Position numbers and translations under genes: made by a program. A DNA stretch of 58,922 nucleotides, filler included, from Sphacelaria rigidula (taxonomy: Eukaryota), in NCBI GenBank assembly GCA_964200075.2. It is 10 parts of 10 records of this genome, joined end to end, with 100 filler letters (N's around TTAATTAATTAA, not from the genome) between each part and the next. Parts side by side here need not be neighbours in the genome. Positions count along the whole stretch, not along the records: positions 17,709 to 23,510 come from CAXNAA020024351.1; 9 more parts are not named here. One strand, given 5' to 3'. The stretch's first letter is position 1. Each line of letters starts with the position of its first letter. Positions 1-58,922 of the stretch are shown here, piece after piece. The notes under the pieces are model-generated. The model was not told the DNA's origin and made no database searches. It saw only the letters and a list, made by a program, of their open reading frames with translations.

Positions 1-74
1 TCCTTTGGGCCCGGCTTTTCCCTTTTCGATTGACCTCGGAATTCTCCCCCCCAAAATCATCCCTTTTTTTTTTT

Positions 75-109
75 GGGGGGGGGGGGGGGCTATCGTAGAA
101 AGTATCCTA
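75..109 (-). repeat. Terminus of a dispersed element (family C: TAGGAYACTTTCTACGATAG followed by a C-run)
   Basis: The same sequence occurs at 52959-52986 (+), with a diverged copy at about 44205-44246. Two of the three copies run into contig ends. Confidence 0.7.
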
Positions 110-879
110 AAACTTGTGACCGAAGAACAACAACGGAGTGCCGGTCATAGTGCAGCGCAGCACTGGGGTGACGCTCTGAGCGGGCAGGGTGCTGACTTGT
201 GCACAAGATGCTTATTATATATCATGACAAACGCGCCCCAGGGTTCACGTTTCTACATAAGGCTACGTCAAGGGGTTATACGAGACACGTTTGCGCCCGA
301 CCTGAGCGGAAATCGGCAGCCACGCGGGGGGAAGCGGGGGGCGGAGATTGGGGTCGCGTGTATTTGTTGTGGCTGTGTCGGCGGTAGCGAAAGGGGTTGG
401 ACTTGTTTCCTGGTTCACTGAGGTGTCAAGGAGGTAGGATGTTCATGTGTACGCAACGCTGCGGCGGGCATGTCTGCTGTCCAGACACCAAAAACCCGAC
501 TCAAAATTCGACAAGTTGATTGATGGCCGAAATCTCGCAGCGTTTTTAGAGACGAGAACCCTCTGCTCCCGTTCCACGTAAGCAGACACATCTTCCTCCT
601 GATCAAAGTTGGCGTTGCCGTGCTAAAATAATAATCATGTAACATCAACCGCCATATGAGTGCCGCGCTGGAGCTTCAAACGCCAACGTGGTGAAGTCAG
701 CGCGTAACGTTACATTCGCTACACAAACCTGTGAAAAAAACGCTCGTATAGGGTCGGACGCAGATAGGACGGGGTCAGCATTTATTAACAACACCGCCCG
801 CGCATTCATGAAACGTCAAGACACTACAAATACCATCTATGAACACCCCCCTCCAAAATGTTCAAGCACTCAAGCTCAC

Positions 880-3800
880 CTCCTTGAGGACCATGACCGC
901 TGGCAGCGCGAAGCCGTACTTGCCGCCCTGGATGCAGTCGCGCACCCATTTTGAAGACGCCAAGCCACTTTTCGAGTTGTTATGCGACAAAATAAAAAAA
1001 GGGGGAGGGGGTACCCATGATGTTGCATGCCGTAGCCATAAGACCGTTGACCTCGGAGAGGGAGAAGGGGGGGCGTACTCATTTATTGCTTGCCTTAATC
1101 GTTCGACCATTGACCACGTATCCCTTTTGAGTCGGAGCACAGTTTCTACTCCTAGTAGAGAGGGGAAAGGGGGGAAGAAAAACGAACACAAAATACATGC
1201 TTATTCCATTTTTAAATAGTTGGTGCCGGGTGTGTTGCGCGGCGTCAGGTACTGCACAGTTTAACGTCAATGGTCAAGCACTGTAACCCCATATGCTGCT
1301 ATAACTCCCCTAATTTTCACCATGTCCAGAATCATCTCATCACTGTTGACGGCTACATTCTCCAACTCCCCCAGGTTTTGCGGTACGTCGAGACCACGTC
1401 ACGTACCTCATCACGAATTTCTTTTTCTCGTGTCCATGAGACAGGTACGAACCTTTACCGTGCACTTCGCTATATCTAGTTTTTTACGCGCTTTCAAGGG
1501 CGCTCCACCTCGCCACCGCCTCGAATTATCAGCGCGTAAACCATAACTGACATTAAGGCTGTCCGGTGTATGGATAGGTACCAAGGTGGGGGTGCCCCCC
1601 GCTGCCCCCCCCCCCCCCCCCCCCCCCCCCCGCACCCCCGTCTGCCGTCGCTTCTCTCCCCCCCCCCCCTCCTGCCTCGTATCCTCTCCTCCGACTCNNN
1701 NNNNNNNCCCGCTCGATTTTTCAGCGCGAAAACCATAACTTCCATAAAGGCTGCCCGGTGTATTTAGAGGTCCCAAGGGGGGGGGCCCCCCCTCTCCCCC
1801 CCCCCCCCCCCTCCAACCCGGGTAGTCTATGACTTGAATGATTCCCTCGTCCTCAACTAGGTAGGGTCATCTTCACCGAGCAAACCTCCTTTCAATGTGC
1901 CCCAGCTCGACTCTGTACACGAGTCACCCTACCCATCCCGGCGTTGGTCCTCATCGCGGATATATCCACCACTCGGACGCTAAAATTTACCTTTCGAAGT
2001 ATAATCGTCTCGTTGCTCTTCTCTCACGATTCGAGGTTTTGCTTGACTTAGTAGCACAACGCAATTTCGTGCACAGTGTTTGATACTACAAGAATATTTC
2101 ACATGAGCCCCGTGTCCCTCCATGCGGGATAAGAAGTAACCCTCCCCCTCCCTCCCTAGGCACCCAACCACACGTCCACGTAAAACTCGACGTACCCGTG
2201 CTGCGGACTCTCGAAGGAGATGTCGAGCGGAATGTAATCCATGCCGCTGCCGCCGCCCTGCCACGTGCTGCCATCATGGTTGCCCTCGTCGAAGGGAAAC
2301 TGTCCGCTGCCGCCGCTTTGAATAGGGTCCGCGAGAATTTTGATGACCGGCACCGCTGCCGTGTCGATGACCTACATAACACACGTGCGTAGAACGCGAT
2401 TTCTTTTCGATTCTAGTCTTCTTTATATTCTTCAAGACTAGGGGGCTGGGTATTAATACTAATAGTTGATACTCCGACATTCGTACCGATACTATACGCA
2501 CATACATGCACTCAACTCGTCAATTGAGGGGCGGGCATACATCGCGCACTCCCGGCACCGTGACCCATTTTCTTAGTGGCCCAAGAGCGGGGGATAGGGG
2601 TAGTAGGGGTGGGGGCGGGAGAATCGCGACACCCCTTGCAATATCCCAGGTGAACTTGTGTATCGGTGTGGACTGAGCTGAGTGCTCCCTCGACATGCGA
2701 ATAGAGACTGAGAGAAAAAGATCTGCCCCTGCTCCGATCTGGTGCCGGTCACAGCCAGTAAATACTGCCCACAGCGGTACTGCACGACCAAAAATAGAAG
2801 GGAGCTGAAAACAGTTACGCAAGACGGTCGTCTCTGTCACTTTCAAAGGCAGCTACGGTATAGGGTACAGCAGAATAGCGTACGCCACGTACCGCTAGTT
2901 GTGGGTACATGCAGTGCCGATAGCACCGACTACCCACAGCACGAGTATTCCAGGGTGCCAGGATACCTGGAGTATGGGCATTTCCAAAACATCACTGTGA
3001 CGTTGATGGATTTTTATGCGCGTCGGTCTTCAGAGGTAATGGCCGGACAAATATTCGGTTTCAGTGTGAACTATCCTATTAAAACGTTCGAGGGGGGCTC
3101 AGGGTCCCAGGTGCTCGGCAGAGTATGCAAGGCGCGTTTTTGTTCAAGTCGGTGCCGATTCAAGCTCTGCCAACGGACACCTCGCCCAGGACATCTCACG
3201 TGCCTACAGGCTGGTTCACGCTTATCAAGCAAAGAGCAATCATCTGCAGAGACTTGACGCAGTCATCAGGAGTTAGACCCTGATACTTTGCGCAATTTTG
3301 ATATGGGACAGTACGCAACTTTCTGTTGACGATTTTTTTTTTCAACTTCTTAACTTTTCCACCGGATTTCGGGGGTCCCAGGATTCTCACGAGGTCTTGG
3401 ACGCCGTGGATCCCCGAAAACTGGTGAAAATCGAAGAGTACAGAGAACTCATTCATGGACATTTTGTGATGATCCAAAGTATGGGTGTGCAAAATTTCAT
3501 GCTTTAAATCCTAGAAATGGCGTGACTTTTTGCGCTTTTGAGCGATCAAATGAGCTTGAGGAAAACTGTATGAGGTTTTTGAGTTTCGCAGCCAAACTTT
3601 GTGCAAATGTATCTTGGACTACCCGGGACGCATAATATTAGTTATCTTATTTTGAATCATTCTGTACTCTTCAAGCTGGAACCCCCGGATGCCGGCTGGT
3701 GTAGAACGGAGAAACTATCAAATCTCGTCATCAATACATTTGTTCCATTTAGAGCACCAACACCTACGGAACTGTCGAGTGTGAGGGCGATCTGAGCTTC

Positions 3801-5471
3801 TCCACGACAGACATAAGGGAAACCTTCCTGGGTCTCTCGTGCGTATCATGAACGGAAATCCGCCGACGCCAAAACTCCATCTCACCGAAATATCACGGTT
3901 TGAGGTATAACTCGGTCCATATGGTAACCGTTTCCAAGTCTGTTTTCGTCGGTTACATCCCAAGCTGATGGCGATCACGGCGCTTCGAAGCATGTGGAGA
4001 CTGGGAAGAAACTGGGGTGAGAATTCGTGTTTTTCGATTTCAGAACAATTTTAAGGGCGCTGATTGGTGAAGGTATCCTTTTGCCCTCAGTACCACCGTC
4101 ATGGCCTTGAACAAAAATCCAGCTGTCACCCTGTTCGACTAATGAGTAGGCACCGTGGAAGGCATTTGATTATGACACAATTTTGGATGATAATAGTGAA
4201 CCAGCCTGTACCTTGCCTGGGGATTCTTGGGATGCTTCGGGTCAGGGTCAGGGTTCAGTAAAAAACAGGCATGCCTCGGCCCTGAATTTTGGCAACCAAC
4301 TCGCGTGAACGTGCCTTGATGACGGTGGATGCGCCCCCCCATGTGATACGAATTTGGGAACGTGGAAACCCATTATTAGTGCGTCACTTTTATCGAGCCC
4401 CTCGTTCCTCGAGACGGGTTCGCGATCTCAAGGGATCGACCCAACCCATCTTTACCCCAGTACACGCCTTACATCGTGGTATCGCGGATGACATCCGCAC
4501 CCCCGCACCGTGCTGACTGCGTCTAACAAACGCCGTAGATACCGACATGGTGCAAAAAAACGCCAAAAAAAACACTCTCAGGAGTGTCATTCGAGGAGGG
4601 GGGTGGGGGGGTGGATACACTATGTACCGGTGATATTTTCCCTCACCTACCGTAGCTACCGATACCTATACCCGACCTACGCCATACTTGGCCCACTGGC
4701 ACTGCTTTGACTACCAATTTGACAAACGTTTTTTCGGAGTTCAGAGAGGCCAATACATGTGGTGGGCGCCGTCCTGTCGGCAATTGTTCTTCGCGCGTAA
4801 GCTGGAGAAAGAGAAACGTCGCTCTTGACACGAGTGTTTCTTCCTGTTATTCCTCTCTCACCTGAGTTTCTGGCTTTCAAGAACAAAACACACGCAGCCA
4901 ACCATCCACTACCGCACGCAGACACCCTAGGCACATCGAGCATGCGATACATACCCAACCACGCGAGCTTTGACGAGAATACGAAGCAACACGCATGTCT
5001 GTGTACGCTGAGACAACGACAAGGTACAGGTTTTTGGGGTCTGCAAAGAAATCAGCGGCACACGCGAACACACGTGCGTCTCACCATGGCTGTTGGGAAT
5101 TCTTCTTGTCTCTTTTACTCGAGTTTCTCCGGAAGGGGTGCTCATGTTTGTTAACCTCGGATACGTTCATCTCGTCAACGCCGCTAGACTCGTATCATAT
5201 CCATTCATGTGAGATAATCGAATACTCAACCGATCGATCAATAAAGACACGAACACCGTGTAGACGGTGGACGAGAACAACGACACAAATGAGTAATGAC
5301 GCACCTTCATCCCTCGTACCCAGCTCTGCTCTTGCAGGACGTTGGCCAGCTTTTGCAGGTTCGCCACCGTGTGCATGCCGTTGTACCCAGCGCGCGACCC
5401 TCCGTAGCTAAAATTCGTCCCATTTATCCCGCACACCACCACGTCAACGTCGCTGCTCGGCAGCTCCAAGC
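880..5471 (-). CDS. Partial non-canonical poly(A) polymerase / terminal nucleotidyltransferase (TRF4/PAPD5/Cid14-like). Exons 5471-5305, 2371-2196 and 967-880
   Basis: Three AG/GT-bounded exons splice in compatible phase to GLELPSSDVDVVV...VIDTAAVPVIKILADP...IPLDISFESPQHGGLASSKWV...PAVMVLKE. This contains the Pol-beta NTase DxD motif and the third Asp (LDISF). Confidence 0.85.
1001..1055 (-). mobile_element. 5'-truncated retroposon 3' end, subfamily B
   Basis: Minus strand reads GAGGTCAACGGTCTTATGGCTACGGCATGCAACATCATGGGTAC then a C-run. It matches the copies at 14157, 19480 and 35415 and abuts the C-tail of the adjacent A copy. Confidence 0.75.
1074..1160 (-). mobile_element. 5'-truncated LINE 3' end, subfamily A, with target-site duplication
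   Basis: Minus strand reads ...GTGCTCCGACTCAAAAGGGATACGTGGTCAATGGTCGAACGATTAAGGCAAGCAATAAATGAGTACG-Cn. Flanked by direct repeats GAGAGGGAGAAGGGGGGG (1056-1073) and GAGAGGGGAAAGGGGGG (1158-1174). Confidence 0.8.
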
Positions 5472-6319
5472 CTTCCGAACGTACAACAGACAGAGAAGTA
5501 CAGAAACAGCGAAATATGACAAGTAGCTGGCAAACAATGAACATATACATCCCGAGTCCTGATATAAACGTAGACTTGGTGTTCAAACAGCTCGTGGATG
5601 TACTGCATTCGGGCCGACGCCCTGCAATCACAGGCGTAATGCATGCTTCTGTACCAACTGGTAGGATGGAGTTTCTTGTGTGCGATCGTCCGGTAGATGG
5701 CGCTTATCGCTCGCGAGAAGATGTTGTTCACGGCACACACGACCCCCCCCCCCCCCCCCCCCCCACCAACACACAACAAAAAAGCCCGGGGAAAGGGGGA
5801 GAANNNNNNNNNNNNNNNNNNNNNNNNNNNNNNNNNNNNNNNNNNNNTTAATTAATTAANNNNNNNNNNNNNNNNNNNNNNNNNNNNNNNNNNNNNNNNN
5901 NNNCCCCTACCCCCCCACCCCATTATTGGCGTCCCTGACGGCGAGGCTTTCTTTCCTCTTCATAGTGCTTATTACGGTTAGCCGTGCGGTTGGAAGTCCT
6001 CATCTGCTCATCCTCATCAATTACGGTTAATGTCGGGCTTTTTTTTATGTTCCACCATTGCGTTCAAACCTCCGCCCGTGCAAGACCCGTGGCGCTGATA
6101 CGTTCGGCACTGCTGCCACGCGCGTCAGCCGTGGCTTACCACTAGTATTATATTATTATGTATATATCAAACGAATTCGACAACTCTTCGAAGCAACGCA
6201 CGCGAACTTCTGCGGCTCCCTTCGAAGTTTTTCATAATCTGCACGCGCTCCGGCATCCACCGCGTCTGGATCTTCCCTGAAGTGTACACCATACTTATAA
6301 CATTCGATATCTGTCGACC

Positions 6320-6660
6320 GGCCAATACATTGGCACGCAGGCAGACCCAATACATATATATTGACCGGTCAATATGTTCCCACCAATGCGACCCTAATAT
6401 ACATTGGTCGTGCAATATGGCGTCGCTCACACTACCCCAATATATACTGATTGGACAATACGTGTTCAACGCCACGGTACCAACATATATTGGGCGGGCA
6501 ATATGTATGCAGTCCCACGACATCAGTATATATTGGGCGCGCAATACGTGTGCAGTCCAAGGGTACCAATATATATATATATATATTACGCCAGCAATAC
6601 ACCGCAAAATTCCAATGCGATCGACTAATATATATTGAACACACATTGTATTGTCCAGGG
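6320..6660. repeat. Degenerate tandem array of roughly 40-45-bp units built on CCAATATATATTG
   Basis: Repeated ccaa(t/c)atatattgg..gcaata(c/t)gt.tgcagtcc units. It resembles subterminal repeats of a DNA transposon. Confidence 0.65.
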
Positions 6661-6867
6661 TGTGCACATGTCCTATGTCGGCGGTTCTGCCGGCGGCCTC
6701 GGTCCGAATTCCCATTTTTCCGAACGATATACGAGATACATGCGATGTTTTGTACAGCCACGATCACTACTGTACGTTGAGATACAACAGTCTCTCTTAT
6801 CCGTAAATTTTCGACTTGCGTCACCCCCGGGAGGCCCGTACCAACCTCCCCAAGGGGAACCTTGTAA

Positions 6868-7030
6868 GATATGTAAGGTTTTTGTGCAATGTATGGAAGA
6901 AAGTTAATGAGGGCCCAAATGTTGGAGGAGTCTCTACTAGGAGTAGGAACGGTGCTTCGCCTCGAAAGGGGTGCGTGGTCAATGGTCAAAATACCAAGGC
7001 GCAAGCAGCGAATGAGGACGCCCCCCCCCC
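6868..7030 (+). mobile_element. LINE 3' end, subfamily A (longer copy)
   Basis: The frame RFLCNVWKKVNEGPNVGGVSTRSRNGASPRKGCVVNGQ is followed by a C10 run. Homologous to the other A copies. Confidence 0.8.
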
Positions 7031-7276
7031 TTCCCTCGTTGACTAGATTGCGGTGTTTTATTACTACGAAGAATGCTAGGGATAGGCGTTGACACACAGG
7101 CTATCCAGGCAATGCTCAGTAACATAGCGAGAACAGTATGCTCCGTTTGGTGTTTATGCGGAGTAATCGCCGTCAGTTGGAGTTGTCAAGTATTGGATTT
7201 CTTGGCTGGAACAGTATGGACCGATCTGAGAAACGATCCCGGACAATCTAGATCTTTTATGCGGTAGGATACGACG

Positions 7277-7540
7277 TGTTGAGGAAAATGAGCACAAGAG
7301 AAGTCACGAGTACGTCACGAGCCTTGCGTTTTCCCTCTTCACTTCTCCAACTTATCAACTGGACCCCAACAGTCCGCTCTTTTCCACAAGTCTTCGTGAA
7401 CCGTGAGCGCCCATTCAACACCAATCTTTTCTTCTTGCACAGTCGAGCCACTGCTAACTCGGCAGCTCAACATCAGCTAGCGTCAGCCTTCTGCAGCCAC
7501 TTGCGGTGTACAATAACGCACTCTCAACAGGTTTTGAGCC
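7277..7540 (+). repeat. 5' LTR (7277-7529) and copia-type primer binding site (7530-7540)
   Basis: TGTTG...CAACA termini are followed immediately by GGTTTTGAGCC. This resembles the GGTTATGGGCCC PBS of Drosophila copia, which is primed by a half tRNA-iMet. Confidence 0.75.
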
Positions 7541-8207
7541 ATCGCCTCAGCGCGGCGCTAGTGCAGGTATATCGGGGAGCGACGTCTTCGAGCATCCAGC
7601 GCAAGCAAGCTTGGCACACCTGCGTGAAGAATTCTACATACAGTGAGAATTTTGAGCCAGCCTGCTCTACCGCTGGAATACTGGATTGATCCACCCGGAG
7701 TCCATGTTCCCTGCACAAAAACTGGTACGAAAACAACTGGTTGGTGCATCGCATCCGGGGGCATTTCATGCCGGCCTTGGTTGCTGGTCGAGGATTTTTT
7801 TAAGGCATCTGTGATTTCTGCGCAGCGATCATTGCAACCGTTCGGGGCGTGAAATTTTGCAGTTTACAGTCGGACATTGCTCATCGTGGCCTGCACGGAA
7901 GACGTGCAGCGTTGAACTTTGGGAAGCAGTTTCAATCAAGCCGAGGACTCAGCCCGTTCAGCAAAGTTTGCTCCGGGCAGGGAAACGACTGCAGTGTAGC
8001 CAGCTGCAGCCATGAGTGCTTGCCTACACGGACGACGTGCAGAAAAAATATCTGAAAGGCACATCGCGCGTCGAGTATTTTCACAATCTCGGGGCGTTGG
8101 AATCGTGCCTAGGATTTGGTCTGTGGCAACCTGTGCTCAGACCCAAGACCCCACTGCACTAGCTACAGTAGCTACGATACCGCCGTTAGAAGCGTGCACG
8201 CTTGATG

Positions 8208-9084
8208 TGTTGCAGGCGATCTGGACAGCGATACATTTGCGCGTCGAGCACTTACAATATCAGGGGGGGGGGGCATCGGAGTCGTACCTCGGCACTTGCC
8301 TAATAATTCGAGGGTTCTACAGTGGAAGCAACCGCGGCATCATGGAGCAAGCCTTCAACGTACAAACAAATCTCGAGTGAACCCCCAACTTTGACCGAAC
8401 CAGAATGGTGTTGCGCGAATGGCGGTCGAAGGTTTGTGTAGTGATCGACTACTCGAACACGTTCCTCGACACTGTGGAGGCGAGATGATGCCCGGAGTCA
8501 GGAGGAGGACAGCTGCTGGGCGACATTGCAGGAGTTCCACCAGCCATTGAGCAGGCAACCGAAAGATGGTAGAGCGGGAACCAACACCTCTTCTCGACCC
8601 TGTACCTCCTTATCATCGGGTCGGTGAACATCTTCGTGCAAGAGTACAAGGGCACAAAACCGGGAGAGGGACTCGGCGATGGCATAGCTGCCTGGGAAGC
8701 GCTTGCGGGTAAGTACGACAGCTTCTCCACAGAGAATCCGCAACCGTGCTACGACAAGTTGTGCCACACCAAGATTCGGTACAAGAAGGATGCGGAGGAT
8801 TCCTTCTATGCTGCATGTTAGTGGTGTCAGTGTCGAGGAACGTGTTCGAGTAGTTGATCACTACACAAACCTTCGATCGCCAATCGCGCAACACCATTCT
8901 GGTTCGGTCAAAGTTGGGGGTTCACTCGAGATTTGTTCGTACGTTGAAGGCTTGTTCCATGATGCCGCGGCTGCTTCCACTCTAGAACCCTCGAAGTATT
9001 AGGCAAGTCCCGAGGTACGACTCCGACGCCCCCCGATATTGTAAGTGCTCGACGCGCAAATATATCGCTGTCCAGATCTCCAAC
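8208..9084. repeat. Two inverted copies of a roughly 265-bp solo-LTR-like unit (8208-8474 minus, 8816-9084 plus) inside the copia gag region
   Basis: Long, highly similar reverse-complement match. Composite termini are TGTTAG...GCAACA. The second copy interrupts the gag frame. Confidence 0.85.
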
Positions 9085-11806
9085 GACTTCGTGAGACGGA
9101 CCAGCTTCCGCGACCGCGACTGGGGGTTGGAAGAGATCAAGTTCACAATCCAGACGTGTTCATCGACAACCTTTCTCGCGTATGCCCCGAATCTGTTGTG
9201 GGTCGCGGCGTGGCCATACGGGCGACGCATGGCGACCTGAGTGGCATTCAGCTCTTTCTCTGCGAAAAATATGGGCACCATTGCAACGACTACCCTAAAC
9301 CTCTGCGGCAGCGGCCGCAGCAGTACCAACAATAACAGAGGCAGAAGAAGCACTGGAAGAACGGAGGAGACAGCAAAACCAAGTGGTGCTCTTTTCACAA
9401 GACAAGGACCCAGAGCGACGAGCAGTGCCTCAGGCAGGAGGCTGTGGAAAAGGAGAACGCCAGTAGAATCAACTTCGCCAACATTGGCAGCGCGCAATTT
9501 GCCCAGACAGCAGAGCCCAAACAGTGAACGTTTGGGTCCTTCTTCGCATCTGTCGGGCCTGCACTCGCGCCAGTGGCTCGCGCCAGTGGCGGACGGGTTG
9601 AGGAAACCGGCGGGCCCCGACATGTTAGTCTTCGTGCTTCGGCCATCGCCGTAGGAACGGCTTAAGCGAGGGAATGCGGATACTCTTGAGGTTATGCCGG
9701 GCGTTTGCTGAAATTCCATCCGGATGGAGAGTCTTACATGGCGACGTCAACGGCTTTGGCTTCGATGTAGCACAATGGGGACGGCATCAACAGCACCTCC
9801 CTCATGATGTTGATGAGTAGCGGTCCGTCTGGACATTATCTGGACAGCGAGCTCGCCCCCGAAATTCAACGCCGGATGACGAACTGCGCGGAGCTGAAGC
9901 AGCCCCACAGGATGGTCACCGCTCGACAACACGTCGTGGAAGGTGTCGTGACGGGGATCATTTCTGGTGCCGTCGCCGACCGAGACGGCGAGAAGCACGG
10001 GGTTCCACTGCCGCTCATCATCGTGCCTCGTAATGGCACCTGTTTTATGTAGCTATGTCATCGAACACGGGAGCTGTTACTATTTTAGACTCTATTCAAT
10101 CGCACCTGGAGACGGGAAGCATCCCTCTGCTGTTGGAACGACTTGAGGACGACGAAGTTCTGAACTCCTTTTTGTTAGATCTGGGCGGAGGAATACTCGA
10201 GACGGCTATGCGAGCTGAGTCGATGGACCTGTGGCACCAGCGCTTGGGACACGTCAACCGCAGGAGTCTGTATGTTCCGAAGAAGATGGACTACAACGGC
10301 GTCAACTGCGGCAGGGATGTGTCAGCTTGCAATATCTGTGTCATCGGGGAACGCATACAGTAAGGTCACCCCGAGGAAGCTACCTACGACGTCACTGGCC
10401 CTTTCCAACTTGTCTAAACCGATCTCATGGGATCCAGTACTCCTTACGCCTTTTGGGGCCACAGCTACGCGAGCAAGTTCAATAGCCAGGTGAACAAGTG
10501 GAAGAAGATCTTACTCATCAAGGGCAAGAGCAACTCCGTCAAATCGCTCAAAATGTTCGTGCAAGTACTCGTGATTCCCAGGGAGATGCGAATGTAGCGC
10601 CTTCGCACGGACAGAGAGAGGGGTACACCAGTGATGCAGTCAAGGACCGCTGTATCAGACCGGCATTCGACAAGACTTCGCCTCAACAGACACACCACAG
10701 CAGAACAGCGCGTGCGAGCGTGACGGGAGGACTCTCGCCGGGATGGTGCGTTGCCTTTTCACCCGGCCTGTTGAAGTTCTGTGGGGAGAACCCATCAAAC
10801 CGCGGTATACCTGGCGAACAGGGTGCCGCATGCAGCGCTGAGAAGCATCCCGCCGTACAAGGGCCTCTACGGCAAGGAGACATTTTCGGGCCATCGGCGC
10901 CAAGGTTTTCGTTCACGGTGAAACACACACAAAGAAGCTCGACCGTCAGGCCTGGGAAGAACGGCTCTGCGGGTACAGCATGGGCAGCAAGTCGTTCCTC
11001 ATCTACGATCCGGTCAAGAGAAACGTGAGGAAGAGCAGGAAGGTCGTATTATATTGAGACACCGTCTACTTGCGGGATCCGGAAATTGGCGGGCAAATTT
11101 TAATTACAGTGACTTCACGTGCGAGGAGCAACGACGTACTTGGGAGAGACGTGAGGAACTACACTCCACACCTTAATCTCAAGCGCCGCTCAACGACGTC
11201 GCGGGGATCAATCCATCGGCACCGGATAACGACGAACTTTGGGGCATTGTGGAGAAAATCCGCGAAATTGCCGCTCGTAATCTGGGACTACCCGCCGGGT
11301 TGGGACCTGCATTACCAGAGAGGGATTCGCCGGCGAAAGCTAAGCCGAGTAGAAAATCTAGAGAAATACCTTCATTAACATCACGGGAAGCATCTTCAAC
11401 TGCCTCAGGTAGAGCATCTTCGTCTGCTGCGGCAAGTGTCTCGCGTTCCAACATCCGGAGCACGCCTTCCGCGGGAGCGCCGAGTGCGCCGGGGCGTGCG
11501 GCGACCCGATCTAGCGGTCGACTTCCCTCCTATCCCGACACGCTCGACGACGGGGTTAGTGCGACAACATAGCGCGAACTGAATTCGCTAGCGTCCTACA
11601 CCAAGGAGATGGTGGCGGAGTTGCCCAGCACGCGTACACGCTGATTATTTCCGAAGTACGTCAACAAGCATACCTCCAGCCGCAGCGCCCCTGACTACCA
11701 CATGCTNNNNNNNNNNNNNNNNNNNNNNNNNNNNNNNNNNNNNNNNNNNNTTAATTAATTAANNNNNNNNNNNNNNNNNNNNNNNNNNNNNNNNNNNNNN
11801 NNNNNN

Positions 11807-11872
11807 TACTCATTTGTTGCTTGCCTTAGTCGTTTGACCATTGACCACGCATCCCTTTCGAGACGGAGCATA
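11807..11872 (-). mobile_element. LINE 3' end, subfamily A, cut by the contig edge at its C-tail
   Basis: Minus strand reads ATGCTCCGTCTCGAAAGGGATGCGTGGTCAATGGTCAAACGACTAAGGCAAGCAACAAATGAGTA. A C-run also lies on its 5' side (11883-11902). Confidence 0.8.
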
Positions 11873-12034
11873 ACTCTAATCTGGGGGGGGGGGGCGGGGG
11901 GGCTTGGATAAAATGAAAACGAGGTTTGGAGCTTGACGCTTGTCCATGTGCAGATATGCATTTGAACTTGAACATTATAGATTCAACATCGTCGAAGATC
12001 CCATTATAGTTGTTTGCTCGTCGGATTGCTGACT

Positions 12035-12235
12035 CCTCCACTCAAGTCGTTCATCACAAGCAATAACTAGTGTGCTCGAGTCATTTACTTCGCCACGAGC
12101 GATGACTCGAGTACTCGTCCCATTGCTTTTTTCCACAACGAGCAATGACTCAAGGACTCACCCAACTTATTTCTACGACCAACGAGCAGCCCAACGAGTG
12201 CGAGTGCCATGAGTCATACTCGTGCTCATCCGACG
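12035..12235. repeat. Degenerate tandem repeats (ACGAGC.ATGACTC / CTCGAGT motifs)
   Basis: Several imperfect recurrences of acgagc(g/a)atgactc and actc motifs. Confidence 0.45.
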
Positions 12236-12917
12236 TGTGATTTTTTTCGTAGGCTGCGATGTCCAATAGCGGTTTCGCGTGGCACCGCTCATCCCAGTGG
12301 ACGTTTGATCCCGAAGTTTGGGGATCGGGAGATACTAGGTATACGCTCCATATTCCGGAACAAGGATCGCCTCTGCACCCATATTGAACGTCTTACGGGC
12401 TGACCAGTCCTCGGGGGTCCTGCGACTACCCAGACCCAGGTTCTGACCCTAGGGCATTTCTGCTGGATGGAAGCAATCTTGATCGTTCTCGTGAACGACT
12501 GTAAATAAATTTGTATTTCATTTCCACTTATTCATTGCGCCAGAGCCGGTCGATAACACGCCCCTGATACACGAGGTCTTTACTCCCTATCACCCCGACA
12601 ACATCAACTTGAGGATTGTGTCCTGAGCACCACGTGCTTCTGTTCCCAATATCTGTCGAAGGTTAGACTTTCTAGTGCTGAGGTAGAATGCTATCCCGTA
12701 GGCAATCAAGAATCGTTGGATTCCGCTCGACTGCTTCGCTTTTCGTGCGTGCTATGAGGCATTGTTATGGTGCCTGTGCGCGTGCGTGCGTGTGTGTTGA
12801 GCGACGGTACACATGAGCTCGGGCGAAAATGGATTCTCACCGATGATTGTACGTCTCTTATTTTTTTGTCTCGTGCCCGTACCTTGTTCTCCGTGTGGCG
12901 CGCACCCGTTTTCGCAG

Positions 12918-13363
12918 GTGATTCTGCTGGACAAGGCGAAAGACGAAATTATGGCTCTGCGCTTGAAGCAGGCGGTCAAGGGGACCATCAAGGTTCGTTG
13001 CCATTTTACGTTTTGTGTTTTCGGGGGCTGGTTGGTTGGTTGGCTGTTGCGTCTGGGGTCTTGTACTTTGCACGCCGTCTCACTGGAGAACCCCCCCCTA
13101 TCTCCTCCCCCTTCCCTTTTTCTTTTTTCGGGTTTTGATCTTGATCCCTCGCCTACCCCCACATGGCACGCACTGGTGATGCCTCTGGGTGTTTCCGTCG
13201 CACGCGAACACGTGGCGTTGCTCAGTCTACGGATGAGGCGAAGAGTAAGGACAACTACACCAATGCAAAAGCGGCTTATCTGAAGGCGAAGGAATCGGAG
13301 CTGGTCCTCCCGGAGTGGACGAAGGGGTGGATCAACCCTCCGGATCGAGAACAGTTCCGACAG
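12918..13363 (+). CDS. Two internal exons of an unidentified protein-coding gene (12918-12992 and 13226-13363)
   Basis: Phase-0 CAG/GT-bounded exons of 75 and 138 nt encode VILLDKAKDEIMALRLKQAVKGTIK and STDEAKSKDNYTNAKAAYLKAKESELVLPEWTKGWINPPDREQFRQ, with coding-like composition. Family not recognised. Confidence 0.65.
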
Positions 13364-14156
13364 GTGATGAAGGAGAACTCCTGTAGATAACGTGCGGGTT
13401 CCCGGCTGCCCCCCGGCCCCCCTTTTTTTTCGCTTCACCTTCAACCCCTCACCTTCCTCGAGAGGGGAATCGAATTCATCTCTGCCCCCCGGCACCTGCG
13501 ACAGAAAAATGGAAAAGAGCAGATAGGGTTTGGTTTGTGTGCTGCTCCAGCACACGCTCAAGTGAGTGGGGTCCTGTAGATTCTGCGTCTCCCCCTCCCC
13601 CACGCATACGAGTATGAAATGCAAAACAGAAGGCAGCTTCTTCCCCGGGGTACTCTTGATCCCTTCCCTCCCCTTCCCCGGGACGAGTCCGTGGTCTCTG
13701 AGGATCAACAGATCTCTCCCATGGTAGTGTACCTGCCTGATGGAGACAGTTCGTATTCGAGGGTTGATTGGATCATGACTATCAGCACCCCCCGCACCCC
13801 GTTGACTCGTCGCAATTTTCTGTTTTTGGTTACTTGTGCCGCCATGCTTTCAAAAACGGGAATGATGTTCTGCTGAAAAAGGCCGTATCTATGTGTCGTG
13901 CTTTCGAACCCGCAACCCGTCGCCTCTACTAAAATAACTGACGGTCGGTGTGCAATTTTAATTTAGATCACCGGGGCGCAGGAAGCAATCACAACATGAC
14001 ACAGTATATATCACTCGCGGGTGATGCGTGTTTTGCGCGCGAAAAGTTATCATTCAAGGTTGTGATTAGGGGCGTGGTATCAAACGTATCCCGAGCCAGC
14101 ACTCGAGATATAGATGTGGTGCCGGAAATAGCCAAAAATCGATCACCCGAGGGGGG

Positions 14157-14261
14157 TGTACTCATGATCTTGCATGTCCTATTGTAGTTGTATGGCCATT
14201 GACCTCGCATCCCTACAAGGCCGGGACGGAGCACGCCGGGTTTTCGCCGGACCAGGCTCGT
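14157..14261 (-). mobile_element. Retroposon 3' end, subfamily B, with a roughly 14-bp target-site duplication
   Basis: Flanked by TCACCCGAGGGGGG (14143-14156) and TCACCCGGTGGGGGG (14262-14276). The body matches 19480-19593. Confidence 0.85.
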
Positions 14262-15387
14262 TCACCCGGTGGGGGGGAGGAAGGGGGAGTTTCTGGGGGT
14301 GGTATTCAACGTACAAAGTGATGTACTATTCTTATATGTGGTACTGCTCAGGTACTGTAGATTTAATGATTGCAGAGGTTTTGCTAAGGAAAAATGTGCT
14401 TCGATAGTGTGTAATACTGAAAGGTTTGTTTTATGCGGTTGTCGCTATCATTGTGAATTTTCGCTGCAGAAAACAAAAACGTGATGCGGCTGGGGAGCGC
14501 GCAGAGCAGACGCGTGACAACAGATTATATGGGGTCCCTGGGTTTTTCTACTGCGCGGTCTGTGGCAGGGTGTCGTATGAAGCGTCACATATAAGATGTT
14601 TTACTTTGATTGTTTAGCGTGTATACGATACCACTATTCTCTCGAGGAAAACTGATCTCCTACGGGCGCTGTGTTGACGTGCTCTAGTCGTATACAGTAG
14701 TCCGCATACCCTAGACGGCAGACAACATTGTCAGAGACTGTACTGCGTAGAGAATCGGACATTTTGTCTACTGTAAGAGCCAGTAGAATCAATACTGTAT
14801 GAAACACACATTGTGACGATGTAGATGTGATAATCTGGGTTGGCGTGTGCAGTGTGAAGCACGCATAGGTTGACGGTAGGTAATCCTACACGGAGCGTGA
14901 GTTCCCTCATTAGGGAACCGGGCAGCCAGCAATCTGTTGGTCATGGAGGATGACCTCTCGTGGGTGTTGTGATGGGGATTGGAGTTTCGGAACGTGAGGA
15001 ACGCTCTCTCCTACATGTGTAGGTTCTTTGTTGGGTTGAAAAACGGTGCGAAACAAAGAAAATGAGTGAGCAGAAGCAACGTATGGAAAGGAAATAGTGG
15101 TGGGGCACCGTACCCGCGAACTGCAAAAGTTGTGATGAATCGAGATCAGTTGGCGAAACCCTGGTACTACGTGTCGGTCGGCAATCGAGAACAAGAACAA
15201 GCATAATAACGAGGATGGGGGCGGGAAAGTATCGCATTGATGTTGTGTTGCTTCCTGCAAGGTTTGGCACAGGGAAAAGAAAAAAACAAGATGTGAGTTA
15301 CTTTTCCCTACACGACAGTTGACACTTTTGTGTGTGTGTGTGTATGTTTTTCGTTTTCGACAAAAAAACGGAAGGGTCCATAGGCAC

Positions 15388-15410
15388 AGTTGTTGTTGTT
15401 GTTGTTGTTG
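15388..15410 (+). repeat. (GTT)n microsatellite, possibly a retroposon tail
   Basis: Perfect gtt run after gggtccataggcaca. A (TG)n run lies just upstream at about 15329-15343. Confidence 0.7.
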
Positions 15411-16224
15411 TCTTCAGGCAACGGGCAGATAGGCTAAGGTGTGTTCACCAGAAATCACATCGATTAAATTTGTTTCTGCCCGAAGATTAAATCAGCTCCG
15501 ACCACTCCGTCGTCCTCCCATGGCCTCGTTGCACCGCAAACAAATAACAACTACCAACCCGCTCGCTCAACCAACCAATCGATCACCATGTCGCAGGTTC
15601 TGCCTCGATATCTGGGCTTTATGGCGTTCACCCTGGGGTTCCCCTCGGCTTCGGGGAGTCTTCAGCTAATCGGTGGCGCTAACTGCCTCGGAACCATAAT
15701 CAACAGGTGAACAGTTGCCGAGCCCAATACTGGTTACCCGGAGGTGTTCCGAGTGGTTTGGCGGAAGGGCATGATATGCAAGATGATGTGCGGTGGGCTG
15801 AGGGTTTGCAGCTGTGGTTCGTCGTGGTGTACTGGTAACGTGCTGTATTCCTTGTTGGTCTGACGCTCTAGGGGGTGCCGGCATGAGTGAGAGAGGGAAG
15901 ACAACGAGCGGAAGTAGGTTTGATTTTTATTCCGATAAAAAGGAACTTTCTGGTTGTTCCCATACTCACACTTTCGAGGTAATTTTTTCTTTGTTGTCGA
16001 GTTGCAGTACCCACCCAGAAGTGATGATTGCTTATCGTGAGCCCTGAACGTGGTACTGAATGTGTTGAGTTTCACCAAACACAAGTGTGGTATTCATTGT
16101 GCCCTTCCTTGCGCGGTGTGTCCCCGTGGCGTTGACCGATTGCCACAGGAAATAAACGTCTTTGAACAGAACGATTTCACCGTTGATGCCATGTGACACT
16201 GTTGCACGTTTTCTTTGCATGTTC

Positions 16225-17378
16225 CATACGGTTCTAGAAAATGAAGAGAAAATCAGCGAGGAGCAAGCAGGATTTAGACCAAACCGTAGTTGCGTAGACC
16301 ATGTGTACATGTTGGGTGAGATTCTTCAGGGTAGGAAAGACGCCGGGCTAACAACGTACTGTTTCTCTACGGACGTGCAAAAGGCTTATGAGAGTATGGG
16401 GAAATGGGCTGTGGAAAAAGTTGGGGGAAACTGGGATCAAAAGAAAGATGTGGAGAATGGTGAAGAAGATGGCAGAATGTGCCGAAAGAGATATGATGCT
16501 AGACGAGAAAATATCGAATGTTTCGATGTTTTACGAGGAGTTGATCAAGGATGTACGTCATCATCCCCTCTATTCAAGGTGTTCATTTATGAGTCGATAT
16601 TAGCAGCAGAAGCAGCAAAACAAGGAGTCGCGGTGGGTAAAGATTTAGTATCAGGATTGATGTTCGCGGATGATTTTGTGGGGATTTTAGGAACAGCAGA
16701 AGGATTACAGAAGGAGATAGACAAGGCGCTAGAATGAACTAGGAAATGGAGAGTGACAGCGAACGTCAACAAATGCGCGGTACTCGTCTGTAACTGAGAT
16801 GAGAAAAATCCGGTAGACTTCAAATGGAAGTGGGGAGAGGAGGAATTACCGATCGTAGACCAGTATACATCCCTTGGTGTAGGGATATCAAAAAGCTGTG
16901 CTTGGGATGCACACATGAAGAAAGTAAAATAAAAAGGTAAGCCACAGATAAGCGGAATGGAAGTGATCCTCAGAGACTCGCATCTAGATGCTGGGATTAG
17001 GGGATGCATCCTGACGAACGTGATGGTACCAAAGCTGGGATATGTAGGAGAAGTATGGGAGGGGAACGTGAACGTGAAGAAGGCGAAGAAGATGGAAATA
17101 GTACACATATCAGTAGCTGAGAAAATACTCGGATGGTCGAAAACGGCGAGTAATACAGCATTGAGAGCAGAGTTGGGAATGTACTCACTTGAAGCAAACA
17201 GAGACATGAGGAAGTTGAGATGTCAATATAGCGTGAAGAACATGCAGAGAAAGGTTGCCAGCTATATCTGATGACGCTGTATGGAAGAAGATTACGCAAG
17301 GACGGGTTAGAGTAAAGGTGGGATAAAGGAGTCAAGAAAGTATGGAAGGAGATGAGAGGAAACCAAGACGAAATACTA
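16225..17378 (+). mobile_element. Non-LTR retrotransposon (LINE) reverse transcriptase, decayed and truncated at both ends
   Basis: Motifs EEQAGFRPNRSCVDHV, DVQKAYES, GVDQGCTSSSPLF, LMFADDFV and KCAVLV, followed by YTSLG and LRAELG. Contains frameshifts and stops. Confidence 0.95.
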
Positions 17379-17500
17379 GAGCTCGGAAATGGTCTGTCCA
17401 ACCATTCACCAGTTGAATGGTTACGCGTAGCGCACTCATCAACCAGTTGAGTGGTACATAATAGTTTGGTCATCGAGCGGTGCAGCCGCCAGCCAAAAAG

Positions 17501-17553
<53 letters not shown>

Positions 17554-18812
17554 CCCGCGCCGGGCGGGCCCGGCGCGGCGCCGGCGCCGCGCGCGCGCCC
17601 CCCCGCGCNNNNNNNNNNNNNNNNNNNNNNNNNNNNNNNNNNNNNNNNNNNNTTAATTAATTAANNNNNNNNNNNNNNNNNNNNNNNNNNNNNNNNNNNN
17701 NNNNNNNNAAAACCAAGTAATTTCCAGACGAATCATTATTTGTCCGACCCTTGGAAGTTTCTGAAAACTGGGGAAGGCATCCCTCTGGTTGCTGTGCGTA
17801 CTTGTGTTCAGGAGATCTTGGTGCAACTTCGGCCAAGATTGTTCAGGAAGCAAACAGTTCACCCACGGAACCAGTGAGCGCTCACTGGTTCAATGGGTGA
17901 ACTCTTCGCTTCCTGAACACAAGATATGGGGTTTGAGACTCAGCATGATCAAGTGTGGAAGGAAGAAATTTAAAACGTGGACAGTGAGACTGGCGAGGGG
18001 CAACCCGGAGATCACTGATGTGTCATGCCGGGACAGACCGCGCAGAATATCTTTTGTTCAGGAAGCGAAGAGTTTATACCCATTGAACCAGTGAGCGGAA
18101 CACTACAAATTGGGCGCAGCATCCAACTTTTCGTGTGTGACACCGCTGCTGCTCTTGAATCCAAGTGATACAGGAGACTCCAGTTATGGAGGTCACGAGC
18201 TAGAATCCCGACGGATTCCTCCTACTTGTTCCGTCGGTGAGGTTATATATTATGCAGTACATTTTGTTCATTATTTTCTACATTCAGCGACCGTGCCGTG
18301 CATCACCGGGTTGGTCTGCACATCACACCGATATACTCAAGTCAGGTAGATTTGTGAACTCCGGAAGTTATGGCGTGACACGCAAATGCGAATTTTACTG
18401 CTGGACCAACACGCAGTTCATCGGATTCCCAGAAAAGCAACGCACTTCTTGATGCCGCCCACATCACTCGACCACTTGTTTTGTCGACGGCTTCACACAG
18501 AAAAGGCGGGCGCTAGAACCGTTTTCATATACATGAGACAGTTTTGCTGTGCTGGCCTGGTCAACCCACGTACCCACTGGACGGCACACTTTTGTATGAG
18601 CGATCAATTCATGTGCTTTTATCCAACGAAGGAGCGTCTCACCTGTTCGAGCCTGAATTCTTGCAGTGAACGAAAAAAACATGACTCGTCACACTCACGC
18701 ATCCATCCGAGGGAGCTTGAGAGGGTCTGCCGCGAAACTCGATGAGTCGAAATAAAAAATATGGCTGGAGGGGTACAACAGTACACTCTTCATGGTGCCC
18801 CGTAATTCTCAC

Positions 18813-19906
18813 CTCCCGCTCATGTCGTCGTGGATATGACAGAAGTAGAAGATCTCCGTAACGTCAGGATCAGTTACCGTGAGGCGGACGGTGTAGTTAG
18901 TCTCGAGCCATGTTTCCTCGGGAAAAAAGAATTGGGGCTCGTAGGTGTCCAGATCGGATTCCTCTCCGTTGATAATGTATACGGGTTCGTCGCCTGTTTT
19001 GAGAAGAAATTTTGTCATTGGCGTTGGAGGGTGAATTTTTGCTGACGGCCAGGATGCCTGCAGAACATTCTTTTTCGGGTTTACAGAACCGTCTTCAGTT
19101 GCTTTGTGGCGTTTATGGCGTCGGTTGCAACGACGCTGTATAGATCGCGAATCACAGCGTAAGCTAGGCAACCAGGCTACCTCTTCTTTGCTTGCGTTTT
19201 TTTGCGGTAACCGTGATGGTGATAGATCTGATTACGCGACGTGGATAACAGAACTCCGCGCGAAGGGGACGATCTTACCAGGTAGTGTGTATATGGTGAG
19301 GCACCCCTGGGGCAGTGTGAAACCCGTCGCTGTCTCTGGAAGTGGCGATGCCAGAAAATGTGTCACTTTGGCTGTTATCTACTCAAGATAATAGTACGCT
19401 CCGGGCCGAATATTCTTCGCAGGATGCAACCCACTCTCCATGCGACTCGCCGAACACACCACGGTGCTTCGCGCTTGGTGATTGAGTGCGAGCCTGGTCC
19501 GGCAAAAAACCGGCGTGCTCCGTCCCAGCTTTGTAGGGATACGAGATCAACGGTCCCATGACCACGGCATGCGAAGCCATGAGTACACACCCCGTCCTAC
19601 CTCCACCTCTCCCTCGAGAACGATCACGTTTTTCTAAGCTGTTGTTTGACCACGGTCCTTCCTCCCCGTTCTTGAAAAGTAAGAGAGTAGATGCGGTGAA
19701 TTCATCCGAATACCTTTAAAAAAAACGTGCAAGTTCATCACGATTGACAGAAATCACTCGGTATCGCTCGTTCCGTTCACTCACCGTTTCCAACCGCGGC
19801 TTCAAGCTCGTCCACACCATCATGGGCGCCGTCGGGGTAGTAAGCAAAGCCCAGCGGGTGGAACCAGTTCGACGCATCGAGCTGGTCAAACACGTAAGTC
19901 TCGCCC
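18813..19906 (-). CDS. Partial cupredoxin-like (type-1 copper motif) protein. Exons 19906-19785 and 18993-18813
   Basis: Phase-compatible AG/GT exons give GETYVFDQLDASNWFHPLGFAYYPDGAH...YEPQFFFPEETW...EIFYFCHIHDDMSG. This has an upstream His (HPL) and a C-x2-H-x2-M loop. Confidence 0.8.
19480..19593 (+). mobile_element. Retroposon 3' end, subfamily B, in an intron of the cupredoxin-like gene
   Basis: Reads GAGCCTGGTCCGGCAAAAAACCGGCGTGCTCCGTCCCAGCTTTGTAGGGATACGAGATCAACGGTCCCATGACCACGGCATGCGAAGCCATGAGTACAC, then a C-rich tract. Confidence 0.8.
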
Positions 19907-21221
19907 CTGTGCAAAATTTGAAAGCGACGCAACAACCATTGATTGTGTAACCGACCGATTGATTGACAACGAGGCAGAAGCGAAAAAGAGGGACGAAAAG
20001 AGGGGGAAAGTATTACCTGCATGAGGCGAAACGATGTACCTCGGAATCAGGTGCTACGCGAAGTTATCTGAGTCTGCGTTGGCGAATTTCACGGCGCGGG
20101 TACCCAGAATGGAGTGAGTGCTGCGATCACCAAGGAGTGACTCGCGATACGCACCGTGGGCTTCAACCCTCACCCAAGACATACCGTGAACCACTGAGCA
20201 AGGGTGGCACGTATGAATTCCCAGGCCACCAAGGGTGCGTTTGTACAGCCAAAAGGCGTGCTACACACGCTGGGCGAGAGCTTGGGACTGCAAACGAATC
20301 CTGTAAAGGTTTAGATACGATGATGTACAACAGGTATTTTTGTCGCCAAGTTCGCGCGAACTCCATACTCTGGTTTGAACCCTGACTGATTTCACAGTAG
20401 CCAGTCCTTATCCTGTAGAGAGATGACGTTGGGGGAGCGAGCGGTGCGCATGAAGAGGAGTAGGGTCCATCGCGAGTCGCACAACCCCTTGTACTGACAG
20501 CACTCCATGCCAGACGGACCAACTATTGCAAAGTCGAGCAGCACAGGGCAGTTGCACATCATATTGACCTTGGCCCGCCGAGGTGGGTCATCTTTCAACG
20601 CTATCGAGATGGTTCTCATTTCAAGATATAATCATGCCGATTCAACGGATGACCTACCCTGGGGGTCGTAGCGTTCATTCGTGGAAATAGGGTCTTACCC
20701 CGAAGAGTTGGTGCAGCTCGTGAACCACATGACACTGTTGATCGAGATAACACTGTCTTCTTGCCGGGGCGCTTCCTTCGTATGGCTAGTGGTCCTTAGC
20801 GCTGGGTGAACGCATCATTCTCATGTTGGGGGGGTATTCGCTTACGCCCAATTATGACGATATCGTGTGTTGTGAGTTGGCTATGGGCGCCGAAGTGAAG
20901 AGGAGGTAGCTCTACACACCATTCATGAACCCATAGATTCCTGCGTGCATGAAGAAACGTGTCTATACTGTACAGTAGTAGGGCAGAGCAGTGCCCTGAG
21001 CACGACAAATGCAGGGCTCTGTATTCCTTGTCCTGGTTCAACTGCGAAAAAACGGACAGTCCTTTCCTTTTGTTGCCCGACAATTCTGGACAGCATTCAG
21101 TACACCTCGAAATCTAGTATAAAACCACCACCCACCACTGAACGGATTTGAGGTTGGGTCCTTATCCGCAGTTGAACGAGTATTCATGTTATGAAAACCA
21201 GGGGAAGAGGCGCGGGGGGTA

Positions 21222-21375
21222 CATTATTCATCACCATCATTATCATTTATTATCATATTATTATCATTCATTTGTCATTTAGCATCATTTCTTCTTCTTC
21301 TCATTATTATTATATTATAATCATTATTATTACAATAACAAATATCAATATTGTTATTGTCACCATTACCATTTC
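21222..21375. repeat. Degenerate (ATT/ATC)n microsatellite
   Basis: About 150 nt of imperfect ATT, ATC and TTC triplets. Confidence 0.85.
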
Positions 21376-22317
21376 TCAACAGGGGCGCCCAAAATAAAAA
21401 TTCCCAGAGCCCCCCCCCCCACCCACCTCTCAACACATGCTGATTTCGTTTTTTTCCTCAAACTTTGTCAAACCAGACACATATTTCTCAGGCTTCAAGA
21501 CGTCATTTGCTCAGCAAGACGTTGTAGAGACAATGCGCACGAGCCGTATACGTGTGCTGTTTCTGTGTTTCATGAATATACTTGGTTGGATGAGCAGTGT
21601 TGGCAGTGTTGGAGGTGTGTTGGAGATTCGTCGATGCGATTCATCTGCAAATTGTTGGCAATAGTGGCAACAGGGTTGAAAAGGTCGGAGGGCAAAAGTT
21701 GGAGGGCAAACAAAACGAAGAGTTGAAAAGTGTGATGATTTAGATTAGTACAGAGATGAGTTGGACACTTTTGAGTCCGTTGCAGAGCTCGAGTTGCAGA
21801 ACGAACTCGGCGCAAATTTGCGCGTGCCAATTCGAAAGAACTTGTTGTGAACAAAGCCAAGGCGCACAAGTATGACAAGTACAAGGTCTCGTGTTCTTGA
21901 CTAAAGCACGACGCCGCGCACTTCTGATACAAATGCTTTTTCGACGGTTTCAATCATTTTCTGGACTCGCTCAATCTCGCCGCAGTTTTTGTTGCAAGTT
22001 GGTTCGGGTGTTCGGGTACTGCTGAGCTTCATTCATCTGGCTCACTTCGGCCTCGGTTACGTTGTCCATTGTCTTCCAGGTTTCATGAGATTGCAGATCA
22101 GGCGATGGACCAGGTACTTTATGTTCACCTACACAGCGCAGCCTGCTGTTTATTAGCTATAATGCTACTTCTGCTCGGCTCTGTGCTCTGCAACTGATAA
22201 ATCAAGTGACTCTTGTGCCTGGTCCACACAGTCACTGACTAGGTTCCGGTCTAAAGCCAAGTAACTTGTCATTAAGTGGTTACCGTGTAGGATTTAGTGA
22301 AATACGGCAATATAGCT

Positions 22318-22460
22318 TGTGGAGAAACGTAATGAGCGCCAGAATATTGGAGGTATATTGGTAGTAGGAACGGTGCTCCGTCTCGGAAGGGATGCGTGGT
22401 CAATGGTCGAACGACCGAGGCAAGCAACAAGTGAGTACGCCCCCCCCGCCCCCCACCCCC
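22318..22460 (+). mobile_element. LINE 3' end, subfamily A
   Basis: Reads ...GGAACGGTGCTCCGTCTCGGAAGGGATGCGTGGTCAATGGTCGAACGACCGAGGCAAGCAACAAGTGAGTACG-Cn. The frame ends NGAPSRKGCVVNGRTTEASNK*. Confidence 0.85.
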
Positions 22461-23610
22461 CAGTCGGCTCCAAATGCAAAAATGTGAGTGTGTGTTCGGG
22501 ATTTTTTTTTCCGGACGTCCCTATTCTCCCGGCTTGTTTGTTCCCATCGTATTTTGCAAAAAAATATGAGGAAAAAATACCGCTACGAAAACACGATGAC
22601 AGATGTTGACCCAGCCTTCCGGTTCCAGATATATTTCCGAGGCGGGTGGGGTACCAAAAAAAGTAAAAGTACGGGCAGCGGATTTCAACGGGGTGTATAC
22701 GCCACGCGAGGTACAAAGACCTAGAGACTTCACCATCCCAAGCTTCGTGTGTTGGTGTAAAAAGACGTGAAACATTGACCTCGGCCGATCGCTGCTGGCC
22801 CAGCTCGTACTGCGTGCAACCTGATATCTTCATCCTATACCGCCGTATCTCGTATGCGGCAGTGCAGACAGTAGCACTGTCCAGTACTATCTGTATCACA
22901 CTCCTCCACACCATTTCATCAATTTTCGTGCAGCCGTTGTGTATTATCGTCTGCAGCCCCGAGATCGGAACAGTACGATGTTCCACAACCTCCCGCATCA
23001 CAAAAGACCGACGCGTTGTGAGTTGTGAGTCCAGTTATTTTGTTGATGCGAAGAGACTCGGGAACCATTTCCGGGGATCAAGGGGCGTGGTCGTTGTGGC
23101 GACCGTGAAGGACAAATGAGCGGGAAAAGAGCCGAATGCGTGGGCGCCATGGTTGGAGTTGGCGCGTAGACTCCCTGGTACAATGTAGAGAGCGATGGCC
23201 TAGCAGAGGTACGTTCTCGGTCGATCGGTGGCCCAGGTAAGGTACAGTTGAAAAATAATTCCTAGATTAGGTATACTTCGGCGAGATGTGGCCTTCAAAA
23301 GGTGAGCTGTTTCTGGAGGCGGAATATCCGCTTTCGCATTGCCATATCTCTCGAGTAACATGTTTTTTGTCCGTTTTTTTTCGAGTCCCGGGTGCCAATG
23401 GCCACCCAAAACGATATGCGTGAAAACTCCGGAGCGAAAACGGTCAAAGTGGCTTTCTTGGCTGTTTTCGCGTTTCTGGCCATTTTTCGTACTTTTCTTG
23501 GGAAAAAAACNNNNNNNNNNNNNNNNNNNNNNNNNNNNNNNNNNNNNNNNNNNNTTAATTAATTAANNNNNNNNNNNNNNNNNNNNNNNNNNNNNNNNNN
23601 NNNNNNNNNN

Positions 23611-23684
23611 AGTGTGGGGAAAGCACTGTTTGAGGCTTGAAGCTCATCTCGGAGTTGAACCTCAATTCGCACAATTTGTTGTTG
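23611..23684 (+). repeat. End of a high-copy element finishing in TTGTTGTT (family D)
   Basis: About 70 bp that closely match the starts of two other contigs (41317-41384 and 47219-47286). Confidence 0.9.
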
Positions 23685-26600
23685 ACTGTATCAAGCCCCG
23701 TGTAAAGATTGCAGCATGTTTGCTCTCTGTGAGTTGTATGCGCAGATGCACCAAATAAAAACCCCAGCTACACACTTTGCCGACGGTGCAGTAGCGTACA
23801 CTCGAAGCAGCACTGCAGGCTAGTAGGTAGTTACTGGATTGTTTCTGCTCTTCACTTAGAAAATGCGTTTGTCTGCAAACGATGACTACCGTGCTTGACC
23901 CCAACAGCTCCAACACCGCTGCCGGGGCACACACGGTCTAAGAAGATGGACATCGCCAACCCGCGGTGCTGTTTTCTCTACGGCATAGCCCAGGGTGTAA
24001 CTGGCAAGGTTCGTGTAACTGGCCAGATTTACCGTTCACGTCATCACCACGGCCTGAAAATGATAGGGGGGTTCTTGTGGTTTTTTTCTATCGCAATCAA
24101 CCGGGTATTCTGCGTCTTTCTGATCCCACGTGAAGATATTGACATTTCCCTGACAGGCACGCCGTCGGCGTTTCGCGGGCTTGAAGTCATTTTCATTCGA
24201 TCCTAGTATACAATTTCCGCCACCCCAGCAGCCATCTGTCGCAACACGTGTACGGCATACAGTATGGTACGTTGTTTGTATCGCGATCGCATTTTTCGTA
24301 CTATACGCAGTACACTTGTCGACAGCAAATGCCAGGGGTGCACTGCGGAATACCACGGGTATAAACAGGAAGCGTGGACAGAGAAGCATAACTGGCGGTA
24401 GTAATGTCCATCGGTACTCCTCGTGCAGTCCCTGCAGCACACCGTCGAGCGGGTCTTCCGCGATGAGGGTAGTTGTGACGGACATCTATCGGTTCAAGTT
24501 TGGGTAAGACGTTGAAGCCTATCGCGTGAAATGATGCACGGTGTCAGCACCGTGCAGCGCGATCGACTGTTACAGGTAATTTGAAGCAAATACGGCGCAC
24601 GAGTCTTTTCACCGCACATTCCGGCCGTGCTGGGATACAGAGACCTTCAATATCCTTGGCGTCATGTGATACAATAAGTTACAGCCCAGGTACGCGCGGG
24701 ATTTTCGTCGCCAGTTCGGAATCGTTTCTCATCACAGCTCAAGTGTACGTACGCGAGGCACCAGCTGCGAAGGCCTGGGCTGATACTACGGTAGGGGCGT
24801 ACTTTTTGTGTCTGAGATCAAGATTTATTTTCTTGCCTTCATCTAATCCAAAACGACTGATGAAATATGTGAGAGTGCGCCAGGTTTGTAATTCTAAAGT
24901 ACGAACAATATCCTGAATGAATTTGCAAACGAGGATGCCCTGACCCACATCGTTGTGCATCTTGACTCGTTCGGAGACCCTGAACCAGACAAGGTTTTGC
25001 GTCAAAAGTGCACTCCTGCCGTAGCGGTGCTCCCGGGGGGAACCTTGCCCTCTCGCGTTATCATGACCCCCCAATATTTGTGTCGATCACCATTTCGATG
25101 GTTGTTTGTGCAGTAGTTGGGATGTGGATCCTCTGTAAAGCACGGTCCATGGGCCCAACTTGTTGTGGTCGTTGTCGTTGTTGTGTACAGAATTTACACC
25201 GTGGCCACATCACTGCATCGCTTTGTACCTAGAATACTACGCGGACGCTTCCCGTGATGACAGGAAAATGTTTCAAACATAGGGTTGAAAAAATTGAAAA
25301 AATCAATCGTGCTACAAAGAAATCGCACAGATGCGATACAAAAACATCAAGAAAACGAATGAAAGTGGTATCAAAACAAGTAAAACACAAAGGAGACAAA
25401 AATAGGGGGTTGGCGCGCGCGATCGCTTCGCAGTAGCAACTCGTGCGCACCGCACGAGCATACACATCGCAAATCCAGATAGGTTTAGCGTGCCTCCTCG
25501 TCCCTCGCGATGATATCCCACCTACCGTGTGCCGTGAAAACGCACCCCAATGATTTCAAGCTTCGCACCGCTCGGTGAGTAATACAACCTGAAATGAGTG
25601 TTACCGTGCAGCACCGCCACAACGATGAAATGACGCCCCTGTCCGGTGGCGCCATGGCGCCACTTCAAAACCTTTGGCTCTACCCGCCCCGGCCCCGCGT
25701 AAATGCCGTCGCACCGCACGGCCCGCTAATTTGGGCGCTTCTACACTTCCACAAAAATTGTCTTTGTCGTCGCAATTGCCACCACCTTATCACCCAACGA
25801 TTAAGTCGGCATCACACATGACGGCCGGGCCGTGGCGCGTTCACCACGGCCGCCAAGGACACTCGCCACCGGGTCCGGACGTTGGGATTTGCGCTGCAGA
25901 ATCACGGGGTGACCGGCGTTACTACACCATAATTAAATCTGCCCCGTCCCTGCGTCCACGGTTACTCCCGTGAAATGTCATACGTTGCCATCCTGCGGCG
26001 CCCTTCGTCCCATGGACATCGGGTAAATCTTCAGGGCTGTCCGACGTGAATACCTGCGCCACTCCCTGTAACAAGCGCGCACGACGATGGTGTGGCGTGC
26101 TTAATTCCGGTGATATTCCAGCATGAAATCGCTCTATTAGACTCATTGATGGGCTGTGGAATTTTGACAGACCCCCCCGGGAATCTACCCGTGGTCTCAT
26201 GATGGACGTACCCAATGAGAAGAATACTGAAACACTTGCCGAAGAAAAAAAGGAACACATAAAAGAGGAAGTCGATCAGAACCACATTCTACAGTGATAT
26301 ATCAGACAAAAATAATACTCAAGTGCGAGAATCAGTGAACGAACGAATCAATCAATCAAGCATTGACGACTACAAAAAGGGTCAAGAAAAGCTAAGCACA
26401 CAAGTTAATGGCCGGCCTAAAACCGGAAAATAAGGACAAGAAGAGGAAAGTAAAGAGCAGTGGTGATAAAATTAAAATAATACGAAGCATGATGTAGAAA
26501 AGGGCGAAAGCCTCAGGGATTGAGGGCGGCAGAGCAGGTACAGATGCGCACCAGTGAGCACAGTTCGGTCATCGAACAACATAGTGAACAACCGATCTGA

Positions 26601-27559
26601 TTCATGTCAGACGCAATAGTCACTACTGCGGGGAATTTTGTAAACGTTCTCATCTGCGGCGATTTTGCATGACTTGCGCGCGCGACTCCTGTTGTTGCCG
26701 TGCGGTTTTCCACTGTTGTGTTCTGTACGGTCTGTATACCAGATGCACTCTCTCAGGTATTCACGACATTTTAGTACGCTGTCTGTTACTTTTTGTTGTA
26801 CGTCTGCGTGTATGATATACCTCTGGTATCCGTTTATTCTGCTTCAAACGGTTTCCAGGGTCGGTTTTGAGTTTTGTTATGTCTTCGGTACGTCTATCAT
26901 GTCACCACCGTCGACTTCCTGGGGGGTTACTTCAAGTGCGACAACCAGATCGACCAAGGAATCATTTACCGTGCCAGGCGATTTCTGAAACTCGGAGGTA
27001 CTTTCATATCCTCATCCCATGGTTGTCAGAGTTCTTCAAATCTCCCGTCCCGTTACAGGGGGAGTGGATGCGCTCTTCATAACGTGCCCGGTTGTGGGCG
27101 CGCTTTGCTGTGTACTCTCCACATCCTGCCAGATATTTTCCGTCAATTCAGTACGCCTCCCGTGTACCCTTGCCTGACGATGACGCCAGTTATGATTTTA
27201 TTCCCTGACTTTCCGCCACGTTTTATCCGAGACAATTCACCACCTACTGCCTGTGTTGCGTGAGAGGGATGGACGTGGGGGGGGTGCGGCTTCCTCCGGC
27301 TGTTCATGGTTCTCATCTTTATTCCATTTTCTGCTCGTGTCTTTATTCGTAGGTGTATCGGAGTCTGTGAGTAAACGGCTCCAGTTCCATCTCTTCCTAC
27401 AGATACCGGGGCATGATGTCGGCATACCACCTTGCACCTATGACCACGGGTTGAAGTCAAGCGTCTGATGCGCGGAAATACTACTGGTAGGTATAACGTG
27501 AACAAAAACGGCACTAGTGCTAGTCATTCCGCCGTGATGCTATTCATAGCATTTAAAAA

Positions 27560-27613
27560 AAATACGTGCTTAGTCAGCATCCGTCATCCCGGATGCTGAC
27601 TAAGCACGTATTT
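27560..27613. repeat. Perfect inverted repeat with 24-bp arms and a 6-nt loop
   Basis: AAATACGTGCTTAGTCAGCATCCG-tcatcc-CGGATGCTGACTAAGCACGTATTT. Confidence 0.95.
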
Positions 27614-28899
27614 GTTTTAGGATGACTACGGGCGACCGGTATCCCAAGAAGGAGATGGGGGACAGGAGGCAACACTCAACTACTGTATTCCCGGTGATAC
27701 GGACACGGCGTGTTGTTCAACGGGGGTTGTCCCCTGCCATCTCTCACCTAGCACGCACGTGTATGCCCTTGTAGCTCCGCGTGTGTACTGCAAAGGACAG
27801 ACATCATTGAGTGCTCACCATGCCGCTGCAAGTGGGTGCTCCCGTCCGCTCAGACGTCCCGGGGCTCCGGTTAGTTCTCCGCATCCGACTCCTCTCCACT
27901 GTCTGCCGCGCTACTATCTGGTTACACCGACACCATGGGGAGAAAATTGGGAGCAAAAAGGTACACGAAACATGACCATGGAAATACGAAGTATTGTGTG
28001 TTGGAGCCTGAAGGCTGACGGCTGTCGGCGTATGTGGCGACTACGTACGCCACATGGTGCACTTGCGAGCGAATAAAAATCGCAAGTTTATGCGTGTTTT
28101 AGGCGCGTTTATGCCTGTGTCAAGCAAGTCAAGCTCGTTTCAAGCGTATTAATCCGATCACAAGCTTTATGCCGAACAGGCCTATTCAAGCTAAATAAAA
28201 CGGAACAAACACGTACTTGGGGCGGAACATGCCCTGCACCTGAGTCTGACTCGTCTTCGTCCGACCGCAAGTCACTCGCGCGCCGCTGGAAACCCCCCGA
28301 TTCCCTGCTGCCACCTGCAAAGCGCACGCATATGGCCTGCAGTCCCTCAATATTGAGGACAGGTGATTTGTTTTTATTGAATGTGGAGCGGCAAAAAATA
28401 CCTTCCCAAACCCAATATGATACAAGACGGCAAGCGAAAAAAGGTCAACAAATATGCGCATTGCGAAAATATCGCATAACACCACAAATGAATGCTTACA
28501 CCGCCCACAACTGTAGGCGCTTCTGCACACGCGGAGGCCTCCGCATCCGTGCCATGGCCCACAGGGCTGCGCCACAGGAAGGAAAGAGATGTGATGGCAT
28601 AATACTCACGTGGGGCGGCCGTAAACACAAGAAATTATCCCCCATTTAAAACATATGCGACGGCTCCGTCGGCAGGGGCTCACATTCTACTCCGAATTCT
28701 TCAACCGACCCTGTACACCTGACGTCTACCTGTTCGACATCGGCAGTTGCCGACGAAGCAGATCCTCTACCTGTTCGATGGCGGACACATTTGCGCCTCT
28801 ACTGTTCGATGTAACCCGCCATCGCCCACCCGAACAGTACAATCGACAATCACATACGTGAAACAGACATGGGCCCAATTTGCGCGCAAGGGCGGTGCT

Positions 28900-29412
28900 T
28901 CACTCACCGTCTGCGGGCCCCGCAACCCCTGAAGTAGCACCCCGTGCATGTCCCGTTGAGATCGCCGCGGCCACTACGTCCTCCGGGCCCATCTCGGGAG
29001 GTCCGCATGCACCCTTGCAGCCACAATATCCATATACACATCTCTTGCCCCTCTTGCCATAACTGCAGGTCTTGCATTTGTGCCTCGCAGCCGTGTCTGG
29101 CTTACACTGACACTTCAGAAACTTGACTCGCCCCCCCTGCATGAGGAGAGCATGCGGCGACAGTCTGAACACCACATTCTCCTTCGTCAGAGGCGCGCTG
29201 TCGTCCCCATCACTTGTACACCAGCCGCGGCCTTCGAACGAAATCGGAGGGGTTGGGAACTGGATGGCTCCTTGCCAATATTCCCAGACGGCGTCGGCCC
29301 TGCGAACGTGCAATTCGAGCGCATCCCACCTCGGACAATTCTTCTTACCCGTTGCTCCTTTGGCGGTCCAGATCGCATCCTGCACCACATGTGCAAATTT
29401 CCGGGCATCCCT
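28900..29412 (-). mobile_element. C-terminal fragment of an Academ (AcademX)-like transposon protein with a Cys-rich (Cys8/CXC) finger
   Basis: CPRWDALELHVRRADAVWEYW...GRGW...LL...KCQCK...CKTCS...KRCVYGYCGCKGAC matches the PxxxALxLHxxRA...W...GW...CxC..C..C..CxC..C pattern I recall for the C-terminus of Academ XPG-type proteins. Cut by the contig end. Confidence 0.6.
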
Positions 29413-30262
29413 NNNNNNNNNNNNNNNNNNNNNNNNNNNNNNNNNNNNNNNNNNNNTTAATTAATTAANNNNNNNNNNNNNNNNNNNNNNNNNNNNNNNN
29501 NNNNNNNNNNNNTGGGGGGCCGGAATGTGAAGGGTTTTTTTATAAGGGGGGGGAACGGTGCCCCCTCTCAAAGGGGGGGGGGGGACAAACCCCCCCCCCC
29601 CCCCCCCCCCGGTATACGTGCCACTCAGTTCTGACGAGACACCACCTTCTCAGCGGAGCTCGGGGAGTATGTTGGCGAATTGGGCACCTATTGCACTGAC
29701 TGTATCGCCAGTTCTACCATGCTTGAGCTCATAAGGGTGCAGCAGCGTCACGCAAAACGTTGCACGCACGGCCCAATTCGACGACTCTAGAGCTGATATG
29801 TCACGAAGACCTCCTGCACCCAAGGAAATGATACATCACGGGAGCAGCTGCAGATTCTCGTCATTTTCCTGGACTTCCGACATTGTCTTTTTTTCGCTCC
29901 AATTTCAAACCCTCGAAACTTCTTTTTTCTTCTTGTTTTTTTTTCCTCTCTCGTCATATTCTGCATGTTGATCATGATGAGCTGCTGTCAAAATTCTAGC
30001 GTCAAACTCCTCATTTTACGCTGTGCGTCGCCTGAGCGAGAAACGCACCGACTCATGGCTGGGCTGGTCCAGCTCGTAGCCGCGTTGGTGTGAACTCAAG
30101 CGCCGTTTTCTTCGGCTTCGATGTTTCATGAAACGGATGTACCAGATATGTACCTGATCGCTTCGTTAGCATTGAAAATAAATAGTTTGGGCTAAATGCA
30201 GTAACCCTTCAGTAACCCTTCCCGTGCTTACTCACCTCTCACTTCCTCTTGAACGAAACCAG

Positions 30263-33200
30263 CGAGTCTGCGTATCACGCGGGAGACGAGGTGGCCGTGG
30301 CTTGGTTCTACGAAGGAACTGCGGAGAAGTTTCAGATCACGTTGCAGAAACAAGGGAAGGATGTAGCAGATCTCTGCGAGAACGAAGAGAATGGGGTCTG
30401 CTATGACTTGACGCAGGACCAGACCGTCGTTCTCCCCGAGTGAGTGGCAAGTGGGATGTTTGTGTTCTTATCGCCAAAGGTTATGTAACTTATTTCATCC
30501 ACCATGTCGAGCTCATCCCATGCAAATGGGATCGCCGCAGGGTCAAGATCATAGCTGGACTCCCAGCTTACCTTTTTCCAGTCACGATACGGGCTCTTGA
30601 ATCAAGAGTTATTACTTCAGTGCGGTAAGGGGGCAATAGTAGATGGACGTTGGGTCACCGACCGGGTTTGTAGCTGACGAGTCCACGTGGAGGCGGTGTC
30701 CTCGGTAGCTAACGGCAGTGGAAGTAGTCGTCGGTCAATTGAACAGTTTCACAGCCTGGACAACAGATTCCATTGTCGAAAAGTGTGCAGCGTAGAGTAT
30801 CGACTGTTGCGTTCATTGCAATAGACGAGAGGTTTCATAGTGTTGTGCGCAGTACATTGTTCGGCAGTGGAATCTAGTGTCCAGGGTGTGAACAGTTTGC
30901 CACAAATACGTGGGGGCAGTTTTTCGCCCAGATGCCCGCTCGACTCTTTTTTCTCCGGCGGGCCGGGATCGTTAGTTCCTGAAGCATGGTGTGCAGTTGA
31001 CTCCCTGAGAAAGCCCGGCCCGCCTCACCTATCGGCATCAACAGCAAGCTAGGGTTGCACCTCGTTCTGGTCACGTGATACAGTCACTTCGTAATGTTCC
31101 GTGTCTAGTGCCTCCAACACGAAATACAACACACTCGCCTCACGTTTCGCTCCAACCGATGTGCGTACTGATCACACTCATCAGAGACCTTGAATCGGGA
31201 TCGGACTACACGATCACCGTGGAGGACAACGATACGGGCGATTCGCACGTGTCGGACCCCTTCACCGTCATCGGCGACACCGATGTCAACATAGAGATCA
31301 CCTCTCCTGACGGGTATGTTCTTGTCGTACCTGTCATGCTGTCTGATTTTTGTCGGCTGGAGATGACGATGTAAACTGCTGTATGGCGTCGGCTCTGCGA
31401 GTATTGGCCTCACCTTGTATCTTGTCTACTGCTGCATGATTGGCGGTCATCTCTTATCTATTTGAGCCAACAACGACCTTCACAGGAACGTCGTTGTAGA
31501 GTGCTGCTGGTTTGGCACTTGCAAGTAACGTTACCTGACATAGAGTGTAGAGCGCTGATCGAGAGTGGCGTTGGTCACTCGCTTTACCTCAGCCAATATT
31601 TCATTCCGTGTGTGCTTATTTTTGCCTCCATCACTAGCGTGTGCTCACAACTACACGTAGATATCCCACCCTGGAACCCCAAGGGTCTCAGTGGAAAGCT
31701 ACTACAGAACGCATATCGGGCCTCGCGAAAGGGTATTTCGGAACTAAAACGGTTCATTCACTACTTGACCGCTCTTCACCCTCAATCGTATCCTCTACTC
31801 TCAATCTCACGAAAATATTGTCGAGCACGGCGGTGTGGTACATCTATCTGACTCACCATGGAAGGCCAAACCTCCCATGCCCCCCACCCCCCGCGCCACC
31901 CTCGGTGACGTATTTCTGTTCTCTAACAGTCATTTCTGAGAAAATTTTCTTCTGAGAGTACCGCAACGTGTTTGTACTGGTCTCTTCACTTGCATAGTAC
32001 ATTCTACTGAGCGTGTCCCATTTCCCCCCACCCTCGCGCACGTGATGAGCTTTCAAATGTTGGAGGTGTGTCCATCAGGGGTAGGAAAGGTGCTCCGTCC
32101 CGAAAGCGATATGTGGTCAATTGTCGAACGAATAAGGCAAGCAACATGTGGGTACGCCCCCCCCCTCCGCGCGCACGCACGCACGCACGCTTTATTGAAT
32201 TGATGCAGGACCTCTTCCTTCGAAGCGGGGGAACAGATCGAGGTGGAGTGGCTGTACGTGGGCGATAACCAGTTGTTCGATATATACGTTCGTCAGGGTG
32301 ACGGTGACTTGAGCGTCCGTGTAAGCGAGAACCTCTGCGCGGGAGAGAGCAGCGGGTCTTGCCTGGGGTCGAATGTCGGATCGGCCACGGTGACGATCCC
32401 TGCGGAGTTGGCTGATGGCTCCGACTACACTCTGCTCGTTGTGGACACCGAAGACGATGACGCGTACGGCATATCGGTCTCGCTCTCCGTGGGTATTGAA
32501 TTGTCGAGTGAGATCAATGAGGGATTCTCGACCGGCACCAGCCTCGCCATCGTTATCGGCGCGTGCGCCGGAGGTGCGTGTGATGCGGTGAAGTCGCCGT
32601 CGTTGGCTGCAAGATATTGTTGACCCTGCGATGTTTAGAAGCATGATTCGTGTGCCGCATGCCGTAGCTGTGAGTACGGAGGTGCATTTGCCGAATGTGT
32701 ATTTCCTTGTGTTTGGATTTCCCCTCTCCACTTTTGCACATAACTGTTCCCGCCACCCCTGTCGGACGACGAGCCGAATCTATAACCGAAACGTCTCGTA
32801 TCGGTAAGTCGAGGTAATCAACTTTGTTTTCTGGTGAAATATAACATGGATTGCAGCTCCCATTTATTGGCTAGAGCCAAATTTTTCGAGGTCACGTGAC
32901 GGACCGTTGTACAGAGAGGTAAGAACGAGGCTATTGAGCCGCCCCCCTCCCCGTGCTCCCTGTTTTGGAGGAAATTTTGCCATTTGACACTCACGCCGGA
33001 GAACGATGTTGAACACTCGACCTCCCCCCCCCCGCGACCCCTGCATTTCATGCTTGCTGTGCAGGGATCTGCTTGGTAGCACTGCTCATGGCCGTGATGC
33101 GCAGAAGAAAGAAGGAGAAACTGCGCGAAGAGAAGTTGGCCACCCTGGACATGATGCAAAAACGCCGACGCGCCCCGTCCGTTGCCCTCGCCGTCGAGGA

Positions 33201-33674
33201 CATGGCGCTGCCCGACACACCTCAGGTGCGTGTTTTTGATGTCGCACAAGGAAAGCATCTGCCGAAATCGAAGAGTGCCCTCCGTTTCGGCTCTGTATTG
33301 AAAGTGCACTGTCAACTGGAATGTGTGATACGTTGTCGTGGTACGTGGTACGTGTTTCTGTACATGCGTTACGTAAAAGCTTTACCCGCGTGTTTCGGCT
33401 GGCGGGTGATACATTGTTTGCCCAGGGAGACGAGGACGTTGCGTTCCTGGCGCGCGGGTATGGTGAGAATTGTTTAAAGCATAAAAGTTGACAGGGAGTC
33501 TTTCGAAAATAGCGCATAGCGTGTCTTACTTGTCCCACTGCTTTATCCTGAACGTAGACTAACACGTTCAGCTTTCCTGACAGCAGCCACGCGCCCCGGA
33601 GTTCATCTACTGTGCACTTATTCAAAAATTCAAACCACACGTGCGCAGGTAGAGTGAGCACACCCTCCCTTCCC

Positions 33675-33735
<61 letters not shown>

Positions 33736-34040
33736 CCCTACGCTATCACATCGTCTCCGAAGAGCCTTTTATAAACAAATGCGAGTGTCTATTTCGGGTT
33801 TTTTCTTTCTCTCTTGTTCTCCATCCCCCAACGAAATTCGTGCAGTCGGACCATGGCAAGGATTCGAAGAGGAACTTCATCAACCCGATTTATTCCACGA
33901 GCCAGAGTTACTACGAGGGGCAAATTACGCCGCCTCCCGAGGATACCACTCTCTGGCGTCGGAGCCGGGAGATGGGTCGCTACGTGGGCCGGCAAATCAG
34001 CCAAACGATCAGTCGTTCTGAAAGCCTATTGGATGACTGA
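30263..34040 (+). CDS. Single-pass membrane protein with two Kre9/Knh1-like (PF10342-type) beta-sandwich repeats. Exons 30263-30439, 31185-31313, 32209-32573, 33065-33225 and 33846-34040; 5' end not resolved
   Basis: Five CAG/GT exons join in consistent phase to TGA at 34038-34040. Two repeats (AGDEVAVAW..FQITL..TVVLPEDLESGSDYTITV and AGEQIEVEW..FDIYV..TVTIPAELADGSDYTLLV) precede a TM segment SLAIVIGACAGGICLVALLMAVM, a basic stop-transfer RRRKK and a cytoplasmic tail. Confidence 0.88.
31500..31850 (+). repeat. Dispersed repeat of about 350 bp (family E), intronic
   Basis: Reverse-complement homolog at about 37540-37860 on another contig (shared ctcaatcgtatcctctactctcaa.ctcacgaaaa and ttcggaact.aaacg.t.cattcacta). 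Confidence 0.8.
32043..32165 (+). mobile_element. LINE 3' end, subfamily A, with a degenerate target-site duplication, about 40 nt upstream of a splice acceptor
   Basis: Flanks are CCCCCCACCCTCGCGCACG (32024-32042) and CCCCCCCCCTCCGCGCGCACG (32157-32177). Confidence 0.8.
33664..33738. repeat. Long poly(C) tract, one of many (also about 1605, 5743, 17501 and 35187)
   Basis: Homopolymer run seen directly. Several contig ends coincide with such tracts. Confidence 0.95.
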
Positions 34041-35187
34041 CTCGATAGTATTAGTAAATAATGGTACGGTAAAAAGCGAAACGATATGTAGGCAAGAAAT
34101 GACGTGTGTGTGGGTATTATCCGTTCGCGCGTGTATGTGTGTGTGTGTAATGTCGCCGACATGGCGTAAGAGCCTCTCTCTCTGGCACCGCCTCCCTTTC
34201 CCCCCCGCCCTTTCCCCCTACCCTTCTTTACCCTCCTTAACCCTTCTTATGTTACATACCTGTAGCTCCCTATCCTGTTGACAACTTTGCGCCTGTACGC
34301 ATCTCACACGCTGATGAGGGTATCATCACGTCCGTCTCACGTATCTTTTGACGATGATTATTGTTATTTTTCACGTGCTCTTGATATCTTCTCGTCCGTG
34401 CCGCCGTGCACTGTCTTCTTTTTGTGTCCCCTCGCGTTTCTCATTGTCGGGGGGACTTGAATTTTTCGTGTATTACGACGACAAAAATACAGGGCAAAAG
34501 CGGAATCTGTGTTCGTTTGTCGCTTTGCCTGCCCAAGAAGTGGAGATCCAGGTCCTTGGTCGAATCTCCCCGGGGCACGGGAACACCTCAGGATGAAGGC
34601 AAAAGCCCTGACCGCGGCGACCCCATGTGCTGAATTTTTGTTTCGGAACATTTTGACTCCTTCAGAGCTAGTTTTTTTGTGTTTATTTTTATTTTTCGGC
34701 ACTTGAGTTTCTGTTTAGGCATTTCAAACGCGGGTCTAGCCGCGCGCTGTTGCTGTGGATACTGAAACGTGGTTTTGTCAGTCCGCTTTTTTCCTCGTGA
34801 ATTTGCGACGTGATCGTCCTCCTCCACTTCTTTCATGTTGCAGCAGCGGCAGCAGCAGCTGTCACGTTACAAAACAGTTTTCACGCGGACAGTCTCGCTT
34901 TTGATAACGAGTATACCGCGGGGCCCTCGGACGAAAAATGGCTTTTTTTTTTTGCCTCCGCAGGCCTTTGAATATTGTTTTCGTCGAATGCTGTTTTGTC
35001 AGCTGCTACTCATGTCATGCGCCGCTACATTTGCTCTTCCCTTGAGGTCGAGAGTTGTGTGTATATTTTTTTGCCCCAGCGTGTCTTGAATCAGTCTCAA
35101 CAGCGGTGACATGAAAAGAAAACGTCGAGTGTTGTCCGGATGAGTTTCCGTTCTGGATTCAAATCCCTCCCTCCCAAGCGAGTATCG

Positions 35188-35233
<46 letters not shown>

Positions 35234-35414
35234 ACACGAGCGCCCCCAAACGCCCGCCCGCGCCGCTTTCGGGGGCCCGCGGCCGTGTTGTGGCGTGTTG
35301 TTTTTTTTTTTTTTNNNNNNNNNNNNNNNNNNNNNNNNNNNNNNNNNNNNNNNNNNNNTTAATTAATTAANNNNNNNNNNNNNNNNNNNNNNNNNNNNNN
35401 NNNNNNNNNNNNNN

Positions 35415-35485
35415 CGGCTTTGTAGGGATGCGAGGTCAATGGTCTGATGACTATGGCATGCATGATCATGAGTACACCCCCCCGC
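35415..35485 (+). mobile_element. Retroposon 3' end, subfamily B, at a contig start
   Basis: Reads CGGCTTTGTAGGGATGCGAGGTCAATGGTCTGATGACTATGGCATGCATGATCATGAGTACA-Cn. Confidence 0.8.
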
Positions 35486-37539
35486 CCGCCTCCCAAAGCA
35501 GCTCCAAAACCGCCACGGAGAAAATAGTCGTAGAGCGCATCGTAGGTGGTTTAAGACGTGTGAAGCGCCCCAAATGGGTGCCATTGGCGCAAACGATCCC
35601 AAGCGTGAGAGTTCCCAGCTGCTCGCTGTGCTCGGCTTTTGTCATTTTGATTGACATGTTGATATCGCCTACCCGGACCAGCTACTTTTCTGAGGAGGCG
35701 GTCGCGGCACCCATCAGCTATTTCTTCGTACAAGCCCCTGCTCCCAAAGTTAGAGACACCGGTTGTTCCTGAGCCTTCGGCAGACACAACTCCCAACACG
35801 CACCCTTGACCATATGTATTTCCCGTGCCCAAATAAACTAAAAAACAACGAATGAACATCCCGATCAATCCCATTGTCGAAGAACCCCCCCGAAAACAAA
35901 ACGAAACTGAAACTTCGGGGAAAATCTGTCAAGCGCCCGGACGGCCCACTAGCGGCCATTGACCCCCACACAATTCCCATTCATCAAGAGTCGGCGGGAC
36001 TGTAAAATTTGTCAGTAGACTTCGGGCGCTGAATGGGATAATCCTCGATTCCTATAGTCGGGTTCCGAAACGAGCAGCGGACGCATGTTGGCCTGAACGT
36101 TTTTTGCTGCAATGTGTTTGCCAAGCTAGTCTTTCTATATGATAGATTTCAGATGTGATGTAGTGCACATGTTTGAATGGTGTCCCTCTCGGGGAATCGT
36201 GCGTCCCGGGGTGAGAAATCAAGTACGCTTTTTGCAGATCTCTTCACGAAGGGAAGCGGCGGCAGTCCCGTCGTTTTATAAATCGTTTTGGAGACCGCGT
36301 TTTACTTGATTCTGCCATGTGCGAAATATTTGACAACATGTAATCTATATTGTCACATCAAGAAAACGTCCACGCCGAGAGCCTTCCAGCGTTCATCTAC
36401 ACCTACGAAATATATCCTCCGCAACCTCGCGGGACGGTCAGGACTGTCAGCAAACGAAATATCTTTACAGCGTGATATGAGTGATTGGCGCAACACCAAT
36501 ATACAGCAATGAGATAATTCCTAGTTATACTCTAGTGAGGTTACGCCTCCAGGGTCGAAATCTGAGTCGCCCGAAATCTCATCACCAACCTCTCGAGATA
36601 GATGCTCTTGTTTGCCACCTTTTGGCTGCCTCTGAAAAACGTATGTCTATATATTTATATGTATCTGTCGCAACAATGAAACCCGCAGATCTTGAAATGT
36701 TTCTCGACACCAGTGGAGAACTGGGAGCTGTAGTGGCATCGGCGGGAAGCCATTGAATTGTTGTTGTTGTTGGTGGTGGTGGTGGTGGTGGTGGTGTTGT
36801 CTCCACATTCAAAACCGTTCCGATATCTGCGCAGTACTCCGTGCTGATCATCTGACGCGGATGCCCTCCTTGGTCCCAGGCTGACTACCCAAAATGAGGT
36901 ATAAGGAAATTAAAGAAATACCGTCGGAACCACAATAATTGACACAGACGCGATAAGAAATAAATATAGGAAGGACAAAGTGCGGCGACTTTTTGGGCTA
37001 CTGGAGACAGAGCCCAATGTTTCCAACTATGGCGCGAGGCCAAACAGAAATTGAGCCAAACCTAGGAACTAAGATCACCAACCACAGCAGTAAGGATCGC
37101 AGGGTTCTATCCTTATACTGTACTTCTAGAGAGGCAGCGATAGGTACGAATATATCAGGCATAAAAAGAAGAAGCACCCCATAACAACACACCACCTCGA
37201 GGGGGGGGGTACATGGAAAGCAGGAATTAGTAGGAGAAGGGAAGACATGGGGACATGGTGGGGGTTCCTGCCACCTTCGCAATGTTCAGTCGGGTACATA
37301 TCTGGCTACTCGTTCTTCCATCTCCTTCCTGCTCTCCTCGGTCGCATTGGTACCCTCAATTTGAACCGTTCTTCGCTTATTCTCCTGTTTATCCGCCTGT
37401 ATCTAGCATAAGTTATAAGTTGTTACCCCACGAATTCTACAAAATCATACGAAATGAAGTGACCTTCCGGTTTCTCCGTGTCTAGTTTCCCCTCTACCCT
37501 AGGTTTTGCATAAAATTGAGCAGTTTTGGGAAAATAAGT

Positions 37540-37860
37540 GCTGATCCCGCCACGCGCGCAGAGTAACAATGTTTTCGTGAGGTTGAGAGTAGAGGATACG
37601 ATTGAGAGTGAAAAGCGGTCAATTAGTGAATGGATCGTTTCAGTTCCGAAATGCCCCTCCACGAGGTCCAATATATTTTCTGTAGTAGCTTGCCACCGAA
37701 GCCCTTGATATCTCTGAGTGGGATATCGACGTGTGGCTGTAAGCGCACGTCAGTGATGAAGGCAAAGAAAAGCACGCACGGAGTGAAAAGTTGGCTAAAT
37801 TAAAAACGAATGATCAAAGCCACTCTCAATCAGCGTTCCACTCCCAATCTCACGAAAACG
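37540..37860 (-). repeat. Second copy of dispersed repeat family E
   Basis: Reverse-complement match to 31500-31850. Confidence 0.8.
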
Positions 37861-40800
37861 TTGTTCAGCAAATTCTGCCGAGATGATCACCTCATTGTAG
37901 TCACAATTCCATGGTTTCTAGCGACCGCTTGGCTGTATTCCTCGTCCACTCGTGGTGTCTCTGGAAGATGATATTCGTCCCGTCATTTGTCGTTCCTCCG
38001 AGTCTCTCACCGCAGTCAATCCGCCTCCCAGAACAATCGTGCATACTTGCTTCTTTCGCACGTAAACTGTCTGTGGTGTTGCAGTTTCTGCCAACACTTG
38101 ACGGAATTAGCTGTCAATACTATGGTGAATAGTTTGTGTTTCAGGAAAATCGTGATGGAGCTATGCCTCAGATGTGCGCAGAACTGCTCCAGCGTCTGTT
38201 CAAAACAGAAGAAAAGAGAGCGTTTTGCATACATGACTCCCCCACAGATCTCATGTGTTGTAAATACCCAAACTACCAGACTCGACCCCCGCCCACAGCA
38301 CTGCAACCCCATCCCAATACAGAGGTCGGGTTCCAGGCAGGCAAGCCTACACCAGGGATGATTGTGGCACAAAGCAGGCTCATGAAGTTTCTATGGTTGT
38401 TCGTGCTATGTTTAACAGGTTTGTGCAAGAGTTTACGTTTGCAGAGCAAAGCAACGTACGGTACAGTGGGTTCCTGGCAGCTCGAAGGACACTGCCGCCC
38501 TCCTTTGCGCCGACAGGGCTGGCGTTCCCTGAAGAAATTCATCGTGACCCATTTTTTATCATACCTGCCATGACAATAATCAGCTGAGAAGTTTTCGTGA
38601 GCGTAAAATAAAAGGTGCAAGCTACTTTTTTTTCTCTTGAAGCGTATCATGCAATTTATCATCAAGACATGGAATGTTTCCCAATATTTTTGTTTTTCTC
38701 AAAGAATCCAATCGGCCCTTATGGTGGCGCTTTTTGTCCATCGTGTTTTCATGTCGCTGTGCCATTTCAGGTGACTTGCATAGGGACTTGAACAGATTTT
38801 CCCAACTGAGCGTTGTCTTCACAGATCAAATGTTCGCACAAAAGTTCATTCTGCTCACATGACCACATTTTGTGCTGATGCCCTCCGCCCACAGCTCCCT
38901 ACATATTGCGATGCTTGGGGTTAACGCTTTCACATGACGTAGTGAATCACACACACTGGAGCAGCATGCCAAGTTCGGAGACATGGTGTGGATCGTGGCT
39001 GTCCTGGATGCTCTCGATGGTAACGGATGACAAGTGTGTCCACACTATGCGTGCGTATCCGACTAGAGGTTTCTCTCACATGACATGAAAACTTTTCAAC
39101 AGTCGCCACCGGGAGCGATATGACGACCGCGGTACACGCCGTGCACGAAGACATGGTGTGCTGCTCCGGTAGGGTGTCGGCACGTCACGTAAGTTAACTG
39201 ACTCCGACCCTGGTCGTCTGTCAGAGAGTTGTAGGCTGTGAGGATGTAAATCGCGGCACAGAGGCATAACAGCCTACACAAAATGCCACGTGAGTCGAAA
39301 ACGTGCCATGTCTCTATGAGAAGTGGAATTACGCTGCGAAATGTTGCGCTAACGAAAAGCATTTTTTTTCGAACTCTCTGGAAGTGCAACGCAATTGCTG
39401 CCGCAGAGCCGGTACAACTCATTCTCATAATCTGTGGCGAAAATCATGGCCGGGCACGTGTAGGCAAAAAGTGTGTCTTACTGCCCCCGTGGTATGTATC
39501 CGTGTGTGAGGCTGTGCGCTACACCACTGACACGTGGGGAATGACCCAAAGGCGTCGCGGAGAAGACCCTCAAGAAACGAAATAGGTGCCGTTGGACATT
39601 TTGTTCGCTTGCGGCGCCGGCTAGGTTCGGTTGGGGGGATCACATACATGATGACACACTCTCTTGTTTTTCGCGCGGATGAAGAGCATTGACGGCGGTG
39701 GGCATTTTTTCTCACGCCCCATCGACGGCCAGGCGTTGAACCTTGTATGTGCATCACCTCTGATTGGTGCACTGTTCTATTCATGTACTGCTGCCGAAAA
39801 CTATACAGCGTAGTCTACGAACCCCGTGGTGTCAGTGGTTTGAAGCAATCTGAAATTAGACACAGGTGAACCATATGCACTTGTGTGTATGTATGTGTGT
39901 GTGTGCACGAGCACATGCTCGGGGCGGGGGGAGGGGGGAGACGGAGAACTCGTGTCATACAGATATTTGTACTGATGATATTTTTCGTGATACGAACCAG
40001 CACCGGAGCTCTTGTGCGAGGCATGCGCATGAACGAGGGCGGGGAAGCACATGTGCACGTATTGGGTACAACTGCTATAACATAGATGTAATTCTATATG
40101 TTTCGAAGTCCACTTTTCGAACGAGTGGTATGTGTCTTGCACTGTTGTGAAGCGGCTCAACGTTTTTTTTTGTCGCTCTTCAAACCTCCCCCCTTCCTCG
40201 GGATGAGTCTGTGGACTCGAGGGATTATCCTATCTCTCCCCTGGTACACGCCTTGCATTTGGGTCTCGCGGATTGGATCAGCGCTCCCTCACTGCGTCAA
40301 CTCACGCCAAAAAAACTCAGTGGACGACTTCGTTTACTCACGTTCTCATGCTTTCCTCGGTGGAAATCAGATATCACGAAAAGCAAAACCCAACGCATCG
40401 GGAACCGAACCCTCGTTCTCTCCACCCTAATGGCGACAGTCGGACCATTACACCATCCGGACGCGGCAACTGCAACCAGAAAAATGATTGTCGGTTGAGC
40501 ACGGCTATCTGCGAACAGCTCATGCGGGGCGATGCCAAAGCTCACCCCACACCATCTCAGCAGAGTGACATAAGAGAGAGTTACTATGCATGCAACTATG
40601 GAAACCTGGTTCACCAGATTATGTCGGCGTGTCGTCTGGTGACATGGAGTTGTAAAAAATACCCGAAGCTCTGTGAGCTGAGCTTGAGCTGTGGCCTGTG
40701 TTGACGCCATGCTTTCAGCCATCTCCAGCACAGTTAGACATGCTAATCGGGGCCAAAACATATATATATATATATATATTTCAAAAGGTGTGTGGGATCT

Positions 40801-41316
40801 TCCTGATGGAAAATCGCACAAGCCAGTGACATGCGAAGGTTCCGCCCGGTTGGTCGGCAATGAAGCGAATGATACGCTCGGTCGATCGGAAAAGAAGCGC
40901 GAAAGGCCATCTGCACCCATGACACGTACACCTCCCTGCTGTATTGCATCGTCCGTACGGTTCGTTCATCATTCATTCTCACGTCAAAATTGTGACAACA
41001 ATGCAACACAGATGACCCACCCTGGGGGTGCCCGTCTGTGTAGGTCGAAAAAAGGCCGATCGAAAACGCACAGTACAGTACAGCAGTACAATGCTATATA
41101 CTCCGGAGTACAGTATTACAGTGCGGTGTTATCTTCCCCCCCCCCCCCCCCCCGTGGCTGCCCACGTTCGACGCTCTTGGGTATAGGCCGGTGTTGCTGC
41201 AGTCCGCAGCGCATGCNNNNNNNNNNNNNNNNNNNNNNNNNNNNNNNNNNNNNNNNNNNNTTAATTAATTAANNNNNNNNNNNNNNNNNNNNNNNNNNNN
41301 NNNNNNNNNNNNNNNN

Positions 41317-41384
41317 GGGGAAAGCACTGTTTTAGGCTTGAGCCTCATCTCGAAGTTAAACCTCAATTCTCACAATTTGTTGTT
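41317..41384 (+). repeat. Family D element end (TTG-tailed)
   Basis: Near-identical to 47219-47286 and similar to 23611-23684. Confidence 0.9.
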
Positions 41385-41844
41385 ACATACATGATGACAG
41401 CGCCACACAAGAGAATTCAGAACTCACAATCTGTCGAGCACGAATAAATGAGACGGAATCCAAATGACTGGTACAAGTGCATCTACACTCCTGATTTGAT
41501 CCAGACGCTGAATGAGACTCGTGTTTTGTTCCACAAAAAACGTTCCACGATATTGGATCGCATCTCTTTACAGCTCGGCTGGTGTCTCCCCCCTCACCCT
41601 CATGTCGCGCCACCACCGTCTCACTTCCTAGGTATCAAATATATACAGTCATGGGTGGGGACAGGTGAGCTGGGGCGGGTAGGTTCATTCATCCACACGT
41701 TTTAACTGTTGTTTGATGACCATCATTCGGTCATACTCGTCGTAGCCCGTGACGTAACGCCACTCCGGTCATCGATGGCCATCGTTCGCCAATGCGTTCA
41801 ACATAATCTGTATCACTCATCTGCCGACGGTCAGGGTTACCCAT

Positions 41845-42365
41845 CACACCCAGGTGATACTCTGTACTCAAGTATTACTGACAGTGCTTACTCAGTATTT
41901 GAGTGGATTTTCGAAGGCCTTACTTGCTCTACTCAAACTTTCAGTAGAGTATTTGAGGTCGCACCCGATCTACCTAAACTTTGAAAAGAATTTGAGGCCG
42001 TACTTGACCTCCTCAATATTTGAGTAGAGTATTGAGGTTAATACCCAAGTGATACTCTATACTCAAGTATTCCTGAGTGTGCTTACTTAGTATTGGAGAA
42101 GAGTATTGGAGGTCGTACTCGATCTACACAAAAATTGCGTAGAATATTTGACGCCGTACTCAATGTGTGACCTCGGCTGGTGCGCCCATATATACCGAGA
42201 AGTGTAGACCTGCGTCCAGAATAGAAGGGACGAGAACACACACACTCGGTTCACCCAAAATTTGGGTAGAGTATTTGAGGTTGTACTCGACCTACTCAAG
42301 ATATAAGTAGCGTAAATACTCGGGTATTTTACTTTAGTACTGAAACGTACATACTCTACCTGACC
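41845..42365. repeat. Degenerate tandem array of roughly 40-bp units (GAGTATTTGAGGTCGTACTCGA..TAC), followed by TTCCATGGAAG-type repeats to about 42605
   Basis: Many imperfect gtagagtatttgaggt.gtactcga units plus a duplicated gtgatactct.tactcaagtatt.ctga..gtgcttact. Probably transposon subterminal repeats. Confidence 0.7.
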
Positions 42366-42776
42366 TGCCCTTGGGAAAATTCTACTCAACTTCTTCCACG
42401 TACTTCCGTGGAATATCATATAATTAAATTAGGTTCGTATGTCAAAGTATTCTCACGGACCTTCCATGGAAGCCCGAAACTTCCTTGAAAATTGATTTGA
42501 TATGGCTTCCATGGGAGCCGGCCGTCATGGAGCCTAAGAGCGTTCATGGAAGTGAACTCGACCACCTTCCCTCGACGCTATCGTCGACTTCCACGAGCTT
42601 CCATCAACGCTCGTGCGTGTAAGAAATTTAGTGTGGGACCTCGATCACGCAGCCCACAACAACATCTATCTACAGCGGCGCATGTCATGACTGCCTGATG
42701 ACAATAATCAGCCCGCGACAACACATACACGTCACTCTTCAGTATACGAGCGCTCCTCTACGTATACCACTCACAA

Positions 42777-42893
42777 CCCTTTTGGAACACATTGAACATT
42801 CTTGGTTTGTGAATCGGCATCATTATCAGTCATTTTCAAGTCAAAATAATGCCGATTCACAAAAACAAAAATCGTCAATGGGTTCCAAAAGGG
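42777..42893. mobile_element. 117-bp piggyBac-type MITE
   Basis: TIRs CCCTTTTGGAAC / GTTCCAAAAGGG, an internal palindrome TTTGTGAATCGGCAT...ATGCCGATTCACAAA, and degenerate TTAA flanks. A second copy at 58816 is preceded by an intact TTAA. Confidence 0.8.
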
Positions 42894-43025
42894 TTGACCC
42901 TTAGACGGCGACAGTAGGTCATCCGTCGAATCGGCATCAATTTCACATGGAAAAGGCATGCACGATCCAGATAGACTACCCTTGCAATCTAAGGGTTAAG
43001 GTCGTCGATCATGCTTGCCGCTTAC

Positions 43026-43171
43026 CTGGGAAACACTTGGTCGATTTTGATGTGGGTGTGTCCCACCATCTTGAAGTTCACCTCGATCACGTCCACAATG
43101 TCCTTCGCCACTACCATCCCCGCGTACGCGAGAAAAACGTTGTTCTTGTTCTCCGAGGCGGCGTCGTCCAC
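43026..43171 (-). mobile_element. Exon of a Sola-like DDE transposase
   Basis: CAG/GTAAG-bounded exon VDDAASENKNNVFLAYAGMVVAKDIVDVIEVNFKMVGHTHIKIDQVFP matches the DNxxxENKN...FxxVGHTHxxIDQxF core of Sola-related transposases. Confidence 0.7.
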
Positions 43172-43699
43172 CTGAGTGGTTGCCGGTAAGAGGCGTTGGG
43201 GGGCGGGGGCTTGAAGCCGGTGATAGGAGATAATCGGAATCCTCCTTTTTGTCTGTGGACATGAATATCCCAAGTAACGATCTGAGGATCGTACCTGGTA
43301 GCTCTCGGTTTGGCAACCGCCTCGTTACGTATAGCCTCTGCCAGACGATCTGGACAAGAGGGCTATTCAGTGAGGGACTTCTCCAGAATCCACTGGCCTC
43401 ACGCTCGATAGGAACTTCTCTTAGAGTATCCATTCACGAAGTAAGCAGCCGCGACCTGTACCACCAGGCTTAGGCTACACAGCAAGGGTCATCATCCAGG
43501 ATCGTACTCATGCTACATCTACTACGCTATGGTGTATTTTGGCTACAGCACCCCCAAAGCGAGTTCAAGACAATCGAACGAGCTTGACAACCAACAAAAA
43601 GCAGGGCGAATTCGCATCCTCTAAAACACAAAGAAATGCCATACCCCGACGCTAATGCACTTGTCAGCGCCCGAGTCAACCTCAGTTTACGTAATTCCT

Positions 43700-43975
43700 G
43701 CGCAACAAATTCAGGCTCAAAAACAAATCTTTCGGAGAGACTTCTACGTACTTTCGTCAGCATCGAACCCATCTCAATTGCTTCAGAACCATTCGACCAA
43801 TGGGTATACGCAACATCAAATGGGTGTTGCACCTCCAGCGCTTCGCTTTGCTGCGCGACTCTTGTTCTCGGTTCTCGAAGTGCGTGGCGGTCTCACTAAC
43901 CCACACACGCCGCACCTCCAAAGTCTTGCACAATTGCAACAAATACTCAGCCGTAACCTCGGCAGTGCAATCCTC
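43700..43975 (-). mobile_element. Separate Ty3/gypsy integrase remnant
   Basis: AEVTAEYLLQLCKTLEVRRVWVSETATHFEN...VAYTHWSNGS is homologous to PRVWVSDTATHFKN...VAYSPWSNGT at 58118. Confidence 0.8.
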
Positions 43976-45099
43976 GGTTGGTTCTCACCAAACGAAATTT
44001 GACAAATGACTAATGCCGAGATAGACCCCCCACAAAAAGTGCACGGGAGACCGTCCGACAAACCGGCTGCGATCCCACTATTGGGCTCATTTGCAGCAAT
44101 GCCGCCCACATGAAAGGCTTGTAGCAGCGCGAAATCAGCTATAACGCCCAAATAAGTCGCGTTGTGGAACACGAAACCAGCTCTAACGGCATTTATGATT
44201 ATCGCCTTCGTGCACAGTTTTGGCCGGTTTTGGGGGGGGGGCTATCTTGGCAGCAGTCAAATAATCCGGGATAACAAACATACAGCAAATCATCAGGCAG
44301 TTAGTACCGTCAAGCTCGCTACTTCCGACGTACAATAATCAAGTTGAACAACCTCACCTGGCGCGATACCTTGAAAACTATCGCCAAAAACATGCCAGGA
44401 GCAAGGATCAGTTTCCATACGTGCACACCTTTTTTTATCCTCAGACACACGAAAACTTGTGTGATCTCTGCTCACAGACAACGAGCCTACGCATTTTGTA
44501 ATTTCAGCTCATTTTCACGACATCAGCAGCAGTCACCATCTCCTATAGTCAGTACGAGCCGACACATTTCGCTCATTATTCAGCAGCATTTTGTCAACTG
44601 CCCCACCCTGACGGTCATCGAACACCATGCACATCAGTGGCATTCGAGTGAAAATTCCACATGCATTCCAAGATCCCACTCAGCATACGAAACTTCGTAC
44701 ATCCATGCCAATATTTGACTCAGGACCTGCAATGCAACGTGTGTCGCACAAACCATGCATCATGCATGCTATTCAGAGCAGCACAACACAAGCATACCAA
44801 ATTCCACGCGTACACCGGCACTTCCAGCGAACGCAACAGGAGCACACCCGCTCTACGGTCATGCTTCAAAAATATCAGTCATCATGTGTTTCCTCATGCT
44901 CTAAAAGCCCGTCACATCTAACACCCCCGTGGTGCATCTCAGTATGTCACCAAACAGCATATCCTTACTGCCGAACCGATGTGACAAATACTCTGCCTTC
45001 ACAGAAGCTTGCACATCGACGAATTCTCCTGTTTCAGACGCTTGATCAGGTGAAACGAGGGGTGGAACGGGAACAATCATACAGTCCCGCATAGCAACA

Positions 45100-47118
45100 G
45101 CTCTCGAGGACACCACACCATCCTCATTAAGCATCTGACCTGACAACATATGAGCAATATCACGCATCATTCGCTTACATTTACGATGGGACAACGGCGA
45201 ATTGACCATCCGAAATCTACGATCCATCAACGCCTTAGTAAACGCTCTCACCGCACAATTCTTCACATGCCATCCCGTATCGCCGACCCATACCTCCGGC
45301 GACCCCATCGCTTTTGCTTTGAACCATGTCAGAAAATACTCCACCTTCTTCGCCTCCACACTAGACTTTGCGGGCTCCAACCACACGAAGTTGCTCACAT
45401 CGTCTTTGATTGCCAAATCATCTTGGATCGGATCTCCATCGTCCAACCCACCATTTTCCAGCTGACTACTCGCTCCATCGCTGAGGAAATTGAAGTTGAT
45501 CACCTCCTCCGGGCGAGTACCATGCACCTGATCCCCACCATGCACCATATCCTCGTGGGGAGGGGGAATGTGCGCCCCCACCTTGGATTCGCTCACCCCT
45601 CGCGAGCGACAATTTTCCGGCCTTTCCCTCGCCGCTCTTTCCAAGCTTGACTGCAAACTGCAGTACAGTAACCCAAACGCCACCAAAACTGCAATGCACG
45701 AAGCTCGCCACCCGGCCTTCACCGGATCGTTGCAATTGGGCTGGGCCTTCGCATCCGTCGCCTATGACTGTGGCTGCACCCTCATAGGCGGTACGGCTCC
45801 ACTCTCAGGAGCTTACTCTTCCTCTCCACCTGTATCCTTCTGGCTCTCACTTTGAAATGACCCCTCAGGGACGATCACCCGCCTAGCCGGAAGATAACTA
45901 GGGTTGTTCATGCCGATCTGCACCGTCACAGCACGCGGGCGTAACCTTTCCCAAGCCAGCGGATACAAATCTACCCCGAGTTCCTTCATAGTCGCCATGG
46001 CAAACAACACCACGTTGTCGTTGCCAGGCATGACGGCGAAAGTGATTGGCGACATCTCCACAGCACCCCACGGCTTTCGCACGCTTACAGCAATAGGCAC
46101 CGTTTTATGAGAAATAGTCACGGGCGCACCCGTGGCGCTCTGTGCCATTTGCGGTCCATTATCAGATGGTTGCTGTAGCTAGGCGTGCCCGAACTGTGAA
46201 GACAGCTGTTGCAGCAACCCCACACTTATTGATGTGATTGCTGATCCAGAGTCGAGAAAAACTCGAGCCATAAAAGAACCAACAGAACCGGGTATAGATA
46301 GATCAGCGCGCAAACACTCTGCGCTGCGGTCGACAGGCACCACACCTGCCGAAGAAAAACTCTGGTTAGTACCTAGAGTCACTTGACGCCAAGGCAGCGC
46401 TCCAGCACTTGACATCGATGTTTTTGCACTCGCCGCAACAGTGGAAGAGACACCCGACACGAATCCTGCCGAGCCCATGGGTTGCGAGCCTTCCGCTCCA
46501 GCACTCCCCACCGAAGTATTATCTCTTCCCACATATGTCAGCCGCCCCGACACAGACGAACCTGGAGATCTAGCGTTAACACTTGAAAACGCATTTTGGG
46601 ATACAGTAGCGGCGAAACTACTATTCTCCGTCGCTTGGTTTCGTTTTTGGTCCCTGCCTCTGCACCCGTATCTCTGGTTGCTTCGGCCTTGTCCGCCACA
46701 GCAACCGCCTCGAGATCTTGACCTATCTCGCGCAAATCCTTGCGCAGCGCCTTTTGCACGAGGCTCGGGGCAAAATATTGAAATATGCCCATGGTCGCCA
46801 CAATTGTAACATACGCGAGTGAACAACGCTCGCGAAGTCGGCAGCTGTTTCCGTTGCATACGCTCGTCATACTTTGACGTTTCTAACGGTTTATCTCAAA
46901 CCAGCGGCATCGTTGCCGCTTGAGCCATGTTATGACTCAAAAATCACGGATAAACTTTTGCCTTACTTGAGCGTCCCTCCAGCGGAGTGTGTTCCTCCAA
47001 ACGCTGTGCGCTGTAAGCTGTCTTCCGTCTGCGGGCTGAACTAGCTCTATGCGGCAGCCCAATCCCTCCTCAGCCAAAACTCCTCTAACAGAGTGCCGAA
47101 GAATAATATCTAGATATT
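45100..47118 (-). mobile_element. Internally deleted Ty3/gypsy element (gag zinc knuckle, protease, RT start fused to integrase)
   Basis: CYNCGDHGHISIFC, FLDSGSAITSIS and PWGAVEMSPITFAVMPG are followed by the RT N-terminus (WRASCIAVLVAFGLL), joined directly to integrase (MVHG...INFNFL...PEVWVGDTGWHVKN). Collinear with 54140-58810 apart from the missing RT/RNase H. Confidence 0.88.
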
Positions 47119-47218
47119 NNNNNNNNNNNNNNNNNNNNNNNNNNNNNNNNNNNNNNNNNNNNTTAATTAATTAANNNNNNNNNNNNNNNNNNNNNNNNNN
47201 NNNNNNNNNNNNNNNNNN

Positions 47219-47286
47219 GGTGAAAGCACTGTTTTAGGCTTGAGCCTCATCTCGAAGTTAAACCTCAATTCTCACAATTTGTTGTT
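47219..47286 (+). repeat. Family D element end (TTG-tailed)
   Basis: Near-identical to 41317-41384. Confidence 0.9.
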
Positions 47287-47546
47287 AGATGGAGACTGGA
47301 AAGAGCTATCTCGCCGGGAACTCGAGCGCCCTAAGCTGGAACGGGGGAAACAGAGATAGACTGCAGCCATCGACGTTCACGAGTAGCTATCGTGTGATGT
47401 GGTATATGATATCATTGCGGGAGGAATGCGGTGACGAAGTTTGTGAATAATTAGCTATACATTTCTGGTGCCGTACGTTTCAGTCATGAATTTCGGGTGT
47501 TCCTGTCTTTTTCTTTTGTCGGTTTGTTTTTGATTGTCCCCTATCT

Positions 47547-48091
47547 TGTAACATACGGGTACATGTGTGAGCCAAGGCGCGTGGGCTCTATTCCCAGTAT
47601 TACAAGCGTCAGTAGTTACAGAAAAGAGTACCCCTCATAAGCTGCACTCCTGCAGCTATTGATCAGTTCGTGCAAAGGTTATTTTCAGCGATCCAACTAA
47701 TGATCGGATGTGGTTCAAGCCCCGCACTACCCCAGAATCCAGTGTAACTGATCCGGGGTGTCGACGCGCGATTAAGCAAACTAGCCGATCGTTCTCCAGT
47801 CTAACTGAGATCCCGAGAGAACGACAGCGACCGTACTTGCCTGCTGTTTCTGTCGTTGGAAAGGGCGTTATAGATTGTTTTCCTTCCCTAACGGATAGAG
47901 TTTTGCCCTGCTTATCAGGGTTTACCTATTCATCATATCTGCAACGAGTTTTCCCCCATACTGTAGTCAGCAGTTTTTTCCTCATTTTACCTTCAGGCGT
48001 ATGATGCACAGGCTTTGTTTTAGTTCCGGCCCTTCCAGCCCTCCGAAACATTTTTGTTTAGCCTTATCAATAAGGCGAGGGGGACGTTACA
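47547..48091 (+). repeat. Candidate 5' LTR (545 bp) of the giant-Gag element
   Basis: TGTAAC...GTTACA inverted termini lie about 450 nt upstream of the Gag ATG. Only one copy is visible, so the boundaries are unconfirmed. Confidence 0.45.
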
Positions 48092-48547
48092 AATTAGTTG
48101 ATCATTTGCCAGTAGACTAGGTTCCATGTGTCATACTTTGTTATGCTTGGTACCTAATGGATCATACTACCTTGCGTGGTAAAATTGGGATGGCTGCCCT
48201 TATGTGTTACAACGTTTGGGACTAGCATTTCAACTAGCAAAGCAGAAGTTAGCCTGTTCGCCGATGATACAAGAGCACCTACGCCATCGCGGACCGCGGT
48301 ATCACAGGGGTCCCTGGTCTTTTCACAACGTAAGTCTGATCTCTATGCAACATCTGTTGTTCTGGCTTGTGAGCGGCTCATGGGTATGCCGCCCGACGCC
48401 GCAAACGTGGATTGACTCCGCACTTGGAAAAGTCGAACTTGACGGGTCGATATACTTGATTGTGTTTAGGCGCGATGGCCCAGGTGTCCACGAACTAGCA
48501 CTTTACACCCCCAGACGGTAAGTATCGAACCGTGACATACGACTATC

Positions 48548-51500
48548 ATGTCGCACAGAAATAATGCCGGCTCTTCTCCTCAATTGGGAAACCGACCGCT
48601 TCGCCGGACACGGAGCCAAACCACTGGCGGTTCGAAATCTTTTGATATGAGTGTCGCGTCACCTTCGACTACTCGACGCACGTACGCGAGTGCTGCTCGA
48701 TCTTCGGGATCTGAAGACCAACCTTCGAGCGTTGCTCGTTCTTCGGGGCTTGAAGAAAAGACTATGACATCGCGACTTGTTCTCTCCAGTACCGATTCGG
48801 ACTCAGAGAATAGGACCATGCCACCGGCCGAGTCATTGGCTCCTGACAGATATGTCAGTAAACCCATAACGGTGGATTCCGTAGCACCCCCCTCGCTGCG
48901 TCCTATTCTTCCGAATCCCAATGTGGAATCCGAAGACAGGAATGTGCCCCCAGCTGAGTCGTTGCCCCTGGACACAAGTGTCCAGCATGGCCCTGTAACG
49001 GTTGCTTCAACCGTGGCACCGTGTCGAACGACGGTTGACAACTTTCGAGACGACGCAGTCCCGACGAAGCGTATCGCTTCTGGAGCAGGAGATTTTGTCA
49101 CGCGGGTTGCTTCTGTTACGGACCCCAATCGCACGACTCTCGGCAGCCCAATGCGCTCTGCTTCGCAGACCAATGTCGGACCAGCAATCGCTGCCATGCA
49201 GTTTGCCCTGCAGAATTTGCATCGCCCTTCTTCGGCGTCGGCGCACACGCCAGTCTCAGCTCTAATCGAGGCATTTACGGCTTTTTGCCAGGCCACACTC
49301 CAAGACCAATCGTCTTCTGCTCACGTGCAATTCAACGATGACTCTGCACCTGCCGCGCCCAAACCCGTACGTTTTGCGCCCCGATCGGCGACACCGCGTT
49401 CTCCGTTCGTCTCTAATGAGAAATTCAACGAACACGAGTCCAGCCCCTCCTCCACTTCAAACCAAAGTCTTGCTCGCGCTCCTGAACGGCGCCGCACGCC
49501 GACAGTTGGTCACGAACACGTTACCCGTGCTGGCAGTTTCAAGGACAACTCCCAGCACAGCTTGAATTCATCGCGCGTTTTCATACGCCCGAAGAATGTC
49601 GCTCATGGCCGCACATATGAAGGTAGTTCACGACACAGTTCCAATTCATCGCGCACTCCGCAGCGCCCGACGAATGCCGACCGTGACCGTACTCACGAGG
49701 ATAATTCGCGGCACAGATCACGCTCATCGCGCGTTCACTCGCGCTCGAAGAACGCCGATCATGCAACCGCGCGCACCCCTCCTGCTCCGCCTCAGTCACG
49801 CCGCCGTCACGTACGCAATGATTATACTATACATGCTGACGACATCCAGAATATGTTTTCGGACATGTCACCGGCTCTCGAATCCTCAATTAAGGGATCC
49901 AACCGTAATTCATCGCACAACCGGCGACCCCGCAATGACCGCGACCCCCCGTCCCGCTCTAATGCTGTGATTATTCGCTCCCTCCAACAACGACTGACAG
50001 ATCTCGAGCGAGAACTGACCAAGTCAAGAATGGAAAACAAGGGAGTAACCACTTCCGCTGCCGCCGAAATCACCAGGGAAAACAAAGGAGTCACCGCCAC
50101 TGCTACTGCCGCCAACACTGCCGCTGCCCCCGCTGCTGCCATGGCCGCTGCGCCTCCCGCTACGACGACTACAGTCACGGCTCCCACAACCGTTACCGCC
50201 CCGTCTGCCGTCGATACCGACGCTGATAGTGGCCCAACCACTGGTCCCGTCACGGATGCCCCTGTGCCCTCGCCCCCGTTTGTGGAGGATCTCCCTCCGC
50301 TCGGCGACGAGCACTGCCCCACTGGCCTCCTCTTGAGGCTGTTCAGGAACCGTGCCCGCGCGGAACAGTTAATGCCCATCGAGGATTACGCCTTACAAGC
50401 GCCAGCGCTTGCCAAGGACATCAAAGAGCAATATCGTGATGCTGACGCCGCTGCTGCACGCCTCCTAGCGGAAGAACATGCTGACACGCAAAGAGATCTT
50501 CAGCGGCAGGCTTCACACGCACAAACTACGAACCCCGCTGCTCAACGCCTGCTGCAGGAAGGTTGAACTACTGCCATGGCGGCCCAGAGACGAGTGCGGG
50601 ACCTCGAGGACCATGTCCGATGGACCGTTCACGAAGCGGCTACGTCGGTGGCCCGCCTGACCAACCATCAGGCCTCTCCGCCGTCCGCCGGCAACCCGCT
50701 TAGTGGGTGCCCTTCTTACCAGCCTTCGGCTCACAAGGCCCAGCCCAAGACCGGTACGTCGACTTACACTAGTCTACGTAAGTCCGACCAACCGTGGTAT
50801 GCTGCGGCCGCTGCCATCCCCAAGACGGTCCCAACACCCCCGCTTCGAGCAGCTAGCTCGGTGGCCAATGCCGGCCCGACACCAGGCCAGCAACTCATGC
50901 CCCACGAACGAACTTGGCTTTCTGGTTCCGCGGCCGATTATACCGGACTGTTCCTCCGGACCAACCACCTACACTACTCCCGCCAAGCTTGGAACTTGGT
51001 GTCGCAACGTCTCCACCACATTATTACTTTTTCCGTGGACCAGGGCGAATTCTTCCCCGACAACGGCATACCGTGCCTCACCTTGGGCCAACTTGTTCTC
51101 CACATGACCATCGGCGACAGCCCTGATCACCAGCATTACGTCGAAACTCTCACCGATATTTTTGCGGCACTACGTGCCGCTTACCCCTGTGATCCCGGCG
51201 CCACCATCGCCGACGATGACCAGGATGACGATGATTGAAGTCCCACGAGTGCCAACTGCAGAGGCAAGAAGAAGAACTACCGCTGGGATGACGACGACAA
51301 CGGTGGGGGAGGCCCACGCCACCGCCATGGCGGCGGAGAATCCTTCTCGGGCGGTTCCGGACCGAATTGCCCGGTCCACAATAACCGCGGCTCGACCCGG
51401 GAGGAACCAGGAGGCAATTCTCTCGGATCTCCCGCGCCAGGTTGGAACCGGTCTGGCACAGTCCTGCCCCCCTCGGGTTTGGCGACACCCAGGCAAGTGA

Positions 51501-52978
51501 TACCTAAGTTGGCCGATGTTTCGGGTCGCATTTTGGGTTTATCTGATTCGAACACACCAGACCGTATATTGTCTTCTACTGCAGCCCGCGATTTAGCAAC
51601 CGCTGCGGCCGACAAATAACGTTCCGAGGCTATTAAAGAAGCAGCTTCCGATAGGGTCGAGTATGCCCGAGTAGCTGCAAGACAGAGACAGTATATCCAG
51701 ATGGACGTGAAAAAGCTTTGGCATATCAAAAATATGCTTGCTGCGGATAACGAAGATTCGGGACAGTTTACTTTTACCCTCATCACATCCATTATCCGCA
51801 CAGTTTGCGATATCCTTCACTTGGCGGATGCAGCTGGCGTCCAGCGCCTTGAAGATCCCAATTGGGTAGACGGCTGGCAGATCCCATTGCATAAAGCATT
51901 GCATTGATCCATCAGCCGCCGCTCTCCCGACATCGCTGCTTCTTCAACACAGATCCTCGACGGCTTCTTCGCCGAAATGGATCCGGATCGTGCCAAGGGG
52001 AAGACAGGCCCGGTTTTGCTCTCTGATCTGGGAAGGCGTCTGATAGGTCATTTTGACAAAAGTGAGTGAGCAAGCGCCATCCAGAGGCTAACTTATTATG
52101 CTGTCACGTCGGATGTCCCCTTCGCGGATTACCTTCGCGAATATAAGCTTTTGATCTCTGGTACTACGGGTGTCGGACGCCAAAACGGACCGAGCGACGC
52201 AATGTGTCAGACTTACGTTCGCAATAGCGTTGCTCAAGAGTGTTCGGCTCTGATGTCGTCGTTGTTTCCGGGTGTCTTGGCGCATCGCGAGGTGCCTTAC
52301 GCCTCTGTTGATGCTATGCAATCTGCTTTTGTATATCAAGAGGGTAATCTAACGCCCGCCATACGTGGCAAACCTTCTACGCCTCTGCGTTCAGAACCTA
52401 CGGTTGTGTCCTCCGCTCATGCCCAAGGGTCTCGCGGCAGGAATTCGAGATCATCTCGCGCTTCATGGACCCCCCACTCGGTCGCCGGTTCAGTTATGCA
52501 TGTTCAAAGTAGCAGAGATGCATTCAGCGCGAGTGTTGATGGCTGGCCGTTTTCCGAGGAAACTTGGGATGATGTTTATTTGACTTTAACAACGGCATGC
52601 ATGACAGATAATCCCAATTTGTGGAACCTACTTCTTTCGTCTCCTGCTAGACGCAATGCCTTCAGCAGTCATGCCAACAGTTGCATCAACTGTAGTGTTC
52701 AAGGCCACAGTATGCGTGACTGCGACAGTCCATGCATCAATGCCTTTGATCTCATGAACCCTGAATTGCAGGGCAATGAACCCGCGTGGCGCCGATGGCA
52801 AAAACGCATGCGCGACTATCGTCCACCAAATCGAAGTTATCGTAATAATTCGAATTCACGTGGCCACAAAAGCTCCCATCGCGGTCGCCGACAGAACAAC
52901 AATAATGCAAGCACTCGACAGAACGATCAAAATTCTCGCGACAACAAACGACCCCTGATAGGACACTTTCTACGATAG
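48548..52978 (+). pseudogene. Giant Gag-like reading frame (1477 codons) with five internal stops and no frameshift; C-terminal CCHC zinc knuckle
   Basis: The ORFs at 48548, 50576, 51701 and 52151 share one frame. Stops are at 50564, 51236, 51617, 51905 and 52067. Contains CINCSVQGHSMRDC (CX2CX4HX4C) and a long S/T/P/R-rich N-terminus. The 3' end is interrupted by a family C terminus. Confidence 0.8.
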
Positions 52979-53020
52979 CCCCCCCCCAAAACCAGCTAAA
53001 ATTGTCACGAAAAAAATGGC
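52959..53020 (+). repeat. Family C element terminus inserted at the end of the Gag frame
   Basis: TAGGACACTTTCTACGATAG-Cn matches the reverse complement of 75-109. Confidence 0.7.
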
Positions 53021-53386
53021 NNNNNNNNNNNNNNNNNNNNNNNNNNNNNNNNNNNNNNNNNNNNTTAATTAATTAANNNNNNNNNNNNNNNNNNNNNNNN
53101 NNNNNNNNNNNNNNNNNNNNACATTAACTATGGGAATGACGAACACTCATGGGGTTCAAAATTATGCACAGAGGTGCCCCTTCCCCCCCCCCCCCCCCGC
53201 CCTCCCCCTGGCCGGCCTCGTTTTGTTTTCTCGACCTCACTTGTTTTCCCTTGCCTCGGTTTTATCTCCCCTTCGCCCCCCCCCCCCCCTCGGGTCGCTC
53301 TCTACTTACGGTGCTCGGAGCTGTACGATATCGTACCCCTAAAGCGCTTGGCATTGGCCAATTTGGGGGATTATTTTCTACTGTCC

Positions 53387-53784
53387 TGTGACAGTACTGC
53401 ATACCCTGGGCAATACATGGTCAATAGCTGCAATAGACAAGGTATGCACTGCGTAGAGTGCAGGCCTATTGCAACTGTTGCCGCGACACAATAGTTGCAA
53501 TAGGCTGTGATGAATTTACGCCGTTACGTTTAGTTGGTAGTGATGATCTGGATAATGACCGTGGACACGGGGACTCTGGACGATTCTGGAGGATTCTGGG
53601 AGGATTCTGGATAAAGACCGGGGACGCGGGGATGATAACCTAACGAGTCTATGAGGCTCTGCCTGCAAGGGCACTCCAGATGATGAAATGTTGTAAAGGC
53701 TGACAACTGAAACTGAGGACAGTGCGACTGGGGAATCCCTCAAACAGCAGTGATCAAGCAGTTTTTTGTCTGGCTGGCGTCACA
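53387..53784 (+). repeat. 5' LTR (398 bp) of the Ty3/gypsy element
   Basis: TGTGAC...GTCACA termini upstream of gag, with an internal hairpin GCCTATTGCAACT/AGTTGCAATAGGC at 53464-53505. Confidence 0.65.
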
Positions 53785-56700
53785 ATATCGATATTAGTGC
53801 TAGTACCTAACGGAACCTGCTGGAAGAATTTCGGCGGAAGAGTCTGGAAGCTGGGGACAACCTGATTAATCACGGACGCGTGGAGGGGGTTCAAGCTGAG
53901 GTAGCTGCAGAAAGGCGGCTGGCCGGTGATTGATCCAGACTGAAGACTTGCTGAAGCTGCGTGCAGCGGGAGTTCGGACGATCCTACGACTGTGTGGTGC
54001 GGCGACCCAGAAATAGTGAAGTGTGCAATTCGCGGCGGTCCGCTGATCTGCGAAAGGTTCGCACGTAGCCGGCTGCTGCTATGGCGACCGGCTCGCGTGC
54101 TGCGTTCAGCGTGACGCCCGTGGTTATGCGGGAAGAAGTGCGACCTCCCCAATACGGGGATAGGTACTCCTAGAGTATATCTCGCACTTTTTGCACCAAG
54201 TACTTAGAGTACAAGAAGCGTGTGGAGCACCCTAACGCAGGTTGTGCTGTGCGGCATCAGGTGGTGTCGATCGCTCAACACGTGCCAACGTACGTGCAGA
54301 AAGGTTTTGATCGTGTGGAACATGATGAAAGCACAATCACCCCGCCGCAACTAGTTGCGGCGGTCAAAAAGCATGCTGGGCATGCGGCGGGCGCCTTGGT
54401 GGAGCTGACCCAAGCGTTCCCGGCCGTGGCAAAAGCTGTCGCCATGGATTCTCGGGGAGATGCGGTGCTAGAGCGGGTGGAGTCAATTTTGTCAAACCTG
54501 GAGAAGCACTTCACGGAAAATCCGAACGTTGAGCTGATATATCGTTCCCCCGACAGTGAGTTTATTCCCGGCCCTGCTGCAGTAATCACCAAGGGTTTGG
54601 TGTAGGGGTTGGTGTCGGCAAAATTCAAGCAAGCCGTGCTTGTCAAGTTGCAGCACGAGACCAACTGGAAGGCCGAGCCCTACCTTGTAATGAACACCGT
54701 CGTGGCCGAGACCAAGGACTTGCGGAAGATAGAGGTGTTCAGCCAGTTGTCCATCTTCTCGCCGAAGTCTTTGCGCCACCACGGCTCAAAATCAGCCGGC
54801 CGCGCCGCGAGCATCACTTTCCAGCGCTGTGGCCAGGTCGGTCATGACGCGCGCGATTGCCCAACGTCTTCCGGTGGGGAGTCTGGGCAGTCACATGCCG
54901 CGCGCCATCATATCGTCAGCACAAGGGCAAAGGACGAGGTGATCGGTGTGGTGGCGGCGGCGGATCCTCCGGCGGTGGAGGGTCGTAGTTGAGTTCTCAG
55001 CAGCAGCAGCAGCAGGGGCAGCGGCGTCAGCATGGGTCTGGCTCTGGGTCCGGCGCCGCCGCAGGTGCTGCTGCTCCGTAACGAGCGATGCAGGTGAGAC
55101 CGACTTCTACAGTGTCGAACACTGCGCCGGCGTCGGTGGTGGCGCCGGTGGTGGCGCCGGTGGCGACGCCGGCAGCAGCGCCAGGCGCGACGCCCGCTAA
55201 TGTGCTGGTCGGAGTTTCGCCAAATTCTTGGTCTGCTGGCTGACCCACCGGCGGTGCCGTTTGAACCTGCCGGGGCGTCTTTGCCTGCGCAGCCTGCACA
55301 GCCGTGGCGTCAAGTGGGACTAGCGGCGCATCGGTCGGCGGAAGAAGTGCCAGTGGAGTCTGCGGACAAATACGTTCCTACGGAGCTGTGTTTTCCAAAT
55401 CAACGCGAGCGTGGAGCCATTGCGATTTGGGCTGCATTTGATTCTGGAGCCCACTTCACGAGTCTGACGGTGCAGATTGTAGATATGTTGGAAAGTCTTC
55501 TCCCGGGTGTGCCGCTGCGCATTCCGTTCTCGCTCGGGGCGTGGTAGGCCGTCACCGCGTCGGGTCAGCATGTTTTCGTCACGGAGCGTACTGTTCCGCT
55601 TCAGCTGGCTTTCACGACTTCCTGGGGGCCGGCGTCGTTGCCTCCGATCTCGTTTGCGATCATGTCGGGGTCGGATGGCTTTATTCTTCTGGGGTTGCCG
55701 ACGCTTCAGGATCTTGTAGTCGACCTGCATACGCGGTTGTGGGACTCCATGAAGACGCGGATGTCTCCGCCTGGTCCGCGGGTGGAGACGCCCGCCTTTT
55801 TGGGTAGTCGTCGCGTGAGCTTCTCGGTGGATGCTTTTCAGCAGGCTGGGGGGCAGGTGACCGAGGAGCGGGATGAGGCGGTGGAACGCTTGGTAGAGCG
55901 CGGCCCGGAAATGTTCATGGATCCGGCGGAAGAGGAGTCCGCTCGAATGGTCGCGGTGGAGAAGAGCGTGATGGATGCTGTGGCGAAAGGCCTCAGCGTC
56001 TCAAAAGCAGAGCGCCTGCGCGGCATTTTGCATTGCCGCGTCGACGCGTTTCGTCGTGCGCTGTGAGGTGATCCCCTGTGCAAGTGGAGCCCATGCGTGT
56101 TCAGGTAAAATCTGGGGCGTCCGCGGTGAAGACGAAGCCGCGGCGGTACGATCCGGTGACATCGAGTTGGTTAGCGTCGTGCATGGCGGCTCTTTTGGCG
56201 ATCGGGTTGGTGTTCCGGAATTTGCAGGCGGTGTGGTTCAGTGCGGCGGTTCCAAGAAAGGACTCGTTCCTCCTGGTAAGTGACTACAAGACCGTGAATG
56301 AGCAGGTTGAGAAGTTGCCGGTTGTGATGCCCAACCCAGAGTCGGACATGCTTGATCTGTTAAGTGCTCGTTTTTTTGGCAAGCTGAACCTCCTCCAAGG
56401 TTCCTGGCAGATGCCGTTGGTGGAGGAGGCGCAGGATGTTTTCACCATCACGACTCCGTTTGGTTTGTTCACCCCGAAGCGAGTGCCGCAAGGCGTGCTG
56501 AATGCCACGGCATATTTTAAAGACATCATGGCAGAATTTCTCATCGACTGAAAATGCAAGATATGGGTGGATGATGTTTTTTTTTCGCGGACAGCGAAGA
56601 CGAACGTTTAGACACGCTTGATACTATCTTGGCTCGTGTTGAGAGTCTTGGATTGTTTGCGGCTGCGCACAAGTGTACCTTTTGCGCTAGTGAACTCATG

Positions 56701-58811
56701 TGGTGTGGGAAAGTGTACTCACACGGACGCGTATCCCATGTTCCTGTGAGATTGCAATGCTTGTCGGACATGCGGCACCCGGCGACGACCGCAAAACTTA
56801 TGCAATTCCTTCAGGCCGTCAATTTGGCTGCGTACCTCGTTGCCGCGTATGGCAGAAATCGTGGCTCTCTCACATTTTTCCCTCGAAGAACTCATGGCGG
56901 GTGCTACAAGGCGGACGAAGCGTGTGGCACAAACCGCGCTATTCCGCCTGCATCGTGGACGGAGGGCAGGCTGCAGGCGTGGGCGGCAGCGAAGGATCTG
57001 GTGGCCCATGCGGTGACGCTGTTCCATCCTCATCCTGACTGCCAGGTGTTGATGTTTCCGGATGCTTCTGAGTGCCATTAGGGTGGTTTTGTCACGTGGG
57101 TGCCTGACGTTGAAATGCAACGACGCTTGCCGGTCGAGGATATGGCGCATGAACCGCTCGCTTTCCTAAGTGGTAGTTTCAAGGCTTCGCAGTTGCGTTG
57201 GACCACAATTGACAAGGAAGGTTTTGCTATCGTGAGCACTTGTCGTCGTTTGAAGCATCTTTTGTGGGATGGCGTGCATACTTTCACGGATCACCGGAAT
57301 CTCGTGTTTATTTTCAACCTGGACGCGTGCGTTACGTCTGTGTCGACAGCATTGACACAACGTTTGGAGGGTCGGAAAGGTGTTCTTGGCCAGTATCGTT
57401 ACTCGATTTGACACATTTCGGGCAACCGCAACGCGCGGAGTGACTTGCTTTCGCGTCGGGTGAATATTCCTACTTAGCCTGTGCGCGCTGTGACTGTGTA
57501 TGGTCCGTGTGAACCTGATGTCTCGATACCGTCCACATCTGTTGTCCGCCAAGCGCAACGGAAAAATATTGGGGCCAAAGATGCGGATGTGAGATCTTTC
57601 GAGTCGGACGTTGGTACTGCTATCTTGGATAATGAAGGTCTTTATTTTTCGTGTGCATGTGCGAGGCCGAAACTGTATGTGGATTCCGAGTTCTGACAAG
57701 TAGTTTCAGGCACGCCTGATGATTTGCGCGCACATGCGTGACGCCGGGCATCGTGGTGTGGCTGCGATGCTCGTGCGCTTGCAAGAGTTTTGTGTTTGGC
57801 AGCGGATGGAACCTCATGTGCGCGAATTTGTCCGCCAGCGTCTTCACTGTGCTGACTCGAGGGCAGGCAATGTTGTTCCCCGCCCGCTCGGCGAAATGGT
57901 CCATGGGAGCATGCCGAATGACGTCGTTCATTTTGACTTCTTGTACGTGGGCGAGAGTGGCCCGCTAGCTTCCCAAGGTTCGTCGGAGGATGCTGGGTTT
58001 CGATACATTTTGGTAATTATGGATGAATTGAGCAACCTTGCGGCTCTAGAACCAGTGGCAGTATGTGCTGCTGAATCGACTGCTGGACCTTTACTAAATT
58101 GATGCAAGACTTCGGGGGTGCCCCGTGTGTGGGTGAGTGATACCGCCACGCATTTCAAAAACATGATCTTGACCCGACTGCGAGAGGCTTTGCGCGTTGA
58201 TCACCAGTTTGCGGTGGCGTATTCTCCGTGGTCTAACGGTACGTGCGAACGCATGATCAAGGGGGTAGTTCGTGCTCTTCGCTCTATTCTTCTCGAGCAG
58301 CGTAAAGCGGTTTCCGAGTGGGTGGATGTGTTGCAGGCGGTGCAATGGGCGCTCAATACAGCGTATCGTTGTCGTTACGATAGTACACCGTACCACGTAA
58401 TGTTTGGTCGTGCTCCTCGGACGTCTTTCTCGGTGCTGGCGTCTTCGTCGGCGGGGGGATGGAATTGTGATGTCTTGGATGATGGCCAAAGTAAGCGGAC
58501 GTTGCAAGGAGTCTTGGACTTGCAAGAACGTTTCCACGTTCAAGTGTAGGAGCGTGTTGCCGCTGAACGTGCGCGTAGACGTGAGGGGTCCTCGTCGGAG
58601 CTGAAATTGCCGAACTTTGAGGTAGGCGGCTTTGTCTCGTATGCACGCGTGCGTCGTCCGGGCGTTACGCTCAAGTTGATGGTGGCTTGGACTGGTCCGT
58701 GGAGAGTGGTTGATGCTCACCACTCGCACGTGTGTGAGACCCAGAACAGTGTTTCGGATCGTGTTCAGACCGCCCATGTAGTTCGTTTGTGTTTTTATGC
58801 AGAGTCGCAGC
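53387..58811 (+). mobile_element. Decayed near-full-length Ty3/gypsy LTR retrotransposon (gag-PR-RT-RH-IN)
   Basis: Zinc knuckle (F)QRCGQVGHDARDC, protease FDSGAHFTSL, RT (DYKTVN, FFGKLNLLQGSWQMPL, RVPQGVLNATAYF, IWVDDV), RNase H (MFPDAS, DKEGFAIV, TDHRNL) and integrase (AH..DAGHRG, VHFDFL, SDTATHF, SNGTCER). Gypsy domain order, with many stops and frameshifts. Confidence 0.97.
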
Positions 58812-58815
58812 TTAA

Positions 58816-58922
58816 CCCTTTGGGAACTCAAGTGCTGATTCTTGTTTTGTTAATCTTTGTGAATCGGCATCATTTTGACTTGAAAGTGACTGGAAATGAT
58901 GCCGGTTCACCGAAACAAAAAT
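58816..58922. mobile_element. piggyBac-type MITE (truncated by the contig end) inserted in the gypsy 3' region
   Basis: TTAA (58812-58815), then CCCTTTGGGAAC and the same TTTGTGAATCGGCATCAT palindrome arm as 42777-42893. Confidence 0.8.

Follow-up and report, generated by a model that had tools for sequence, protein, structure and literature searches.

Copies of two short repeat families in the window

The window analyzed here, a stretch of 58,922 nucleotides from Sphacelaria rigidula (GCA_964200075.2, filler included), consists of ten slices of ~5.8 kb each, spaced by N44-TTAATTAATTAA-N44. By blastn, with six copies searched against the window and flanked copies compared with one another, we recovered nine copies of two short repeat families, spread over six of the ten slices and sharing the common end ...ATGAGTAC(G/A). 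Five belong to family A: A1074 (1074-1161, minus strand, about 88 nt), A6868 (6711-7020, plus strand), A11807 (11807-11870, minus strand, 64 nt), A22318 (22318-22439, plus strand, about 122-131 nt), and A32043 (32040-32156, plus strand). The four copies of family B are B1001 (1012-1055, minus strand, 44 nt, 5′-truncated), whose 3′ end as found by blastn adjoins a G-run at 1001-1011 that is a C-run in element orientation; B14157 (14157-14262, minus strand, 5′-truncated); B19480 (19480-19587, plus strand); and B35415 (35415-35476, plus strand), whose 5′ side is cut by a slice boundary. B14157 lies in an intron of a spliced gene. A sequence-only reading of this DNA had counted about ten copies on six contigs. 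The tenth, a supposedly degraded copy at a slice start (29513-29610, plus strand), is a doubtful, homopolymer-ridden A-like stretch that blastn of the six copies against the window did not detect and that gave only a loose alignment in a region full of homopolymers. That reading had also drawn B19480 too short: 19450-19479 matches the consensus of other copies, which places the true 5′ end at least 30 nt further upstream.

In all eight copies that retain their 3′ side, the terminal sequence is (A/G)TG(A/G)G(T/G)AC(G/A), and 4-10 Cs follow immediately, in B19480 only after CA (CACCCC); A11807, whose 3′ end is cut by a slice boundary, was left out of this count. The runs include C10 at 7021-7030 directly after A6868, C8-G-C6-A-C6 after A22318, and C7 after B35415. 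By chance, a C-run of at least 4 would start at 0.34% of oriented positions. No poly(A) or other A-run was found in any copy of the window's families. The fixed 3′ end with its direct C-run and the absence of a poly(A) tail, both proposed from the sequence, were thereby confirmed.

Family A is the end of a LINE ORF

A metagenome scan returned 70 loci, of which 67 were bare 20-23-mer matches and three (L011, L018, and L051) were true relatives. The marine metagenome contig L011 carries an intact open ORF of 1253 aa (P0013; minus strand, 694-4455) with the domains PF03372 Exo_endo_phos at residues 64-285 (3e-11), PF14529 Exo_endo_phos_2 at 173-308, and PF00078 RVT_1 at 634-883 (8e-33), that is, the APE endonuclease and reverse transcriptase (EN-RT) ORF expected of a LINE. 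The last 150 nt of this ORF are family A, with 83-98% identity to the five window copies (89% for A1074, 98% for A11807), and the sequence upstream of the family A part is common to all three loci. Since family A thus forms part of the EN-RT ORF, its copies in the window are 5′-truncated LINE ends and not, as first read, a separate short retroposon. In A6868, the nucleotide match begins at about 6865, but a protein-level match to P0013 residues 1160-1250 begins at 6711, and the length of 155 nt first given for this copy is corrected to about 310 nt. Among named proteins, the closest come from Ectocarpus (58% identity over 99% of the query; 71% over 65%), and a relative, P0002, has 1360 aa. One ORF was seen in L011; the contig stops 9 nt upstream of it, so a separate ORF1 could lie beyond.

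The L011 ORF stops at the TGA within ATGAGTACG, and 5 nt separate this stop from the C-run, a spacing seen at the DNA level in this one element. Coding sequence thus extends to the element's end, leaving practically no 3′ UTR and no poly(A). Translation of the conserved core, GGGATGCGTGGTCAATGGTC, gives ...KGCVVNGQ...; in relatives with as little as about 40% identity, the motif G(C/R)VVNG lies at a constant distance of 7-8 codons ahead of the stop. A looser V[VA][NDY]G was present within the last 30 residues of 25 of 128 homologues, 19 of these 25 having it at the same 7-8 codons before the stop. We did not find a covarying 3′ hairpin (11 predicted pairs, 0 compensatory).

Two other readings of the short copies were considered. 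Family A as a SINE was rejected, its sequence being LINE coding sequence; no pol III promoter head (tRNA, 7SL, or 5S) was found, nor any tRNA (by ARAGORN) or Rfam family in the window. Alternatively, a small capped RNA encoded on the opposite strand might have been retro-copied, so that the fixed end would be the RNA 5′ end and the G-run would stem from cap-dependent extra nucleotides. A fixed end beside a G-run with a ragged other end would fit this in principle, but the same ARAGORN and Rfam results stand against it, and the sequence is the sense-strand C-terminus of the 1253-aa EN-RT ORF, which fixes the orientation; these findings refute the capped-RNA reading, to which we assign a negligible probability.

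The window itself also contains a degraded, 5′-truncated LINE with five in-frame stops (15943-17500, plus strand), within which 16156-16734 matches RVT_1. It matches the L011 LINE up to 17384 (77.5% nucleotide identity over 1147 nt; 59% at the amino acid level), and 17385-17500 is a 3′ module different from that of L011. With this relative in the window and family A at the end of an intact EN-RT ORF (its last ~150 nt), the LINE system suspected from the sequence was borne out. Directly 3′ of the degraded LINE is a run of 52 Cs (17501-17552, plus strand), then GC-only low-complexity sequence to the slice end; since it adjoins a low-complexity contig end, its length may be unreliable or an assembly artefact. 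Very long runs of this kind (C44-C57) near slice ends with GC-only low-complexity sequence could suggest that the C/G runs in general are sequencing or assembly artefacts. We regard this as very improbable: the short runs are bordered by unique sequence on both sides, and the same junction recurs in three independent metagenome contigs (all three copies have a 3′ C-run, that of L051 as C-T-C7), in contigs of public runs from three studies, and in the curated Ectocarpus library (PMC12477816).

5′ ends and flanking repeats

The 5′ ends of the A copies are ragged, as had been proposed, and begin at five different positions of the L011 LINE (3633, 3659, 3660, 3689, and 3711). A C-run of at least 6 within 25 nt upstream of the 5′ end was present in five of seven usable copies, compared to 1.7% by chance: A32043, A1074, A11807 (C7-G-C12 in element orientation at 11876-11902), B14157, and B1001 have it, and A22318 and A6868 do not. 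The count omits B19480, whose true 5′ end lies further upstream, and B35415, where a slice boundary removes the 5′ side. This enrichment, rather than the repeat pairs, is the robust statistic.

Three pairs of flanking direct repeats had been quoted, each beginning with the C-run, and all three were located: TCACCCG[A/GT]GGGGGG at 14143-14156 and 14262-14276 around B14157; C-rich repeats at 1056-1073 and 1158-1174 around A1074 (both on the minus strand); and repeats at 32024-32042 and 32157-32177 around A32043. The stretch at 1056-1073 separates an A from a B copy and serves both A1074, as its 3′ flank (target site duplication [TSD] copy), and B1001, as its 5′ flank; the partner stretch, GAGAGGGGAAAGGGGGG on the plus strand, overlaps the uncertain 5′ boundary of A1074. 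None of the pairs stood out singly from 4000 control pairs of unrelated 24-mers likewise starting with C6 or more (fractions 0.24, 0.07, and 0.07), because C-runs match one another. The repeats are 14-21 nt long, with weak support beyond the C-run, and only B14157 has a non-repetitive exact match beyond it (CGGGTGA, 7 nt, abutting the 5′ end). No terminal repeats of the LTR or TIR kind were seen around the window copies. Empty sites were not encountered; in the single slice compared, B14157 is also present in a contig from second-study run X5.

These flanks bear on whether the C-run is simply a simple-repeat tail carried by the element, with sites not chosen and 5′ C-runs arising when copies land in the tails of older ones. 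Element-borne tails have parallels in Ectocarpus, namely (CAA)n of RTE and (CA)n of CRE. Consistent with such landings, the B copy at 1012-1055 immediately follows the C-run belonging to the A copy at 1074-1161, as the sequence-only reading had noted, and A/B tandem arrays are common in the run contigs. The C52 of the degraded LINE far exceeds any flank run, and the lack of a 5′ C-run at A22318 and A6868 also fits. However, no recognizable element end precedes the 5′ C-run in B14157, A32043, or A11807; the 5′-flank and 3′-end runs are about equal in length (7/6, 6/7, and 6/9), in keeping with the proposal that the C tail is at least partly target DNA; in B14157 the unique sequence after the run (CGGGTGA) is duplicated as well; and the Ectocarpus curation table records the TSDs themselves as C-rich (PMC12477816). 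We therefore consider a tail-only origin of the runs improbable.

Family B and its joints with family A

Family B has sequence in common with family A only over the last ~75 nt. It is out of the LINE coding frame: immediately upstream of the shared core it carries 5 additional nt and a TAG, and no LINE protein similarity was found upstream of B19480 in a comparison with 129 LINE proteins. Family B is thus probably non-autonomous and mobilized in trans. Alternatively, it could derive from the 3′ end of another autonomous LINE, one with no body in the window. Most B copies in the public runs reach further 5′ than those in the window (loose ends at 14260 in 742, 532, and 609 contigs in X1, X2, and X5, respectively), and, as the LINE fragment in the window illustrates, related LINEs can carry different tails. 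Against this, besides the in-frame TAG and the missing protein match, the metagenome pattern also permitted the B core, yet no B-type locus was returned, and the short non-autonomous RTEX-N families tabulated for Ectocarpus share only the 3′ 60-100 bp (PMC12477816). A second autonomous LINE is accordingly the less likely source, though one we would not treat lightly.

A and B copies are joined in tandem through the C-run in contigs from the public runs. Joints of the types B 5′-run-A 3′, A 5′-run-B 3′, and A-A were each found in tens of run contigs, and 5′ loose ends of family B had a poly-G consensus in 346, 217, and 297 contigs (X1, X2, and X5, respectively). Together with the A-run-B tandem in the window, these joints support the earlier suggestion that the family seeds its own targets.

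Comparison with known LINE systems

RTE LINEs, as Malik and Eickbush reportedly described them in 1998, have a very short 3′ UTR and a simple-repeat tail without poly(A), and are said to be the parent of many SINEs. The element described here resembles this class in that one ORF encodes both APE endonuclease and reverse transcriptase, the 3′ UTR is almost absent, there is no poly(A), and partners share its 3′ end, but its tail and target are a C homopolymer rather than AT-rich or (CAA)n repeats. Waldo, Kibi/Koshi, and Dong are microsatellite-specific LINEs of the R1 and R4 clades with di- or trinucleotide repeat targets. As here, the simple-repeat target also forms the tail, and element and target repeat spread together, whereas our element is RTE-type and is associated with a mononucleotide run. 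L1 offers a likeness in that a homopolymer at the nick primes on a homopolymer at the RNA 3′ end and the TSDs begin with that homopolymer; the differences are C instead of A, a C tail that cannot come from polyadenylation, and a run of about target-run length in the short copies.

The sequence-only reading knew of no described family with C-run specificity, but RTE-X LINEs with such ends, and their partners, are already recorded in the Ectocarpus catalogue (PMC12477816, supplementary file 1). Its curation table lists RTEX-1_Ec32 and RTEX-2_Ec32 (LINE/RTE-X) as "single EN-RT ORF; (C)n 3′" with "C-rich" TSDs; RTEX-N1_Ec32 (607 bp) and RTEX-N2_Ec32 (188 bp, "could be SINE") are entered there as having a C-rich TSD and only their 3′ 60-100 bp in common with the autonomous LINE, and the table adds that they "can be present in tandem." The string "c-rich" occurs 0 times in the main text, whose discussion leaves out the C-run preference (PMC12477816). 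RTEX-N1 totals 2.48 Mb in Ectocarpus (PMC12477816), and about 2.5 Mb was given for the "Sower" repeat when the Ectocarpus genome was first published (PMC3145265), from which we infer that the two may be the same.

By the description in the curation table, our LINE and RTEX-1/2_Ec32 share an EN-RT ORF, a (C)n 3′ terminus, C-rich TSDs, high copy number, and a brown-algal host; here, the 3′ run is present in 8/8 window and 3/3 metagenome copies and the 5′ run in 5/7. The table mentions neither the short distance of 5 nt between stop and run nor the conserved C-terminal motif. Family B, likewise compared by description, resembles RTEX-N1/N2 in sharing about 75 nt of the LINE 3′ end and in occurring in tandem with A. 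The most likely place for the LINE, by analogy, is the RTE-X group of the Ectocarpus catalogue, the choice of RTE-X rather than RTE resting on this analogy and on Ectocarpus matches of unstated family.

Proposed insertion mechanism and its implications

Taken together, these data make it likely that the copies are insertions of an RTE-class APE-endonuclease/reverse transcriptase LINE of a brown alga or close relative, with family A as its 5′-truncated 3′ end and family B, sharing the last ~75 nt, probably mobilized in trans. The fixed 3′ and ragged 5′ ends, the repeats that begin with the C-run, and the 5′ run in five of seven copies support the original inference of a LINE directed to poly(C)/poly(G) tracts. 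In the mechanism that we propose, the endonuclease would make a bottom-strand nick bordering a G-run, and the exposed G-run 3′-OH would pair with Cs at the RNA 3′ end, which read-through into the run of the donor copy itself could supply. The reverse transcriptase would recognize the last 60-75 nt of the RNA and copy it by target-primed reverse transcription, often stopping early. A second, staggered nick 13-20 nt away would duplicate the target, so that a C-run would lie on both sides of each new copy; insertions would therefore regenerate targets and give rise to tandem and nested arrays. More tentatively, and at somewhat less than even odds, we suggest a self-seeding homopolymer-specific LINE in which the reverse transcriptase recognizes a cis-element within the coding sequence, priming requires a G-homopolymer at the nick to pair with an RNA that ends in (C)n and is not polyadenylated, and the family itself makes and spreads long C tracts.

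Attribution to one LINE system would account for the abundant C/G tracts and many short dispersed repeats of this genome, and ties the short "retroposons" to an intact autonomous element. The C-run tail and target habit, so far one line of a curation table for Ectocarpus (PMC12477816), is extended to a second genome and to marine metagenome contigs. For annotation, the 60-300-nt pieces should be masked as LINE/RTE-type ends and not as SINEs or small-RNA genes. A LINE that primes from a G-run and lacks a 3′ UTR is also a candidate natural system in which endonuclease specificity could be told apart from primer-template pairing during target-primed reverse transcription. In run X1, the summed word depth, which is not a copy number, was about 6-7 million over the A and B bins, compared to about 65-90 in the flanks.

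A fixed 3′ end and flanking C-runs

The window was built from ten ~5.8-kb slices separated by N44-TTAATTAATTAA-N44 spacers. Blastn with six copies as queries, and with the flanked copies compared to each other, recovered nine copies across six slices, five of family A and four of family B. These are nine of the ten copies listed in the sequence-only reading, at the same positions; the tenth, at 29513, had no blastn match and gave only a loose alignment in a homopolymer-ridden stretch. In all eight copies whose 3′ side is present, the element terminated in TGAGTAC(G/A) or a one-base variant followed by 4 to 10 Cs, with a CA intervening between terminus and Cs in B19480 (copies are named by family and start position), and an A-run at the 3′ terminus was found in none of the eight. 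By chance, a C-run of at least 4 begins at 0.34% of oriented window positions. The fixed 3′ end with a C-run in place of poly(A) stands as first described. Rfam (gathering thresholds) and ARAGORN gave no match in the window.

We further examined the sequences flanking the copies. The three flanking repeat pairs noted previously were present as described, yet compared with 4000 pairs of unrelated 24-mers also starting with C6 or more they scored fractions of 0.24, 0.07, and 0.07, and none was singly exceptional because C-runs match one another. A nonrepetitive match past the run was seen only at B14157 (7 nt, CGGGTGA). The strong statistic is instead the enrichment of C-runs on the 5′ side: a run of at least 6 lay within 25 nt 5′ of the copy start in five of the seven usable copies, compared to 1.7% by chance. 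This count omits B19480, whose 5′ end is unknown, and B35415, whose 5′ end is cut; no 5′ C-run was seen at A22318 or A6868. The 5′ and 3′ runs were about equal in length (7/6, 6/7, and 6/9), and the run in the short copies is therefore mostly target DNA, in line with the earlier proposal that the C "tail" is at least partly derived from the target.

Family A as the 3′ end of a LINE

A scan of metagenome contigs with the core, a conserved 20-nt piece of the A/B tail, returned 70 loci. We discarded 67 of these as chance matches of bare 20- to 23-mers, and the remaining three marine contigs (L011, L018, and L051) carried the entire A sequence, 77 to 86% identical to the query copies from the window, with homology extending upstream of A in all three. 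The same scan of viral contigs gave 0 matches. L011 contains an open frame of 1253 aa (minus strand, 694-4455) with Exo_endo_phos, Exo_endo_phos_2, and RVT_1 domains. This frame continues through the A sequence, where the core codes for ...SRKGCVVNGQMTKASNK, and stops at the TGA of AAATGAGTACG, 5 nt short of the C-run. A frame with endonuclease and reverse transcriptase (EN-RT) domains that runs through A to this point makes family A the 3′ coding terminus of an autonomous LINE, one that has almost no 3′ untranslated region (UTR). The window A copies start at positions corresponding to 3633, 3659, 3660, 3689, and 3711 of L011, a stagger that reflects true 5′ truncation, and A6868 has a protein-level match back to 6711, which brings it to ~310 nt. 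The best named matches of the window's reverse transcriptase fragment and of the intact relative were to Ectocarpus sp., at 58% identity with 99% of the query covered and at 71% with 65% covered. Public runs containing the stretch were listed for one organism and for an "algae metagenome", and the host is probably brown algal or closely allied to the brown algae. The location of A inside the intact L011 frame bears out the LINE proposed in the sequence-only reading; its further suggestion of a short retroposon family does not survive, as A is a LINE 3′ end and B its probable partner, with no new short retroposon.

Families A and B have only their last ~75 nt in common, starting at GTGCTCCGTC. 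Read in the LINE frame, B contains five additional bases and a TAG immediately ahead of the shared core, and no LINE protein match was found upstream of B19480. Most B copies extend further 5′, as seen from the loose ends of contigs from public sequencing runs, and the consensus of these ends agrees with what lies upstream of B19480, giving family B a full length above 140 nt. We read family B as a nonautonomous partner using a tail borrowed from the LINE; that B is instead the end of a second autonomous LINE is the less likely alternative.

A proposed route of insertion at C-runs

Taken together, these data bring into one system an EN-RT LINE, a fixed 3′ end, 5′ truncation, C-runs on both flanks, tandem arrays, and no poly(A), and they support the insertion mechanism proposed earlier. 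By analogy with L1, in which a T-run primes on poly(A), the bottom strand would be nicked at the G-run edge, and the 3′-OH of that run would then pair with the terminal Cs of the RNA. The sole possible source of these Cs would be read-through into the donor copy's own run. The reverse transcriptase may recognize the last 60 to 75 nt, and a second, staggered nick would yield the target-site duplications (TSDs) of 13 to 21 nt that start with the run.

Folding of the last ~75 nt of 10 copies did not support a structured 3′ element: there were 0 compensatory pairs, and the consensus fold contained only a small hairpin (−4.85 kcal/mol). At the protein level, V[VA][NDY]G was found within the last 30 residues of 25 of 128 homologues. 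The full G(C/R)VVNG was present in 19 of those 25, at a fixed position 7 to 8 residues from the C terminus, and it was kept in LINE proteins (P0002-P0070) down to ~40% identity to the L011 product. A coding tail conserved in this way is consistent with a constraint on the protein or, alternatively, with one on the RNA that is linked to the 3′ end.

Repetition, tandem copies, and an occupied site in public runs

Contigs of public sequencing runs were compared with one slice, 11807-17608. In run X1, summed word depth reached ~6 to 7 million over the A and B bins versus ~65 to 90 in neighboring unique sequence, and 0.1 to 2 million over the LINE body; this quantity is not copy number and is used here only to indicate very high repetition. 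Loose ends at 14258, the 5′ end of B, had a poly-G consensus on the plus strand, i.e., a C-run upstream of the element, in 346 (X1), 217 (X2), and 297 (X5) contigs. Three types of joint were each found in tens of contigs: in two of them a G-run links the 5′ end of B with the 3′ end of A or the 5′ end of A with the 3′ end of B, and in the third A joins A. The A/B tandem seen at window positions 1012-1161 is therefore a common arrangement.

No run contig over this slice skipped B14157 to reveal an empty site, and an X5 contig bridged its 3′ junction, so X5 carries the copy. A 1916-nt X6 contig (minus strand) was spliced from 15594-15707 to 13224-13360, and B14157 (14157-14262) therefore sits within a 2.2-kb intron of an expressed gene. 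X6 depth was high over the A and B bins, where element transcripts, intronic RNA, and DNA are inseparable.

Comparison with catalogued elements

RTE-class elements typically have a very short 3′ UTR and a simple-repeat tail other than poly(A). The LINE described here, with its near-absence of a 3′ UTR and its non-poly(A) tail, is typical of RTE in these respects. The key precedent is a curated Ectocarpus transposon catalogue (PMC12477816), whose RTEX elements we set beside the window LINE by their descriptions alone. Its entry for RTEX-1a_Ec32 reads "single EN-RT ORF; (C)n 3′" with a "C-rich" TSD, and that for RTEX-2_Ec32 reads "(C)n termini/TSD" (PMC12477816). The nonautonomous RTEX-N1 (607 bp) and RTEX-N2 (188 bp, "could be SINE") have their 3′ 60 to 100 bp in common with the autonomous LINE, and are listed with a "C-rich" TSD and as elements that "can be present in tandem" (PMC12477816). 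The catalogue's main text is silent on the C-run feature, with "c-rich" occurring 0 times. In the literature searched, we found no other description of C-run-tailed non-LTR retrotransposons beyond these catalogue entries, and this was the sole paper found on RTE-X LINEs in brown algae. The observation is confirmed, and the element is a LINE with a partner; the claim that no described family shares its specificity falls, as its nearest catalogued relatives have already been recorded with the same C-run habit. It retains some mechanistic interest and is little explored.

Other C-tailed and repeated sequences in the window

A degraded, 5′-truncated LINE relative with five in-frame stops occupies 15943-17500. 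It matches L011 with 77.5% nucleotide identity over 1147 nt and 59% identity in protein. Its 3′ module, beginning at 17385, is a different one and terminates in ...CAGCCAAAAAG with 52 Cs directly after it; C-runs therefore follow more than one type of tail in this genome. Two near-perfect hairpins, AACCATTCA...TGAATGGTT and CACTCA...TGAGTG, lie within this module (17385-17500), a second tail type that bears no relation to that of A and B. Elsewhere, a ~100-nt unit is present in two tandem copies (1520-1622 and 1712-1814; 83% identical), both terminating in ...GGTGCCCCCCGCTG or similar ahead of a long C-run (C27 and C16), and may be a further C-tailed nonautonomous family. We rejected CTTTCTACGATAG + C-run + AAAA as a third 3′-end type. 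There, ...CTACGATAG or AAGATAG is followed by C9-15 and AAAA at 75-89 (−), 44232-44241 (−), and 52979-52987 (+), and the post-run sequence AAAACCRGCYAAAAYTGT is conserved in two of the three copies, which places the run inside that repeat.

The window is eukaryotic in character and also contains retrotransposon debris with RVT_1, Integrase_H2C2, gag_pre-integrs, and zf-CCHC matches. Long open frames of 676, 223, and 302 aa at 48536-52978 (+) had no Pfam match, and 52463-52876 shares 31% identity with the N-terminal region of P0006, an Ectocarpus Gypsy-like chimeric protein. Together with the Integrase_H2C2 domain at 57704-58099 in slice 10, this region is probably LTR-retrotransposon material. 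The same ~70-nt repeat (90 to 97% identical) opens three slices, at 23616-23683, 41317-41388, and 47219-47290, so these contig starts coincide with a repeat. Finally, an inverted repeat of 260 nt (8215-8474 versus 8828-9081; 93% identical, arms ~350 nt apart) could be a foldback element or the terminal inverted repeats of a DNA transposon.

Follow-up and report, generated by a model that had tools for sequence, protein, structure and literature searches.

A predicted folded module at the 3' end of a brown-algal RTE-X LINE and its tail-only copies

Introduction

What is encoded at positions 22371..22445 of this Sphacelaria rigidula DNA, and on what does selection act there? An earlier note on the same DNA had read the feature as a conserved three-stem RNA at the 3' end of a retroposon, overlapping the stop codon. 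We analysed the whole stretch of 58,922 nucleotides (the window), which consists of ten contigs of about 5.8 kb with N spacers between them, taken from an assembly of 244 Mb in 27,214 contigs. The feature is the 3' end of a brown-algal RTE-X LINE with a C tail and C-led target duplications. Judged from sequence comparisons and predicted folds, the last 68 nt of this LINE probably serve as a folded cis signal for TPRT that lies over the last 20 codons. Most copies of the family, here called family A, consist of the folded module alone. This is the strongest feature of the locus and was absent from the earlier note. The LINE and its partner are already published as a pair, and the tail-only class carries the new part.

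Results

Family A has the features of an RTE-X LINE

The window contains five family A ends, four ends of the partner family B and one LINE body.

1011..1055 (-): 45-nt fragment from the 3' end of family B
1074..1161 (-): family A copy, 89 nt, then B fragment
6875..7020 (+): family A copy whose P2 carries a double transition ascribed to chance
11807..11871 (-): mini copy of family A (67-nt class), truncated at its 3' end where the contig begins
14157..14260 (-): family B copy, about 99-104 nt
16237..17377 (+): decayed LINE body (RT region) of the same LINE as family A, without the 3' end; 77% to L248; RVT_1 at 16156-16737
19116..19587 (+): family B non-autonomous copy, about 500 nt
22326..22439 (+): 5'-truncated family A (RTE-X LINE) copy, about 119 nt, with the last ORF codons; 86% to L181 and L248
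22440..22462 (+): C-rich tail and start of the target duplication, assigned from the sequence and the family pattern
32040..32156 (+): family A copy, 118 nt
35415..35476 (+): 3' end of family B where a contig begins

Translation of the long A copies gave the C-terminal half of an RT protein. The host copies seen are broken fragments, the longest one compared being 1.57 kb, and an intact piece of 519 aa was found in another organism (L181), with the same end peptide and nearly the same last 80 nt. In full-length homologues one ORF encodes both EN and RT; Exo_endo_phos and RVT_1 were found in P0002 and P0003, which match P0001 at 82% and 69% in the C-terminal 220 aa. Homologous proteins labelled Ectocarpus and Sphacelaria have the same end peptide as family A and point to a brown-algal host.

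Tails and target duplications were scored in 56 copies (60 loci minus 4 with short flanks). The tail had at least 7 C in its first 10 nt in 42 of the 56 copies, and duplications with at least 3 non-C letters flanked 20 of them (shuffled mean 3.3, maximum 8). Twelve of these 20 informative duplications started with CCC, and one was a match to a neighbouring copy. Around the copy at 22326..22439 no clear duplication was found. The features of RTE-X elements were present in the family: a single ORF with APE endonuclease and RT, a (C)n 3' end and a C-rich target duplication.

Compared by description, family A is like RTEX-1_Ec32 and RTEX-2_Ec32, Ectocarpus RTE-X LINEs of 5.5-5.9 kb full length with a single EN-RT ORF, '(C)n 3'' and C-rich target duplications (available part of PMC12477816). 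The family, the tail and a 3' end common to the LINE and its partner are already known there for Ectocarpus (RTEX-1/RTEX-N1), whereas a 68-nt class is not described in that part of the paper. The Ectocarpus supplement tables hold differentially expressed copies only and are silent on such a class; among these copies, none of the 25 RTEX-1 rows listed of 44 was shorter than 132 bp. Algal LINE DNA or protein was also met in records labelled as bacterial MAGs (L248, L249, L252, L253; P0006), which is likely eukaryotic contamination.

The predicted fold

The fold was placed on the copy at 22326..22439 as follows.

22361..22379 (+): rival hairpin H0, in which the family GGAGTA pairs with TGCTCC; one base is mutated here; competes with P1 in long RNA
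22373..22378 (+): P1 5' strand GTGCTC; edge of the mini-copy starts and start of the A/B homology
22380..22393 (+): P2, a hairpin of 5 bp whose GNRA loop occupies 22385-22388 (in B the loop has 9 nt); 92.6% of cells paired
22394..22425 (+): irregular stem P3; inner hairpin 22405-22416 robust (89.9% paired), outer GC/GC weak (82.4%)
22432..22434 (+): ORF stop codon TGA, overlapping the P1 3' strand
22433..22438 (+): P1 3' strand GAGTAC

The stems drawn in the earlier note were recovered, that is GTGCTC 22373-22378 with GAGTAC 22433-22438, CGTCTC 22379-22384 with GGGATG 22389-22394, and the P3 core at 22405-22416. The reading frame was also as described and ends NGAPSRKGCVVNGRTTEASNK, with the stop at 22432-22434 inside P1 and 5 nt before the C-run, and family B does keep the stems with other loops. 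The covariation, the compensatory pair and the interrupted frame in B that the same note had put forward did not hold, as detailed below.

When 22373-22441 was folded in isolation with RNAfold, P1/P2/P3 was the best predicted fold. Stability above chance was not found for this isolated segment (RNAfold, z = -0.67, 40 of 200 shuffles as good), and in a 111-nt context with 33 upstream bases added, z was +1.49 and P1 was lost to the rival fold. For L181 with its C tail, the probability of P1 was 0.94 when the RNA started at the first base of P1, 0.73 with 1 extra base and 0.07 or less with 3-200 upstream nt. With one base fewer, where the RNA starts at base 67, the commonest start, it was 0.04. 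The inner P3 hairpin stayed near 0.9 across the RNA starts. RNAalifold, a check proposed in the earlier note, did not return P1 from 14 long A ends and gave H0, P2, the inner P3 hairpin and another closing stem; on a gappy 66-copy alignment it gave no structure. G22394 is claimed by the outer pairs of both P2 and P3, and another base stands there in 6 of 26 A copies and 17 of 80 B copies, so this pair is weak. P2 and the inner P3 hairpin are common to most predictions, and P1 is context-dependent.

The Rfam search that had likewise been proposed gave 0 matches at gathering score in the window and none relevant at E<=10 with 4 loci; no self-cleaving ribozyme or xrRNA model was matched in either. 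The three-stem fold was not found in print for family A in a literature search outside most subscription papers and Repbase reports, and 'secondary structure', 'stem' and 'hairpin' had no match in the main text of PMC12477816.

A second hairpin was predicted in A by RNAalifold at about -115 to -81 (22326-22360 in the window). Third-position change is low there, and a smaller cluster of 5' ends lies near the hairpin base, 115-128 nt from the end.

Covariation and sequence constraint

The double change CGCCTC/GGGGTG in the copy at 6950-7020 had been taken as compensatory. It is explained by chance: P2 was changed on the left side in 35 and on the right side in 84 of 1853 copies, and 2 copies with both compare with 1.59 expected (probability of at least 2, 0.47). 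Covariation as such was evaluated on a model-based alignment, used in place of a joint MAFFT alignment which misplaced the P2 gap. Among 65 distinct model-aligned ends 89.2% of cells pair, and two-sided changes were confined to 11 of 1212 cells, at most 2 per pair, in decayed single copies. At the family level no two-sided compensatory change was found; only one-sided compatible changes were seen, and the stems barely vary, which leaves little power. The formal pair counts gave a covariation score of 0.137, reached by 2 of 500 shuffles, and related sequences can give such a score without structure. Distant families added no power since all tails found in 3 metagenome loci, 2 protein-found and 4 pattern-found contig loci were near-identical; among the contig loci the full tail was present in L248/L253 and L252. 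In viral data none of 43 pattern loci had the full tail, nor did any match in the protein scan.

The families A and B were then compared on the RNAfold fold of one A copy alone. Their majority sequences differ at 1 of 40 paired positions (U.G to C-G) and at 7 of 16 aligned unpaired positions (p = 0.0003); besides, the P2 loop and the last linker are not of the same length in the two families and are unalignable. At third codon positions, the host majority (157 copies) and L181 differ at 0 of 20 sites in the fold and at 131 of 477 upstream of -128 (p = 0.0016), with 2 of 20 differing at -128..-69, which is also conserved; the sequences compared are related and the p-values overstate independence.

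These comparisons bear on a reading which we consider doubtful, namely that the structure is not a three-way junction. P2 and the inner P3 hairpin would be real, and the end would be closed by GCGTG/TACGC with H0 upstream, or the signal would lie mostly in the primary sequence. The RNAalifold result agrees with it, as do the RNAfold predictions for L096 and for the 111-nt window context, and in A the A-rich unpaired bases are as invariant as the paired ones. However, the A/B differences at positions 25 and 67 break this closing stem in B and are neutral for P1, H0 cannot form in B, and both the mini copies and the common A/B block start at P1.

The C-terminal peptide was compared in 16 distinct protein ends from 27 proteins. 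The last 21 residues were nearly invariant, and the recurrent changes were C/R (8/7), K/T (9/7) and V/A (14/2). By minimal codon change these would be neutral for the structure, converting wobble to Watson-Crick pairs or falling in a bulge. That a needed C-terminal peptide accounts for the conservation, the fold being incidental, is very improbable: the near-invariance of the residues and the weak z-scores of the fold would suit it, but the third positions are frozen, a non-coding partner retains the block, and the radical changes C/R and K/T are common.

In 81 B copies variation was 9.4% at paired and 13.9% at unpaired positions, and the frequent polymorphisms were mostly in loops or bulges, with G27 as the exception. 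In A copies it was equal (9.0% paired, 9.8% unpaired, with column 1 inflated by truncation), as expected from decay after insertion. In the RNA reads of another organism (X22), the common variants inside the fold, among the 40 listed of 71 rows, comprised a change compatible with wobble pairing, a base in a loop and the unpaired base at the very end. The proposal that selection acts on the RNA rather than the peptide is therefore favoured indirectly by the third positions, the pattern of A/B differences and the amino-acid changes, and receives no help from covariation. A tail common to LINE and partner was found, as in stringent LINEs; compensatory changes in the stems, as far as these alignments reach, were not.

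Family B is a non-autonomous partner

Family B is non-coding and has a full length of 563 nt (7 of 83 measured copies at 562-563 nt). Its match to A is limited to the last 59 nt or less, and the common block starts at the base of P1 and has 8 differences in 56 aligned columns. The earlier note had offered two identities for B. The SINE-like partner was right, as B with its 563 nt fits the published description of RTEX-N1_Ec32; the sister LINE was wrong, as B is non-coding and matches A at the end only. The longer P2 loop was said to break the frame in B, which has no frame to break.

RTEX-N1 is described as 607 bp long, with an unknown head and a 60-bp 3' end 83% like the LINE, and may be tandem (available part of PMC12477816). 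Compared by description, B is like RTEX-N1_Ec32 and RTEX-N2_Ec32 in being non-coding and about 600 bp long, in its unknown head, in having only a 3' end of about 60 bp in common with the LINE, and in that it may be tandem. Unlike them, B carries at its start a 47-nt repeat of its near-terminal region, a feature absent from the published description in that part of the paper. A strict-SINE head (tRNA, 5S, 7SL) was not found; ARAGORN gave 0 genes in 6 loci, and Rfam at E<=10 had no relevant match on 4 loci. A likeness of P2 of B to the SRP Alu domain is unsupported by the searches: RF00017 (SRP) had no match among 25 scored of 4101 candidates, a weak test.

The first 47 nt of full-length B repeat the segment that lies 96-50 nt from its 3' end (L047:1056-1102, L058:785-831, L101:841-890; window 19492-19538). 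The repeat takes in the 5' strand of P1 as well as P2, which in several copies has two further compatible changes. Pairing with the far 3' end is one possible role for the repeat, and marking a start or processing site is another. In 7 of 83 B copies the 5' end is at 91-101 nt, close to where the repeat occurs internally, and 14 of 83 measured copies have 5' ends clustered at 498-517 nt, between two hairpins, in a set that was partly search-selected.

A and B are inserted into each other's C tails in nested or tandem clusters (L003, L013, L054, L085; window 1011-1161). Four A copies (L010, L011, L028, L030) have a common downstream flank, which points to one insertion duplicated or to 3' transduction. 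At L186:1672-1900 (-) a single old copy combines an upstream ORF, a P2 loop of 9 nt as in B and an end of the A type. Another autonomous family carrying the B-type loop was considered and rejected, as nothing closely related to the L186 copy was found (79% for the next best) and the hybrid pattern gave 1 match.

Tail-only copies start at the base of P1

The 5' ends of family A were measured in 60 copies, which were the first 64 places of the exact P2 pattern minus 4 at contig starts and were otherwise unselected. Counted from the 3' end, 3 copies start at 60-62, 46 at 63-73, 2 at 74-110 and 9 beyond. The modal starts, 17 at 67 and 14 at 68 (together 31 of 60), fall on the first two P1 bases. 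Towards greater lengths the edge is sharp, with 14 copies at 68, 2 at 69, 1 at 70, 1 at 71 and only 4 at 69-73. In evenly spaced 600 kb plus the window (659 kb) 15 of 33 A copies have their 5' end 63-72 nt from the 3' end, and extrapolation from these 15 gives about 5,500 tail-only copies genome-wide. An exact 20-mer inside P2 has 4049 copies and a 20-mer directly upstream of P1 has 593; part of this drop may be due to higher upstream variation. In the literature search described above no tail-only class was found.

The mini copies are flanked by duplications of their own, lie in differing surroundings and share haplotypes with long copies, and their junctions show ordinary microhomology or extra bases. 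Their edge coincides with the start of the A/B homology and the first bases of P1. Family B has the same P1 and no pile at its base (0 of 19 copies vs 15 of 31 in A), so P1 alone does not set the edge.

RNA reads (X22) and contigs (X19) of two other organisms were aligned to L248. The largest 5' loose-end piles listed were at the same 3 bases in both, with 829/463/544 reads and 121/96/105 contigs, and C-runs precede them. The X22 depth rose there from about 550 to about 3,500 per strand. As both strands were covered alike, this points to genomic minis inside transcripts or to an unstranded library, not to free small RNA. No pile of molecule starts was found in X22, a fragmented library and hence a weak test. 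From X17 only 32 contigs aligned, and from X21 no reads. At L248:3563-3565 loose G-runs stand behind the element end in X22 (403 reads) and X17, probably a sequencing artefact at long C-runs.

Co-translational decay leaves RNA ends at roughly 17, 47 and 77 nt from the stop. A ribosome-footprint origin of the edge was rejected since its distance to the stop is 59 nt.

How the edge may arise

By analogy with stringent LINE/SINE pairs, it is plausible that the tail serves in RT recognition, and likely that the recognition module is copied on its own. The endonuclease would nick the G-rich strand and the G-ended primer would pair with the C tail of the RNA; the counterpart in L1 is the pairing of a T primer with poly-A. 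The ORF protein would bind P2/P3, closed by P1, beside the tail. Trimming or cutting of the LINE RNA as far as the P1 base would remove the upstream competing hairpin and leave a protected 67-68-nt RNA to be copied to its end. Tail-only copies of this kind that land behind other transcripts would found partners like B. As the cause of the edge, a trimmed or cut RNA is our leading explanation, held tentatively at a little under an even chance. It is favoured because the upper edge is sharp and P1 forms once the upstream bases are removed.

A serious possibility of somewhat lower probability involves no short RNA. The fold would be the RT signal, and the minis would result from abortion of reverse transcription on full-length RNA, where it meets H0 or the boundary of the bound module. 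In long A RNA, H0 covers -80 to -62, with the end of its loop at the modal starts -68/-67; neither H0 nor the pile is present in B; the mini haplotypes are shared with long copies without a common 5' flank; and the ordinary microhomology or extra bases at the junctions fit as well. Yet the sharp upper edge, with a tail towards shorter lengths, looks like run-off from a template end. Moreover, a hairpin is expected to make RT pause at its 3' foot, here near -62. Because the commonest start weakens P1, and B has neither H0 nor pile, this abortion stands close behind trimming.

We think it quite unlikely that the minis are a separate, self-propagating micro-SINE family with its own master copies. 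One loop allele is enriched in minis (28 of 91 vs 12 of 101, p = 0.002), and 11 of 59 minis stand directly behind another element end (within 45 nt). In the random sample, but not in the 60-copy set, minis are also less diverged (0.060, n = 14 vs 0.127, n = 12). On the other hand, there is no diagnostic allele, no common 5' flank and no tRNA or Rfam head, and the starts are scattered over 63-71.

Trimming could be extended to a switch. The upstream hairpin would hold the P1 strand in the long message, and a cut after translation, by the RNA itself or by a host nuclease, or trimming would let it refold into the three-way junction and become a 68-nt retroposon made of structure alone that outnumbers all longer copies and seeds non-autonomous families across brown algae; we rate this as rather unlikely.

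Comparison with other LINE tails and RNAs

LINE 5' truncation is usually described as scattered. In family A the 5' ends pile at one edge, whereas a review gives LINE truncation 'at various positions', at 100-1,000 bp (available part of PMC3747384). The 3' tails of zebrafish ZfL2-1 and ZfL2-2 contain a stem-loop that is bound by ORF2 in a loop-specific manner (available part of PMC4176376). Like these stringent LINE tails (PMC4176376; PMC3747384), family A has a structured 3' tail, here by prediction, beside a terminal repeat and common to LINE and partner. Unlike ZfL2-1/ZfL2-2 as described there, its predicted three-way junction overlaps the coding end, and the loops differ between the partners.

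The minis provide a natural minimal TPRT template and an exact place to ask what ends reverse transcription. Since their edge is also the start of the LINE/partner homology, the long-standing idea that SINEs arise when a LINE tail is captured becomes directly testable, and tail-only copies are possible seeds for new parasite elements. The family also helps to explain the C-runs scattered through the genome.

In exonuclease-resistant three-way junctions and RNase P-cut tRNA-like RNAs, a helix has a 5' base that defines the RNA 5' end, as P1 might in family A. They differ in that family A gave no Rfam match and no tRNA in the searches above.

Other repeats in the window

By visual inspection of the ORF list, interrupted frames for a Ty3/Gypsy-like protease, RT and integrase lie at 54174-58900 (+) and 42800-46900 (-), and the two regions have short mutual matches. 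At 48536-52978 (+) a 676-aa low-complexity frame is followed by gag-like frames, possibly of another retroelement. A MITE-like inverted repeat of 260 nt (93%) has its arms about 350 nt apart at 8215-8474 and 8828-9081. Two degenerate tandem arrays are found at 41848-42295 and 6354-6576, and a dispersed 297-nt repeat (80%) pairs 31527-31821 with 37566-37862.
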